In this document: positions 1 to 64,000 of the stretch, one piece after another
How the letters are laid out: the number at the start of each line of letters is the position of its first letter
Numbering within the stretch: the first letter of the stretch is position 1
NCBI RefSeq assembly: GCF_004010195.1
Contig: NC_057751.1
Coordinates: forward strand, 12,726,908 to 12,790,907
DNA: 64,000 nt
Origin: Chiloscyllium plagiosum
Taxonomy: Eukaryota
Reading direction: 5' to 3'
Notes under the pieces: model-generated
The model's database searches: none
Told to the model about the DNA's origin: nothing
What the model saw: only the letters and a program-made list of their open reading frames with translations
Made by a program: the position numbers and the translations under genes

Positions 1-758
1 TGATTCACTTTGGAAGGAGGAAGAGGAATGCAGAGTACTGAGCTAATGGTACGATTCTTGGTAGTGTAGATGAGCAGAGAGATCTCGGTGTCCATGTTCA
101 TAGATCCCTCAAAGTTGCCACCCAGGTTAATAGGGTTGTTAAGAAGGCATACAGTGTGTTAGCTTTTATTAGGAGAGGGATCGAGTTTCCGGACCTTATG
201 GTCACGCTGGAGCTGTACAAAACTCGGTGCCGCGGCACTGGGAATATTGTCTGCAGTTTTGGGCACCGCATTGTGCGAAGGAGGTGGAAGCTTTGTAAAG
301 GGCTCAGAGGAGATTTACTAGGATGTTGCCTGGTATGGAGGCAAGGTCTTACGAGGAAAGGTTGAGGGAGTTGAGGCTGTTTTCATTAGAGAGAAGAAGG
401 TTGAGAGGTGACTTAATTGAGACATATAAGATAATCAGAGGGTTAGATCGGACGGAGAGTGAGAGCCTTTTTCTTCGGATGGCGATGGTTAGCACGAGGG
501 GGCATAGCTTCAAATTGAGTTGTGGTAGATATGGGACAGATTTCAGAGATAGTTTCTTTATTCAGAGATTGGTAGGGGTGTGGAACACACTGCTCGCAAC
601 AGTTGTAGAATCACCAACTTTACGGGCATTTAAATGGTCATGGCACAGGTATATGGACGAGAATGGAATAGTGTAGGTTAGATGGGCCTCAGATTAGTTT
701 CACAGGGATGCACAACATCGAGGGGCGAAGGGCCAGTACTGCGCTGTAATGTTCTATG
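1..758 (+). mobile_element. CR1-clade LINE, 3' part of ORF2 and 3' tail (degenerate)
   Basis: ORFs 156-365 and 323-676 read as CR1 RT C-terminus (YEERLRELRLFSLERRRLRGDLIETYKIIRGLDR...TRGHSFKL); ends in GCTGTAATGTTCTATG tail. Confidence 0.9.
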
Positions 759-2002
759 GAAATAAAATGTTTGAAATTAGCAATGAATATTTTCGAATAT
801 TGTAATCACGAGGGAAAGCGCAACCTTGCCTCAGTGGTGGGACGCATTCAGTGTTCTTATCAATTGTGTCCTCTAAATTCTTACACACAAACCCATAGAA
901 GAGTCATGCTGAACTCGAATCATTAACGCTGTTTTGCTTTGCATAGATGCTGCCAGACCTACTGCGTGTTTTTTTTTCCAGCTTTCCAACATCGGCAATG
1001 CTTTATATTCGCTTTCTCCAAAACCTTGCCAAGTTTCTCACGTGGATTTGCTGCATGAGCAGTTTTTGTTTGGCTTATGAAAATCTTCAAAAAGTCTGAT
1101 ACTGTTTCACTGAACACAACGGCTTATTTAATATATTCACTTGCATGATGGTTTAAGATGAACATCTTTGAATTGATTTTTCTGTGTCTTTGCACAAAAC
1201 CCGTGTTAAATATCGGGCATATGGACAGCGGTACACAAAGTAATCACTTCAAATAATGACCAAGATAGTAATGCGAGTGGTATGAAACTGGAAAGCTGAC
1301 AAGGTTTGCAGGGGAATGGGAAGGCGGAGAAAAAGAGACAACTGAGCATTTGTTTTCTCCCTGAAACAATGAAGAGAATGTCTCGGGAAAAGCGAGTCTC
1401 AGCTGTGCGCTTAAGCTGTGCATTTTTAGAGACTTGCTTTGGGAAAAAAGTTGTAAAGTTGAGAGATGAGATGATAGTAGCATTGTGGGAAAACCATTAA
1501 CAGTTAAATGGATGAGTGAGGACAGTGAGGACAGGTTACATGAGAATCTACAGCAGGTACATAATGATCCAGCCCCCGATGAGTGGCGGTGACCCCATTC
1601 GCCAGACGGTTGGCTTTGTTTGGTTTGCCAAAGTCAGAAATGAAATGAAAGCCCAGTTATTCCTCTGTACAAACATTGAGGGTTGTACCTGGTAGACTGC
1701 AGCGAACTAAAAAGCGTCCTCATTTATCAGACAATCGGGGAATCTTTAATGAAAAGCACATTTCCATTCTATCATGAAATTGGAGCAGAAATGCAGGAAT
1801 TCCCAAATGAATATGACTGGGTGTGTCACGACCAACGGTCTGCACTGTCGTGGGGTTACAGTCTGGTTCATCGTCTTCTTTCCATACGTTTACTCACATA
1901 ATTACTGCTCAGAGCACTATATCGAAGATTTGATGGTTACCTGCAAAAGGAGATTGTATTATACAACGGACTGAAAGAGGCAGTCGACATACATTGGACC
2001 GA

Positions 2003-2036
2003 ATGACGCCTTTTGCTCTGTCTCTTCTGATCGACG
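2003..2036 (+). CDS. Tentative first coding (signal peptide) exon of SRCR receptor gene: MTPFALSLLID(G)
   Basis: ATG at 2003, short hydrophobic run FALSLLI, phase-1 donor G|gtaaaa at 2037 compatible with the next exon. Joined product MTPFALSLLIDGTPGNSQA/RRSGNVRL has a plausible SQA cleavage site. The hydrophobic core is short, so the true first exon may lie elsewhere. Confidence 0.35.
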
Positions 2037-2677
2037 GTAAAACATTACGTTGAGGGATGGGGATAGCATGAGGTGATCTTGGACTGGACAGCATGCCAAC
2101 CCGTGTGATCTTTATGCTATGGAGGCAGTGGCCAAGGACAAAATCTTGTGTGTAAGCTGCCAGAACAGTTAATAAATCATACCTTCCCTGCAGTTTAGTG
2201 TGTTTGTTGCCTGCTGTTTCATATTAGACGATGTTGATTTTAAATTTTGATGTCCTGTAGTTAAAATAGTAAGACTTCAAGATGCGTTTGTCACTGGGAA
2301 ATGAATACAAGCTTTACAACATGATAGGTGCCTCTGTGGATGCTAACTGACCAGATTAATTAGGGCTTCTTCGAGAAAGCGGTAAACAACCTCGTCTGCT
2401 CAGTCAGAACAATGTCTGGCTTGGGTGTGAGTGTGGATATGTGAAAAGAACCAGGTCACATGTTTGCAAGTTACCAACATTGCTTCACTGCAAAAATTGT
2501 ATCATCGTTTTACATGAGTATTGCGGAAGCAGAGATAGTCATAGATATAGACATGATTTCTTCCGCAGAGTGTCAGGAAAACTTCCCTCCCCGTTTGTTG
2601 TATTTATCGCGTTTCCTTCAGACAGTTTCATGGATTGCTTGACCGGACAAACACTAATTCTCATCCTCTTATTTCAG

Positions 2678-2710
2678 GCACACCCGGGAACAGTCAGGCC
2701 CGCCGATCAG
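2678..2710 (+). CDS. 33-nt mini-exon of SRCR receptor gene: (G)TPGNSQARRS(G)
   Basis: Branch-like CACTAAT, pyrimidine tract ttctcatcctcttatttcag acceptor, CAG|gtaatc donor; 33 nt, open in phase 1-1, joins in frame to SRCR1. Confidence 0.6.
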
Positions 2711-2969
2711 GTAATCTCCCTTTCTTTCAGCTAAACTCTTTATGCTCCATTCCATCCCATTCTGGGTGAAGGCTGCCTGATAATGCCAGTGCCTTTTTGA
2801 TCACGGTTGAACCCACGGTCGGTTTTCCAGTCAGAAAGGGGACTGCGTCCTCACGCTGCTGTTTCTCATCCAGGCGGCAGACTGCTGCCCTCTGAGAGAC
2901 ACACAGACAGACAGACAATGAGGGATCCTCTGCAGTGCACCTCCATTCACGCTGCAGCCTCTCATTTTC

Positions 2970-3080
2970 CACCTCACCAATCCCCACTGACTTCCTGATC
3001 GCTGGATTATCGAGCCCGCCGTCGTATTGGCTGCGAAGGATGGAGGGCGGGGTCTGCCGCTGCCTGGGCCAATCAGCTTT
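2970..3080. promoter_or_regulatory. Candidate TATA-less promoter/enhancer: three CCAAT boxes, GC box, ETS site
   Basis: CCAAT 2977-2981, ATTGG 3026-3030, GGCCAATCAG 3067-3076, GGGCGGGG 3045-3052, CTTCCTG 2991-2997, locally CpG-rich. Motif evidence only. Confidence 0.4.
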
Positions 3081-3372
3081 GGGCACGGCGAGTCACAGTG
3101 CCGACCTCTCGGAGCTGAACAAGGGACCTGCTCAATCTTTCAGCAGCACAGAGCAATTGTGTTCGTGGGAACTTTGCTCTGATTCTCACCCACTGCTCAT
3201 TCACACTGTTTATAATATGTCCCTCTCCGTGTCGTCATGTTTTATATTTATTCCGGATTTATCTCGAGATTTAGAAACAAACCAATGTTCCCAAAGATTC
3301 CTCGCTTCCCTGAGAATGGAGGGGCCAGTAAACTGCGGGTGGTCATCGTGATGTGTCGTTAATGTTTTACAG

Positions 3373-3684
3373 GGAACGTGAGGCTGGTGAATGGGGGCAG
3401 TCCGTGCGCAGGTAGACTGGAGATTCTTCACCAGGGTAGGTGGGGGACTGTGGGTGGTTACAACTGGGACCTGAAGGACGCCGCTGTCGTGTGCCGGGAG
3501 CTGGGCTGCGGGATGGCGCTGTCCGCACCGCGCGGGGCTCACTTTGGAGAGGGCTCGGGTACCGTTGTGACCTCTAATGTTCAGTGCAGTCGAACCGAGT
3601 CTGCTCTGCGGGAGTGTACTTCAAATTCGTGGAGTCACAGAACTGGGTGGTTACACTCTAACGATGCTGGAGTCATCTGCTCAG
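3373..3684 (+). CDS. SRCR receptor exon, SRCR domain 1 (group B, lacks C2 and C7)
   Basis: tttacag acceptor, TCAG|gtaaaa donor, 312 nt; VRLVNGGSPCAGRLEILHQGRWGTVGGYNWD...VVCRELGCG...NDAGVICS. Confidence 0.93.
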
Positions 3685-4419
3685 GTAAAAAATCTCTCTG
3701 CGTCCTCTCATCTCGGTGGTGGGTCTGTGATCTTCCCGAACATGACTAAAAAAACAAGTGAAACGCAGTACCCCAGAAACCAAGACATGTAATGACAATA
3801 ATTCCAGAGTTCTCCAGTGATTATTGGGTTGTTATGAAGACAACTGTTTGTTTTTCGTTGATGGGAAATTTTGAAATGTTTAGTTTGAATAAACATTCTG
3901 CATTAGGAGCAGGCAAGGCTCAATATTGTTCAATCTTCTATTGCGATTTGCCCTGAAGATGCAAGGAACGAGCTAAACTGCTGGAAATCCAATAAACCCA
4001 GCAACCATAATCGGGCATGAATAACCAGAGGGTAGATTCAGGGAGAAGGCGATAAGTGTCGGAGGGTGGTGGGGGGCGGCTTGCTGGGGATCTACAGTAA
4101 ATAAAGGTAAAGGCTCTATATTACCACCCTCTCACTGATAATGGTTCCTGAGCTCATGGTTCACGGTGAGATCATACTTGGACAGAAATTAAGGAGCTCA
4201 GAGTGGATCGAGAGGGTCTCGGCTCTCGGGCAGGTAACACGGCAGACAGCGGCACAGTAACATCCAACCTCAGTCGGAAATGTCGCGTCATTTTTTCTGA
4301 TATGTTGATATATAATAAATAAAAACAAGGACAATCTCTGAGACAGGGAAAGTATCAATCCTTTATTTGTCTTATGGTCTTAAAACAAATCATAGTACAG
4401 CTCGAGACTGAACGAAGGA

Positions 4420-4610
4420 GCTGAGTTGGCTGAGTGTACCTCTTGCTACCCAGAATGATGCCGTCAGCATTGGTTCAATTCCCACAAGGCTGAGGTTACC
4501 ATGGAGGTATTTCCTTCTCAGCTGCCTCCCTTGTTCTCGGCTTGGTGACCATCACATGTCTTCGCTCTCTCTCTCTCACACAGGCAGCCCTGTGGTCCAG
4601 TGCTTTATAG
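4420..4610 (+). mobile_element. Old tRNA-type SINE fragment
   Basis: B-box-like GGTTCAATTCCC followed by GGCTGAGGTTACCATG body, which I recall as a common elasmobranch SINE; degenerate. Confidence 0.4.
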
Positions 4611-4702
4611 AGTGATATCTGGACGTCTGTTGTGAGGAAACAATATCCCCATAAGGGGTACAATTTAAACATAAAGGCCTGTTTTCTCTAGACCTGAGAA
4701 GA

Positions 4703-5036
4703 GTGGGCGGCACGGTGGCGTGGGCGGCATGGTGGCACAGTGGTTAGCACTGCTGCCTCACAGCGCCAGAGACCCGGGTTCAATTCCCGCCTCAGGCGAC
4801 TGACTGTGTGGAGTTTGCACGTTCTCCCCGTGTCTGCGTGGGTTTTCTCCGGGTGCTCCGGTTTCCTCTCACAGTCCAAAGATGTGCAGGGTCAGGTGAA
4901 TTGGCCAGGCTAAATTGCCCGTAGTGTTAGGTAAGGGGTAAATGTAGGGGTATGGGTGGGTTTCGCTTCGGCGGGTCGGTGTGGACTTGTTGGGCCGAAG
5001 GGCCCGTTTCCACACTGTAATCTAATCTAATCTAAT
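4703..5036 (+). mobile_element. HE1/V-SINE-like tRNA-derived SINE, full length, nested in an old CR1 fragment
   Basis: A-box TGGCACAGTGG, B-box GGTTCAATTCC, V-domain-like core, CR1-like 3' end GGGCCGAAGGGCCCGTTTCCACACTG, (TAATC)n tail; 17-bp head duplication at 4703-4736. Flanks read as CR1 LFSLDLRR / NNLI*VFKMLTG. Confidence 0.9.
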
Positions 5037-5924
5037 TAAGCAATAATCTTATCTAAGTCTTCAAGATGTTAACAGGAAAAAGAGGACGGATGAAGGTGAA
5101 TTATTTCTGCTGGTTGGCGATATTGAACGAAGGGGATATCTGAAATTTCAGGCCTGACATTCAAGACAAAGGGTGGTGAAAGGTTTTGAGCTCGCTTCCA
5201 CAAGCACCAGTGGATGTTGGATCAGTTGTTACTTTTAAAAGTGTAGTAAAAAAAATGTAAGTCACGGTATTTAGGGATATGTGCCAAAGGCAGGTAAGTG
5301 GAGTTAGACTAGACATCACCCATGATCTCATTGAGTAACATAACAGTCTGCAAGAGTTGAATGGTCAACTTCCTTTCCCATATTCCGGCATTTCAGTCAA
5401 TAAACAGATGTTCAAGATATGAAAACAAAATGCTGCACCAGAAGATCTCATAGTCCCCATTCCCCTGTAATCCAACTCCATTCTACTTTGAAAATGTAAT
5501 TGTTTTATATTTCACGGTGCACTTGCAGTCTTCTCAGGAATTATTATTCCGGAGGAGTGCGGGAACAGAACATTAGAGTGCTCATAGTAACTGAACATTC
5601 TCTAGAATCTATGACACATTGATTTCAATTCATCAGCATTTGACTTGCTCAGTAGCGAATGTGTTGCAGTCAGAATTAATTCCCCAACGCTCAAGTGAAA
5701 GTCAGGAAACACGCAAAATTCTCTTAACAAAAGGTTGAGTGGTGACAAGATTGGAAATTGATAACACCAGAACGTTTCCACGCACTCACACACAATGATT
5801 TAGGCATATCACCCAAGGATAAGCAAACAGAGAAATCGAATTCTTGATGTGATTGTAGAATCTCTCATCACTTATGACTATAACGACATTAAACAATGAA
5901 AGTTTGTTTTAATTCATTTTCCAG

Positions 5925-6179
5925 GAAATGTCAGGCCCAGACTGGTCCCAGAAAGCACGCCCTGTGCCGGGAGGCTGGAGATTCACTGGGATGGAACATG
6001 GAGGACGGTTTGCAAAGATGGGTCCTGGTCCAGAGAGAATGACGAAGTTATTTGTGAGCTGCTGGACTGTGGCTCTGCAGTGACAATACCGTTGACTTCT
6101 CACTTTGGAGCAGGCTCAGGTCCTGTCATTGGGCCACCAGACTGTGGGCACCAGCGGGACATTGAGGTCATCTGTTCAG
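5925..6179 (+). CDS. SRCR receptor exon, SRCR domain 2 (shortened, 85 codons, lacks C5-C6 segment)
   Basis: ttttccag acceptor, TCAG|gtacaa donor, 255 nt open frame: (G)NVRPRLVPESTPCAGRLEIHWDGTWRTVCKDGSWSRENDEVICELLDCGSAVTIPLTSHFGAGSGPVIGPPDCGHQRDIEVICS. Only partly shown by the ORF track. Confidence 0.88.
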
Positions 6180-6478
6180 GTACAAGCTCCAATTGTTGTG
6201 GAAACCTACATGTTGCCTTCATATATTGTACATCCCTTCTTAGGTTGGAAACATGCATTTCTTAATGAAGGAAAGGGGTGCATTTAGACAGCACAGAGTA
6301 TAATATGCAATCACTTTTAAAAGCAGAGATAGACTGTTCCATGTGTAATCATCAATTCATTAGTCTTTTGGCTGACTTGCAAACTTAGAAGTTTATTAAA
6401 ACTTTTTAGTCTATTGATTTGAAGGACAAAACCAACAGGTTTGCCAAATGAAAAATAGAGAGCTCTCACGTTCAGACA

Positions 6479-6783
6479 GAGATTACATTACATTTTTTAG
6501 ATTACATTACAGTGTGGAAACAGGCCCTTCGGCCCAATAAGTCCACACCGACCCGCCGAAGCGCAACCCACCCACACCCCTACATTTATCCCTTCCCTAA
6601 CACTACGGGCAATTTAGCACGGCCAATTCACCTGACCTGCACATCTTTGGACTGTGGGAGGAAACCGGAGCACCCGGAGGAAACCCACGCAGACACGGGG
6701 AGAATGTGCAAATTCCACACAGTCAGTCGCCTGAGGCGGGAATTGAACCCGGGCCTCTGGCGCTGTGAGGCAGCAGTGCTAAC
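6479..6783 (-). mobile_element. HE1/V-SINE-like SINE, slightly 5'-truncated
   Basis: Reverse complement of the 4703-5036 element, roughly 95% identical over ~277 bp by eye. Confidence 0.9.
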
Positions 6784-6789
6784 CTCTGA

Positions 6790-7720
6790 TTCTCCACTGA
6801 AGCCAGTGCAATCGCACCTTTCCTATAACTACATGCAGTTGTCCAGTTGTGGACTGACAAGGATTTTCTACAGTTCCAGCACAATTTATTGCTCTTGAAA
6901 TATTTCATGTTCTTGAAATATTAGCACCAGTGCATACATTGTCCCTCTATCTACTTTCTTTAATATCCCATCAGTTTCAGGGAACTTCCCATTCTTGAAC
7001 CTATACTTTTATCCAGACATATTTATTGCGTTTATTTCCTCCCGATCCCATATAATGTCTTGATTATTTACTATATTTAGGATTCTATTTGTGCCTTCTA
7101 CCATAACGATTGATTCAAAGTTTCTATTCAATTCCTCTTCATTTCCTCGATCATGATATTCTCCCGAGCTTCAAATCTGGTGGGGTTACGTTCACTTTGA
7201 ATTCTCACTTCCGTAAAAAAGAGTATGTAAGCTCCTTTGATATTAATTCTTAATTTCTCCTGAAATCTATTTTCCAACATGTATATTTTTCAGTTATTCT
7301 TATTGGTTTTGAACCATTTCTAGAGCCCTTCTGTCTTATTTAGGTGGACCCATGCCGTGAGCCAGCTGCCATTGTTCATCAACTGCTTTTTCTATTAAAC
7401 TCTTTTCATCGTCTGCTGCAAATAAACCTGCCATCATTCCTTCGTACTTCACTTTATTTAGGTTTCGTGCAGTTATTTCTGGCTGAAATTTCTCATGCTC
7501 AAATTGAATGCGGGCTTCAATGGAATCGTCTTTGTTTCTTTGGGGATCTTTCACCCTAAAATTACATTTACCCTGAAAAAATCTGCTTCATGTCTCATCA
7601 AAAGTTCCAAAGTAGCCACGATAATTCATACAGTGTGTTCAGTTTTCTGTGTCACCACGTATCAAGAGGATGCATGCCCTGGAATTGACCCCCAGTCCTT
7701 TCCCGATAGATGTGATGAAG
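6790..7720 (-). mobile_element. Old CR1 ORF2 remnants
   Basis: Minus ORF 7336-7554 (DSIEARIQFEHEK...LNKVKYEGM...EQW) resembles the CR1 segment at 24250-24480 (HNMVEFSLQFE...LNKSNYEGM...EQKW). Confidence 0.6.
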
Positions 7721-8177
7721 GGTAAATCTTGCAAGCGGAGGGGAAGAAACTGAGGAAAGGCTGCTTTAAGGGATGAATGTCGAAAAATTGTGAATTTTGC
7801 AAAAGCTCTTTAAAAAGTCCATGTCGATGTGATAACGTTTAAAATTTTGAAAAGAGAAAAAAAAACAGAAAGAAATACTTTTAGTGACCAAATGTCCTTC
7901 TCAACAGATATTTGCAAATTCTCATTGGTAATATGGTGTAAGATCATAACAAGAACCTTGCACACACTCCGTGACAATCCAATCAATACAGCGGTATTAC
8001 TGACATGCGTGTAATGAATATTTCCAATGGGGTTCGGGATGGGTTTGTGCTTAGGGAAGCATAATGATAATTGGGCCACAACCGAAATATACACACAATT
8101 AGTCATGAACATTTCGGTGAATCAAATGCGTACGCCTTCATAAATCATTTGCATGTTTATGATTAATTATTATTCAG

Positions 8178-8492
8178 GTCGCAGAGTTCCCCGGCTTGTA
8201 GATGGAGAGTCTCAGTGCTCGGGCAGACTTGAGATGCTTTACGCTGGGAATTGGGAAACAGTGTGTGACCTTCACTGGGATTTGAACAATGCTAATGTGG
8301 TCTGCGCTCAGCTTAACTGTGGAGTCGCCCTGTCCATTCCGACAAGAATTCGTTTCGGGAATGGCACTGGGCCAATACGGAGAAATCGCTTGGAATGTAA
8401 AGGCAGCGAGAAAAGCCTATTGGATTGTCCTCTTTCTCCAGTATCTCAGTACGAATGCACCCACAGAGATGATGTCAGTGTGATCTGTTCTA
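8178..8492 (+). CDS. SRCR receptor exon, SRCR domain 3 (8 Cys)
   Basis: tattcag acceptor, TCTA|gtgagt donor, 315 nt; PRLVDGESQCSGRLEM...WETVCDLHWD...ECTHRDDVSVICS. Confidence 0.93.
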
Positions 8493-10478
8493 GTGAGTAC
8501 AAACCGACAAGAATGGGACACAACTTGTTCCAGAATATCAGCAAAAATGGTGTTAGTGGCGTTATTGTACTCATCTGCAGTTGGGCCAGATGTAAATCTG
8601 TCCTCACTGTTCGCTATTAATGTAATACATTTTGTGCAACAGGACAAATAAATCCACCTTTATAATTCTGAAAATCAGATTCCTTCTGGAATACGCAGAC
8701 ATGTGGATATTTTAGACCATCAGTTCCTCCTGCGCAGTTGATATAATGTCCCTTGTGAAACAATACAACTGGCCTGCACTGCCACAGTTCTTGTGCAGAC
8801 ACTTCAGAGACGATGGCACTAGATTAATTTTTCCATAAGTACCTCATTATCTGATAGCTATCTTCAGTAAACATCAATTGGTCCAACTCTAGTTGAAAAT
8901 CTTTCAATCTAATACAAGTACCAGAAATGTATTTGCAATATACTTTGATTTAATAGTATGTCGGGCACTTGATGCATGGAAGGTGAATGTCATTAATTAG
9001 AAGTTGACTTCATGAATGACACCTTATGTCATACATGATTAACTATAAAACCATAAATATATCCTGTACTTTCAATGCGCACCGTGCTAAAGAACTTGCA
9101 ATGTACTGACAGAACGTCATTTCCTCCACTTTCTGCAGTCAGTGAGATTCTTTTTTTTAAAAAAATAGCTTGATAACTATTGCTTAGATTCTGGCATATG
9201 TGACGTCACCGAATAGCCACATAACCATAGCTTAATGACCCCATAATTCAGTTTGGAATGCTGTGAGAGAAATAAATATTATCCAGCACACCGGGGAATA
9301 AATCCACTTCTCTTTGAACGAACCCAACAGCCACAACGTGAACAGATTGATGGAGCTCGGTGTAATGTCTGATCTGAAAGTCATTGCTCTTAATAGCACA
9401 CTCCTTTGCTCAAACTCTGGGCTGAGTCTCCAATCTTGTGATCAGGAGGCCAGTGTGATACTGACCATACTGACAATCACACAGCCTTTCAACTATTTAT
9501 GGCGCGGGACTTCGAGTGAAAAACAGTGAATTAGTGGGCGGCTGTGCCCGAGTGTTTCTCAGTCCTATCAAGCCATAGATTGGGATAATTTATTATAGAA
9601 TCAACACACATTTCCACAAATTTACTTGATGAGAAAACTGTCCATACAACGCAGAATATGATATACAACAACTGGTGCAGATTCAGTCATTTAATTCAAA
9701 TGAGCTTGATCTGCACCTCAGCTCCACACAGATGTATTTGATTCATGCCCCTGCATAGTTTCACCAAAAAAAAATCCATTGATTGTAATCTTATTATTTT
9801 CAACTGATCGAAGTAAACAAAAACACTTGTTCTTCGGAAGTGGGTAGCAATATTCCTGAAGGCAACTTCATCTCCTTTCTAAATTGAGTCCTAAACCCAA
9901 ACCCAGTATCGGCAACCGCTCCGGAAGTGGCCATACCTCCATCACAATGTTTGCTGAGAACTGAATAAGGCTGAGCTCCATTCACAATTTCTCAGGCAGA
10001 AAAGAGATCATTGGCAGCAAAAGCTGAACATTATCCAATTTGAAGTCTGGAATTAACATTTACACCAGATGAGTATGAGATATTGAGAGTGATGATTTCC
10101 AACATGACATAGTCTGAGCAATCTCTCTTGGCAGTAAATTGGCATTACCAGTATTCCAGGGATCATAGCACTGGTATGTCATTCTTGATAAGACATTCAC
10201 CTTTGACCCGTCACGTAAAGGTAATGGCTAATGAGCAGATCAAATGGTCCCAAATTTGCGTTAACTTGCCCTGTGTGGAGAACAGGTATACTCGTCAACT
10301 CTCTAAAATGTAGTCACTACAGAAACAAATGGTGGAAAGAATTACCTACAAGCGTTGTGGGCAATTATCAATTAAGATTCCACCACCAACGTTAACAATA
10401 GCTGCCCCTGTGAAAGCTCTTCGTGATGTTTTGCTGGCTGCTCCTGGACTCTGTCTCTTAATGCCTTTCTTCTTACAG

Positions 10479-10793
10479 ATGAAAGGTGGCCACTCAGGTT
10501 GACACATGGTGGAAGTCGGTGTGATGGAAGAGTGGAGATTTACCAGGACGGCAATTGGGGTCAATTACTGGACAAAGGGTGGGACCTGAACGATGCTAAC
10601 GTGGTCTGTAGGCAGTTAGGCTGTGGCGTCGCCATAGCCGCTTACAACTCTTTAAAGTACGGACAACGCGGAGGGACAGTCTGGGCAAATAACATCCAGT
10701 GTAAGGGAAATGAAACGCATCTACGGAACTGCGGCTCAGTCCGGTTGGATTCTCCTGTCCCCGACAGCATTGGCGTAGGGGTCCTGTGTTCAG
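10479..10793 (+). CDS. SRCR receptor exon, SRCR domain 4 (lacks C2 and C7)
   Basis: tcttacag acceptor, TCAG|gtgaat donor, 315 nt; LRLTHGGSRCDGRVEIYQDGNWGQLLDKGWD...GVGVLCS. Confidence 0.93.
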
Positions 10794-11308
10794 GTGAATG
10801 GAGTTTACTTTTACGCAAGCATGAAGATAAGTGTATCATGTGCTCAGAAAGCTGAGGAGATTGGTCACTTATCCCTCGGCGTCACTCAGAGCAGCTTTTG
10901 AAATCAGGGATCTGAGCAGATATTTACTACCCAGGAAGAAGTGAGCAAGAATGGTTTTGTCTGTCATATGTCTCATCATAACGCAGGGAATTTCACAGAA
11001 ACATAATAGGAATGAAAGAAGGGTGGAAGAATGAGATATTACAACAAGTGCCAGTCCTGGTCAGAGAGACTGACTTGAAGAGGATGTGTTCGAACTGGGA
11101 GATTGGGCAGGTTTTCAGAGGGAATTCTGGCTCACAGATATCTGAAGTAGTTCTCTTTTGTACATTCCATCTAACGTTTGTAAAACAGGTTTTGTGCGTT
11201 TCATTCGTTTATAGTTTGCAGTGGCATTTTAAAGTCATTCTTTTGCTTGTGTTGATGCGCTGTCAGTACATATTGAACATAAAATCCTCCTGAATTGATT
11301 CCTGACAG

Positions 11309-11623
11309 ATCACATCCAGATAAGGCTGTCCGGAGGTGGAACCAGATGTGCTGGCCGACTGGAGATTTATTATAATGGTACCTGGGGTTCCGTTTGTGAT
11401 GATTCCTGGGATCTGACAGACGCTGGTGTGGTTTGCAGACAGCTGGGTTGTGGAAGGGCCTTGAACAAGACACTTCCTGCTTCTTGTGAACCCAACTCAG
11501 GCCCCATTTGGTTGGATGAGGTGGACTGTTCCGGGAAGGAAGCATTTCTCTGGAAATGTCCCTCAGCATCGTGGAATAATCACGATTGTCACCATAAAGA
11601 AGATGTGACGATCGTATGTTCAG
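11309..11623 (+). CDS. SRCR receptor exon, SRCR domain 5 (8 Cys plus one extra)
   Basis: cctgacag acceptor, TCAG|gtattg donor, 315 nt; IRLSGGGTRCAGRLEIYYNGTWGSVCDDSWD...IWLDEVDCSGKE...HDCHHKEDVTIVCS. Confidence 0.94.
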
Positions 11624-12149
11624 GTATTGCTCGTTTTCTTAGACTAAAACCCAAAGCTTCACATGGAGCATGCTGTACTCTGTAATACCGATAGTGCATC
11701 ACAGAACAGCAACGTATTCTCTCTGTATAGGGGTCTGGCTGGTCCTGCTGCTCCACACATGCATTAATAACACCAAATAACACCATCTGGGATTCTTGAT
11801 CTTTCCTTCTCGCCCATATATTTACCCAATTTCACCTTAAAGGCATGCACAAAGCTTTCCTCAGGCCGGTTTTCAAATTCCATGTTCTTTGCAATCCTTG
11901 AGTCAAAAATCATTGTCCAGGATTTCCCAATGGATTATTCAAAACGTCTCAGTTAATGATCCTGAAATTTGGACCCGTCGACTATTGAAATAATTGGTGC
12001 TTGTTTATATCGAGATCTCTTTGCTCCTTCTCAATATTAAGATTTTAATTTCCCTAGAATTATGTGGCATCTTTATGCTTCCAAGCAACCCATATCACTT
12101 CAGTTAGAATTACAGTATCAATCTTTTTCGGAATAATCATCGAACAATG

Positions 12150-12404
12150 CACCACAACAATATGGTCTTCAACCACTCTGTCCTCACACTCATGTCTGTG
12201 TGGACCATGATGCTATTTTAAACTAATACCATCTTTCTGCACATGGTCCAGAGCCCTCTATTCCGTGCATGTCCATATGCTTTGTCTAAACACCTCTTAA
12301 ACATTGTTATTATGGTACCTATTTGCACCACTTCCCCTGGCAGCGCATTCCAAGCACCGTCTCTCTATGTAACCAACTTGCCTTGCACATCTCCTTTAAA
12401 TATT
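12150..12404 (-). mobile_element. CR1 3'-end fragment
   Basis: Reverse-complement match to CR1 3' region (CACCACTTCCCCTGGCAGCGCATTCCA, AAACACCTCTTAAA); similar to 13280-13745. Confidence 0.65.
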
Positions 12405-13080
12405 TCATTACTGCTGATCGTGCACATTGACTATTCAATTTTGGATTCCAAAGTGCAATTTTAAAATTTATTGCCGATGGCAAATTTATTGATGATAGGG
12501 AAGTGGTGGTGGTGGTAGTATTTGTAATGATGCTTGTTAAGAGTGTAGGTACTTATGTTGACAGTTTAAGTATAGCAAATAGAGGAATACATTTTTTTAA
12601 AAGAGTAATCGCACTCAGAAACGCCAGAATTGGTTTGCACTTGAAGCCACACGGAATGCATGACGTGTTGGTTAAGTCAGATGGGATTCATGCAGTTATG
12701 GAAGGATGTTTTTCTGACTGGAGATCTGTGACCAGCCATGTTCCACAAGGGTGACTGTTTACTTCTCATATATATGTAAATGATTAGAATGAAAATATAA
12801 GTGGTCTAATTAATAATTTGCAGATGCATTCCGTGTGGCTTCAAGTGCAAACCAATTCTGGCGTTTCTGAGTGCGATTACTCTTTTAAAAAAATGTATTC
12901 CTCTATTTGCTATACTTAAACTGTCAACATAAGTACCCACACTCTTAACAAGCATCATTACAAATACTACCACCACCACCACTTCCCCATCATCAATAAA
13001 TTTGCCATCGGCAATAAATTTTAAAATTGCACTTTGGAATCCAAAATTGAATAGTCAATGTGCACGATCAGCAGTAATGA
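12405..13080. repeat. Long inverted repeat: arms 12405-12661 and 12824-13080 (257 bp, 2 mismatches), 162-bp spacer of CR1 RT sequence
   Basis: Base-by-base reverse complement; mismatches 12497/12988 and 12547/12938. Spacer encodes CR1-like VMEGCFSDWRSVTSHVPQG. Confidence 0.97.
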
Positions 13081-13279
13081 TATCAGCAACAAATTCCCTT
13101 GGAACATAAGTTCCCAACTTTTCTGTAGCTACCGTTTACACCGACTTTCTGTTTGCAGAAAGATTTTACAGCAAAATTCTACCGATCTCCTGGTTTGATA
13201 CAGTCAGTTTTTGACTTTATAATAACTTGCGAAAAGTTTTCAAAAATTCAAACAGAGTGAAATTTTACAATTACTTAAT

Positions 13280-13745
13280 TCACATAGAGCTACAGAGATA
13301 TACAGCATGAAAACACACTATTCAGTCCAACTCGTTGATGCCGACCAGATCTCGTCCCATTTGCCAGTATTTGGCCCATATCCCTCTGAATCATTCCTGT
13401 TCATCTTCTCACCCAGATGCATTTTAAAGGTTGCAATTGTGCCATCCTCCACCATTTCCTCTGGTAGCTCATTCCATGCATGCACCACCTTTTGTGTGAG
13501 AAACGTTGCCCCTTTCATCGCTTTTAAAACTTTTCCCTCTCACCTTAAACCTATGCCCTCTAGTTTTGGCTTCCCCTACCCCAGGGAAAAGTCCCAATTT
13601 ACCCTATTTATGCCCGTCATTATTTTGTGAAACTCTATAAGGTCACCCCTCAGCCCCCCTCACACCAGGAATAACAGCTGCAGCCTATTCAGGCTCTCCC
13701 AAACACTTCAACCCTGGAAACATCCTTGTCAATCGTTTCTGAACT
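13280..13745 (-). mobile_element. CR1 (HER1-like) 3' end
   Basis: Minus ORF 13318-13518 FLTQKVVHAWNELPEEMVEDGTIATFKMHL...EGYGPNTGKW is a CR1 ORF2 C-terminus. Confidence 0.88.
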
Positions 13746-13849
13746 CTATTCATTCAAATTGATTCAGGAATTCAAAGAGTTGCCTGAAAGGATTTGGAAA
13801 TTCTTCTTGATTATGAATTTCTATATCTGTAGGAATAAACAGAATGTGT

Positions 13850-15675
13850 TTCTGAAAGGGAATCGTACGTGGCTGACTGGCTGAAGTTTTATTTGAAGAA
13901 GTAACAGAAATACTTGATGATACTAATATTTTACAATTGATTTCAGAGGATATTTAGACATGTGACAAAATGTGTAGGCCTTGTCATAAAAGCGACTGGA
14001 GCAACAACATTGGCAGATTGTTCGCAAAAAGAGAGAAATGGGAAATGGATATTATTTGGGTAGACAAAGGTTTATCGGGAACTGCATAAGAATGCATGGT
14101 TTTCCGAGTTTTAAATCAATATTTTGATGTGCAGGGGACAATGTCAATGCTTACAAGTGACGTGAAACTTTGAAGAACTATAAACTGTGGGAAGGACAAT
14201 GCAGAACTCCAAAAACGTACCGATAAGTTGGTCAGGTGGCCAATAGGAGGCAGACGAGAATCAGTTCAGGGATGTGTGAGGTAATGCATTTTAGCTGGAA
14301 GAACATTGAAATTAAATTTTTAAAAAGGAGGTACACGTTTGAAGGGGGTTGAAAAGCAGAGGGACCTGGGTGCATATGTGCACAGTCATTGAAGGAAGGA
14401 GGACAGGTCGAGACAGCAGTTAAAGCATACTGTGTCCACAGATTTATTAATAGGGGCCTAGAGTACAAGAGCAAGGTGATGATATTAAACTTCGAAGAAA
14501 TACTTTGTTAGGCATCAGCTGGAGTATTGTGCACAGTTGTACGTGCCACATTATACACATTGTGTAGATATTTGTGACAATGCTGCTCCTTTAACAAGGT
14601 AATGCTTCGTCTTTATCAAATACTTTACTGGTTCAAAGGTGTCCAGTTTGTAAGGGTTTTAGGGCCAATTTGATTAGAGCTAACAAATACTGCCGCAGAT
14701 ACAAGGCTTTCAAGTTTAAAGACAATCTTGTACAATGAAAGGGGAGTGGCAAGTTCTCGCAGTTCAGCTTTTTTCTGGTTTGGATTTAATCTGGTTGCTC
14801 AGCATTGGCTGTTCAGGGCAAGCAGTCAGTCAGTTGTGAAGCTGCTGGACCCGAAGAAGCGGTCCATGTTGATCCTCCCTCTCTCCGATATTTCACCTGT
14901 AAGAGCCTGTGTTTGATCTTACCATTTTTTGCAAAGGCTTATTTTTAAGGATTGTCGCAAGTATTTGGAAGAGCATCATAAAGTTGGGATGGTCTGTTGG
15001 GTATTTGATTAGTTACGTTATTCGTTAACCTGTTCTCTTTTGCTTGTCTTTCATTCGGTAATCTTACAAATAAATTCTGTTTTGTGTAAAACGTAGAGAT
15101 TCAGCTAGCTGCACCACTCCAGGAATATCGACCTCATACCTGCTGAAAACAAATAGTGAAGTAAGGGCCATTTTCTTGAAATGTTTTGAGGGAGTCTGGC
15201 CTGGTCCATAATACATTAGAGGCAGTGCAGAAGCGATTTGGAAGAAAGTTCTAGGAATAAAGAGCTTCCGTGTTGAAGATAGCTTGGAAAGAGAAAAAGG
15301 CCGAGGGGAGATTGGATAGAAGTTTTCAAAATCCCGAGCGGGCTGGACAGAGTGGATATGAAGACGCTGTCCCTGCTTACAACAGTAGCAAGAAGGAGAA
15401 GGCATAGATTTAAAATGACCTGTAAAAGTAGCAAGTGTGATGTGAGGAAAAATATATTCATACAACTAGCAGAATGGACTGCCTGAAAGTGGGATGGAGT
15501 CAATTCCAATTGAGGCATTCAAAGAGGACATGAGGTGGTTTTCTGGATATTGAGAATGTACACGGATGTGGGGGAAAGCAGGAGATTGTTACTAAGTCAT
15601 GACGCTTCTTTGACGAACCAGTACAGAATGGACCGAATCGTCAATTTCTGCACCGTAAGACATGTGTGATTCTGT
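13850..15675 (+). mobile_element. Degenerate CR1 RT to 3' end, interrupted by an LTR-like insertion
   Basis: CR1 motifs (EFFEEV-like, QRDLG, LEYCAQ) to 14572, resuming at 15214 with LEAVQKRF. Confidence 0.65.
14573..15213. mobile_element. Probable solo LTR inserted in CR1
   Basis: ~640-bp non-CR1 block starting TGTGAC and ending CCATAATA (decayed ...CATAACA), imperfect 4-bp TSD tatt/catt, internal AATAAA near 15069; CR1 frame is continuous across it. Confidence 0.6.
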
Positions 15676-15818
15676 GCCTTGAGTTGTCGCTGTTTAGCTT
15701 TCTGATTAAGTACTGGTGATCAGTGAACACAAACGGTGCAACATGTCTCCCAGCTGTGTTGCGACAAACAGCCTATTTCCCGAGTGAACTGCCCGGATAT
15801 TTCTGATTTTATTAACAG

Positions 15819-16130
15819 AACACAAAGAGCTGAGGCTGGTGAATGGTAAGCATCGCTGCGAGGGGAGAGTGGAAGTGTTCTACAATGGGACCTGGGGAAC
15901 CGTGTGCTCTGAAAATCTGGATGACCACGACGCGCAAGTGATCTGTAAACAGTTAGAGTGCGGCGACCTCGTTTCCCAAGACACTAAGTATTTCGAACAG
16001 GGATCTGGACAAATCTGGTTGGATGAGGTTGAGTGTAATTTCCAAGAGACGACCCTTTGGCAGTGCCAGTCAGAGCCCTGGGGGCAACATAACTGTAATC
16101 ACTTGGAAGATACCGGCGTGATTTGTTCAG
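15819..16130 (+). CDS. SRCR receptor exon, SRCR domain 6 (8 Cys)
   Basis: attaacag acceptor, TCAG|gtaaca donor, 312 nt; ELRLVNGKHRCEGRVEVFYNGTWGTVC...WGQHNCNHLEDTGVICS. Confidence 0.94.
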
Positions 16131-16384
16131 GTAACACAGCAAATCTCTCAAGGGGCAGGGTGGGAGGAGGTGGGGGGGGGGGCGGGGTTTGTCCTTTTAA
16201 ACCTTAACCTTTGACATAGTCAGTTCGTTTATCTTATTCACAGAAATCAACAAAGGCAATAAGCAGCCCGACAGTTCAAATGACTGCAATCAAAGACCAG
16301 GTAATTGCTCTACTTTGTCAGATTGAAGATCTGTCTTGTACTCCTAGCTTCCCCTGTCACATAAAATTGACCTTTTTTTGACAG

Positions 16385-16702
16385 AAGCGGGATTTGATTT
16401 GCGCCTGGTTGGAGGCAATAGCAACTGTACTGGGACTGTGGAGATCTTGTACAACAACACTTGGGGCACAGTGTGTGATGACTCCTGGGATCTGGCTGAT
16501 GCCAGGGTTGTCTGCAGACAACTGGCATGTGGTCCCGCTCTATTGGCCTCAGGAGGAACAACTTTTGCCCAGGCTGACGGTGTCATCTGGCTGGATGAAG
16601 TGAAATGCACGGGAAGTGAATCTTTTCTGTCCGACTGTCCTTCCTTACTCTCAGCTCAGCCTGACTGTGACCATAAGGAAGATGCCCGGGTGATCTGTTC
16701 CG
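16385..16702 (+). CDS. SRCR receptor exon, SRCR domain 7 (8 Cys, membrane proximal)
   Basis: tttttttgacag acceptor, TCCG|gtaggg donor, 318 nt; LRLVGGNSNCTGTVEILYNNTWGTVCDDSWD...DCDHKEDARVICS. Confidence 0.94.
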
Positions 16703-16847
16703 GTAGGGACGCTACTGAGTGATTGGGTTGAATCTTGATTGGGGAACATTATCCAGTGTTATTGCATATTGCAATGAGCTGTTGTCTTTCTGAAGTAAAA
16801 TCTCAGTTTTTGACATTCATGAGTATTTTTTACAATGCATTTCACAG

Positions 16848-16889
16848 AGCCTGATTTGTCACCGAATCCTACCCCGGCCACATCTACAG
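16848..16889 (+). CDS. SRCR receptor exon, Pro/Ser/Thr-rich stalk (E)PDLSPNPTPATST
   Basis: tttcacag acceptor, ACAG|gtattt donor, 42 nt, phase 1-1, mucin-like composition. Confidence 0.85.
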
Positions 16890-17073
16890 GTATTTATAAT
16901 TAAGACTTGCTCCTGTTCCTGTTGGAGTTCTGACTCGTGAGAGTCGTCTTATTGACATAGCCGTACGATTGTTAATTTCAGAAGTTTAGATTAGTTTTAA
17001 ATCGTGTGAAACATTTGACATGTTCAAGGTGGACTATGTCTGTATTAATTGTTTCTGTAACCCTGCCATTTAG

Positions 17074-17190
17074 AACAAGGAGATAAAACCAGTTCCATCC
17101 TTCCTGCTGTTTGCATCACCCTAGCTGCCCTGATACTCTGTGAGTTAATCGCGCTACTGGCTGTAAGACAGAGAAAGTTTAAAATAAAAG
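17074..17190 (+). CDS. SRCR receptor exon, transmembrane segment
   Basis: catttag acceptor, AAAG|gtaagg donor, 117 nt; (E)QGDKTSSILPAVCITLAALILCELIALLAVRQRKFKIK: 23-aa hydrophobic run then basic stop-transfer. Too short for the ORF track. Confidence 0.9.
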
Positions 17191-17729
17191 GTAAGGTTCA
17201 AATCTTCTACCCAAACCAACAACGGTTCTCCGAGGTTCCTGATTCTACTCAAGTGTTGACAAGACTTTTCCGGGGCGTAGAGAAATCATTTGACCTTATT
17301 AGAAATCAAGATGAATCCGTTTCTGGCCACGTGTTTTGTTCAGGGCATTTCTGAAGTCACTGAAAGGCGACATTGGAACTGGGAGCTGATTTAAAATGTC
17401 CCCATTCATTCAGCACATAGAACACCGGAAGAAGTTACTTGGGACAATGGGTCAGAAATTTTCATTGAACTCTTTGGCCTTTGCGTTCAATTATCTGCTT
17501 CTCAGTTACTCTTCCTTATGGGTGTCGTCAGAATACCCCAATTCACTCAACGTTCAATCGCAACCATTTCCTTCATATCCCAGCACGAACATATCACTTC
17601 TCATGAGTGTGGAAAACATGGCACTTTTTATGACACAGCAAAAACAAATCCCTGACAAACTGATGCTATCCTCAGAGATCAGTCGATTTAATGTACAGTC
17701 TCCCCACAAATGATTCGCAAATGAATATC

Positions 17730-18065
17730 TGGGTGAGCGGGTTGGTGAGTGTCGGTGCTTTCATGCGTAATCTGTGAATGTGCGTGAGTGTACGTATGCG
17801 TGTTATTGCGTTATTCTGAGTGAATACCAGGATGTCACGCAATGTCCATGTGTCACAGTGTGTGAGAGTGTTTGAGTATTTGCATTTGTGTGTGTGTGTG
17901 TAAGTTTGTGAGAGAGTGCTTACGCGTGTGTTAGTATATTTATGAGTGAGTGCTTCTTGATGCATCTGCGTGATTAGTGCCTATTGTGAGTGGCTGTTTG
18001 TGTGTCAGGGAATATGTATGTCAGTGAATGTGTGCGTTTGTGTGTCAATGAATATGTTTGTGAGG
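17730..18065. repeat. Degenerate (TG)n / GT-rich low-complexity tract
   Basis: Dense TGTG/GAGT repeats. Confidence 0.8.
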
Positions 18066-18474
18066 ATAAGTATGTGACGGACAATATTAATTGAAGACCT
18101 GGCAGTGAATATAGATTTGACAAGATTCAGTGGGACGAGTTTATTTGTGTGATAAAGGGACTGACAAAGCCCCAAACAGCATGATTTTTAAAACAAATAC
18201 ACAATTGTACTTCCCTCAAATGTTAACAGGTCTTGAACATATCCTTCTATCACTCCAACATACCTTGTATTCATTTTTCGAAAAGTAGTGACACTTTCTG
18301 TAATATCAGAGAATCACAGGATTGTTACTGTGCAGAAGGACACCGCCCAGCCAACCTCGCCTATCCTGTTCTCTGAAGGAGCATCATGACTTTTGCGCCA
18401 TTCTCCTGCCTTTCCTCCCTTAACCCGACAAACCTGTTCCTCTTGGATTAATGATCCATGCATTTGAATGTCTC

Positions 18475-18610
18475 AGAGGTAAAAACAATGACTGCAGATG
18501 CTGGAAACCAGATTCTGGATCAGTGGTGCTGGAAGAGCACAGCAGTTCAGGCAGCATCCGAGGAGCTTCGAAATCGACGTTTCGGGCAAAAGCCCTTCAT
18601 CAGGAATAAA
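18475..18610 (-). mobile_element. Short Penelope-like terminal repeat fragment carrying a hammerhead motif
   Basis: Reverse complement matches the 3' end of the Penelope element at ~55035-55110 (CCTGAWGAAGGG...GATGCTGCCTG...GCTGTG.TCTTCCAGC). Confidence 0.75.
18572..18607 (-). ncRNA. Minimal type-I hammerhead ribozyme core (Penelope-associated)
   Basis: Minus strand reads AUUC-CUGAUGA-A-GGGC-UUUU-GCCC-GAAA-C-GUC-GAUU: conserved core, 4-bp stem II, loopless stem III with GUC site; stem I is weak. Confidence 0.6.
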
Positions 18611-19315
18611 GCTCAGGAATGTCAGGAATGTCTCAGTGTGCTTCCTCGCACACATCAGGCAATGAATTCCTGACTCAAGCTACTTGCTGTGGCAAACTAT
18701 TTATTGTTGCATTACTCTTTGAAGCTATGCTCTCTGGTTGTCGAGATCTATTTTTATGAGTTGGGTCCCCAACTACCCTCTTCAGCCCGTCATGATTTTA
18801 AAAGCCTCTGTCAAATTTCCTTGAATCTTTCTTTTCTCCATGAAAATCATCCATACTTCTTCAATCTATCCTCGTAACTGAAGTTCCCTCTCGTTGAACA
18901 AATCTTATAAACCTCTTCTACACACTCTCCCAGTGCATTTGCATCAATCCTATAATATGCTGCCCAGAACAGTTGTAAACATTTCTCCAACTGAAGTCTA
19001 ACTCATGTTTAAACAAGTAACAATAAGTTTCCTTCCATGAAACTCTCCAACATCAATAAAATTGTAAAATCAAGTGAAGATTGATTGTAAAGAGATTTAT
19101 GAGATACGAATTTACAAGCAGACACTTCAGAGACAGAAAGTAGAGCTGCACTTCAAAGCACCTCTCCCTTCAAAGAGACACACGTTGGCACTGCATTTGC
19201 CACCGTACAGGAAGAGCGACTATTCATGTTATGGTGCCTGCGAGCACAGCTTTCTTGTTAACCCTGCATGCAATACAACAAAATGTTAATCTCTCCTTCC
19301 TCCATCCTTCTACAG

Positions 19316-19423
19316 TTGCCCTTTCTGACCACTGGGATTCCACTGCTGGTTTATACCAAGGAATTTATGAAGAGATTGAGAATATTGCAGCGGGCAAGCA
19401 TTCAGCTCAGACACATGGCTCAG
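19316..19423 (+). CDS. SRCR receptor cytoplasmic exon 1 (LYQGIYEEI)
   Basis: Long pyrimidine tract plus ctacag acceptor, TCAG|gtacaa donor, 108 nt; (V)ALSDHWDSTAGLYQGIYEEIENIAAGKHSAQTHGS. Confidence 0.88.
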
Positions 19424-20099
19424 GTACAAAATTCCATCCTTTCACCTCCCAATTTCTGTTGCTCAGTGGTCAATGCACTGATTGGGTACAGTTGGAAGCT
19501 CACCACACCGAGTGAACATCGTCGTGGCCTGTCCTCAGATAACCAGTTTTAAAATGTGCATTGTGCGTCACAATATTTAGGCCAATGACGGTACTCAAAT
19601 CTGTAGATCTTTCAATTCTTTCGGACATAGGGAAGGCTTAGATGGGGAAGGTCAGTCTCGAAACTGAAAGATAAAAGAATCGGAAAAAGGATCCTCTTTG
19701 CAACATTTTGTGACCACACAGCCCTGGTCGGATTGACAGCTAGCTGATTTTTAAAAGACACAGGAGCAAACTCCGTTCACTGACACGATATGAAAAAAAA
19801 ACAGATCAGATATTTTCCTCTGCGCTGAGATAGGAGGTGTTAGCTTTAGCAACGAGCTGTACGGTGTGAGTTGGTGTCAGTTCAATGGTAGGATCGACAG
19901 CGGGTCAACGTTTTGAGCCCAGATGACTTTGCCTATCCTTTGTTGCTCTGACAAAATGATGCAAGCCATCCCTCTTCATACACTGCAACAAATGTTCTGC
20001 CTCAATCGTGTCTGGCCTCAAACTGACGCAGGGACCGGTAAATGGATTCGGTTCCCTTCTCCGAACATCCTAATCACAACTCGCTTTTGTGTTTTACAG

Positions 20100-20210
20100 T
20101 TTCTTCTTCCCGTGACTCACTCAATCACATCGAATATTACACCAGTCAAGGTTTGGGTGAAAATGATCCTGGACCAGCGAATCCTGAAGGAAACTCCTCC
20201 AGTACTCCGG
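20100..20210 (+). CDS. SRCR receptor cytoplasmic exon 2
   Basis: gttttacag acceptor, CCGG|gtttgc donor, 111 nt; (V)SSSRDSLNHIEYYTSQGLGENDPGPANPEGNSSSTP. Confidence 0.8.
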
Positions 20211-20554
20211 GTTTGCATCTTCACAATTTGCAAATATCCTTTTTTATTACATGTATGCTTCACGTTATCTGCTACCAAAAATCAAAAGATAAAGACGTCG
20301 AGCGACACAACGCCATAGAATGGCGCTGCCCAGAACCAGCAGTGCCAGAGAGTGATCTGACTGTTATAATTAATAGCTCGGCTGAATGTATGCACAGCTT
20401 CAGTGATTCAGTGGAATGGGATTTTAAAACTAAGATACGGCCCTCTCATCTCATTAATTTTCCCGCCTTACAAATTCCTCCTAGATTGATACATAATTGT
20501 ACATTGTTTGGTGCGAAGTATTCGTTTTCAATGAAAATCCCTCGTTCATTCTAG

Positions 20555-20686
20555 GTCCGTTTGCAGGCAATTATGATGATATTGAGACTGAAACTAATGA
20601 CACGCGGGACAGTCACTTGCTGCTTGATCCTGGTCCCGAGGATTTTTCCAAACTGAGACCGAGCAGCGGCGACGGCGCCGCTCTGG
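20555..20686 (+). CDS. SRCR receptor cytoplasmic exon 3 (NYDDI, DSHLLL)
   Basis: cattctag acceptor, CTGG|gtgagt donor, 132 nt; (G)PFAGNYDDIETETNDTRDSHLLLDPGPEDFSKLRPSSGDGAAL. Confidence 0.83.
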
Positions 20687-21399
20687 GTGAGTTAACCCTC
20701 AGCAATGTTTGCTAGTGCTGTCTAACAGAATCAACTGTGTGTTTATAGAACATCTACGAGGAACCAACTACACATGTGAGAGTAATTTTAATTACAAAAT
20801 ATTGCAGAAGGGTCCTGGACTTGAAACAGTGTCGTGTCTATTGCGCCCTGTGTATTGCTACCTCTTTAAATTGCAGACACAGCCAGGAGCTTTTCCACAA
20901 ATTTGCACTTCTGAAAGGTGATTGGAGTTCGTGTAATTACAGGGGATGTACGAAGCTGCAATTTCAGTGGAACACCTCTTCCCCGAACAGCAACAAAAAG
21001 ACTTGGTGTCTGAGGATCAGACGTTTCAGCAGTTATAATTCTTGTTGCCTGCTGTAGAGGCACTGTGTAGTTCAAAGGACCAATATAGATCAGTATCTAA
21101 TTGAGAGAGGAGGGAGGCGTGGGCGGAATCTCTGATACCTCAACCGTTTTGCTTTGAGATGAGTGTTTAGCATAACTGAACTCACACCGATTTCTGGAGC
21201 ATGATTCTCGTTGACTCGCACAGAGAAAGTGCCAGGAACGCTTGTCAATAAGAGTCAAACCATCTGATCAGCTGCTCAGGCATGTTTCTGCTTCTCCAAG
21301 GCCAATTGAGCCAAGCATGCTCTCGTATTTCCCTCTCCTTCAACCTTCAACTGGTATCATTCACGATTTTCTGTCCTATCTCCCACAGATTTTCTCTGA

Positions 21400-22690
21400 G
21401 CTCACCTGACCCAGGAGAGCCGCTTCCTGCTCCCTGGACCGGATTTCTATTAAACCAGTTACCACTAAGCTTCCCCATTTCCCACTGTCAACACCCTCTT
21501 CCCGCTGAAAACCTGCCCCAACTCCAGCAGATATTTTTCAGACTTCTTTCACTCTCTCTGAAGGTCTCCGCAGTAATGACTGCGTTCCTCCCAGATTTTC
21601 CCTTCCCCTCACTATCCATGTTATTTCACAACCTTTGACATCCTTTTCCAAGACAAAGACCTGGAATGTTCTGTCACCTCAGAAATGCTTGCCAAACACT
21701 GCACAAAACTGCATATGCATGTCCTATCACTCACGTTTCCATGCTTGCCACACGACTGATCACATCTGCATTCAGAAACACGAAGCTAGTTCGCATTTGC
21801 CAACGAACAGTACCTGAAATTGCCTCAAGACAGTCTCTTTTGGCTCCTCCACTGTTACTAAGTGGTCAGCCTGGGTTTTTATATTCTATGCTAGTAAATC
21901 AGAAGTTTCTTCCTACTCAATACTAGGAATTCTGAAGACCTTTTCTTCACTACCCAATGCATGTTTTATTTTCTGGCTGTGGACACCATTGCTTTCCATT
22001 AAAAGGGTAACCGCAGACATTTCCCAACCGTGATGCCACAGTTGATTGCCATGCTATCTGAAAGAGTAACTGTTGCTTTCTTTGTGACATTGCATGACCC
22101 CACAGTGCACAGCCACAGCTTTGAAATATGTGCCTTTCATTTTTCCAACAAACACTTCGGGAGCCAAAGACATTTCCCTTGAGGTTATTTAAATCTCCCA
22201 TACTCGTCCTGTCACCATTCATCCAACACTGTTGTGTGCTCTGACTTTCACTGGTTCTATTTAAGCACTGGTCATTTTAAAACATTCATCTTTACCTTCA
22301 AAAACCTCCATCTGCTGACGGATCTTGCTCTATAATCGTATCCAGCCCCGCCATGTTCCTTTAAATCTGGCTCATGGAGTAACCTTGATTTTAATTACTG
22401 TATATTTGCTGGTTTTGACCACAGTTACTAAAGCTGTAAATATTGATTCCCCTCCCGAAATGTTTCTGCTTCCTCAGCTTGAATTCTCATTCCGTACACT
22501 ATTCGATTTCCACTTCCAGGAACCTCTTCAGTTTTCTCTTTCTAGATGCTATTTCAAACTTATCTCTCTGAACAAGGTATTGGTCGCACAGCCTATAATC
22601 ACTCTATTGTCTCATTTCCGAATGCTCCTGTGAAACCTTGTCTTATAAGATTAGGTTAACTGTGCTTTATAAATGCAAGTTATTGCTAAG
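21400..22690 (+). mobile_element. Fragmented L2 LINE remnants
   Basis: CSLD-like start (CTGCTCCCTGGACC), SDFHW...FK segment near 22240-22310, and L2-type tail GCTTTATAAATGCAAGTTATTG. Confidence 0.5.
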
Positions 22691-22733
22691 ATTTCTGTAT
22701 AATCAGTAATCTATAATCTGTTTCTCCCCACAG

Positions 22734-22855
22734 AGTACAGTACCCAAAGACGCTTTGATCCCGATTTCCCACTTCCTTCCCGGTTTGGAAACAATGGAAA
22801 TATTCAGCAAGATGTGGTCGCATTTGCAAAGCTTACTGCTGCAGATAGGCAGTGA
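22734..22855 (+). CDS. Probable terminal coding exon of SRCR receptor
   Basis: tgtttctccccacag acceptor; phase-1 frame (E)YSTQRRFDPDFPLPSRFGNNGNIQQDVVAFAKLTAADRQ*, TGA at 22853-22855. Confidence 0.65.
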
Positions 22856-22914
22856 ACCTGATACAACACCAATATCAAACTAGTAAGAACAATGCTTTAT
22901 TACTGCTTCTCGTG

Positions 22915-23015
22915 TTTGCAGCGTAAGAGTTTGCAATCCCAGCGTGTTGTGCAGTGCGAGAGTGTGTAGTCCCAGTGTGTGTTGCAGTGAGAGTGTAAAA
23001 TCCGAGTGTGTGAGA
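22915..23015 (+). repeat. Degenerate ~33-bp tandem repeat x3 in putative 3' UTR
   Basis: Units GCAGYG..AGAGT...ATCCCAGYGTGT repeated three times. Confidence 0.55.
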
Positions 23016-23289
23016 GTTAACAATTCCAATACGGAGTGAATTATTAGAATCTACGGTCCTGACAGTTTCTAAAGTTTCCGAAGCATATTCAATTTATAAA
23101 AATGATCAGAGGAAAAATGCTATATGTTTCTGAATGAAATCAAGGCTTTGGCATTGGAGTGTTTTGTGTAATCAACCACTTGACATCTGACCATGCTTTG
23201 CCGTCCATTACACGACTTGAAATGGAATCATGTTGTCATTTAAGACAGGAGGATGCCAATGCAAGCTCACCTAACTGAAACAAGCAGCA

Positions 23290-23560
23290 GCCTCATAATG
23301 ATCCAATAACCTGTTTTGGAGATTGTTGTTTGAAAGCTATACTATTGACAAGGACACCAATGATCACACTCTGATCATTCTGTTCATTTAATAGTTCCAT
23401 GGGAAATTTTACATTCATCAAAGTAGATAGATAGCAACTCAGTTCAATATCCCTTTTGAAAGATGGCACTTTTAACACTGTAGCATTTCTGCAGGACTAC
23501 AGTAATCTGTGTGATCTTGTTCTTTTTACTCAATCCCTGGAGGCTGAAAGAGGAGCGTGT
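23290..23560 (-). mobile_element. Deu-domain SINE remnant in putative 3' UTR
   Basis: Reverse-complement similarity to 55985-56432 and 45410-45780 (ATAGTTCCATGGGA..TTTTACAT, GAAAGATGGCAC...AACACTGTAGCA). Confidence 0.55.
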
Positions 23561-23759
23561 TGCAATAGGGGCAGTGTAGGGATTACTCTCAGTCTCAAAA
23601 ATGTCTTCTCTTTTCAGTTAATTAGCGTCTAATTCAGAATATGATGTCCGGAAATGTGTACAGCTTTACAGGAATTCGTCTGTGACAATATTCACGAACA
23701 TTCCCAATTACATGAACAGATTATATCCTTGTTTCTTGATGTACACCTATCTTTAATCG

Positions 23760-23765
23760 AATAAA
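23760..23765 (+). terminator. Candidate polyadenylation signal of SRCR receptor gene
   Basis: AATAAA followed by GT/T-rich sequence ~20-50 nt downstream, ~0.9 kb after the stop. Confidence 0.5.
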
Positions 23766-24239
23766 ATGCTATATTACTTCGTGTTGAAATAATTGGTTTT
23801 GGTCTATATTTTATTTGAAAGCATTTGTGTTCTGTTGAATTAAAACAGAATTTGTTTTACTTGCAAACACAATTAATTGTCTGTCTAAATAACTACTGCA
23901 AAGTTTGCTCTGCATCAATTCATTTACTCTGTGGTACACATCAAGATCCTGTGTTCCTTAGTGAAAGCCTTGTTGGAATATTATTTCAACGTTTCATTTC
24001 CGATTACAAAAGAATTACAACCTGTTAGAACGATGATTGGTCAGCCTGTTCTTTTGATATTTAGTGTAACTGCTCTCTCCATCACAATGTGCTGAGACTG
24101 CTGCAGACTCAAAATGTAAACGGGGATAATAGATGAAGTTGGGTGTTCCGGAAAAAGTGTATTGATAAAAAGATTTTATTTAGAATTTAAGTCCTTTTTT
24201 GAAGTCAATGTGCATTATGAGCACCTCCATTATAAGAAC

Positions 24240-26343
24240 GGGAAATCACGATCATAATATGGTAGAGTTCAGTCTGCAGTTTGAAAGAGAGAAGGCAAAA
24301 TCGGATGTAATGGTGTTACAGTTAAATAAAAGTAATTATGAGGGCATGAGAGAGGAACTGACGAAAATAGACTGGAAGCAGAGCCTAGCAGGGAAGACAG
24401 TAGAGCAAAAATGGCAAGAGTTTGTGGGTATAATTGAGGACACTGTACAGAGGTTTATCCCCAAGAAAAGAAAGATTATCCGGGNNNNNNNNNNNNNNNN
24501 NNNNNNNNNNNNNNNNNNNNNNNNNNNNNNNNNNNNNNNNNNNNNNNNNNNNNNNNNNNNNNNNNNNNNNNNNNNNNNNNNNNNNNNNNNNNNNNNNNNN
24601 NNNNNNNNNNNNNNNNNNNNNNNNNNNNNNNNNNNNNNNNNNNNNNNNNNNNNNNNNNNNNNNNNNNNNNNNNNNNNNNNNNNNNNNNNNNNNNNNNNNN
24701 NNNNNNNNNNNNNNNNNNNNNNNNNNNNNNNNNNNNNNNNNNNNNNNNNNNNNNNNNNNNNNNNNNNNNNNNNNNNNNNNNNNNNNNNNNNNNNNNNNNN
24801 NNNNNNNNNNNNNNNNNNNNNNNNNNNNNNNNNNNNNNNNNNNNNNNNNNNNNNNNNNNNNNNNNNNNNNNNNNNNNNNNNNNNNNNNNNNNNNNNNNNN
24901 NNNNNNNNNNNNNNNNNNNNNNNNNNNNNNNNNNNNNNNNNNNNNNNNNNNNNNNNNNNNNNNNNNNNNNNNNNNNNNNNNNNNNNNNNNNNNNNNNNNN
25001 NNNNNNNNNNNNNNNNNNNNNNNNNNNNNNNNNNNNNNNNNNNNNNNNNNNNNNNNNNNNNNNNNNNNNNNNNNNNNNNNNNNNNNNNNNNNNNNNNNNN
25101 NNNNNNNNNNNNNNNNNNNNNNNNNNNNNNNNNNNNNNNNNNNNNNNNNNNNNNNNNNNNNNNNNNNNNNNNNNNNNNNNNNNNNNNNNNNNTGCCACAT
25201 GGGAGGCTGCTGAGCAAGGTGAGGGCCCATGGTGTTTGAGGTGAGCTACTGGTATGGATTGAGGATTGACTGTCTGACAGAAGCGGAGAGTTGGGATAAA
25301 AGGTTCTTTTTCGGAATGGCAGCCGGTGACAAGCCGTGTCCCGCAGGGTTCAGTGTTGGTGCCGCAGCTGTTCACATTATATATTCATGATCAGGATGAA
25401 GGGACTGGGGGCATTCTAGCGAAGTTTGCTGATGATACAAAGTTAGGTGGACAGGCAGGTAGTACTGAGGAAGTGAGGAGGCTGCAGAAGGATCTAGACA
25501 GTTTGGAGGAGTGGTCCAGGAAATGGTTGATGGAATTCAATGTGAGCAAATGCGAGGTCTTGCACTTTGGGAAAAAGAATAGAAGCATGGATTACTTTCT
25601 AAACGGTGAAAAAATTCGTAAAGCCAAAGTACAGAGAGATCTGGGAGTGCTAGTTGAGGATTCTATAAAGGTAAACGTGCAGGTTGAGTCCATGATTAAG
25701 AAAGCGAATGCAATGTTGTCAATTATCTCAAGAGGGTTGGAATATAAAAGCACTGTTGTGCTACTGAGACTTTATAAAGCTCTGATTAGGCCCCATTTGG
25801 AGTACTGTGTCCAGTTTTGGTCCCCACACCTCAGGAAGGACATACTGGCACTGGAGCGTGTCCAGCGGAGATTCACACGGATGATCCCTGGAATGGAAGG
25901 TCTAACATATGAGGAATGGCTGAGGATCCTAAGATTATATTCATTGGAGTTTATAAGATTAAGGGGCAATCTAATAGAAACTTACAAGATAATACATGGC
26001 TTGGAGAGGGTGGACGCTAGGAAATTGTTTCCGTTAGGCGAGGAGACTAGTAGCCGTGGACATAGCCTTAGAATTAGAGGGGGTAAATTCAGAACAGAAA
26101 TGCGGAGACATTTCTTCAGCCAGAGAGTGGTGGGCCTGTGGAATTCATTGCCACAGAATGCGGTGGAGGCTGGGACGCTAAATGTCTTCAAGGCAGAAAT
26201 TGATAAATTCTTGATGTCACAAGGAATTAAGGGCTACGGGGAGAATGCGGGTAAGTGGAGTTGAAATGCCCATCAGCCATGATTGAATGGCGGAGTGAAC
26301 TCGATGGGCTGAATGGCCTTACTTCCGCTCCTATGTCTTATGG
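24240..26343 (+). mobile_element. Young 5'-truncated CR1 LINE (end of endonuclease, RT, 3' tail), spanning the assembly gap
   Basis: ORF 25326-26264 (312 aa) with VPQGSVL, KFADDTKL, LEYCVQFWSP; upstream DHNMVEF. Stop at 25237-25239 and a frameshift near 25280 make it defective; tail CCTATGTCTTATG. Confidence 0.95.
24485..25192. other. Assembly gap (708 N)
   Basis: Run of N. Confidence 1.
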
Positions 26344-27999
26344 AGTTACTCAGTCTACACTCATGCCGGGGAATTGGGAATGTGGCAGCAGGCCGGGCAA
26401 ATCAGATCAGATTCAATGTTTTCGCCCTTAAATTCGATAGGTTAGTTATTTTGGGAATTTGTGACAACTTCCGATCTTGTACCCTGAAGGCCAATACGCA
26501 AGAAATACCAATGTAAATAGAAAACAACTTATACAGAAGAAAGGGCTTATTGTTTGGCAAGTGGATTCTGAATTCTAGCAGAGGTATTGTCATGGAGAAT
26601 GATAAATAACTGCCAAGCCTTTTAAAAACTAGCAAGCTGACATTGATTGGTTAAAGATTTGCTTTGAAATATTATCTAACACATTCGGAATGCAGTAAAT
26701 GTACCCGTTCTTTCTGAATGTAAAGAACACAGTCCTCTGCAGTAGCACATGGAGACAAGTGCATTGTCCTGTTAACCCGAGTGACAAGCTGACATAGGTT
26801 ATCTGCGTAAATATTAACACACTGAGGAACAGTTAACAAACATTTTCCAATCGCAGAATCAATTCACACCATCTAAACATAAATGCTGTCGAACCAGACG
26901 AAAAATCGCGGGTATGTTGTCATCTCTATAATGATCACGGTGTATTCTCACCACTGAAATGCCAGAAAGCACCAAGGGTGGACCGCCAATATTATAGTTG
27001 CTGCAACTTCAGCAAAAGCAACCCCATGATCTCTCAGTTTGTCACCTGTAAAGAGCACCAGATAACACAGAGACTTCTACAGACTCAGAGTGATCCCTGA
27101 GACAGAAATAGAAGGCTAATTGAAAGCAGCTTTTATGCAGCAATCTCACTGAGCGGTACTGACCCTAAGATGCACCTCTAAGCAATTAGCTGGTCACCGA
27201 ACTGTGTCTGAGCAATACAGCAGGAAAGCACAAACATGAAGTGAATGGGAGACTCCCGACAGGGTCACCGTATTCCGTGCAGTGCACCAGATGGGAAAAC
27301 ACCTGGACATCCGTGATTCAGGATTTTCTTGTGGTGCTCAGGAATCGCCCCACTCCGTGAAAATACAAAATACAAAACTCCATCAATGCCTAAAGTACAA
27401 AGGTACAGCTGCAGACTGCAAATGACCACAACAGAAATTGAGGATGAGAGTGTGGAAAGGGGCTGTGCAGGTTACAGTTTTCACCAATCCCCATTGTTCT
27501 TATTCTATGTCTTTGTATATTATGGAGTTTCAAGTGATCATCTTAGTACTTCTGAGATGTTGCGATGGTCCCTGCCTCTCCCACCCTTTCTATCCCTGAG
27601 TTTCAGATATACACCACCCTGTGGGTGAAATGAAATTCTCCTCAGATCCCCTAGACCTCCTGACCCTTGCCTTACTTCCGCATGTGTGGACTCTCTCAGA
27701 CATGAAAATGAGAGGGCTCATAGATAACAGATGCCCTACAGTTACCAACTTTCTCAACAGGAAATGCCTCGTTTGAATTCAGCTTCACACCCTTAACCAT
27801 TCTCACATTACGCATTGTGCTGCTTTTTCAAAATCTTCCGACGAGTGCAGTCATTATTAAGTGAGGGGCGGGGTGGTGAGAGAAATAGTGTGGAGAAATG
27901 TAACGTGCTGATTAAACAATTGTTTCTGGGACCATTGCTTTTGTAGATACCGTCCATCCGTTCGACATGAAAATCTCCCTGGGTTTCACGGTCACTTGG

Positions 28000-28012
28000 C
28001 GCCATCCTGTGG
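28000..28012 (-). promoter_or_regulatory. CTCF-like motif (reverse)
   Basis: Minus strand CCACAGGATGGCG vs consensus CCASYAGRKGGCR, two mismatches. Confidence 0.3.
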
Positions 28013-28919
28013 TAAAATGCGAAAGTATCATCAGAGGCTCAGACCTGTTGAAAAATTCCTGCACAACGCAGTGCAGCTCAGGACAATAGAACCACAGTCA
28101 AACCAGATTGAAAGCATTCCGCTCAGCATAACAAAACGATTTTGCAAAGAAGAGGCAGTGATGTCATTCTCTGCTGGAAGAAAGAATTTCTGAAATAAAA
28201 TAAATGGCCCACTGCGGCTCTAGCATATCGGTAATATCACATCGTTCTCTTCCAAACTCCAGCAGATATAAGTTTGGCCTGACCAACCTTTTCTTTTCAG
28301 ACAATCCACCCATTCGACCATGCAATGCAGTTGCACTGACAGCAGACATATAACGTGTACTGATCACCAAGCTTGACACAGCCAGGGAGATATTTCCTGC
28401 AGCATCTTGCTGGGAACTCCCAAGATAGTCCAGATGGAACTCACACAGTAGTGCATTTTGGACTGGAATTCAGCCTGTTCGTTTAAAGATAGACACTTGA
28501 AACTTAACAAGTGTGTGTCACACGGAATTGAAAGCGCACGATCACTCAGCTTTGCACGATCAGGAAGAATAGATCAAATGCAGAATAAGGCACATTCTGC
28601 GTCTCTGCATATTTCTGGGATGTTTGGAGCAGTGTGCGAAGAGGCAATCTTTGCTTTGTTAGGTTCATCATTTGGAAGGTTTGTTTTTGACAGGAGAAAT
28701 TAAAGCCCAGAACAAAATGAAAACTGACATCACTGGAATATGTAAAGTTCAATGGCTGGTAATAGCTGCTTATTTGACGATGATAGGTTATTGTTAGATT
28801 AAAGGTAAATAGGTTAAATACGTTTCAGATTAATAACTAAAAGACGGGTGGGAAATTGAAAAAGAAACAAATTAAAACAATCGAGATGCAGGGCCAGCCA
28901 TATGTTGTCCCTGAATGAT

Positions 28920-29435
28920 AGAGTCATAGATTCAGACAGCAGGTAAATAGACCCTTCCATCCAACCAGTGTATGCCCACCATAAACTCAAATTCAACTAG
29001 TGCACTGGGCTCAGATCCCTCCTAACTATTCTTGTTCATGTACTTATTTATAATTCTTTTAAACATTGTAACTGCACTCATTACTTCCTCTGGAAGTACA
29101 TTCCACACACCAATCACTCTGTGTACAAAACATTCTCACCTGTGCTTCTTTTAAATCTTTCTCCTCTCACCTTTAAAATATGCCCCAAATCTTGCAATCC
29201 CCACACTCGGGAAAAGACACCTGCCATTCACCTTATCTATACTTGTCATGATTTTATAACCCTCAATCTCCTATGCTCCAGAGAAAAATGTCCCAGCCTA
29301 TCCAGCCTCTCCTTATAATCCAGTCTCTATGCCTGGCAATATCCTGGGAAATCACTTCTGAACCTTCTCCAGCTTAATATTATCCTTCCTATAACAGGGT
29401 AACCAGAACTGGACACTGTACTCCAGAAGAGGCCT
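28920..29435 (-). mobile_element. CR1 3' fragment
   Basis: Minus ORF RPLLEYSVQFWLPCYRKDNIKLEKVQK; 3' tail at left end. Confidence 0.85.
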
Positions 29436-30046
29436 GTGTTGTGGTAGCTGGAGGACCCCATTGAGTGGGCACATCTGTCGCAAGTATTGTCTGCTTGAGG
29501 AACTCAGTCTCAGGGTCAATAAGCTGGAGTCACCTCCAAACACGGCAACACATCAGGGAGGGGAAGTGTTACCTGAATGCTGTGTCTCAAGAAGCAGACA
29601 CACCCCTGAGATTAACTGCCTTAGATCTGGTCAGTGGACAGGGACAGGAGGGTTTGCCTGTGAGTGAGGCAGGTGGAGAGATTCAGGAGGTAGAACTGAA
29701 GAACCTCAGCCATTGAGCTTGTATGACAGACTTGAGATGTTACTCCCTGTGCAACAAAAGCTAGGGTTTTAGGGAGGATAGACAATCTGACTGTGGTGTA
29801 GGAAGCTATTCACAAGGTGGGGGAGGGGGGGGTGGGGAGAGAAGAGAAGTGCAGTTGTTGTTAAGGATAAGAGAATCAGGGGAACAGACACTGTTTCCTA
29901 TGGCCTGGATTGAGAGTTCTGAAGGTCATGTTGCCTGCCTGGTGCACTGGCTCAGGATATCTCATCTGGGCTTAGAGGAACTTCTGGCACAATACCCAGT
30001 TGTCACGATTCACATAAGAACTGATCATGTATGGAGAAGGAGAAAA

Positions 30047-30361
30047 CGGTGGCACAGTGGTTAGCACTGCTGCCTCACAGCGCCAGAGACCCGGGTTCAA
30101 TTCCCGACTCAGGCGACTGACTGTGTGGAGTTTGCACATTCTCCCCGTGTCTGCGTGGGTTTCCTCCGGGTGCTCCGGTTTCCTCCCACAGTCCAAAGAT
30201 GTGCAGGTCAGGTGAATTGGCCATGCTAAATTGCCCGTAGTGTTAGGTTAAAGGGGTAAATGTAGGGGTATGGGTGGGTTGCGCTTCGGCGGGTCGGTGT
30301 GGACTTGTTGGGCCGAAGGGCCTGTTTCCACACTGTAAGTAATCTAATCTAATCTAATCTA
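30047..30361 (+). mobile_element. HE1/V-SINE-like SINE nested in CR1 ORF1
   Basis: Near-identical to 4720-5036; (TAATC)n tail. Confidence 0.92.
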
Positions 30362-32244
30362 AAAAAAACAGACTCATCTGAGGGAATGAGTATGTGCTGC
30401 TCGAGTGAAATTAAAAAGCAGAACTTCAAAAATAATAACATCCACGTTACTACCTCGGGCAAGCCCTCATTGTGACAGTGGCAACATGGTCAAAGTGGTA
30501 AAAGTGTTGTTCAAAGATAGTTGTGGAGAAATGGGTTTTAATTCATGGCTCCTTGGCACCAGTACTGGGAATTATTGGCACCAGTACTGGGGAAGGAGGG
30601 AGCTGTTCCAATGGAACAGGCGCCATCTGAATCATTATGGCTCTAGCAGCTTGATGAATTACATAAGTAGGGAATACATAGGTCTTTAAAGTAAATTTCA
30701 TTGGGTGGGCAGTGTGTGTAAGTTGCATAGAAAATTATAAGATCAAAGGGAAAGGTAGGATTGGAAGTCAGTGATCGAGCTGATTACCAGAAAATAAAGG
30801 GAAGAGACAAAATGCCCAAATGTCACATTTAAACCAAGAGAACTTCTATGTATCAGGAAATTTGCTAAAACAATAAATTAGAGGCTTTGTAACTTAATGC
30901 ATGAAGCACTCAGATTATGAGCTGATGGCGCAAATCAAAATAAATGAATACAATGGCAAAGTCATTCCAGAAATATGGTGACAAAAGGTTATATCTGGGA
31001 ACTTAAGCTTCAGTATTATTTGACCTGTGGGAGAGACAGGAGGGATTGTAAAGCTGGCATGATGACACTGTTAATAAGAGATGAAACAAGGACAGTTGTC
31101 AGAATCAATGTAAGCTCAGTTGATGAAGAATCCATTTGGATTGAGGTAAAATCATAGTCAGGGAAAGAAGACATTAGTAAAAATAATGAAGAGGCCCCCC
31201 AATGTACCCAATCTGTAACAAAGAAAGCAACAAACAGTAGGAGCAGGTAAAAAGAATAGAGCAATAATTATGGGTGACAATAGTGTTGGTTCGGTTAATC
31301 AAAATAGAAAGGGTAGCTGCAACAACACAGTCATAAGGATAGATTCTGAGAGCAATATATCATGAAGCCAACCAGGGAGCAGTCTGTCTTGGATCTGATA
31401 ATGGGAAATGAGGTAGATTTAATAAATGGCCTCAGAATATAAGATACCCTAAGAAGTAAAGATTGCATCATGATAGAATGCACTATTCAGTTTGTGATTG
31501 AGCAACTTGGCTCAGAAACAACTGCATTGAACTTAAATCAAGAGAATGACAATGAAATAAAGGTATTGTTAAGTAAAGAGCATTGGATGTACAGGTGTCA
31601 GTGGGAATGATATTAAGCAAACAATGGCAACCATTTAAGGAGGTAGTTCATGTCTCTCAGCCAAAATGCATCCCAGTCAGGAAAAAATATTCTAAGACAG
31701 AGATGAAACAAACATGGCAATCCAAGGTTGACAAGGAGAGTATAATTTGAAAGAAAAATATTTCTGAGGCATAAATCAGAGATTGCCCTAAAGACTTGGA
31801 TAATGAAGAATCCAGTAAAGGATGACCAAAATGGAAATAAAGATAAAGAAACTGAACTATGAGCAGAAACAAGAAAGGAGTATTAAAAACTGACAATAAG
31901 AGCTTCTTTAAACACGTAAAAAGAAAGAGGGATCAAAAGAGAACATAGGTCCCTTAGAAAATAATCCAGGAAGTCAGTCATTGTAAACAAGGAAATGGCA
32001 GAGAAGTTAAGCAAATATTTTGCATCTGTCTTTTCAGTGAAAGGCACTTTGAACATCCCACTAACACCAATGAATACAAGGTATTAAATACCATTTCCAT
32101 TCCTTGAGAAGTACTGTTATAAGAACTAATGGGACTAAAGACGAAATGGGACTGATAGCTTGCATGCCAGGATCCTAAACTAGATATTGACAGAGATAAT
32201 GGATGCATTGGTTGTAATTTTCCAAAACTGCTTGGATTCTTTTG

Positions 32245-32595
32245 GGTAGCACGGTAGCTCAGTGGTGAGTACTGTTGCCTCACAGCGCCAAGAACCAAGG
32301 TTTGATTCCACCCTTGGGTGATTGCCTGTTTGGAGTTTGCGCATTCTCCCTGTGCTTGTGTGGATTTCCTCTGAGTGTTCTGGTTTCCTTTCACAGTCCA
32401 AAACTATGCAAGTTAGGTTTTCTGGCCATGCAAAATTGCTCATTGTGTCCAGGGATGTGCTGGCTGGGTGGATTAGTCATGGGAAATGCAGGATTACGGG
32501 GATGTGATTGATTTGGGTGCAACATTTTTCGGAGTATCAGTGTGAACTCGATGGGCCAATGACTTGTTTTCACACTGTAGGGATTCTATGATTCT
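32245..32595 (+). mobile_element. Older HE1-like SINE subfamily copy nested in CR1 ORF2
   Basis: Same head and core, more diverged; tail TTTCACACTGTAGGGATTCTATGATTCT. Confidence 0.85.
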
Positions 32596-34499
32596 GGAAA
32601 ACAACCAGTCTGATGCTTTAATTCAAGAAGCGACAAAGGTAAAAACACTGTGGGCTTTTTTTTGGGTACATAGCACGATAGGCTGATTATCCAAATATCT
32701 ATACTTGAAAAATATAGGAATCAATTACTAAGGAAGGAATTGAAAACATTTGGGAAGTCAGAATCCAATAAAGCAGAATGAGCATAGCTTCATAAAAGAG
32801 AAACCTTGTATGACTAATATCTTAGAGCTTTTCAATGCAGCCTCAACCTTAGTGAATAGACTTGAACCAGTACATACTTTGCATTGGGACTTCGAGAATA
32901 CATTTGGTAATGTTACCTCACAAACCGTTAAGTCCTAAGCCAAGAACCCACAATGGCAGTACAGAATATTGATGGGGGTAGAGAATAGCTGATAATTAGG
33001 AGAGAGTGAGTGGGCGACCAAAAGTTCTTTTTCAGATTGTTGACCTGTGACAAATGAGACTTCACAGGGGTCTGTTCAGGGACCACACCTGTTACAATAT
33101 ATGTTAATAACTTGGAGCAGGAAACAAACGTACTGTCACCAAGTTTACAAATGGCACAAAGATGGATGCATGGGTAGGTGACGAGACAAATGCAAATAGT
33201 TTACAGAGAGTTAATGACAGGTTATGCAATTGTATGAAAAGTTGGCAAATGGAGTATGGTATGGGCAATGAAGCTGTTTATTTTGGAAGGGAGGACTAAA
33301 GAACAAAGTGTTAATTAAGTTGAGAAAAACTGCAGAAAGCTGCAACACAAAGCTGATCCATGTGCATGTAACACAGGGAACTAGCACACAGGTGCAGCCC
33401 ATAAACAGGAAGGCCAGTGCAATGTCAGACCTTGTTTCAAGGAGATGGAGTGTAAAAGTAGGGAAGTCTTACTGTAATTGTACAAGCAGCGGGTGAGATC
33501 ACATCTGTAGTCCTGTGAACAGTTTCAGTTCCCTTATTTGAGAACATATATTATTTAATTGAACACAGTTCTGAGAAGGCTCACTCGGTATGCAGGATTG
33601 AATTATGACCAGAGGTTGACCAGGTTGGGTCTCAACTCACTGGAGATTAGATTAGAGTTTAGAGAAACGATCTCATTGAAAGGATTTGTTTGGGTAAATA
33701 CTGAGAGGATGTTTCTCCTTATGGGAAAGTCTGGGACCAGGGGGCATAGTCTCAGAGCTAAGAGGGTGCCAATTTAAGACTGAGATGAAGAGGAATTTGT
33801 TGTCTGAAAGGTTTGTGGGTATTTGGAACTCTTTTCTACAGAGAGGTGTGTGGAGGGAGGGGGGGTGATAAAGGTTGGGGGGAGCATGGTGAACATGTTG
33901 CTATATTTGAAACAGATAGATTTTGAATCAGTAGGTGAATCAAGGATTATCGTGGAAAGGGCAGGAAAATAGACATGTGGAGTGGCAGATTAGCCATTAT
34001 CCAGGTGAATGGAGGAGCAGGGTCAAGGGGCAAAATGACCTGAACCTGTTCCTATATCTTGTGGTCTTATGGTCAAATTCCTTGATACAAGTTTACTTGT
34101 GAATTAATAATATTCAGAACTTTGAGGAAAGGTAAACTATCCATTAGGTATTAGAAATGATTTGACTTTAAAGCCCATCATTCCGATAGGCAGACAGGCA
34201 AAAGATTGTATATCAAAAACGCTTGATGGACCTTTGATCATATCGAACATTGTGTTTTATTTCATCTTAATCTTGTTTTATAGATTGACCATGATTGAGT
34301 AACAGCCTTTTATCACAGACGTCAATATACAAAGCACACAATAGATTGTTTATGGCAAAAAATATCCTCTGCACCACACTCCGTTTCAGAGATGGCAGAT
34401 TCCATTGAACATTTCAGACATTTAAAGCCTTTCCACTTGTGAATGAAGGAACTCTCCTTGATTTTCTTCCTTTGGCTTTGTGATTGTTGTTAATGAATG

Positions 34500-34690
34500 G
34501 CTATGTGGTTGCTAGGTAACAGAACGAAAAGCCTGACAGTTGCTGGAAGTAGATTGGAATTTCATATCCATAGCAACCCGAGAACCCAGTATTCAGTCTT
34601 TGGACGCAGCCTTCTCAGAACATCAGTGCAAGTCCGGCAATGTAAAATAAGTTCTTTGACCTTTCAGTTCTGAACCAATCACATCAGAGT
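34500..34690. promoter_or_regulatory. RFX X-box pair with CCAAT boxes (candidate promoter/enhancer)
   Basis: GTTGCTAGGTAAC 34508-34520; ATATCCATAGCAAC 34564-34577; half-site GTTGCT 34539; ATTGG 34553; AACCAATCAC 34673-34682. Confidence 0.45.
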
Positions 34691-35619
34691 GAGTGAGGCA
34701 TATTAAATAAACAATTGTTTTCAATAAATCCTCTTGCCTGATTTTTTTAAACTCCTGGTGTGTCATTTACAATAATTCACATCCATAATTTCTGGTCAAC
34801 TAAGTGCAATTGTTTCTATCACTTTCAAAGGTCAGCCAGTCGCTTTATTGCCTTCTGTGTTGGAGGGCAATGAAACATTCGTCAGAATTCACTTCATGCT
34901 AATCTAAAATCTACATTTTCGAAAGGAGACAGCGTATTCTTATTAGTAAAGGAAGTGCCTCAATTCACACTGGCAATATCCATGAATTCAACCCTTATAC
35001 CACGTTTAATAATAATAACGTTTTTGCCTTGACTTCGCCCCCCCCCACCCCCTTGTTAGCGACTCCTCCTGAAGCAAGACATTTAATATTTAATTACAGT
35101 GAACTACTGAGACTCCCTGAAATAAATCCAGTTCCTGGTCTGCATGGTTTGTTCTTAAAATGGACTGCAACAGAAATTTCCCAGTGGTGGATAATATGAG
35201 CTCCATGGCCTTTTCCACAGGTTAGACTTGCACATTTCCTCAAAGTCTTAGATTTGGAAAGCCAGCGAGTTGCCTCAGCTCACAGTTAAACGCTTAGTGA
35301 CAACTAAGGACTATTTCAGCTTGTTTTGGTTTAGTTTATCATCGATTGGTGTGGAAATGTAAGGGCTGCTTTTTTTTTGTTGGTCCTGGAATGTGATTTT
35401 GTACAACCTGACGACTGAACAGACAACACGCTCACAGCACAGACAGTTCTAAAAGAAAGATATGGTGTCAGAGACTGCTCCTACACAAACCAAGTTTTGG
35501 AACAAAGGGGTGGTATTTGAATTTCGTCCCAATCTGCTGTGCAGATTTACCAAGTGTCTCAAGTCGTCGATTGTGTCTCAGCAGCGCTTTGTGTCGTTCC
35601 CTGAGTTTAACTCCATCAT

Positions 35620-36130
35620 CTACTGATTTTCTGACTCGGCAATCTCTTCGTGCACTATCTCTGTGCCCTTTGATGCTTTTAATATCGAGAAATCTATTCA
35701 AGCCAGTTTTGAATTTGCTTAATCGATCTCTGGTGAAAAGAATTCTAAATATTCACCACTCTCTGAATGAAGAAATTTCTCTGTCCTAAATATTCTGAGA
35801 CGGTGTGCCTTGGTTCTCCATGCAGTCCCCAAACCAGACCATGGAACACATGAAACCTCTGTCTACCATCTCTAGCCCAGTAAGCATTTTGAATGTTTCA
35901 GTGGGATCATCTCTCAATTCTTCCAAACTCGAGGGAATACATTTGCAGTCTTCGCAATCATTTCTCAGAAGACAATCCCTACAGCACACAATGAGTTTGG
36001 AGATACCATTCACCTTCCTCATGGCTTACTGGACCTGCAAGTTCACTTTCACTGACTTATGAACAAGGACACTCGAGTCACTTCATCGCTAAACTCTCAC
36101 TATTTATGAAATACTCTTGATTTCTGTTTT
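35620..36130 (-). mobile_element. Old CR1 3' remnant
   Basis: Minus ORFs LRDDPTETFKMLTGLEMVD and NRFLDIKSIKGH. Confidence 0.7.
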
Positions 36131-36370
36131 CCTCTCAACTTGAAACATTACTCGTTTTTCCATATTTGTCATGTTCTTGCCACTACATGGTTTGAAAATG
36201 TCCAAATTTTAAAAGCCTTTGGAAGCAGATAGTTGACATTCTTTCACCAGATAACATAGATTCTTAATAAAATAACCTGGGTAAGGTACTCAATGGGGAG
36301 CAACATTATGAAAATTTTAATCTGCGATGAGACTTGTTAAATTGCAAAAAAAAGGCCAGTTTCGCTTTCA

Positions 36371-36383
36371 CCACAAGAGGGCA
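36371..36383 (+). promoter_or_regulatory. CTCF-like motif (forward)
   Basis: CCACAAGAGGGCA, one mismatch to CCASYAGRKGGCR. Confidence 0.4.
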
Positions 36384-38389
36384 ATACAGCATTACTATCG
36401 TGACAACGAAGTGCCTGCTAGACAATGATCTCAGACGATCATTTTCTCCACTATAAAGCTGTGATGGGAAGAAACATTTAGTGAATTCTGTAATTTACTG
36501 AACTGAACCAAATCCACATAGTCAGTTTTCTTATCAATTTCACTTTGAGCTTTGAGATGCTGAATGTCGGAGATCTAAAACAAAGAAACCTTCCGAAATT
36601 CAGGATACTGGAAGAGACCATTCTGCCTATTTGTTAACTCTTTGAAGAAACCCTTGGATTGAAAAGTCTGACTCTCTTGCACTATGTCCCAAAATATTGT
36701 ACAATTAAAAATCTACAGACAACCAGTTGCAAATCCGAAGGAACAGATGAACAGTGTAAGACCTTTTTAAAATATTTGCCAGAAAACATTTTGTTGAAAG
36801 CTCTTTCAAGACAAAATACCTCAGGAATATTCAAAAGGTCATTATCTCTAACAAGGGTTCTGTAACTTCAGTTGCCGTGACATAGAGATTTCCAATTGTT
36901 TTCTTTGACATCAAGTCATTTTCATGACCACAGCATGGTACATAGTTAGAAATAAATCCCTTCTGCGATCATGAACAAGCTAATGCACACTTTAATCCTG
37001 CCCAGCATGGGACAATCACTTCCCACATTGTCATTGAGTCAAAGAACTGGATATCCATGCCTAAACCACCATGGGAGCACTTTTACATTTGTTTCAAGAA
37101 AAAACACTCATCATCATCTTCTCAAGTGTAATGGGAATAAATTCTGACCCACATCCTGAGGGAACGAGTAAAAGTCGAAGTCTTGAGAGTGACACTGGTT
37201 GTGAGAATTACGCTGCTGAATTACATGTGTCTGGTGTCACTATGAGAGAACAGCAGGATTTAGGATGTGAGCTCTGTGTCACTGGAGAGACTGAAAAATG
37301 ATGCACCAGTAAGAAACTGAGGAGGACATCAGCAAGATCCACAGTGAAGGATGGTAGAATCAACCTTGGTACATGGTTTTGGAGTTCTGACCTACACTCG
37401 TTCATATGTCACCTGAATTAGGAGCATTAATGTAGCATTGCTGCAGTATTCTACACCATGGGCAGTCATATCCTTTCACAGTTACTGTTCCTACACAGAT
37501 CAATTGGAATCCCACCTATTCAGAGTTTATCTCTTATGGCACAATGTGTAAAAGTGAAAAAAAGCAAGCCCAAGTGCAAGTCTTTTGCTGGAGCTATTCT
37601 ATAGTGTACCTTGTAAAGGGACAGAGTAACACAAAGAATTGTGGTCCAGTGTTATCATTCACAGGAAAACAAATTGGTAAGAGTTTCCAATGCACATTAG
37701 CAGGAGATTTTTGTAGAGTAAAGCCAAGCTGTTAGGTCTATGGCATTAGCTGAATTAAGCTACAGGAATTAAATTCAGTCTGTTGTCCTCATTGGATTCA
37801 GGATACTTTCTGTAAAGTTCTTTCAGGCATGATGGAAGTTCACTTCTACCTACCAGTCTGTGACATGCATCTCTCTGAATGTTCTGACAATGCCATAACA
37901 TTGATGTATTTTTAATTTCTATGATAGAAAAGCGACCATTGGTTGTCTTTGCTTATGATTGAAAATCTTCAAATCTCCTGAATTCCCTTTATCTACTGAC
38001 TGCCCTCCACCCATCTCTCCAAATGCCATCCTTGAAAACCTCTCACTATTGCAAAACTTGGGTAGCTCCATCCAACATTTTCTTTGAGGCGTATGCCAGC
38101 CATATTTCTGATGCCCCCATACTCACCAAGCCTAGACTACTTCGATTTGTTATTTTACAATAAAGGTGTTAGATTATGACAAACAATTGTTTCAGGTCCC
38201 CAGACAGTATAGGTTTGTGAGATCTTTCATTGATCAGAGATGCTGATACCAGGTATTGGGATATCAGTTCCATCTGTTTTCTCAGTTTCTAGCAAGAGAC
38301 TAGATTAATTGAGGGCTTTCGACTTTCAATTTTCCATTATCTGGACAATTTAGAATATAAAGAAAGCTCAGGTAGAATTACATCATGTT

Positions 38390-38730
38390 ACACATATCCC
38401 TTACCTCCGATTCCTGTTAATCTGCACGTTTCACTTATCTGCTTCTCTCACATCCTCCTTATTTCACAGTCCTCTTGTATCCCATTCAACAGAGTTTCAA
38501 ATGTTTCACATCCTGCTGACCTCCAATTCCCCCATTGCTCACATCCCTCTTATCATATATCCCACTTTTCTTGCATTCCTCTTATCTCACATTCCATTTA
38601 ATTCTCATTCCCCGGTGTCTCAGATTCCTCTGGTCTCCACATTATTTCATGTTACACAATGCATGAATCTCATGTTCCCTAAATCTCACATTCTCCACAT
38701 CCCACATCCTGTGTACCTCCTCGACCACAT
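38390..38730. repeat. Degenerate pyrimidine-rich minisatellite (TCACATYCCTCTTAT-like units)
   Basis: Recurrent CACATCC/CATTCC/CTTAT motifs at ~15-bp spacing; strongly G-poor on the + strand. Confidence 0.55.
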
Positions 38731-39505
38731 GCCATGTGATCATTAAACTGGTCCTGTATTTATCTGATGAAGCAGCTTCAGAAGTTCAATATTGGTTACC
38801 ATGGGAAAGCAAAAGGGTTATAAATTTGATGGTTGTATTTTATCAGTTTGCAGTGTTAGAACTTTGTATTCTGGATTGCAATGATCTAGTTACCCCATTT
38901 ACCTACAGCAATGAACTTAAGCAGCTGTTGGAAGAAGCTCTTTGTGTTTTCTTATGACCCAACAGACCAGTTTGTGTAATTTGAAGATCATTTTAGAAAG
39001 GAGAGACATAAGATTTATGCAGTGCTGTGTAAAGGGTCCTGAGGGAACAGGCATATTACATTTGTTTGATGGTCAGGGGAAAAGCAGGACACACCTACAG
39101 CTTGGGGATTGAGAGTTTTACAATTTTACCACTTTAGGATGCTGAGTGGGAGCAGTGTTAGGGACTGGGCAGCTGGCACTATTTTCTAGACAAGTTTCCC
39201 AACACTGCTGGATGAAAATTTTTCAAGGGAATTGTTGAGGGGAGAATATGTGAGGACTGACATGATATGACCATAGGACATAGGAACAGAAGTATGCCAT
39301 TCAGCCCAATGAGTCTCAGCAACCCAATTTCCTGCTTCCAGTTTGATGTGGGTTCCCAGTTCCTAACTTTGATGGACTGCCAGGCTGAAGTGTATTATAA
39401 TCCATTGAGCAGATGGTGACCTTCTAGTATCTGAATTTGACTGTCATCTGTTTAGAAAAGTTCGCTCACGTGGGGCTATGGATTGGCACAAAGCTGACAG
39501 ACTAT

Positions 39506-39800
39506 TTAGTAGGGATCTGGTCTGCAGGAGAGAGTGGAGGACTCAGAGCCAGCCTTTGAGATGCTACGTGAAGAGCCATTGGAGTTCAAGTCCAGCGACA
39601 AATGCGTTGCCTTGATATTATCATCGATATCATCCTCATTTTGGTTGATGACTGTGGATACGGTGGTCTCCATCCTGCTGACCTTGTACATGCTGCCCTG
39701 GGTCTGGAAGTACTTGGTTGATTTCATCTCCAGCCCCTCGTAATCTTTGTTTTTCACAAATGGACACCAGCGGAAAACATGTCGGAATCCAGCTCGGAAC
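39506..39800 (-). CDS. TACR1: Tachykinin receptor 1 (NK1R, substance P receptor) exon 5, helix 8 and C-terminal tail
   Basis: ttccag acceptor; (R)FRAGFRHVFRWCPFVKNKDYEGLEMKSTKYFQTQGSMYKVSRMETTVST...SLDLNSNGSSRS...PY*. DYEGLEMKST and SLDL.SN.SSRS are NK1R-type. Confidence 0.95.
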
Positions 39801-40475
39801 CTGGAAGGGAAGGCAGCAGCAGAATCTTATCAATAGCTACTTCACAAACATAATGGGTAGGGTTTTCCTTCAATCTGAGGGGTCACACCAAACGCTTTCA
39901 TTACCCTGCCTCAAGGAATGTCCAGTTGGCTCATACACAGCAACTAAACCTCTGTCAACCTTGTCATAGGGCAAATAGGATGAAGAAAACCAGAATGGAC
40001 TCCACACATTACGTACCTCATGCAGAGGATATTAGGCTATGACTGGAAGCCACTCAAGTGGGAGATAAGGTGGCCAACACTCCAGGGCAATGCAAATGGA
40101 AGCACAGTAGTGACTTTTAAAAACAAATTTAATCCTTTTTGGCTTTCCTCCACATCCCCACCATCACATGCAATGTTCTTAAGGTGGTTGGACTTCATGG
40201 TCAGGGAGTTGGGCCTGTGATTGTGTTAATACCCAGTGTAAGTGAAATGCTGCCATGCTGAAAACTGCCCTGGGTTAAATAGACACCTGTCAGAAATCAG
40301 TCAGCACTTGTGAAACCCAGAGGCATAATAGGAGTGGTTGTAAATCCTCAGTACTAAAATCTACACATGAAGAACAGTTAATTTGGTGGTATCATGGGAA
40401 GCTTCTAACATCCATTAAATTATAATTGAGTGCAATTCAACCAAAGTTGTTGTAAGAGGTCATGGTACTGAATGA

Positions 40476-41160
40476 AAGCTTGTATGTATCTGACACCTTT
40501 AAAGTAGCAAAAATATCCCAAGGCACTGAGTACTATCAAACAAAATTAGCATCAACTCACATCAAGAGGTATTACAGTTGGCCAAAATCATTTTTAACAA
40601 GGAAGTTTTAAGGAGCATCTCAAGGAAGGAAAGAGAAATGAAGAGATTTTACTCAGAAATATCACAGGTTAATATATTAGCAATTATGGATGCAGCTACC
40701 AAGGGAGTAATGATTAAAACTGGGAGCTTAAGGTCCAAATCTAAGAAGCACAGATATCTTGAAGCATTGTGGGGCTAGAAGAGATTACGAAGGTAAGAAG
40801 GGCCAGGGTTATCGAAGGATTTAAAAACAAGGATGAGAATTTTAATATCAATTTCTTGACTTACAAGAATGCACACCAGGCAAAATAGGCCTGAGGAGGA
40901 CCTGATGCAATTTGAACATAGGCAGCAAAGTCTTTTGCGGCATCAGGTTTCCCAAGGGCACATTGGCAAGGTGTGCATTCAAATAGCCAAGTATAGAGCT
41001 AATAAAGACACAAAAAATATTTTAAAAAATTTAAAAAGACAGCAACTGAGCCAACGCATGACTGGAGTTAAGTGGTGGAAATAGGCATTGCTCTATTTAA
41101 TGTGGAGGATAGTTCGAAACCCATCTTATGCTAAAGGTTACAAAGAGGTTGGCTCAGCTG
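40476..41160 (-). mobile_element. L2 LINE 3' remnant
   Basis: Reverse of L2 3' region (TTTAAAAACAAGGATGAGAATTTTAA, AAGGAAGTTTTAAGGAGCATCT). Confidence 0.55.
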
Positions 41161-41270
41161 ATTTTACCCACTTTACCTGTTACAGACCCTGAGGATGTTT
41201 TAACATGCTGCTCATGACATTATTTTGATGGGCATGGGGAAAGAATTTCCTATCTCCTGTTAGCACTTAC

Positions 41271-41467
41271 CGCTCATTGAGACAGCAGTAGATGATCGGG
41301 TTATACATTGTGGAGCTCATCGCAAGCCAAATGATGGCCAGGTACACTTGCTGGATGTACCTCTTCTGGTAAATTTCTGGATGGAAGAGGTAGAGCAAGA
41401 AGTAAATGTGATAGGGAAGCCAGCACACAGCGAATGTGGTCACCACGATGATCATCATCTTCACCAC
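41271..41467 (-). CDS. TACR1: TACR1 exon 4 (TM6-TM7)
   Basis: ctatag acceptor, CG|gtaagt donor, 197 nt; [23 protein letters not shown]...[24 protein letters not shown](R); CWLP and NPxxY motifs. Confidence 0.96.
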
Positions 41468-41769
41468 CTATAGCCAGGGATAAAGAATAGTTTATAGAAT
41501 ATGCAATTCTCCACAATAGCCATCCATCCCACAGTGTATCCAAAGTTCATTCCTTCCTTCAGCAATTGGTTGCAGACAGTCCCTCGGATTTTTCTGTGCA
41601 AGACAGAAATGGTTGAGCAAAGTATTTTCAGAGGGAAAAGAAGTGAAAAGGAAGATGAATGAATGGCTCTCAGTTCCAACTGTGACTTTGGAATGAAGTC
41701 TGCTAATAAGAGTGATGCTGTTTCTGTCTGGTGGACTGACCCCTACATTGTAGAGGCTGAGTGCCAACT

Positions 41770-43850
41770 CTGACACACCTCCTCCTATTTATCCACTGGA
41801 CCATGATCCCACCATGGAACATCACACCATTGAGTCCAGTGCAGTCACGAGCCTCAGTTCATTGAGTGACAAACCTCCCCTCCTCCCCACTGCCTCCAAA
41901 CTCATAGTCTCCCAAACCCCCATAGCTTGTTTCTACATCTTTACCAAAACCAACAAAAATGACCACCCAGGCAGACCCATTGTTTCTGCCTGCTCCTGCC
42001 CCACAGAACCCATCTCATCCTACCTCAACTCAATTTTTTCTCGTCTTGCCCAGTCACTTCCCACTTACATCCACAATTCCTCTGATGTTTTTCTTCAGTT
42101 TCACAATTTCCAGTTTGCAGATTCCAGCCAACTCATCTTTGTCATGGATGTGCAATCCTTTTACGTAACTACCCCTATCAGGGTGGTCTCAGGATTCTCT
42201 GCTTCTTCCTGAACTGTCCCCATTCCTTCAGGTCAGAGGAGTGGCCATAGGTACCCACATGGGCCCCAGTTATGGCTGTCTCTATGTCAGCTATGTGAAA
42301 TATTCCTTGCTCCAGTCCAATGCAGGCCCCCACCCACAACTCTTTCTCTGGTACATTGATAATATTTGCGTCTCTCTCTCTTTCATATGGAATTGGAATG
42401 GTTTATCAATTTCATTTCCAGTTTCCACCCCACTCTCACCTTCACCTGGTCCATCTCTATCCCTTCCTCAACATCTCTGTTTCCATTTCTGGGGATAAGC
42501 TAGCCACCAATATCCACTACAAACTAGCTGACTCCCATAGTTATCTTGACTATACATCCTCACACTCTGCTTCCTGTAACAATTCTATTCCAGTCTCCCA
42601 GCTGCTCTGTCTCCATCACATTTGTTCTGATGATGCCAACTTCGGTGTCCACTTTCTTCCTCAACCGAGGATTCCTTAGCACCATAGTTGACAGGGCCCT
42701 CAGCCGGGTCCGACCCATCCCTGTGGCAGTGGATTCCACAGGTCCACCACTCTCTCTGGCTGAAGAAATATCTCCTCATTTCCATTTTAAATTTACCCTC
42801 TCTAATTTTAAGGCTGTGCCCACGAGTCCCAGTATCCCCACCTGACAGAAACAATTTCCCAGAGTCCACCCTTTCTAAACCATGCATTATCTTGTAAGTT
42901 TCTATTAGATTTCCCCTCAACCTTCTGAACTCTAATGAATACAATCCCAGGATTCTCAGCTGTTCATTGTATACTAGGCTTACCATTCCAGGGATCATCC
43001 TTGTGAATCTCCGCTGGACATGCTCCAGTACCAGTATGTCCTTCATGAGGTACGGGGTCCAAACTGGACACAGTATTCTAAATGGGGCCTAACCAGAGCT
43101 TTATAAAGTCTCAGTAGCACATCACTGTTTTTACATTCCACTCTTCTTGAAATAAACAACAACATTACATTTGCTTTCTTAACCATGGACTCAACTTGCA
43201 AGTCAACCTTTACAAACTCCTGTACTAACACTCCCAGATCCCTTTGTACTTTGGTTTTATGAATCTTCCCAGCATTTATAAAATAGTCCATGCTTGTGTT
43301 TTGTTTCCCAAAGTGCAAGACCTCGCATTTGCTCACATTGAATTTCCACAGTCTCAGGCTTGCTGCAGTGCTCCAGTGAAACTCAGCACAAGCTGGAAGT
43401 ACAGCACCTCATTTTTCTGCTTGGGATCTCTGCAAACTTCCTGACTCAATACTGAGTTCAATAGGGCTTGAGGCCCCTTCTCCCTCAACCTGACCTAACC
43501 TCAACCCCAACACACTTGGCCTTGTTATCATATAGTCCACTATTACACACAACCATTTTTAGCCATGAATAACACCCATTGGTAGATGTTCATTCTCCTT
43601 AGCTGACCATTACCTGCTCCTTTGTCTGTCCAGCTGTTCTTCTCTCTCACTGTGTTTTATCCTCACCAATCACTTACTCCTTACCTTCTTCCTTTATCCT
43701 ATCTTTTGCATTAAAAAACATCTCTTTCCAAGCTACCATCAGTTCTAAGGAAACGTAAATGGAGTCAAAACATTAGCTAATTTCTCTCCATAGATGTGGC
43801 CAGACCTGCTGAGCTTTTCCAGCAATTTCTTTGTTTGTTCCTGTTTCACC
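41770..43850 (+). mobile_element. Degenerate Penelope-like element (RT at 41770-42720; GIY-YIG end and terminal repeat at 43350-43850)
   Basis: PGRPIVSACSCPTE, MDVQSFY, GVAIGTHMGPSYGCL, WYIDNI, YKLADSHSYLDY; after the CR1 block, LLQCSSETQHKLEVQHLIF. Confidence 0.88.
42721..43345 (-). mobile_element. Internal CR1 fragment, truncated at both ends, embedded in the Penelope element
   Basis: Minus ORFs 43043-43336 and 42585-43046 closely match the young CR1 at ~25535-26156; the CR1 3' terminal ~190 bp is absent. Confidence 0.92.
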
Positions 43851-43919
43851 TCTAGTGCTTTCCCTTGCCATCGTATTTCTTCTTATTTTCCAACCAGCCT
43901 GTTCAAAGATATTCAGAGA

Positions 43920-44036
43920 ATGTGGACTGCAATGGATCAAGAAGGTGGCTTCTACCACCTTCTCATGGGCAACTCGGGACAGGCAATAAATGCTGGCCAG
44001 CCGCGATGCCCATGTCCCATGAGTGAATAAATAAAA
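43920..44036 (+). mobile_element. 3' terminus of another non-LTR retroelement
   Basis: GGACTGCA...CAAGAAGG...CACCTTCTCATGGGCAACT...AATAAATGCTGGCCAGC...TGAATAAATAAAA; recalled as a common shark LINE tail, clade not assigned. Confidence 0.5.
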
Positions 44037-44905
44037 CATTACACATCTCTGGAGTCATGCAATGTGAAGCCAAGCCTCCTCGTCCAGAGTTGGGGCACTA
44101 CCACTGCAAGGCACCATATTTTTTCTTGTAGTATGCTATACTTGATTGCTTTCAAGTCTTCCACACTTCTCTTGTAAGTATCCTCAACTTCTAAAGGGAT
44201 TGGCATTGATAAATATTGATAAATAGGTTTGTGGAGCTCTCAGGGAGGTTGATGTGATGGACTCACTGGCTCCCAAAACTCCAATTCTCTGCCGAACTGG
44301 AGCAGCCTAACCTATAGGCCCAGAGAAGACAACATCAGGCTAGACCCAGAGTGAGGCATTGTTTCAAAGGCCCGTTGCAAGTTACATCGAACCAAAGAGA
44401 AGGAGGTGAAAGGAATAAGAAATAGGAAACAGACTCAACAATAATAATCAGGTTAGAATTGGATAAAAACTTCTGGAGAAAACATTCCAGGCCAAGATGA
44501 ATGAAGCAAGTAGAACAGTTTGTTCAAACAGTTTGTAGATGAGTAAAGGGTTGAGTGGCCATTTCTGATATAATGAAACAAGAAGGTATGAGTGCCTCAA
44601 AATTTGTGAAATTACTAGTTGAGCAAGGGCCCCTTCCTTAAGATCTTAAGATTCTATGAAAGAATTTTGTTGGTGCATGCAAAGATTAGGAACTATGTCT
44701 GGTACAAATGTTTTTAAATTTAAGCAGGGAATTGCAGCATAGCTTACAGCAAAAAAAAAGCTGCTGATTACCTTCGTCTTATTTTCACTTTGATCTTGCA
44801 TGCAAACAGCGTCACTGCCCACATTGTTTCCAATATGGTAGAAATCTGATACGGAGGAAAACGTAGCATCAGTTTTGACAGACAGCAGTCTTGGTGCTCA
44901 CTCAC

Positions 44906-45056
44906 CTTTCTTTTAGCATTCATCTGCTCCCTGTATCTGTCCGAGGAATCTCCTGGAATCTCACTTGCCCACAATGTCCTACCAACAATGGTATAAGCAT
45001 AGCCCATCACCATCAGAGGCAGGAAGTAGACAAGGGCTGTTACACAGACATGATAC
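44906..45056 (-). CDS. TACR1: TACR1 exon 3 (TM5-ICL3)
   Basis: tgacag acceptor, AAG|gtgagt donor, 151 nt; YHVCVTALVYFLPLMVMGYAYTIVGRTLWASEIPGDSSDRYREQMNAKRK. Confidence 0.96.
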
Positions 45057-45409
45057 CTGTCAGAGATATTCAGCATTAGTTAGTCAAGACAACTGTCCAA
45101 CACTTCAGATTCCTTACAGACTGTTAGGAACTGAGGTAACTAAGTTAACAGAAAAAACAAATTAAAAACAGCTGCTGGATGCCTTGAAAGGCAGAAAACA
45201 GGTCACAAACGAATTAGGTTGATAACATAATTCTTACAACTGAAAATACATAAACATCGCAACATGATTCACAAACAGAACCAAGAGCAAGAAATCTCAC
45301 CTTTTTGTGTTGAATTGTCAGTTCTCAGAATTTATCCGATTTTGGATTTTTACACTTACCTCCCTTATTTCGTCTGTGCATGTTAAGGTGACAGCCAAGT
45401 TGTACACAG

Positions 45410-45780
45410 TAAAGTCCCAGAACAGTAATGAGATCATAACCAGATAACCTGATCATTGATGCTACCAAACTCATCCAGTGCACTTCAAGCATTTTCTATT
45501 TCTATTTCAGATTTCCACTATTCATTGTATTTTGATCAAATAAACTCCCTTGTCATGATATTTTTGAAGGATTGTAATTGGCCAGGCCATTGTGGAGATG
45601 ATTTTCCCCTTAACTGTGGAGGCAGATGCTACCTGTCTTCAATGCTTCATAATAAGGTGGCACATCCAACAGTGCAGTGCTCCTTTAGGACTGCACTTGG
45701 GTGTTGCCTTGATTTGTACTAAGTCCTGGAGTGGGACTTGAAACTACAACATTCTGACTCAATCTAAACCTGCTACAAAC
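45410..45780 (-). mobile_element. Deu-domain SINE remnant
   Basis: Reverse similarity to 55985-56432 (GGTGGCACATCCAACAGTGCAG...GGAGTGGGACTTGAA...TTCTGACTC). Confidence 0.55.
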
Positions 45781-46214
45781 TATGCAGTGCTGATAATTAC
45801 AAATATTTACAAATAAGGTAAATCGCCATATTCACTTGGAGGAGTTCTCCATCAATGGTTGTTGGAAGCCACTCAGAAGAGTGTGGGAGTTGAAACCAAC
45901 CCATTAAAGAACAGTCAGATCCATTGAAAAAATAATCCACTGCCCTTAATGAATCTTTAGCCTGTCTTTGATTATCCCAGGAGATTACTGCATACAGTTT
46001 CACAAGGAGGTGCTTATTTGCTGAATGCGTGGAGATACATGCTTCTGCAAATCTTCAGCAAGTAGCCTTACCACAGAAAGACCCTCATGTGCTTGGGTTT
46101 TACTTATAAAGTGCTCCCTTGAACACACGCCACCAAATTGTATTGTTTCATAGTCATAATGAACTGAAATTAAATTTCTGGGTAGGTTTTGAGCTTGTTC
46201 TGTGATGCACTATT

Positions 46215-47170
46215 CCAATGGAACTGGGTCCTCTTTTGTTTGTCATTTATAAAAATGATTTGGATAAGAATATAGAAGGTGTGGTTAGTAAGTTTGCAGC
46301 CGACACCAAAATTGGTAGCTTAGCGACAGTAAAGAAGGTTTTCTAAGATTACGAATGGATCTTGATCAAATGGGTCAATGGGCTGAAAATGGCAAATGGA
46401 GTTCAGTATGGATAAATTGCATTTTGGTACAACAAACAAGGATAGGGATTATTCGATTAATGGGAGGGTGTTGGATAGTGTTGTACAGCAGAGGGACCTA
46501 GAGGTTAAGGTACACAATTCTTTGAAGTTTGCATCACATTTGGACAGATTAAAAAGGCATTCAGCATACTTGTCTTCATTTTTCAGTCCTTTGACTGCAG
46601 GAGTTGGATGTCATGTTGACATCATGCAGGACATTGGTGAAGCCTCGTCTGGAATACTGTGTCCAGTTCTGGTTGTCTTGTCATAGGAAGGATATTATTA
46701 AACTGGAGAGGATTCAAAAGAGATTTACCAGAATGTTGCTAGTTATGGAAGATTTATGTTATAAAGATAGGCTGGCTAGGCTGGAAGGTTTTTCACTTGC
46801 GCATAGGAGTTTGAGAGGTGACCTTATAGTGATTTGTAAAATAATGAGGGGTATAGTTTGAGTTAATGGTAGTTGTCTTTTCTCTTGGATGGGGAATTTC
46901 AAGACAAGGGAGCATATTTTACAGGTGAAAGGAGAGAGAGGAGGAGCAATTTTTTTTACACAGAGGGTGTGGAATTAAGTTTCTGAGGAAGTGGCGAATC
47001 TGGGTACAATTATAATATTTAAAAGGTATTTGGATAAGGACATGAATAGGAAAGGTTTGGAGGGATATGGGCCAAGAGCTGGCAGGTGGGACCTGTTCAG
47101 TTTGGGATGATGTTTGGCATGGCTGGTTGGACCAAAGGGTCTGTTTCCATGCTATATGACTCTATGACTC
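46215..47170 (+). mobile_element. CR1 (HER1-like) RT C-terminal half and 3' tail
   Basis: VSKFAADTKI, LEYCVQFWLS, KLERIQKRFTRM; tail CTATATGACTCTATGACTC. Confidence 0.9.
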
Positions 47171-50100
47171 TCTGATTATGTTTCTCAGATGAAATTTGGT
47201 CATAGCTTTAAAGTGCAGTTGCAAAAACAAATCAGTTTTATGACATTCAAAACAATAGTTTGAATTTAAAATGAATGATACTTAGTCACATAGCCGAAAG
47301 GTGATTATCTAAGCTGCAGAATGATATCTCCCTTATATGCCCTGTAGTATCTGTGTAAGGGTGAGATACATTCCAAATGAAGGAGTATTCTTCCTGTTGT
47401 TCTCAAGACAAAGTCCTGTATGAGAAACTCAATAACTTCATAAAGAAATATGCAAGTTTCAGAGCTTTATCCCCCATATTAATCTCCAGAAACAATTTGT
47501 TGTCACTTCTTGACTTTATCAATCATGCCACTGTGCCTTGAATGTCTCTTGAATGACTTGTTACCACAGTAGCATTTAAATATCAATTAAATGTAGATGT
47601 TGTATAACCTGTGAGTCCAGTTTATTTTTGGAAACAATTCACGTCTCTCTTTTTCTTTCTTTCTTTTGTAGCTCTCTTTCTCTTTTTCTTTCTTCTGCTC
47701 TTTCTGCCATGCCATTCACTGACTTTGTTCATTGGATCAGTGTATCCAGAATTCACAATACCATCAACACTGAGTGCTGGATACTAATGGTATTTAGTGT
47801 CACATTGAGTTGCAGATATTCATTGTAAAAGGAGTATGATCATATTCTAAGTACTTTTTGGTCATTTATTCTCATCTGCATTCAACCTTATGACAAACCT
47901 TTCCTTTTGTTCTCTTACCTCAACTCTCACTCAGAACACCCCAAAACCATCCCGACCAGGATCAGCCCAACACCATTTGCCTCTGCACACTCTTAAAATC
48001 TACTATATCCGTAATCTTTCTAGTTGTGATGAAATATTGTTGTTTGGACTTAACTTTGTTTCTTTCTCCAGGATGCTGCCTGACTTGCAAAGTGTTTCAA
48101 GCATTTTATGTTCTATCCAAATGGCAGAAAAGATTAAGAAGCAGAATAATTTGTGTTTGTGGGCATATGTCCACCTGTCTGTTTGTGTGTATGTGAATAC
48201 GTATGAACATTGCCCCTTTAAATACCACCCTCCTTTTGTCATCTCCTATTTTATGACAAGGTCCAGTTGCAGAGTGATTATAATACTTGACTGGCAATGC
48301 TGTGGCCTGGATTTATGATCAAAGACATGAGTTCAACTCCAAGTTTGCAAATGGAGAATTTAACTTCAGTTAATCAAATATACCTGGAATAAAAATCCAC
48401 TGAAAAACATTGTACCTGAAGCCAAGAGATTGTTGTGCAAACCTGTAAGGAATTTGACATGCAAATTTGGCCTGTTCTACATGAGACTACAGACACACCT
48501 TGAATTTGAAAGCCTGCATGCTGGAAATGGATAAAACTGCAGAAGGGTGCTTCAAACATTGCATAAGTTGCAGCACTTGGAGGAGAAACCAGTGTAAGGA
48601 AAAGGAGAAGGCTCCTAGAAAATGCTGGGACACTCAAATCCCACAGCAATTACCTCAAATGCTTCCAATTAAGGAGTAGGAACAGATTACTGTAGACAGA
48701 CTATAGCAGCAGTGCCAACCCTTCCACATTTCACCTCAGCTCTGATAAAGAGTCATCCAGACTTGAAACATTAGCTTGCTGTCTCTCCGTGCATGCTGTC
48801 TGAATGGCTGTGATCTCCAGCATTTGTTGACTTCCTTTTAAGTCCGTGCCATAAGTACTGTGAATCCGAGTTTCCATCTGATTATTGACCACTTGAGATC
48901 AAAGCATACAAACGGAGATGGACTTGTGCCTGCTTGATTTGCACCCTCAGTGATCTCCTGCCAGCAATGAAGCCCATTACTTCAGTACATAATCAACAGA
49001 AACATAATGTAAATTCAGCATTTACAAAGGATCATGGCAGATGTCAGGCTCAGCACATTCTCTCTACTGTTCAGCACTTGGTGGTCAGCATGCAATTGAA
49101 CTCCACAGCCTGTGTCACATTGGTAGTGAAGACAGGTAACACAGAAAAAGATGGAGGTAGATAGTGAAAGAGGCAAAGAGAGGAAACGTGGAGGATAAAT
49201 TTCACATTAGACCATGGTATAAAGTGGTGAATAGTGAATTATCAATGCATTACTACTGACACAATATTTCCTTCCATTTCAAGTTGGCATAAATCATAGA
49301 GTCAGAGAGATCTATCTCAGAACAGAGAAAACTAGAGAGAAGAAAGAAAGATAAAGGGAAACAGAAAGACAGGACAAAACAGAGGGTGAAAGAGAAATAG
49401 AGAATGATGGAAGAGGTTGACTTCTTGATAAAGTAAAAAGATCAAATCTCTTGATGTTTTGGAGGAGCATTAACAATTCTCCATCCATTTCACCCAATTA
49501 TTCATGTTTTTGAAGCTCCATACTATTCTTTGCACCATTCACAATGCTTTCATGTTTCAAGTCATCCACAAATTTTAAAGTTGCCAATGTATAGATTATT
49601 GTTAAGAAGTGCAGCATTTCTCATTCTGCTCTGTAGAGAACTCCACTGTAGGCCTTCCTCCAATCTAGAAACCAAACCTATTGCTACCTCCTGTCTCTCA
49701 TCCAGTTTTGTATCCTTTTGCGATTTTTTTAAAGCAGAGATATGTCAATTCTTGAAAAGCAACTGGGTAAAAAATTATTATAGTTAAATGGAACAATGGA
49801 ATAATCAAATCAGTCAGGATATTATTTAATAGCAGAACAGGATCGAGGGGCTGAATGGCCTAATCATACTCCAAGTTTATATGTCTCTTTTATTGCATGA
49901 ATTCTTTGCTGTTGCGTGATACTCTGTCATGAACAATGCCAGAGAGTTTGCAGTGTTGTTTCTTCACATTACAATACTCATTTGCAGGTTATACAAATGA
50001 TTTTTTTCAATTGTTGGATTCAGAGAGAGATGGCTCATTAAAACACATTTTTAACTTTTGCAGTGCTTCTAAACTGGTTGGTGAAAAGTTGCCAGGCAAG

Positions 50101-50329
50101 TTTGCCCCTTTGAAATTGACCATCATGCCAGCTTTTTTAATGAGAATTATTGTGTGAAGTGCAGCTTTCTGTTTTTCTTGTCGTGAAACAGGAATCTATT
50201 GACACTATGACGCAAGCTTGAAGCTTTCTGGTAAATGTTTCTAGGGTATTGTGTGCAAGGTCAGGTATTCAGTCTCACTATTTATAAACCAGAACATCTG
50301 TTTCAATTCCTCAACTTCACAAGATGATG

Positions 50330-51180
50330 CCATTAGACTCCATATTTAACAGATTATCTTTCACAATGGTAACCCCCTGTCCCACTAGATGCTCCCACCG
50401 AACACACCTTCCCTTCCTTTTTCAACACTCAACTTGATCATTCCCTTTGCAACAATCCAGTATACTCTTCAGTCATTGCCAATCTCCCCTCCCTATCTCA
50501 TGGCACCTTCTCTGTATGTGCAGGAGAAGCCACATCTGTCCCTATACTTTCTCCCCTACCATCTTGCAGAGTCCACAAGATTCCTTCCAGATGAAACAGT
50601 GAGTTACTTGTATCTTGTTCAGTTCCATTTGCACAAGTCATTGTACACAATGTGAAGTCTGCTATACTGGGGAAATGTAGATTGGGTGATTGTTTTGCAG
50701 AACAACTTTGTTCACTCTTCAAACATGACTCTGAGTTTTCAGTCATTTTCCATTCCACTGCCACTTTAAAGTTTTGACTTTGATCTCTTACAATATTCTG
50801 ATTAAACTGAACAATAGTTTGGGGAACTGTAGCTTATCTTTTTTAATCGGCGCTGAATGATTTCAACACTGAATTCAGCAATTTCAAAACATAACCACAG
50901 CTCCTGTTTTCTCAGACCGCAGTTGAAAATAATGTTTCTGCTTCTTTCATTTATATATCCTCCAGTCACACCACTTGCTTTTGCCATGCACCGTCATTAA
51001 TTTTGAAACTGAACCACTTCTTCCCTATCTCGACATTTCCTTTTGTTGTTATTTCTGCCATCCTCTTTCCCTTTTACCCTTACTCAAAACTCCTTACAAC
51101 TTAAAGTTCTACCAATTCTGAGAAAATGTCATCAAACTGACAATATTAACTCTGCTTCTCTCTCTCTCTACTCCATATGG
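50330..51180 (+). mobile_element. Highly decayed Penelope-like 3' remnant
   Basis: Degenerate GIY-YIG-region sequence (ATACTGGGGAAA, GGGTGATTGTTTTGCAGAACA, GAACAA...ATCTTT) and terminal repeat remnant near 51115-51170. Confidence 0.5.
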
Positions 51181-51724
51181 AGGCTTCTTTAAAAGCATCA
51201 GTCTGAAAGTGAGATAAAATTGGAAGACTTAGGATACATTCTTCAGAGTATGCAGGTTTGTCTCATTTGTATGTTTGGGACTACCATATTTGACATTTGT
51301 ACTGGATGGTTGCATGCTGATGTTGGATATTGCAGAAGAAAAACATTGTTGTCATTGATTTCATAACTACAACAAAGCACCTTTCCTGAATAATGCATTT
51401 TCCCTATGATGCTTCTAATATGTGTTCTGCATTCATCTCTCACAATCTAACTAAAAGTGCATACCAGTGACTGTCATGATGGTCTTCTCAAGGATACAGC
51501 CTTAAGCAGCTCTAACATCGTTTCTGTCCATCAGGTGATCACAAGGCACCATTATGTTGGCATTGGTGATCACCGTAACACATAGCAGCTTGTGTTGGTG
51601 AGTACAGATTTCATCTTCTGCATCCAGAAAGAGTCAACAGCATCAAGCAGAGAGCTAGCAGTAGAATTAATTTGAAGGGAAGGCCATATTACTAGTTTCT
51701 AACTTGCAAACATAATGAATTGGA

Positions 51725-51900
51725 GTCAAAAAGTCAAAGAGTTGTACAGCATGGAAACAGACCTTTCACTCCCAACACGTCTATACCGACCAGATATCCT
51801 AAATTAATCTAGTCCCATTTGCCAGCATTTGGCCCATATCCATCTAAACCCTTGTTATTCATATACTCATCCAGATGCCTTTTAAATGTTTTTATTGTAC
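51725..51900 (-). mobile_element. CR1 3' tip
   Basis: CAGCATGGAAACAGACC...CCCATTTGCCAGCATTTGGCCCATATCC; matches 13300-13430. Confidence 0.8.
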
Positions 51901-52949
51901 CATCAATTCAAATTATCATAAAATACTTTGAATAAATCATCAGTTTACAAACTGATCAAATTCCCTGCTAAATCTGCCGCATTTAAAGTCTTCAAAATTT
52001 CAAAGACCTGCCATTAGAATTGTTGGAACAGGAAATTTGAAATTCTCAAAGGCAGTGCCTTCTGGAGATTCTTCAGAATACACTCAAGTTAAAGAAACAC
52101 TTGAGTCTCAAACCTGTTGCAGCGACAATAATCCATAATTGTTGAGCAGATGGACAGGACATAAAGAATTTGTTGCTGCATTTATAAATAGAACAGAGAT
52201 TGTGTGTGTCTGATTGACAGGAGGCACATGGCGATATTAAACCTTCAGAGTTGAACATAGATCCTCACAGGATTTACACTGAGCAGAGGGACAATAACCA
52301 ACAAATTTGAAAAAAAATAGGCAAGTGAATGAACATAGATTGACAGTTTAGTTGAGAGTCTCAGGGTCTGCTCAAGGAGGCAAAAACAGATCCCGTCAGA
52401 CTGAGGTGACAGCAATAGACAGAAGTCAGCAGCTTGCCTTAGGATTTGGATGGACTGAGGCAAACAGTGTGAAGCACAAAGATTGCTGCCAGATTGACAT
52501 TGACCCGCTACTGTAACAGACAGAAAGCAGTGGCAGCAGGAGCTTAGGCAGCTTTCTGTTCTGAGGTATACTTGCTTCTTCTCAAACAACAAGAAGTTTC
52601 TGGAAACACACAACAGGACTGAGAGTATTCAGGTTTTGAGCACAGACGCTTTGTCACAGCTGAAGTTGTGAGAAGAGGTGTACACTTAAATGGTAAACCA
52701 ATATTTTCTCTTTCCAACAACTGGCATGTATTTCCAATTGCATACATCACTTTCTGAGAGGGGTCAAACCTTTTTGGAATCCTAAGCTAATAGGAAATAT
52801 TAACATTTCCCATTTAGTTCCAACTCTGCTTTCTTCTCTTCTCTTTACAGTGCAGTAGCTATAAAGAAAACATTCCTCTCCCTCGATCACAGCACAATTC
52901 TGCCCACCGTCCCACTCAGAGTAGCCTGTACATTGTGGGTATAATAAAT

Positions 52950-53360
52950 GGTTGGGGCATTGGAGGCTGAGGGGGGGACCTTATAGAGGTTTATAAAATC
53001 ATGAGGGACATGGATAAGGTGAATAGTCAAGGTCTTTGCCCCAGAGTGGAGGAGTGCAAATCCAGAGGGCATGGGTTTAAGATGAAAGGGGAGTTATTTG
53101 AAAGGGGCTGCAGAGGCAATTTCTTTCTTGCTGAGGTTGATGTGTGTATGGAATGAGCTGCCAGAGGAAGTGGTAGAGGCTGGTACAATAAGAACATTTA
53201 AAAGGCACCTGGATGGGAATATGAACATGAAGGGTTTAGAGGGATATGGGCCAAGTGCTGGTAAATGGGATTAGATTATTTTAGGGTATCTGGCGGCATG
53301 GACGAGTTGGACCGAAAGGTCTGTTTCTGTGGCTGTACAGCCGTATGACTCTCTGATTCT
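52950..53360 (+). mobile_element. CR1 (HER1-like) 3' end
   Basis: RLRGDLIEVYKIMRDMDKVN frame; tail GGACCGAAAGGTCTGTTTCTGTGGCTGTAC. Confidence 0.88.
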
Positions 53361-53699
53361 ATTTCACAATCACTACATTTTTCATGGTATATTTTGAATT
53401 GTAATCTAACGCCTTCAGGCATGAATGATATAAGATTGTAACAAACTCAAATTTTATGGCCCAGAGAACACTGTTTGAGTGTGAAGCAGGAAGTGAACAT
53501 CTGTAATTTACCTGATGCAGGAGGATGAGGTATGCCAGCCCTGCCTGACTTATACACATTACTAAAGTAATTAGACCTGGAAATTGTGGCAGTATTCTTC
53601 CTCAGACTTGTGTGTGAGGTCAGTAAGCACAGTTAGTCTCCAGTGGGATCAAGCTGCATGAACAAGCTGAAACTTGACCAAGCCCTGATGTCTGCTCAC

Positions 53700-55115
53700 T
53701 GCACCCGGGTGGCTCCCAGCGACACCTGCCTCTTTGTCAGCTATATCGAACAGTCCCTCTTCAGTACCTACACAGGCACTGTACCCCAACTCTTCTGCCG
53801 TTACATTGATGACTGCATCAGTGCAGCGTCCTGTACCCTGGCTGAACTGGAGCAGTTCATTGACTTTGTCCACAACTTCCACCCCGCCCTCAAATTTACT
53901 TGGTCCATCTCAGCTACCTCCCTCCCCTTTCTTGACCTCTCAATTTCCATGTCTGGCCGCAGTCTCCAGACGGATGTCTGCTACAAACCTACAGACTCCC
54001 ATAACTACCTGGACTACACCTCCTCCTATCCTGCAAGAACTCCATCCCATTTTCCAGTTCCTCTGCCTCCGCTGCATCTGCTCGAACAAGGAGACATATC
54101 ACCCGCGAGCATCCCAGATGTCCACCTATTTTGAACAATGTGCTTTTTCTCTCTCCGCCATCCAGACAGCCCTCTGCCACACCACTACCATTCCCCACTC
54201 CACTGCTCTAAACCCCACCCCTCCCAATGCAATAAAGACAGAGTCCCCGTTGTCCTCACTTGCCCACCCAATCTCCGCATCCAACGCATCCTCCTCAAAC
54301 ACTTCCGCCAACTCCAACTAAACCCCACCACCAAGAACACCTTCCCATCCCCACCCTTCTCTGTCTTCTGCAAGGACCGCTCACTCTGACAGCCCTTGTT
54401 TCATGCCACCTCCGTCACCGAACTCCAGGTTCCTTCCCCTGCAACCAGAAAGGATGCAAAAACCTGGTGATGCAAAAACCTGGTACACCACCTTCCTCAC
54501 CTACATCCAGAGCCCCAAACAGTCCTTTCTCACCTGCCTCTCCTCCAACTTAGTTTACTGCATCAGGTGCTCCCGATGTGATCTTCTCTGCATCGGGGAG
54601 ACTGAATGTAAACTTAGGGAATGGTTCACTGAGCATCTCATCTTGGTCTGCAGGGCCCGACCAGATTTTCCAGATGCTGCACATTTCAATTCTCCCAACC
54701 ACTCCATTTCCGACATGACCATCTTTGGCCTCCTCCATTGCCAAAACAAACCACAGCTCCTTTTGGAGGAACAGCATCTTATTTTCTGCCTGGGCACCCT
54801 ACAACCCACAGGATTCAACATTGAGCTCTCCAATTTCAAATAACCTCCCTTCCCATCCACCGATCCCCTTTCCAGCCCCTCCCCCTCCCTTCCACTCCTC
54901 CCTGCCACCAACTGCATTCATTCCTCCTATTAACCAACCAGGTCGTACCCTCTACCTGTCTTCACCTATCCCTATTTCACCATCCTGCCCCCACCACCCC
55001 CTTTATCTGCAGTTCCCCCCCAGACCCACCCCCAGTCCTGAAGAAGGGTTACATCCAAAACATTGGCTTCTCCTGATGCTGCCTGGCTTGCTGTGTTCTT
55101 CCAGCCTCCTGCCTA
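53700..55115 (+). mobile_element. 5'-truncated Penelope-like element (RT, GIY-YIG endonuclease, terminal repeat)
   Basis: FCRYIDDCI, LPFLDL, YKPTDSHNYLDY (RT); SSNLVYCIRCSRCDLLCIGETECKLREWFTEH...GFN (GIY-YIG); frameshifts; 16-bp tandem duplication near 54453-54484. Confidence 0.92.
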
Positions 55116-55984
55116 TTGACCACGGTCAGTTAAGAGCCTTTCAACAGAAGCTCGGTTCCCTAATTCAAATTTTGAAGTGGGACTAATGTCAGCATAGAAT
55201 GACTGCAGGCTGTCTCTCTGCTAAATTGTTCTGTTTGAAAAATACCGTCAGTGTAATTCTGATCCAACTCTATCCAAATATGTTTAATTCCATTATACAG
55301 AAACAGAAAGCATAATCAGCAAAAATAAACACTCAAGCTAATTAAGAAGAGAGATCATTAGTTTTTTCTCTGGTCCCTATGCTTTCCATTTTTGCAATTA
55401 CTTTACTTTCAATCAGTTTTTATTTATCTAATTACTCTTGCCCCTTGAACTCCAACATTGGTTATTTATTTTGGCAGATTTGGGACTAAGTGCACAAGCA
55501 TGTTGAAAAAAATATAGCCAGGCTGATGTAGGACATGACCCTCTGAATGTGTCAGGTAGCACCCAGCTCAGCAGAGCCAAGGCAAGATCAATGAGGTGCT
55601 GAATAGGGGTTTGCCTGCAATCTCACCCATGTACCAGCTGAATGCCATGAAGAACATTTTAGGTTTGGTTGAACATCAATGATTGAGCTGAGCTCACTTA
55701 CAGACATTCCAATCTGCATTCCGTAATACACTTGAACCATAGCTATCAAGCACTGAAAATGAGCATACACTCTTGTGTTACAATCACACATAACTAAGCT
55801 CTGACTATCAGGACACCTTACCCTCAAAAAGAAACGTTACTTGTGAGTCAGCTCTTGTAAGTGAACAAACAGAGTAAGCTCATGCTTCAGAAGAGGCTGA
55901 GGTATCCAGTCAAAGGTTCAGCTGTTGTTTTGAACTCATTTAGGTATCAGTTCCTGACAAACACTGGTGTCTGTATCACACATG

Positions 55985-56432
55985 CAATCTCAAGCTCAGC
56001 GTCTCTCACTCTCACTTCTGGGTCAGAATGCTGTGGGCTCAAATCTCAGCTGAGACTTGAACACAAAATCTCAGCTGAAAATCCAGTGCACCATGGAGGA
56101 AATGCTGCAGTGTCGTGGTTGCCTATTTCGGATGACATGTTAACCAAAGCCATTGCTGCTTTATAGGATGGATATAAAAATCCCACAGCATTGTTTCAAA
56201 GAGGAACAGGAAAGATATCTGCTAGTGTCCCAGCAAATATTTATTCCTTAATTAAGATGAGGAAAACATGTCACCTTGCTGTTTGTGGGAGTTTGCTGTG
56301 ATGCAGTTGACGACCATATTTCCTGCATTACTGCAGCTTCAACACTTCATAAAGTACTTCATTGGCTATAATTTTTTTATAAACCTCCTGAGGTTAAAGA
56401 TGGAATCATACATATATAAAAGTCTTTCTTTC
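55985..56432 (+). mobile_element. DeuSINE (SacSINE1/AmnSINE1-related) copy
   Basis: tRNA-like head, then TTGCTGTTTGTGGGAGTTTGCTGTG...AAAGTACTTCATTGGCT...TATATAAAAGTCTTTCTTT, as recalled for Deu-type SINEs with an L2-like tail. Confidence 0.7.
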
Positions 56433-57298
56433 CACTTAATTATTTGGCTAGCCAATTATAAATAACACAATCACATCACAGCAAATTGCGAAAGTTGTGA
56501 AGCCATATCAGGATGCATACTGAATGACATATCCCATTCATTGCATTATTACTGCAGATATAAACACAAATGTTCACTGTTAGCTTACTTCTGACCTTGA
56601 AGTAGGAGCAAAAGTTTACCCCTTTGACAATCAGATCATGAAGCCGGATACTAGATACCAATATTATACTTAATGCTAGATTTATTCGCAGAATGCGACC
56701 TTACAAATGTCTGTCTCCTTTGTAACTAGAACCAAGTGTCAAGATACCTAGTCAAGCCATGCCTCTGTCTGTTATTCTTCACCTCTTCACCTCATTATTA
56801 CAATTCATGCCCTGATGCAAAAACAAGAAAGGAGAAATTGCTCATTCGTAAAATTCAGAATTATTTCACAAAGGTCCAAGTAATAGTTTGGTTCAACGCA
56901 TCTTCATTGAGTCAACTCTCATCTCAAGAATTTGAACATGTGAACTGGACTGACACTCTGGTGCAGTGCTGAAGGGCTGTTGCTATATTGGGGTGCTCTC
57001 TTTTAAATGAGGTTTGTCCAACTCAGTTCAGTATAGATCAACTGTAAATGGGTGTCAGCCTTATTTACAATCTGTATATGGTGGTAAATTTTAAGCCATT
57101 AGTTTACTTTAATTACCCTTCATTTGTTCCTAAAAAGAACACTTAATGGTGAGGTAGCCTGAAAACACAGAGTAGGATGCAGCAGAGTGTCACTCACACC
57201 TCCACAACTCATGTAGCAAGATGCTTTTCTTGGGCCAGGGTTTGATGGATGCGATAAATTATAAGGCCTGAATCACACATTATGAAAAGAGAACTTAC

Positions 57299-57499
57299 GT
57301 CGTTTCATGGCTTGTGCTATTCTCTGCATTCTCAGGCCACTCCACGTAACATACCACTCTGCCTGGGAACTGCACAGTTGTGGAGTAATAGCACTGCGGA
57401 AAGGCCAGCGACAACGCCACCACCCAGATAGCCCCAATCACGACCTTAGTGGCTGTTGCTGATAATCTTGGTTTCAACGGATGAATGATTGCCATGTAC
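57299..57499 (-). CDS. TACR1: TACR1 exon 2 (DRY end, TM4, ECL2)
   Basis: attcag acceptor, AC|gtaagt donor, 201 nt; (R)[66 protein letters not shown](T). Confidence 0.96.
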
Positions 57500-58164
57500 C
57501 TGAATCATGGAGAAGAAGCAGATTGTAAAAACAGAAGTAATATAAGGAAATAAAATCTCTATTTTTCCTGCTCCTCACCCAAGGTTCATGAGTGAAACTG
57601 AAAGCAGTATGACAGGTGCCAGTTACTATTGAGTATTTCATGTCCTTCCTCTTTCCTGTGAGCCAAATGATTTTAGATTGATGTTCGACACTCACTTAGT
57701 ATCTATATTAAAACATGTCCTCATAGGAGTTCATTCAAAGTAGGATTCTCAGCTTTTTGATTTCCCACCCCAATCGTGGCAGGGGGCACTGAGAGTAATG
57801 CAGCAAAATTAGGAATAGAAGGGACAGATACAGATGTAATATAGCAGAAAGCAGAATTTTCAAGATAGGTTTCCCTGATGAACTATTTCACATTCAGTTA
57901 GATAGTGGCTGAGCAGCACCCCAACAGCCTTGACTAATGTTTGCTCCAATTGCCTTACCCAAAAATGATACCAATTGTAATGTTATCAAGATGGCATGAA
58001 TGCAGAGATTTGATGGAAGAGTTAGCCACTTGCCCTTTAGCTGGGTTTGAAACCAGCCTAGAGTGTGTCAGCTGTAGTGTTGTACATGAAATGAATTTAA
58101 GCCGTTTCAGGTGGGATTATCACTTGCTGGATTGAAATTGGCAGGAAGTGGTGGCCCAGTCTTA

Positions 58165-58660
58165 TGATAGTTATAGAGTCATACAGCACGGAAACAGATC
58201 ATTTGGCCCAACCAGTCCATGCCAACCATAATCTACAAACTAAACTAATCCCTGCTCCCTGTGCTTGGCCCATATCCATTGAAACATTCCTTATTTGTGG
58301 ACTTATCCAAATCTCTTTTGAACATTGTAACAGTAGCCACAGCCACCACTTCCTCAAGAAGTTCATTCCACACACTAACCACTCTCTGTGTAAAAAAACA
58401 TTGTCCCTCATGTCCCTTTTAAAACTTACTCCTCTCACCTTAAAAATATGCCCCCTAGTTTTGAACACCCTCACCCGAGGGAAAATACTTTTGCCATTTA
58501 CTTTATCTATGCCCCTCATGGTTTATAAACCTCTATAAGGTCAGCCCTCAAACTCCTACACTCCAGAAGTCCCAGTCTCTCCACATAACTCAAACTCTCC
58601 ATTCCCGGCAACAGCCTGGTAAATTTCCTCTGAACTTTTGCCGATTTAATAGTACCCTCG
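58165..58660 (-). mobile_element. CR1 (HER1-like) 3' end
   Basis: Minus ORF MRGIDKVNGKSIFPRVRVFKTRGHIFKVRG. Confidence 0.9.
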
Positions 58661-58799
58661 ATGATCTGTTTTAACTAGCCCAGATAGCCAGGTTGGGGTC
58701 ACTGGACTGGAAACGATAACTCTGCTCTCTTCCCACAGATGTTGCTGGACCTGCTGAGTTTCACCAGCGATCTCTGTTCTTGCTGTTAAATATGTCCCA

Positions 58800-59400
58800 C
58801 CACATTCTCAGGCAAATCTGTCTGAAATTGCTGATGTTGAGAAAGACTTGGGGTACGCTAGTACAAAGGTTGCAGAAGGTCAGAAAACAGGAGGGACAGC
58901 ACATGGTTGATTGGCCTTTATAGGAATGGGAAATCCTACTATAGTGTAAAGCTTCAGTTAGTCCATACCTGGAGTACTGTGCACACCTTTGCTCCCCATT
59001 ATCTAGCGGAGGATTATGTTTGCCTTACCAAGAGTTCACAAGATTGGCTCCCATGATCAGGAGGTTCCCCTGTGATGAAACCGGAGTTTCTCTGGAAGTT
59101 AGAGAAATGAGAGGTGATCTCGTTCTGCAAGATTCTGAAGAGACTCGAGAGGATAGACATGGTTTACTCCCAGCTGAGGAATCTGGAACATGGGCTGTGG
59201 GGGTGGTGGGAGGGGCTTTTGGGAGCACAGTCTCAGGATAAGGGGCCGATCCTTCAGGATTGTGATAAGGAGAAATGAAACTTGAGTTTGCTAACACAAA
59301 GGGCTGTGCATGCTCTATCGTAGGATCATTCAAAGCAGAGAGCTTGCATGGAGATGAAGGGCCCAATGGCCTCCTTCTGTGTTGTAACCATTATCTGGTA
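58800..59400 (+). mobile_element. Old CR1 remnant
   Basis: YLEYCAHLCSP, EFTRLAP, MRGDLV motifs. Confidence 0.6.
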
Positions 59401-62400
59401 TCTGGGATAGATTCAACATACACAAAAACAAAGGGATCAGAGAGAAGGGAAATCGGTTGCAAAGATGACTTAAGATAAAAGCTCAGTCATGGTTATATTG
59501 AAAGCCAAATCTCAGGGATGTTTGGTCTACTGGCGCTCTTTTCCTTAAGATCTCAGAGGGACACAGAAGTATGATGGGATGAGGTAATTAGGTGGGCCTC
59601 AAGTGGAGTGTGACTCTACAGTAATGATGTAAATATGGCAAAAAGGCCAAGGGATCACCTTACCTCAACTTGACTTTTGAGAATTTGCATTCACTAAACA
59701 AATGAAGTAAAGTCACATGTTGGTTTTCCTAACTGAGTGAATTGATACTCTTTGTAAACCTGAATTCTTGCCATTTTGTCCTATTAAGACAGAGGAGCAG
59801 AATTAGGCCATTCTGCCCATTGAGTTTGCTCCGCCATTTCTGCATTTCAACAATTGTTATGTTTCACCAATTTCCATGCCTCACCCCTTCTCTGTGTGCT
59901 GGTAATTCTGTCAAATATATCCATTAAATGCATTAGAAATTTACCCTAAACTACAATTGTGCCAAGAGAGCAAAGGTTTCGCAATTTTCTAATATTCCAA
60001 CTCTTGACTTCACAGGGCAATGACAGGGAAAGCTTATTAGCTGAAGAGAAAGCTCATACACAGAGTCAAAGCAGTAAGTTGAGCCTCCCTCAGCAGTCCA
60101 TGATAATAACAATTGATCCACTTGAAGCTATCTCCAAGCCACAGTGGCACAGGAGAAAACCCAACATATTTGTGGGCATTTACCTAGAAGTAAGAGGATA
60201 GAGAGGCAAATATTTCCTCTTTTTTGTCCCAGTAGGACTTTGTGAACTTTGTAACTTATAGATGTATAAAGATGACTAGAACAGTCTGAGCAAGTTTGAA
60301 GAATGGAAGGAGCTTGTATGTGTCATTCAGCCCTGCATAAGCGGTAGATGGAGCAAGAAATAATGGAGTTCAAACGTGCGCTCAAGTAAATGTTGTCATA
60401 CAAAGAGGTGCAGGTGACAAGAGTGGTCAGAACATTTCAAAACCGAGAAGCATGGAGTGAATTCATTAGCCCGTTTGTTGTTGTTAAGCTGATGAATGGA
60501 ATTTCAAAGTATAATCTTGTGTGCGAGTGCTCGTAATAAAAAGAAATGTCATCCTTGGGAGAGTTTTAATGCAACAAACTTTGTAAAGAGTTTAACAGGT
60601 TATCTTTGAATAACATTTGACATCAAAGAATGAAAGGTGAAATAAGTCATTTTTGAGGAGCAACTAAAGGAGGAAATAGACATTGAGAGCTAGAGAGATT
60701 TACGCAGAGAATTTCTGAACTAAGAGCCTAGAGAGCTGCATATAGATTAGTGCAGAGATCCTGCAATAAATCTCGTTCAACAGCAATGACTGCTGTTGCA
60801 GCTCAGTGTCACACTAGTTTGACGTTGTGTGAGGATAGATCTTTTGGCCTCATATGACTTAATCAATTTCTATCCAACTAGTACTACATTGGTGAAATCT
60901 CCATCTCCAAATTAAATAATGAATGGAAATGTTTTGGCATTAATTTTGAGTGCTCTTTTGCACTGTCTAAAAAGAATATCAGACAATTCAAAGCGCTGAC
61001 AATTTTGGAAATGGTTCCAGAATTGCTCATTTGGACTGGGAACTGTTATTTGGGATAAGATGGTGCCTGTAGCGCATATTAAGTAGAAATGCATATTAAC
61101 TCTGGCAGTGTCTACAAAATATATGACATATTACTACTTTAATGGACCCTTTGTGAGAAAGTAAAGTTTATTTCTGTGCATATGTGCGTGTGTGTATGGG
61201 TTGTTTTCATGTATGTGCCTGCATATATTTCTACATCGATGCATGTAAATGTATATTTGTGAACAATCGATTTCAGCAAGACCAGGCTCAGCTGTGTGTC
61301 CTTCACATAATTTACCTAAGCTCAGATGTGAGTAAATGTAGAAGACCATCAACTCAGTGAAAAACACTCTTTGGTCTACCCGAAACGTATTGCTCTTCCA
61401 GTGAAAAGAGTTGATTTTGACTGAGTGTTGCAGACTGGCAAATTCCAAGGACCAGGATGATGTGCTGAGGGACATACTAAAGTATGGAACAGCTACTGCC
61501 AAGGCACAGTGGGAAAGGTCATCATCTTAGGTCTTCCTGCCAAAGTATATCGAGGGTCAGCGCAGTTGTCAGATCATCATGTTGTTTCAAACTGAGCATA
61601 AATAGTTCCTTGCAGGAATAGGAAATTCCTTTGCTTTGCAACTGCAGGGAAACTCTGAGCAATGTTAAATTCCAATGTGGCATTTGTTTTTGTTCTGCAA
61701 AGACAGTATGGAATTGCTTTGGGACATTTGTTACATTTTATTTTGAATAAAATATATTTTTGTAATTAAAATGTGTGAAATCATGATGGCTACCAGTCTC
61801 GATGGATGTACTTTAGTAAAGGTCAGCTGTTCAAGTAAAGCAGGGATGGCGATAAATTATCTTTGAAGAGTGCTGTCAGTTTTGTGAACAATTATCATTA
61901 GGGGCAGGGAATGGTGTCAGTATTGGTGGGGTAGAAATTATTTTCAGTATCAAAGGAAAGGTGACATCAATGTCTTATGCATTCTCCAGCCTGGTTGGAA
62001 CTCCTGCCTTGCTGAGCGAATTTAATCAGCTCAACAGAATGTTGAGAATTGATGAATGTGCCAAGGAGGACTTTGAAATGTCATCAAATCAGCATCAAAG
62101 CTGGTCAAGTATTGGAGCAGTCAATGCCAACTGAGCTTACATTGTAATACATAACGCTGTCTCTGTACCACAAAAAACTTACACTCCAGAACACCTTCAG
62201 GCTGAAACCTGATAAGGAAAAAAGGGTGAAGGCTTGTTGACAGCCATGCAATGCCAAGTTCCTTACTCATAGGTCTCTGACGAGCCTCACAGTTACCTTC
62301 CTATACAAATAAGTGCATGTTATTTGTATTTCTGTGGGTTGAATGTAATTTGAAGTGCTGGTGGAGTCATTCTTAAAATCATCCAGCCAGCTGGTGTGAA

Positions 62401-62799
62401 GCAATTTGATGAGGTGCATACTGAACACCACACAAACTACAAATTAAATGTTTCTCAATATTCCCAGACCATCTGTCAAATCTGGGCACTTCTCTCCTGT
62501 TTATTGCTTGCCTAACAACACTTTACTATCTCCCATGTGAGTCCACACACTGGTTACTGGTGAGCTATTCCACTTTACCACCACACCCAGTGTTACCATT
62601 GTTGCACATTGAAGCTTCCACATCTTGAAGAAATATTATAAAGAGGAAGCCATTCAATGCCCTCCATCAAGCAATGATCCTTGAAATGAAAGGGGGAAAT
62701 GTGTTCACACGCAGCTTCCTTCAAGCTTGGATGATGCCTGGAGTCTGTGCGTGCCCAGGAGGCTGAGTTGGATTGTACTGTCAGCTTCCAGTAAGATCA

Positions 62800-63505
62800 C
62801 ATCTGATCTGTGCTGTTGCTGTACCTGTGAATGCTTGCTTCACAGTCCTTGATATCTTCACCTGATAGAAATTTACTGATCTTAGTCCTGAAAGTTCCAA
62901 TTGACTCCATCGCCTTTTGACTTGGCTATTACAAGCATTCCTGGCCGGCATCCCATTGGCACCCTCCATGAATTTGAGACTATCCAAAACTCTGCTGCTC
63001 ATATTCCACCTCACAGCAACCTACGTTCATTCATTAGATTGCAGTCACGAAGTGCACTGATCTCCAGTGCAGCAAAACCTTAATTTTAAAATTATCATTC
63101 CTCTTTTTCACCACTCTTTGCGATCTTGCACCCCCACTTTTCCTCTGTCATCTCCTCCAGAAACACAACCTTCAATATATCTGTGCTCCAATTCAGCTCT
63201 CCAGAGCACACCCAGTTTTAAGTGCTCCAACATTGTGACTACGTCTTCAGTTGCCAAGGTATGAGTCTCTGCAATCTCCTTCCAAAACCTTTCCTCAAAT
63301 TTACCTTCTTTTCTTGTGAGAATTTTCTCAAAGGTTTCCTTTAAATTGCCTCTTTGACCAAGCCTTGAATCATCTCAGTCTCTATGACTCTGTATCTGCC
63401 CTCATATCTCCTTATGTGGCTTGAAGAGAGATATTTATTTGACTGTCTTTGGCAGCTTTATTACATCAATAGCATTCTATGACTGCAAACAATTGTTGGT
63501 GTTGT
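62800..63505 (+). mobile_element. L2 LINE 3' remnant
   Basis: LHEFETIQNSAAHI and NFKIIIPLF motifs, CCTCTTTGACCAAGC, L2-type tail. Confidence 0.7.
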
Positions 63506-64000
63506 TAAGGTGATGCCTCCTCATTATTTTCCCAATTTCTATGCTACCCAATTCTTTGAATAATTTTAACACCTCACTCAGGTTATCCCTTAGTCCTCTA
63601 AAAGAATAGAATTCAAGTCTAGACTATGCACCCTGGTTGCACAATGTAAATGAACCCCGATAGCATTGTGGTGAATCTGCACGGCCCTTCATTCAAACCT
63701 AGTACAACCTTCCTGACTGCAGTTCCTACCCTTTGTGTTAATGCACAGGATCCTGGCAGACATTTCTCTTCCTGGATCTGTAAGAGTATTGGGGCAGTGG
63801 AGGAGATGTGTAGTAGTTAGGACATGTTACATGTCATGGGCTCCAGTGTGGGAAGGTAGTCATCTCGACTCAAAACATTAACTGGCTTTCTGTCCATGGA
63901 TGCTGCCTGACCCACTGCGATCTCCAGCACTTCCTGTTTTCGGTGATGATTTTTGGGGCTTGCAGAGGCTCTGCTCTTGCTTTGTTCATGTCCAATAGCT

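Follow-up and report, generated by a model that had tools for sequence, protein, structure and literature searches.

The best-described relatives of the gene analysed here are WC1 and the CD163c-like (SCART) receptors, members of a family whose published survey extends as far back as chicken and platypus (Herzig 2010, PMC2906472). A Y-(Q/E)-(D/C/E)-(I/L) motif is common to WC1 and CD163c-like proteins, and WC1 co-signalling depends on this motif being phosphorylated; bovine CD163c-alpha shows enrichment in T cells of the gamma-delta class and is recognized by its diagnostic domain n, which is absent from bovine and swine WC1 (Herzig 2010, PMC2906472). In cod, a tcrg/tcrd T-cell cluster expresses an m130/CD163-like gene (compared here without its tail) that the single-cell study reporting it could not place (PMC9276791). 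Proteins of sturgeon, lungfish and teleosts already bear automatic 'WC1.1-like' names. We found no description of the CD163 family in cartilaginous fish in the literature searched; Redmond 2018, which deals with CD163 and haptoglobin of sharks, may bear on novelty.

The window analysed here, a 64,000-nucleotide stretch of the genome of the bamboo shark Chiloscyllium plagiosum, carries on its forward strand a gene that we assign to this family. Reading of the sequence, with splicing predicted, joins 15 exons from 2678 to 22855 into one open frame, in which all introns are phase 1 and GT-AG, each of the 14 internal exons has a length divisible by 3, and a pyrimidine tract (0.61-0.89) is present at every acceptor. 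The first-pass annotation had described 15 in-frame, phase 1 exons within 2003..22855; frame and phase are borne out, while the count is 16 once its own first exon at 2003-2036 is included. From exon 2 to the stop codon, the 953-aa translation is a 100% match to the RefSeq bamboo-shark protein XP_043537050.1, and thus the same junctions were picked by an independent gene predictor. The RefSeq name of this protein, 'DMBT1-like', is misleading because CUB and ZP domains are absent from XP_043537050.1, in which Pfam gives SRCR domains only. A candidate polyadenylation signal follows at 23760..23765. These features indicate that the predicted gene is real and intact, a shark member of the CD163 family.

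The start of the gene needs correction. The exon at 2003..2036 has a donor in phase, but the signal peptide that it encodes is poor, with a hydropathy over 10 residues of 1.93 at best; about 2.5 kb upstream of the window lies a better signal-peptide exon (L020:7467-7512, approximately window -2533 to -2488), with 46 coding nt, phase 1, a GTAAGT donor and a typical signal peptide (hydropathy 2.85), which is used in RefSeq models from two Chiloscyllium species. The first-pass exon at 2003..2036 is therefore probably not the true first coding exon. These RefSeq models begin even further upstream, in a GPCR-like exon, a start that looks like a fusion artefact. The 33-nt exon at 2678..2710, read from the sequence and matched by RefSeq, encodes the end of the leader and the start of the mature protein.

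The architecture previously read from the locus, seven SRCR domains followed by a Pro/Ser/Thr-rich stalk, a transmembrane segment and a 165-aa tail, is upheld by Pfam (7/7 SRCR exons pass the cut-off), hydropathy, the open frame and the RefSeq identity. There is one exon per domain, as in tandem group B SRCR, and SRCR1 to SRCR7 contain 6, 6, 8, 6, 9, 8 and 8 cysteines. The main domain tree (87 domains, LG+G4) places SRCR2 (5925..6179) and SRCR3 (8178..8492) inside the b+c clade (support 97/95), SRCR4 (10479..10793) in a clade of six rows together with n domains from turtle, owl and lungfish (100/98), SRCR6 (15819..16130) with e domains (99/95), and SRCR5 (11309..11623) and SRCR7 (16385..16702) with d' domains (95/87), both being classed as d/d'. 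Six of the seven domains are thus placed in b/c, n, e or d' groups and none among DMBT1 domains, in agreement with the expectation that they cluster within the CD163 family, in a set without CD5, CD6 and mammalian SCART1 sequences and in trees of only 102 columns with an unsettled bootstrap (0.938). A quick domain tree gave support of 97 for n, 98 for b+c and 87 for e. Normalised profiles, built solely from bony-vertebrate domains and compared with 532 domains of non-family proteins as negatives, gave z values of 6.2 for n, 4.8 for c (SRCR3) and 4.0 for e, the negative maxima being 2.3, 3.6 and 2.4. The n class comprises seven references; a trial n motif pattern matched 0/7 of them and was discarded.

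Two of the N-terminal domains are unusual. SRCR1 (3373..3684) groups with the first domains of other sharks and skates, outside any placed class. SRCR2 is just 84 aa long: it spans positions 4-61 of the 100 in the Pfam model, and some 20 residues with Cys5 and Cys6 are missing; zebra shark has the same short domain (73% over 82 aa), and in structure prediction SRCR2 would fold as an SRCR core. SRCR4 lacks Cys2 and Cys7, a linker exon (16244..16300) separates the e and d' domains, and in cysteine count and linker pattern the last five domains agree with proteins of turtle, owl and lungfish. The class assignments show an order of x-(b/c short)-b/c-n-d-e-linker-d', which we read as the CD163c (SCART)/bird-type cassette; neither the profiles nor the domain tree identified h-i-j-k domains among the seven.

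The stalk exon (16848..16889) is followed by the transmembrane exon (17074..17190), which encodes a predicted helix with a 19-residue hydropathy of 2.77 and basic stop-transfer residues, and then by a 165-aa tail with six tyrosines in four exons. These carry YQGI and YEEI (19316..19423), IEYYT (20100..20210), YDDI with a dileucine-type motif (20555..20686), and the tail end with the stop codon, matched by RefSeq (22734..22855); the motifs quoted in the first pass are accordingly all present in the tail. The tail fits the Y-(Q/E)-(D/C/E)-(I/L) motif through YEEI, which lies at tail position 26; the spacing from the membrane is 23-28 in 11/11 comparison tails, from skate to cattle. YEEI occurs in 15 of the 18 chondrichthyan proteins examined; it is also invariant in 11/11 aligned tail exons, which is not an independent test because these exons were found by similarity or by the YEEI motif itself. 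In local alignments of the tail alone against 1000 shuffles, all three turtle tails (scores 97-118) and the kiwi tail (score 72) had no shuffle scoring as high (0/1000), whereas cattle WC1 (149/1000), owl (561/1000) and two teleosts (93 and 174/1000) were not above chance. A mammal-only tail profile ranks the shark tail above 500/500 shuffles, and CD163L1 tails score equally high on tail profiles. The alignments indicate that the shark tail is homologous to turtle WC1-like tails, the YYT segment of its second exon having a counterpart in turtle and echidna, and that its link to WC1 would run through turtles and kiwi, not directly to cattle.

The gene is a single, dispersed member of a multigene family that has two further tandem arrays, C44 and C13, elsewhere in the genome. 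It adjoins TACR1 and a tetraspanin, not a TCR locus; the C44 array, neighboured by IPO4, PARP2 and HNRNPC/RALY, lies approximately 0.4 Mb from a TCR alpha/delta-type locus, and C13 is flanked by exons of a class C GPCR and an amino-acid permease. Searches for synteny markers by Pfam family returned no match for FUOM, EMG1 or the TCR alpha constant region, and C12orf57 only on an unplaced contig. To our knowledge, none of the neighbours of the three loci fits the mammalian WC1/CD163 or SCART1 neighbourhood, and therefore orthology is not assigned by synteny. In a concatenated n-d-e-d' tree of 27 rows, the 11 rows from sharks and skates all fall together in a single clade (97/96) and WC1 nests with CD163A/L1 among amniotes; a clade of the window gene with WC1 is rejected (AU p=9e-6). 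The tree indicates co-orthology of the shark genes with WC1, CD163A and CD163L1, that is, with the whole bony-vertebrate family and not with WC1 alone. The family occurs in sharks, skates and bony vertebrates and therefore dates back to the last common ancestor of jawed vertebrates, as the first-pass dating to early jawed vertebrates had it (the chondrichthyans covered here being sharks and skates). Of its claim for a WC1-type receptor, the CD163c/WC1 type stands; a specific WC1 identity does not, given domain n, the AU test and the tail comparison with cattle.

Three readings of what the gene is compete with this assignment. Orthology specifically to ruminant WC1, whether one-to-one or many-to-many, would explain the four tail exons, a number also seen in type I WC1, and the first domains of the C44 paralogues, whose top-scoring class is domain a (z 3.1-4.9 for five full-length first-type domains); SRCR1 itself reaches z=2.8 on the a profile against a negative-set maximum of 3.1, its grouping with sheep domain a is not rejected (AU p=0.36), and gene conversion within lineages could hide older orthology. 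The a profile, however, has only six members, one of which, from wallaby, groups with d' in the tree; with the single shark and skate clade, the rejected WC1 grouping and the presence of n, this orthology is largely refuted and we consider it very unlikely. Similarly improbable is a dispersed copy of the C44 array that is silent or weakly expressed and has no role of its own, as the gene's isolation from the arrays and its shortened SRCR2 might suggest: the 15-exon frame is open, the C. punctatum orthologue shows 94% identity with the same tail motifs, and the zebra shark counterpart, at 71-85% per domain, shares the short SRCR2 that is predicted to fold. The RefSeq name points to a DMBT1-like mucosal agglutinin, and raw scores of SRCR3 and of the slow-evolving SRCR6 (138.8 bits) are highest for the DMBT1 profile, with those of SRCR6 favouring DMBT1/d over e; placing the shark e-position domains with DMBT1 is not rejected by an AU test (p=0.10). 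In single-domain PDB searches, SRCR6 was closer to CD163 domain 7 than to domain 8, and for two domains CD163 and DMBT1 chains scored above CD6 and CD5, a result that is not diagnostic. We regard a DMBT1 identity as highly improbable, since the seven domains are unlike one another where DMBT1 repeats are near-identical, none groups with DMBT1, and SRCR domains are joined to a transmembrane segment and a long tyrosine tail. The evidence supports a predicted CD163-family receptor of CD163c/WC1 type, and the exclusion of CD163A and DMBT1 in the first pass holds on the absence of h-i-j-k, CUB and ZP domains and on the tail.

As to function, the best explanation, which we think probable by analogy with known members, is that this CD163c/WC1-type receptor binds microbial or cell-surface ligands and boosts T-cell antigen-receptor signalling through YEEI. 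Its domain order and tyrosine tail correspond to those of the WC1/SCART co-receptors that mammals have on gamma-delta T cells; it therefore likely helps shark lymphocytes to sense microbes. The SRCR domains of the predicted single-pass receptor would bind the ligand; as in cattle WC1, whose co-signalling with the TCR needs its second tyrosine to be phosphorylated by Src-family kinases, the receptor would then co-cluster with the TCR, Src-family kinases would phosphorylate the YEEI tyrosine, and SH2 proteins, going by their binding preferences, would dock on pYEEI and possibly pYDDI, so that phospho-YEEI would likely boost antigen-receptor signalling in T cells. The same family member could alternatively be an endocytic or pattern-recognition scavenger of shark myeloid or epithelial cells, its tail motifs serving internalisation and not TCR co-signalling. 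We judge this unlikely but worth weighing: the shark genes stand in the same co-orthologous relation to CD163A and CD163L1, which are macrophage receptors, as to WC1, and the tail has three Yxx-hydrophobic motifs (YEEI, YQGI and YDDI fit the endocytic pattern) with the dileucine-type motif, and no ITAM or ITIM in its 165 aa. A bamboo-shark single-cell marker table (8,645 rows, tcrd being low there; PMC11372145 Data 2) has no row described as DMBT1, M130, WC1 or SRCR, which gives the gene no T-cell cluster marker row but does not make it a macrophage marker either. Against a scavenger, the YEEI-YYT-YDD series that shark shares with turtle and echidna is missing from CD163A/L1 tails, which are short, and the h-i-j-k domains are missing from the shark gene.

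This is not a new kind of system; it is the dating and linkage result that is useful. An n-d-e-d' cassette and a three-motif tail in cartilaginous fish move the family to the jawed-vertebrate ancestor and suggest that the haemoglobin-scavenging form arose later than the signalling one. More tentatively, sharks may retain the receptor at three or more loci, among them an array that has kept its linkage to TCR alpha/delta, with mammalian WC1, SCART and the haemoglobin receptor CD163A as later offshoots, a scenario that is possible yet doubtful. The shark genes have been hidden in databases as 'DMBT1-like' or 'M130-like' with faulty N-termini; once their models are corrected, they become candidate markers on the surface of T-cell subsets in sharks, and the co-receptor idea could be tested directly on single-cell data that already exist for sharks.

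Compared with known systems, the shark gene shares group B SRCR repeats and its RefSeq name with DMBT1, and differs in lacking CUB and ZP domains and homogeneous repeats and in having a transmembrane segment and tyrosine tail. CD163A (M130) and CD163L1 (M160) belong to the same family and have b-c-d-e-d' classes, but carry a linker between c and d where shark has n, and the shark gene has neither their h-i-j-k domains nor their short tails, which are of YREM type or free of tyrosine. Ruminant WC1, which is both a co-receptor of the gamma-delta TCR and a pattern-recognition receptor, resembles the shark gene in its one exon per SRCR, e-linker-d' end, multigene arrays, first tail motif about 25 residues from the membrane, later YDD motif and four-exon tail (WC1 has 4-6), and differs in having domain a, which is not demonstrable in shark, no n and repeats of b-c-d-e-d, in keeping with the rejected orthology. 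CD163c-alpha/SCART1-2 and the chicken and platypus CD163c/WC1-like hybrids share c-n-d-e-d' with it, with n lacking Cys2 and Cys7 (Herzig 2010, PMC2906472), and the interdomain exon, transmembrane segment and Y-E-E-I motif of CD163c-alpha/SCART are also found in the shark gene; in a comparison set without m/l references no m or l domain is demonstrable, shark having instead one unplaced domain and one shortened b/c domain, and its tail has four exons after the transmembrane exon where bovine CD163c-alpha has two including it. The turtle, kiwi and echidna 'antigen WC1.1-like' proteins, known from database annotations only, differ in their N-terminal domains, but turtle has the same cysteine and linker pattern over the last five domains, and together they provide the closest non-shark tails, with YEEI, the YYT segment and YD[DN].

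A single open frame runs across 15 exons (window 2678-22855, exon borders set by script on the sequence), with introns that are all GT-AG and all phase 1 and an internal exon length divisible by three in 14 of 14 cases. SRCR scores above the Pfam cut-off in 7/7 domain exons, bearing out the seven domains of the first-pass annotation, and its distinction from DMBT1 also holds, since Pfam finds neither CUB nor ZP. A 57-nt linker exon sits between SRCR6 and SRCR7; SRCR7 is followed by a stalk, then by the TM exon and four exons that encode the tail. The gene is already annotated, under a misleading name (RefSeq 'DMBT1-like', XP_043537050.1); its C. punctatum orthologue is 94% identical (896/949). 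Fifteen exons had been proposed for 2003-22855; the frame and phases stand, and the count becomes 16 with the proposed first exon (2003-2036, + strand). That exon is itself probably displaced: it gives a weak leader (hydropathy 1.93), versus a typical signal peptide (2.85) from an exon ~2.5 kb before the window (L020:7467-7512), which ends in phase 1 at a GTAAGT donor, is present in two RefSeq models and on these features is likely the first coding exon. GPCR-like exons upstream (L018:3624-3992 and ~window -22837), fused to the front of the gene in RefSeq models of two Chiloscyllium species, are probably a separate gene or fragment.

SRCR2 (window 5925-6179) lacks ~20 residues carrying Cys5 and Cys6, a clean deletion that leaves the other three disulfide pairs; zebra shark has the same short form, and the predicted structure is an SRCR core (pLDDT 85, TM ~0.83 to CD163 domains).

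The available part of Herzig 2010 (PMC2906472) gives the domain classes as h-i-j-k-b-c-d-e-d' for CD163A, m-l-b-c-n-d-e-d' for CD163c-alpha (whose n domain has no Cys2 or Cys7) and a-b-c-d-e-d-b-c-d-e-d' for WC1. We took reference proteins from three protein searches (best 120 of 1118, 12 of 12, best 120 of 680), assigned their classes by position, and built profiles from bony vertebrates only, with scores normalised over 1489 domains. Against the class maxima among 532 non-family domains, SRCR3 reads as c (z 4.8; maximum 3.6), SRCR4 as n (6.2; 2.3), SRCR5 as e/d (3.9/3.6; 2.4 and 3.1), SRCR6 as e (4.0; 2.4) and SRCR7 weakly as d' (2.8; 2.9); raw scores are less clear, DMBT1 ranking top for SRCR3 and SRCR6. 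A tree of 87 hand-picked domains, with two long-branch rows of an earlier set omitted and a bootstrap that had not settled, places SRCR4 with turtle, owl and lungfish n domains (100/98), SRCR6 with e (99/95), SRCR2/3 with b+c (97/95, b and c not separated), and SRCR5/7 with d' (95/87), and leaves SRCR1 unplaced. Grouping the shark e-position domains with DMBT1 is not rejected by the AU test (p=0.10). Outside the CD163 classes, a separate group is formed by bird and squamate 'DMBT1-like' proteins (P0002, P0036, P0085 and relatives), which carry 10-16 SRCR domains and a TM followed by a short tail.

A concatenated n-d-e-d' tree (27 rows, mammalian SCART1 not among them; 409 columns, mixture model) tracks the species tree: the 11 shark and skate rows cluster together (97/96), ray-finned fish form a clade of their own, and the WC1, CD163A and CD163L1 rows fall together among amniotes. 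A tree constrained to join the shark gene to WC1 is rejected (p=9e-6). From the species-like clades and this rejection we infer co-orthology of the gene with the bony-vertebrate family; an older paralogy could be masked by gene conversion, a process to which Herzig 2010 (PMC2906472, in the part available) appeals for CD163-family domains. Lineages on either side of the shark/bony-fish split have the n-d-e-d' cassette and the tail, which dates both to the jawed-vertebrate ancestor; the early age claimed for a WC1-type receptor is thus retained, and a specific WC1 identity is not.

The tail, anticipated at about 165 residues with several tyrosines, has 165 aa and six tyrosines, including YQGI, YEEI, IEYYT and YDDI; neither an ITAM nor an ITIM was found in it. 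Its first motif lies 26 residues past the TM (23-28 in 11 comparison tails). In pairwise local alignment of the cytoplasmic part with 19 tails (1000 shuffles), three turtles and kiwi score above all shuffles; echidna, wallaby, marmot, serow, a mammal-type record, sturgeon and tarpon are matched by 8-28/1000; no score above chance comes from cattle WC1, owl or two teleosts, nor from the CD163L1 tails and the unrelated SRCR tails (two of each). With the turtles, the alignment spans YEEI, the YYT segment and residues beyond. A segment absent from owl, wallaby and cattle tails starts at the shark tail exon 1/2 border (alignment A1), which suggests a conserved intron there. YEEI is indeed conserved, in 15 of 18 chondrichthyan proteins, the skate Amblyraja among them; the exceptions are two models, one from Rhinoraja and a partial one from epaulette shark, and a repeat protein of Mobula that has no TM. 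Among the matches listed, 109 tails carry the first motif in 108 cases (partly circular, as a tail profile retrieved them), YYT-type motifs in 79 and YD[DN]-type in 94.

The first tail exon has 10 genome matches (10/10 candidates). The window gene, on contig C42, is the sole SRCR gene within 264 kb and stands tail to tail with TACR1, the substance-P receptor (window 39509-39826 and 44768-45076, - strand; first exon L022:2150-2581); a tetraspanin exon lies beyond (L029:3866-4090), and, downstream of the SRCR gene, an N run (~window 24490-25190) interrupts LINE-derived sequence. On contig C13 (60.11-60.31 Mb, L051-L070), 22 SRCR matches belong to genes typed x-y-b-c-n-d-e-d' that have YEEI and YYT exons of their own, and eight n-type matches reach across 59.86-60.44 Mb; this eight-domain order is that of CD163c-alpha and, among the shark genes, comes closest to the SCART1 layout. 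The array is flanked by exons of class C GPCR (V2R/CaSR-like) and amino-acid-permease type. Contig C44 holds a tandem array of 40 SRCR matches and 5 YEEI exons (14.87-15.27 Mb); close paralogues lie in tandem at 14.97-15.22 Mb (L032-L048, L077), some with stops or partial exons.

The C44 array neighbours IPO4, PARP2 and HNRNPC/RALY exons; these three genes flank TCR alpha/delta in human. At 12.4-14.5 Mb lie 23 of the 150 V-set matches listed; one tested segment best matched TCR alpha V domains among single-domain chains, and at 14.56-14.61 Mb there follows a constant exon flanked on either side by J-like segments. Such a layout is that of the TCR alpha/delta locus in other vertebrates, so we read the region as this locus, ~0.4 Mb from the SRCR array. 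This linkage is no more than suggestive; it involves the C44 paralogues, not the window gene. By eye, a V segment resembling those of immunoglobulin heavy chains and preceded by a stop (L153:414-764, C44 ~14.351 Mb) sits amid the TCR-like V segments, as is known of shark TCR delta loci. IgNAR loci are placed on chromosome 44 in the part available of PMC12138478.

No description of CD163c/WC1-like genes in cartilaginous fish was found in the open literature, subscription journals being mostly outside this scope; WC1, CD163, shark and SRCR combined gave no open-literature match, and the available parts of PMC10770119, PMC12138478, PMC9207270 and PMC8721182 held nothing touching the gene. The visible rows of a bamboo-shark marker table (PMC11372145, supplement part 1) include no family gene described as DMBT1, M130, WC1 or SRCR, an absence that counts against a lymphocyte co-receptor; a term search of the text and one supplement of a nurse-shark single-nucleus study (PMC10529500) found no mention of the family. 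A tongue-sole-named 'DMBT1' gene marks T cells in the part available of PMC11372145 and is not tied to the window gene. The main rival, which we consider rather unlikely, is that of a scavenger receptor on myeloid or epithelial cells in which the same tail motifs serve uptake. We lean instead, with some confidence, towards a receptor that would act as a lymphocyte co-receptor on the model of cattle WC1, because of WC1 co-signalling, the four-exon type I tails and the expression of an m130-like gene by cod tcrg/tcrd cells (PMC9276791, in excerpt). In the portion available of PMC8356672, cattle WC1 uses its SRCR domains to bind bacteria, clusters together with the gamma-delta TCR and requires phosphorylation of its YEEL tyrosine, with fyn, blk and lyn as capable kinases. 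Type I WC1 tails span four exons (PMC3511184, PMC2681482, both in excerpt), and in this the window gene is alike.

Follow-up and report, generated by a model that had tools for sequence, protein, structure and literature searches.

A short SRCR domain without the C5–C6 pair is an ancient, spliced-in subtype of cartilaginous fishes

Can an SRCR domain dispense with one of its disulfide pairs and still be a folded, selected part of a receptor? The question is raised by a 255 nt exon in a 64,000 nt stretch of the Chiloscyllium plagiosum genome (the window), which contains the seven SRCR exons of a single plus-strand gene. A first-pass annotation, made from the letters alone, had read this exon as a selected, folded variant from which the C5–C6 loop was removed. 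Here we show that the short domain is a real, ancient and spliced-in SRCR subtype of cartilaginous fishes, the role of which we infer. With a probability of roughly 0.6, we favour the following account: an 84-residue SRCR domain without C5–C6, present throughout the chondrichthyans as part of a seven-domain membrane receptor, is predicted to fold and likely serves as a compact, calcium-free spacer.

The organisation of the gene was obtained by mapping the protein model P0002 (named in its source as Chiloscyllium plagiosum DMBT1-like) back to the DNA. The model comprises a signal peptide, D1 to D6, a linker with one Cys, D7, a stalk, a membrane-spanning segment and a cytoplasmic tail containing the motifs YEEI and YDDI. 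It is identical to the exon over its whole length (100%); it is probably a model of the window's own locus and hence no independent support. The features are as follows.

L034:7467-7514, upstream of the window: exon with the likely start codon
2678-2710, plus strand: 33-nt exon that ends the signal peptide
3373-3684, plus strand: D1, SRCR exon without C2 and C7, of the type that is sister to the short domains, which it precedes
5925-6179, plus strand: D2, short (mini) SRCR exon of 255 nt, six Cys (C1 to C4, C7, C8), C5–C6 segment missing
6119-6145, plus strand: deletion junction GPVIGPPDC; G65, P66, G69, C73 and H75 invariant among 19 distinct short domains
8178-8492, plus strand: D3, eight-Cys SRCR exon
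10479-10793, plus strand: D4, SRCR exon without C2 and C7
11309-11623, plus strand: D5, SRCR exon in which every cation-site motif is present, alongside a ninth Cys
15819-16130, plus strand: D6, eight-Cys SRCR exon
16244-16300, plus strand: 57-nt interdomain exon with one Cys, between D6 and D7
16385-16702, plus strand: D7, eight-Cys SRCR exon
16848-17190, plus strand: stalk exon (about 16848-16889) and transmembrane exon (about 17074-17190)
19316-22855, plus strand: four cytoplasmic exons, at about 19316-19423 (YEEI), 20100-20210, 20555-20686 (YDDI) and 22734-22855 (stop)

The models P0002, P0003 and P0006 begin with an unrelated N-terminal piece (L034:7332-7514), which we take to resemble a fragment of a GPCR; the true start is likely Met127 of P0002, some 2.5 kb before the window.

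The six other SRCR exons measure 312, 315, 315, 315, 312 and 318 nt, and the difference in length on which the first-pass annotation rested is borne out. So are the open frame and the canonical splice sites: the exon is preceded by AG, followed by GTACAA and in phase 1 at both ends, with no stop, and its translation passes, as had been read, from GSGPVIGPP directly to DCGHQRDIEVICS. The product is 84 residues long (trimmed short domains are 81–83), with Cys at positions 13, 29, 43, 48, 73 and 83 corresponding to C1 to C4, C7 and C8. Aligned with the neighbouring domains, D2 has lost 21 residues, the span from C4 to C8 being 35 residues against a modal 56; one residue added after C2 brings the net change to 20. 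The pair C5/C6 is indeed gone, but the picture of an excised loop needs amendment, for the loss extends to the WLDxV strand and to some residues past C6. The pairing that had been assumed (C1–C4, C2–C7, C3–C8, C5–C6) agrees with the sections of PMC2906472 drawn on here, as does the statement that the usual six-Cys variants lose C2 and C7, of which D1 and D4 of the same gene are examples. Because the C4–C8 span is 53–57 residues in 75 of the 76 SRCR exons parsed at other loci of the genome (the 76th is a mis-parse that does hold C5 and C6; 11 of 87 SRCR hits were left unparsed), and because the junction matches a single place in the genome, the short span of D2 is not due to chance. A split exon or intron gain at D2 was excluded, the DNA being contiguous.

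By sequence D2 is an SRCR domain, scoring 53.1 bits against a curated Pfam cut-off of 26.1, although the match covers only profile positions 4–61 of 100. Group B SRCR domains are encoded by one exon each, and D2 shares this feature together with the positions of C1–C4, C2–C7 and C3–C8 seen in CD163, DMBT1/SALSA, CD5L and CD6. It departs from the canonical group B domain (100–110 residues, eight Cys including C5–C6) in both length and Cys count. Group A domains lack C1 and C4, and have six Cys with C5–C6 kept; D2 is the opposite, with C1 and C4 present and C5 and C6 gone. Group A domains and the group B domains left with six Cys by the loss of C2/C7 (CD163A domain 8, CD163c-alpha domain 5) likewise have three disulfide pairs, but these are of full length and keep C5–C6. 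The sections of PMC10855680 drawn on define, besides groups A and B, a seven-Cys group C. Those of PMC2906472 list losses of C2/C7 and odd losses, none a clean deletion of C5 and C6, and contain no mention of sharks. We found no description of a short SRCR domain without C5–C6 in the literature searched (subscription journals and supplements lay outside the search).

An exon may be open and correctly bounded and nevertheless be constitutively skipped, a prospect that the first-pass annotation had raised. Assembled contigs with spliced D1–D2–D3 joins show otherwise. In run X16 (organism B; RNA by guess) contigs carry the end of D1 before the exon and D3 after it, and an unspliced piece is present at lower depth; in run X3 (organism A; run type unrecorded) one contig takes in only 5922-6181 of this region before continuing into the start of D3. 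The exon is thus spliced between D1 and D3; what these contigs establish is inclusion, not its share. All 21 sampled words of the exon occur in 13 of the 24 runs listed, each of them from organism A and together from four studies (six of these 13 are possibly the source of the assembly), and several organism A samples had a full or 95% word share; no run listed as containing the words is on record as RNA. A single-cell RNA run placed no reads, at a sampling of 2% of that one run. That the exon is an assembly error or a private allele we regard as vanishingly improbable: the perfect match to P0002 probably reflects the same locus and is not independent, but eight other named species carry the junction, and DNA of organism C reads through the exon with seven substitutions but neither insertion nor deletion within it (the flanks have three).

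The deletion is far from private to this animal. The junction is found in nine named species of shark, ray and chimaera: besides Chiloscyllium plagiosum, these are Chiloscyllium punctatum, Stegostoma, Rhincodon, Mustelus, two Scyliorhinus species, the sawfish Pristis and the chimaera Callorhinchus, so that carpet sharks, catsharks, a houndshark, a sawfish and a chimaera are represented. Complete short domains number 20, taken from the window and 14 stored proteins (partial domains left out), and every one has a C4–C8 span of 35 residues, while pairwise identity falls as low as 41%. Searching 1.84 billion representatives for the junction gave 16 hits, of which eight hold it, all chondrichthyan; the other eight do not. 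Although the search saw cluster representatives only, it suggests that the short domain is likely restricted to cartilaginous fishes. The proteins examined from Hemiscyllium, Mobula and Heterodontus, which look like paralogues, had no short domain; nor was one seen in a search of solved structures (31 sequences; the three alignments displayed have the gap). Long SRCR proteins dominated among the 120 of 2,701 matches listed in a homologue search with D2–D4, and the ESM Atlas returned generic SRCR clusters only. Two tilapia models (P0051, P0107) each have one SRCR domain without C5/C6, and an eel model (P0147) has one such domain among many near-identical repeats, all with other junctions; these may be model errors or independent losses.

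Short domains also occur in tandem, with two in Pristis and three in Callorhinchus P0158. The latter consists of a signal peptide, an SRCR domain without C2/C7, three short SRCR domains, an Ig-like domain (scoring below the Pfam cut-off), a membrane segment and a short tail. Wherever a model shows the preceding domain, the short domain or run of short domains follows a D1-type domain without C2/C7; the exception is the first copy in P0001, whose model begins just before that copy. Some models are missing a neighbouring domain, as P0128 does the D3 type.

A quick tree was built from 146 rows and 61 columns ending before the junction. The 19 short domains on it require a single change, a value as low as which was reached in none of 500 shuffles. 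Branch support for all short domains jointly is 32, compared with 90 for the chimaera subgroup and 92 for the elasmobranch subgroup; short and D1-type domains group together with an SH-aLRT of 92. The tree thus hints at a single origin, and the identical junction length points to one deletion event. We suggest that an ancestor of D1 was duplicated in tandem, after which one copy would have lost C2–C7 and the other C5–C6, and that the latter deletion preceded the split of chimaeras and elasmobranchs. This split dates to approximately 400 million years ago. The variant proposed in the first-pass annotation is thus real and, being shared by sharks, sawfish and chimaera, older than was thought; to that reading, which our results support, are added its age, the tandem copies in other types of gene and, as described below, the likely loss of the cation-binding face.

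Across these lineages the framework of the domain has been retained. When changes are counted on a tree of the distinct short domains (19), two fall in the six Cys columns, where the average column has 3.13 (P = 0.00072); 18 of 82 columns are invariant, including G65, P66, G69 and H75 at the junction. A Cys is lost in two of 20 copies (C3 to Tyr in P0003, C2 to Trp in P0152). In the Rhincodon model P0003, where part of D4 is also missing, several Cys are gone (C3 in the short domain, C5 in the D5 type); decay or a sequence error may account for this. In Scyliorhinus canicula both short domains (P0136, residues 103-186 and 1085-1168) have gained two Cys five residues apart, in a predicted hairpin, and so have eight Cys again, by a different route.

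The rest of the domain changes rapidly. Identity of D2 between shark orders is 59–66%, much like D1 and among the lowest of the domains. Between close relatives, five of five and six of seven exon changes alter the protein (jointly seven of eight changed sites), and the amino-acid-changing rate is statistically indistinguishable from that of the intron (P = 0.09 and 1.0). When all changes are counted, the exon is better conserved than the intron in organism B, with 5 changed positions of 255 against 20 of 325 (P = 0.014), but organism C shows no such difference (P = 0.68). Evolution at the neutral rate had been named in advance as evidence against a selected variant: over deep time the Cys, core and junction are conserved, which goes against it, whereas among close relatives the rate cannot be told from that of the introns. 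Taken together, conservation of the Cys and junction and fast change among relatives indicate that positions of the fold are constrained and that the surface is loose or diversifying.

Whether the shortened chain can adopt the family fold was addressed by prediction. From an alignment of nine short domains, which is too shallow, AlphaFold2 gave a pLDDT of 54 and no fold match. With 79 full-length paralogues of the genome the pLDDT rose to 88 (85–88 over five models; pTM 0.77), with a helix at 36–45 and a pLDDT of 89 across the junction. Foldseek returned 51 matches at E ≤ 0.001, those listed being all SRCR proteins. The model superimposes on CD5L with a Z of 12.2 and 1.4 Å, on CD163 and DMBT1 with a Z of 11 and about 2 Å, and on DMBT1 SRCR8 over 82 of 84 residues (1.9 Å, Z 11.1); overall, the predicted sheet-plus-helix fold resembles group B domains with Z of 10.6–12.2 and rmsd of 1.4–2.0 Å, though D2 has 84 residues to their approximately 104, no C5–C6 segment, and cation-site residues deleted or replaced. 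SRCR domains of shorter or altered fold occur in CD5 domain III, TMPRSS2, enteropeptidase and factor I (aligned chain spans of 94–105 residues), but these are 16–25% identical, match with a Z of 7–8 and are at least 10 residues longer than D2. Because the full-length alignment leans the prediction towards the family fold, the model shows that the gap can close rather than that it does. D2 is accordingly predicted, and not more than predicted, to fold as an SRCR core with three disulfides. The claim of a selected, folded variant, as opposed to decay, is strengthened by this prediction and by the conserved Cys; the rate among close relatives does not add to it.

What the deletion removes from the surface can be stated more directly. 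According to the sections of PMC7043408 drawn on, DMBT1 SRCR8 holds cations at site 1 (S1021, V1060, D1023, D1026), site 2 (D1019, D1020, E1086), disruption of which abolished binding, and site 3 (D1020, D1058, D1059, N1081); in CD163, on the portion of PMC11685794 used, such sites serve ligand binding and oligomerisation. We mapped the sites by Cys spacing on the stored DMBT1 homologue P0025. D1058, D1059 and V1060 fall inside the deleted segment, and with them goes the Asp pair of site 3. Among 19 short domains D1019 is kept in none, D1023 in one, E1086 in one and D1020 in 12; the corresponding figures for 37 full domains are 26, 31, 18 and 18, the sites being missing in many full domains too. 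D2 itself does not have the DMBT1-type set of acidic ligands of sites 1–3. N1081 is replaced by Asp in 12 of the 19 and, with D1020, leaves some acidic surface. Since the segment is deleted and the other ligands are mostly replaced, the usual calcium-bridged ligand face has likely been lost from the short domain.

The role that we consider likely is that of a spacer. The short domain would be a stable, compact module, free of calcium, which spaces and orients the fast-changing distal D1. The C2–C7 and C3–C8 bonds would pin the short Gly–Pro junction and so make the loop dispensable; selection would hold the fold and let the surface drift; and the number of copies, from one to three, would set the reach.

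An alternative is that this ancient folded subtype is an active, calcium-independent recognition module, in which the lost loop exposes a surface that binds microbial or host ligands under diversifying selection. We hold this to be possible but on the unlikely side. In most ortholog pairs no domain changes faster than D1 and D2 (87% and 90% identity between P0002 and P0006, compared with 94–98% for D3–D7), the distal domain of WC1 carries most of its diversity (PMC2906472, in the sections drawn on), tandem copies might raise avidity, and both Scyliorhinus canicula copies gained their new Cys pair in the hairpin. Against this, no conserved surface patch stood out, the invariant columns being mostly Cys, Gly and core residues, and the seven of eight amino-acid-changing sites do not exceed the neutral share (P = 0.69). 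A bolder proposal, which we think doubtful, would make the short domain a structural class of SRCR in its own right, found solely in cartilaginous fishes and predating the split of chimaeras and sharks, with a minimal three-disulfide fold and a new calcium-independent surface in place of calcium-bridged binding; paired with its D1-type sister, which lost C2–C7, it would make up a conserved recognition head of two domains, used by WC1-like receptors and by the chimaera SRCR-plus-Ig receptor. It is also conceivable, but improbable, that the domain is the remnant of an in-frame deletion, a partly folded linker tolerated and kept only because it holds the frame for D3–D7 and the tail. The near-neutral amino-acid rate among close relatives, the unpaired Cys in two of 20 copies and the poor model from short domains alone would fit such a relic; holding the frame, however, explains neither the 18 invariant columns and the conservation of the Cys, nor the fixed 35-residue span and the repeated duplication.

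The receptor that carries the short domain resembles WC1 and CD163c-alpha (SCART) as a type I membrane protein with tandem SRCR domains and a YEEI-type tail motif. The YEEI at position 956 of P0002, which also has a transmembrane segment, fits the motif Y-(Q/E)-(D/C/E)-(I/L) that WC1 and CD163c-alpha have in common (section 10 of PMC2906472, on the text drawn on here), and by this analogy the whole receptor likely signals as they do. Counting from the membrane, the fourth domain has six Cys both in the shark gene and in the SCART1 model P0095. Expression on gamma-delta T cells is a further trait of the WC1/CD163c-alpha family. The shark tail is only weakly similar to the tetrapod proteins, however, and no short domain was present among the tetrapod members examined. 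In a comparison by pairwise scores with the lettered domains, of which the family has a diagnostic order (a, or m/l/n, then d-e-d'), the conserved d-like domains were favoured whatever the query.

A natural SRCR domain that likely lacks a cation-binding face, kept in all three main chondrichthyan lineages, marks a minimal SRCR core and provides a ready test of SRCR function in the absence of that face. Its junction is, in addition, a sequence marker for the chondrichthyan branch of CD163/WC1-like receptors, which databases label just DMBT1-like.

Elsewhere in the genome many SRCR exons lie in each of five clusters (C13, C44, C32, C47 and C28); C44 includes paralogues with a complete set of domains, and the stretches of it that were examined contain no short domain. 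Within the window, a run of N occupies 24485-25192, a stretch after the short exon (6500-6700) is presumably a SINE-like repeat, and we take 24184-26261, 41754-43088 and 53637-54840 to be reverse-transcriptase-like fragments. Besides the single Cys in the linker between D6 and D7 (16244-16300), a ninth Cys is present in the D5 type (11309-11623) in the window gene, Stegostoma and Scyliorhinus, and in the D7 type in Mustelus and the paralogues P0125, P0127, P0129 and P0138; each gene seen has its ninth Cys in one type or the other. Linker Cys and ninth Cys may form an interdomain disulfide that has changed partner. The long linker of CD163 contains a disulfide of its own (PMC11685794, in the portion used).
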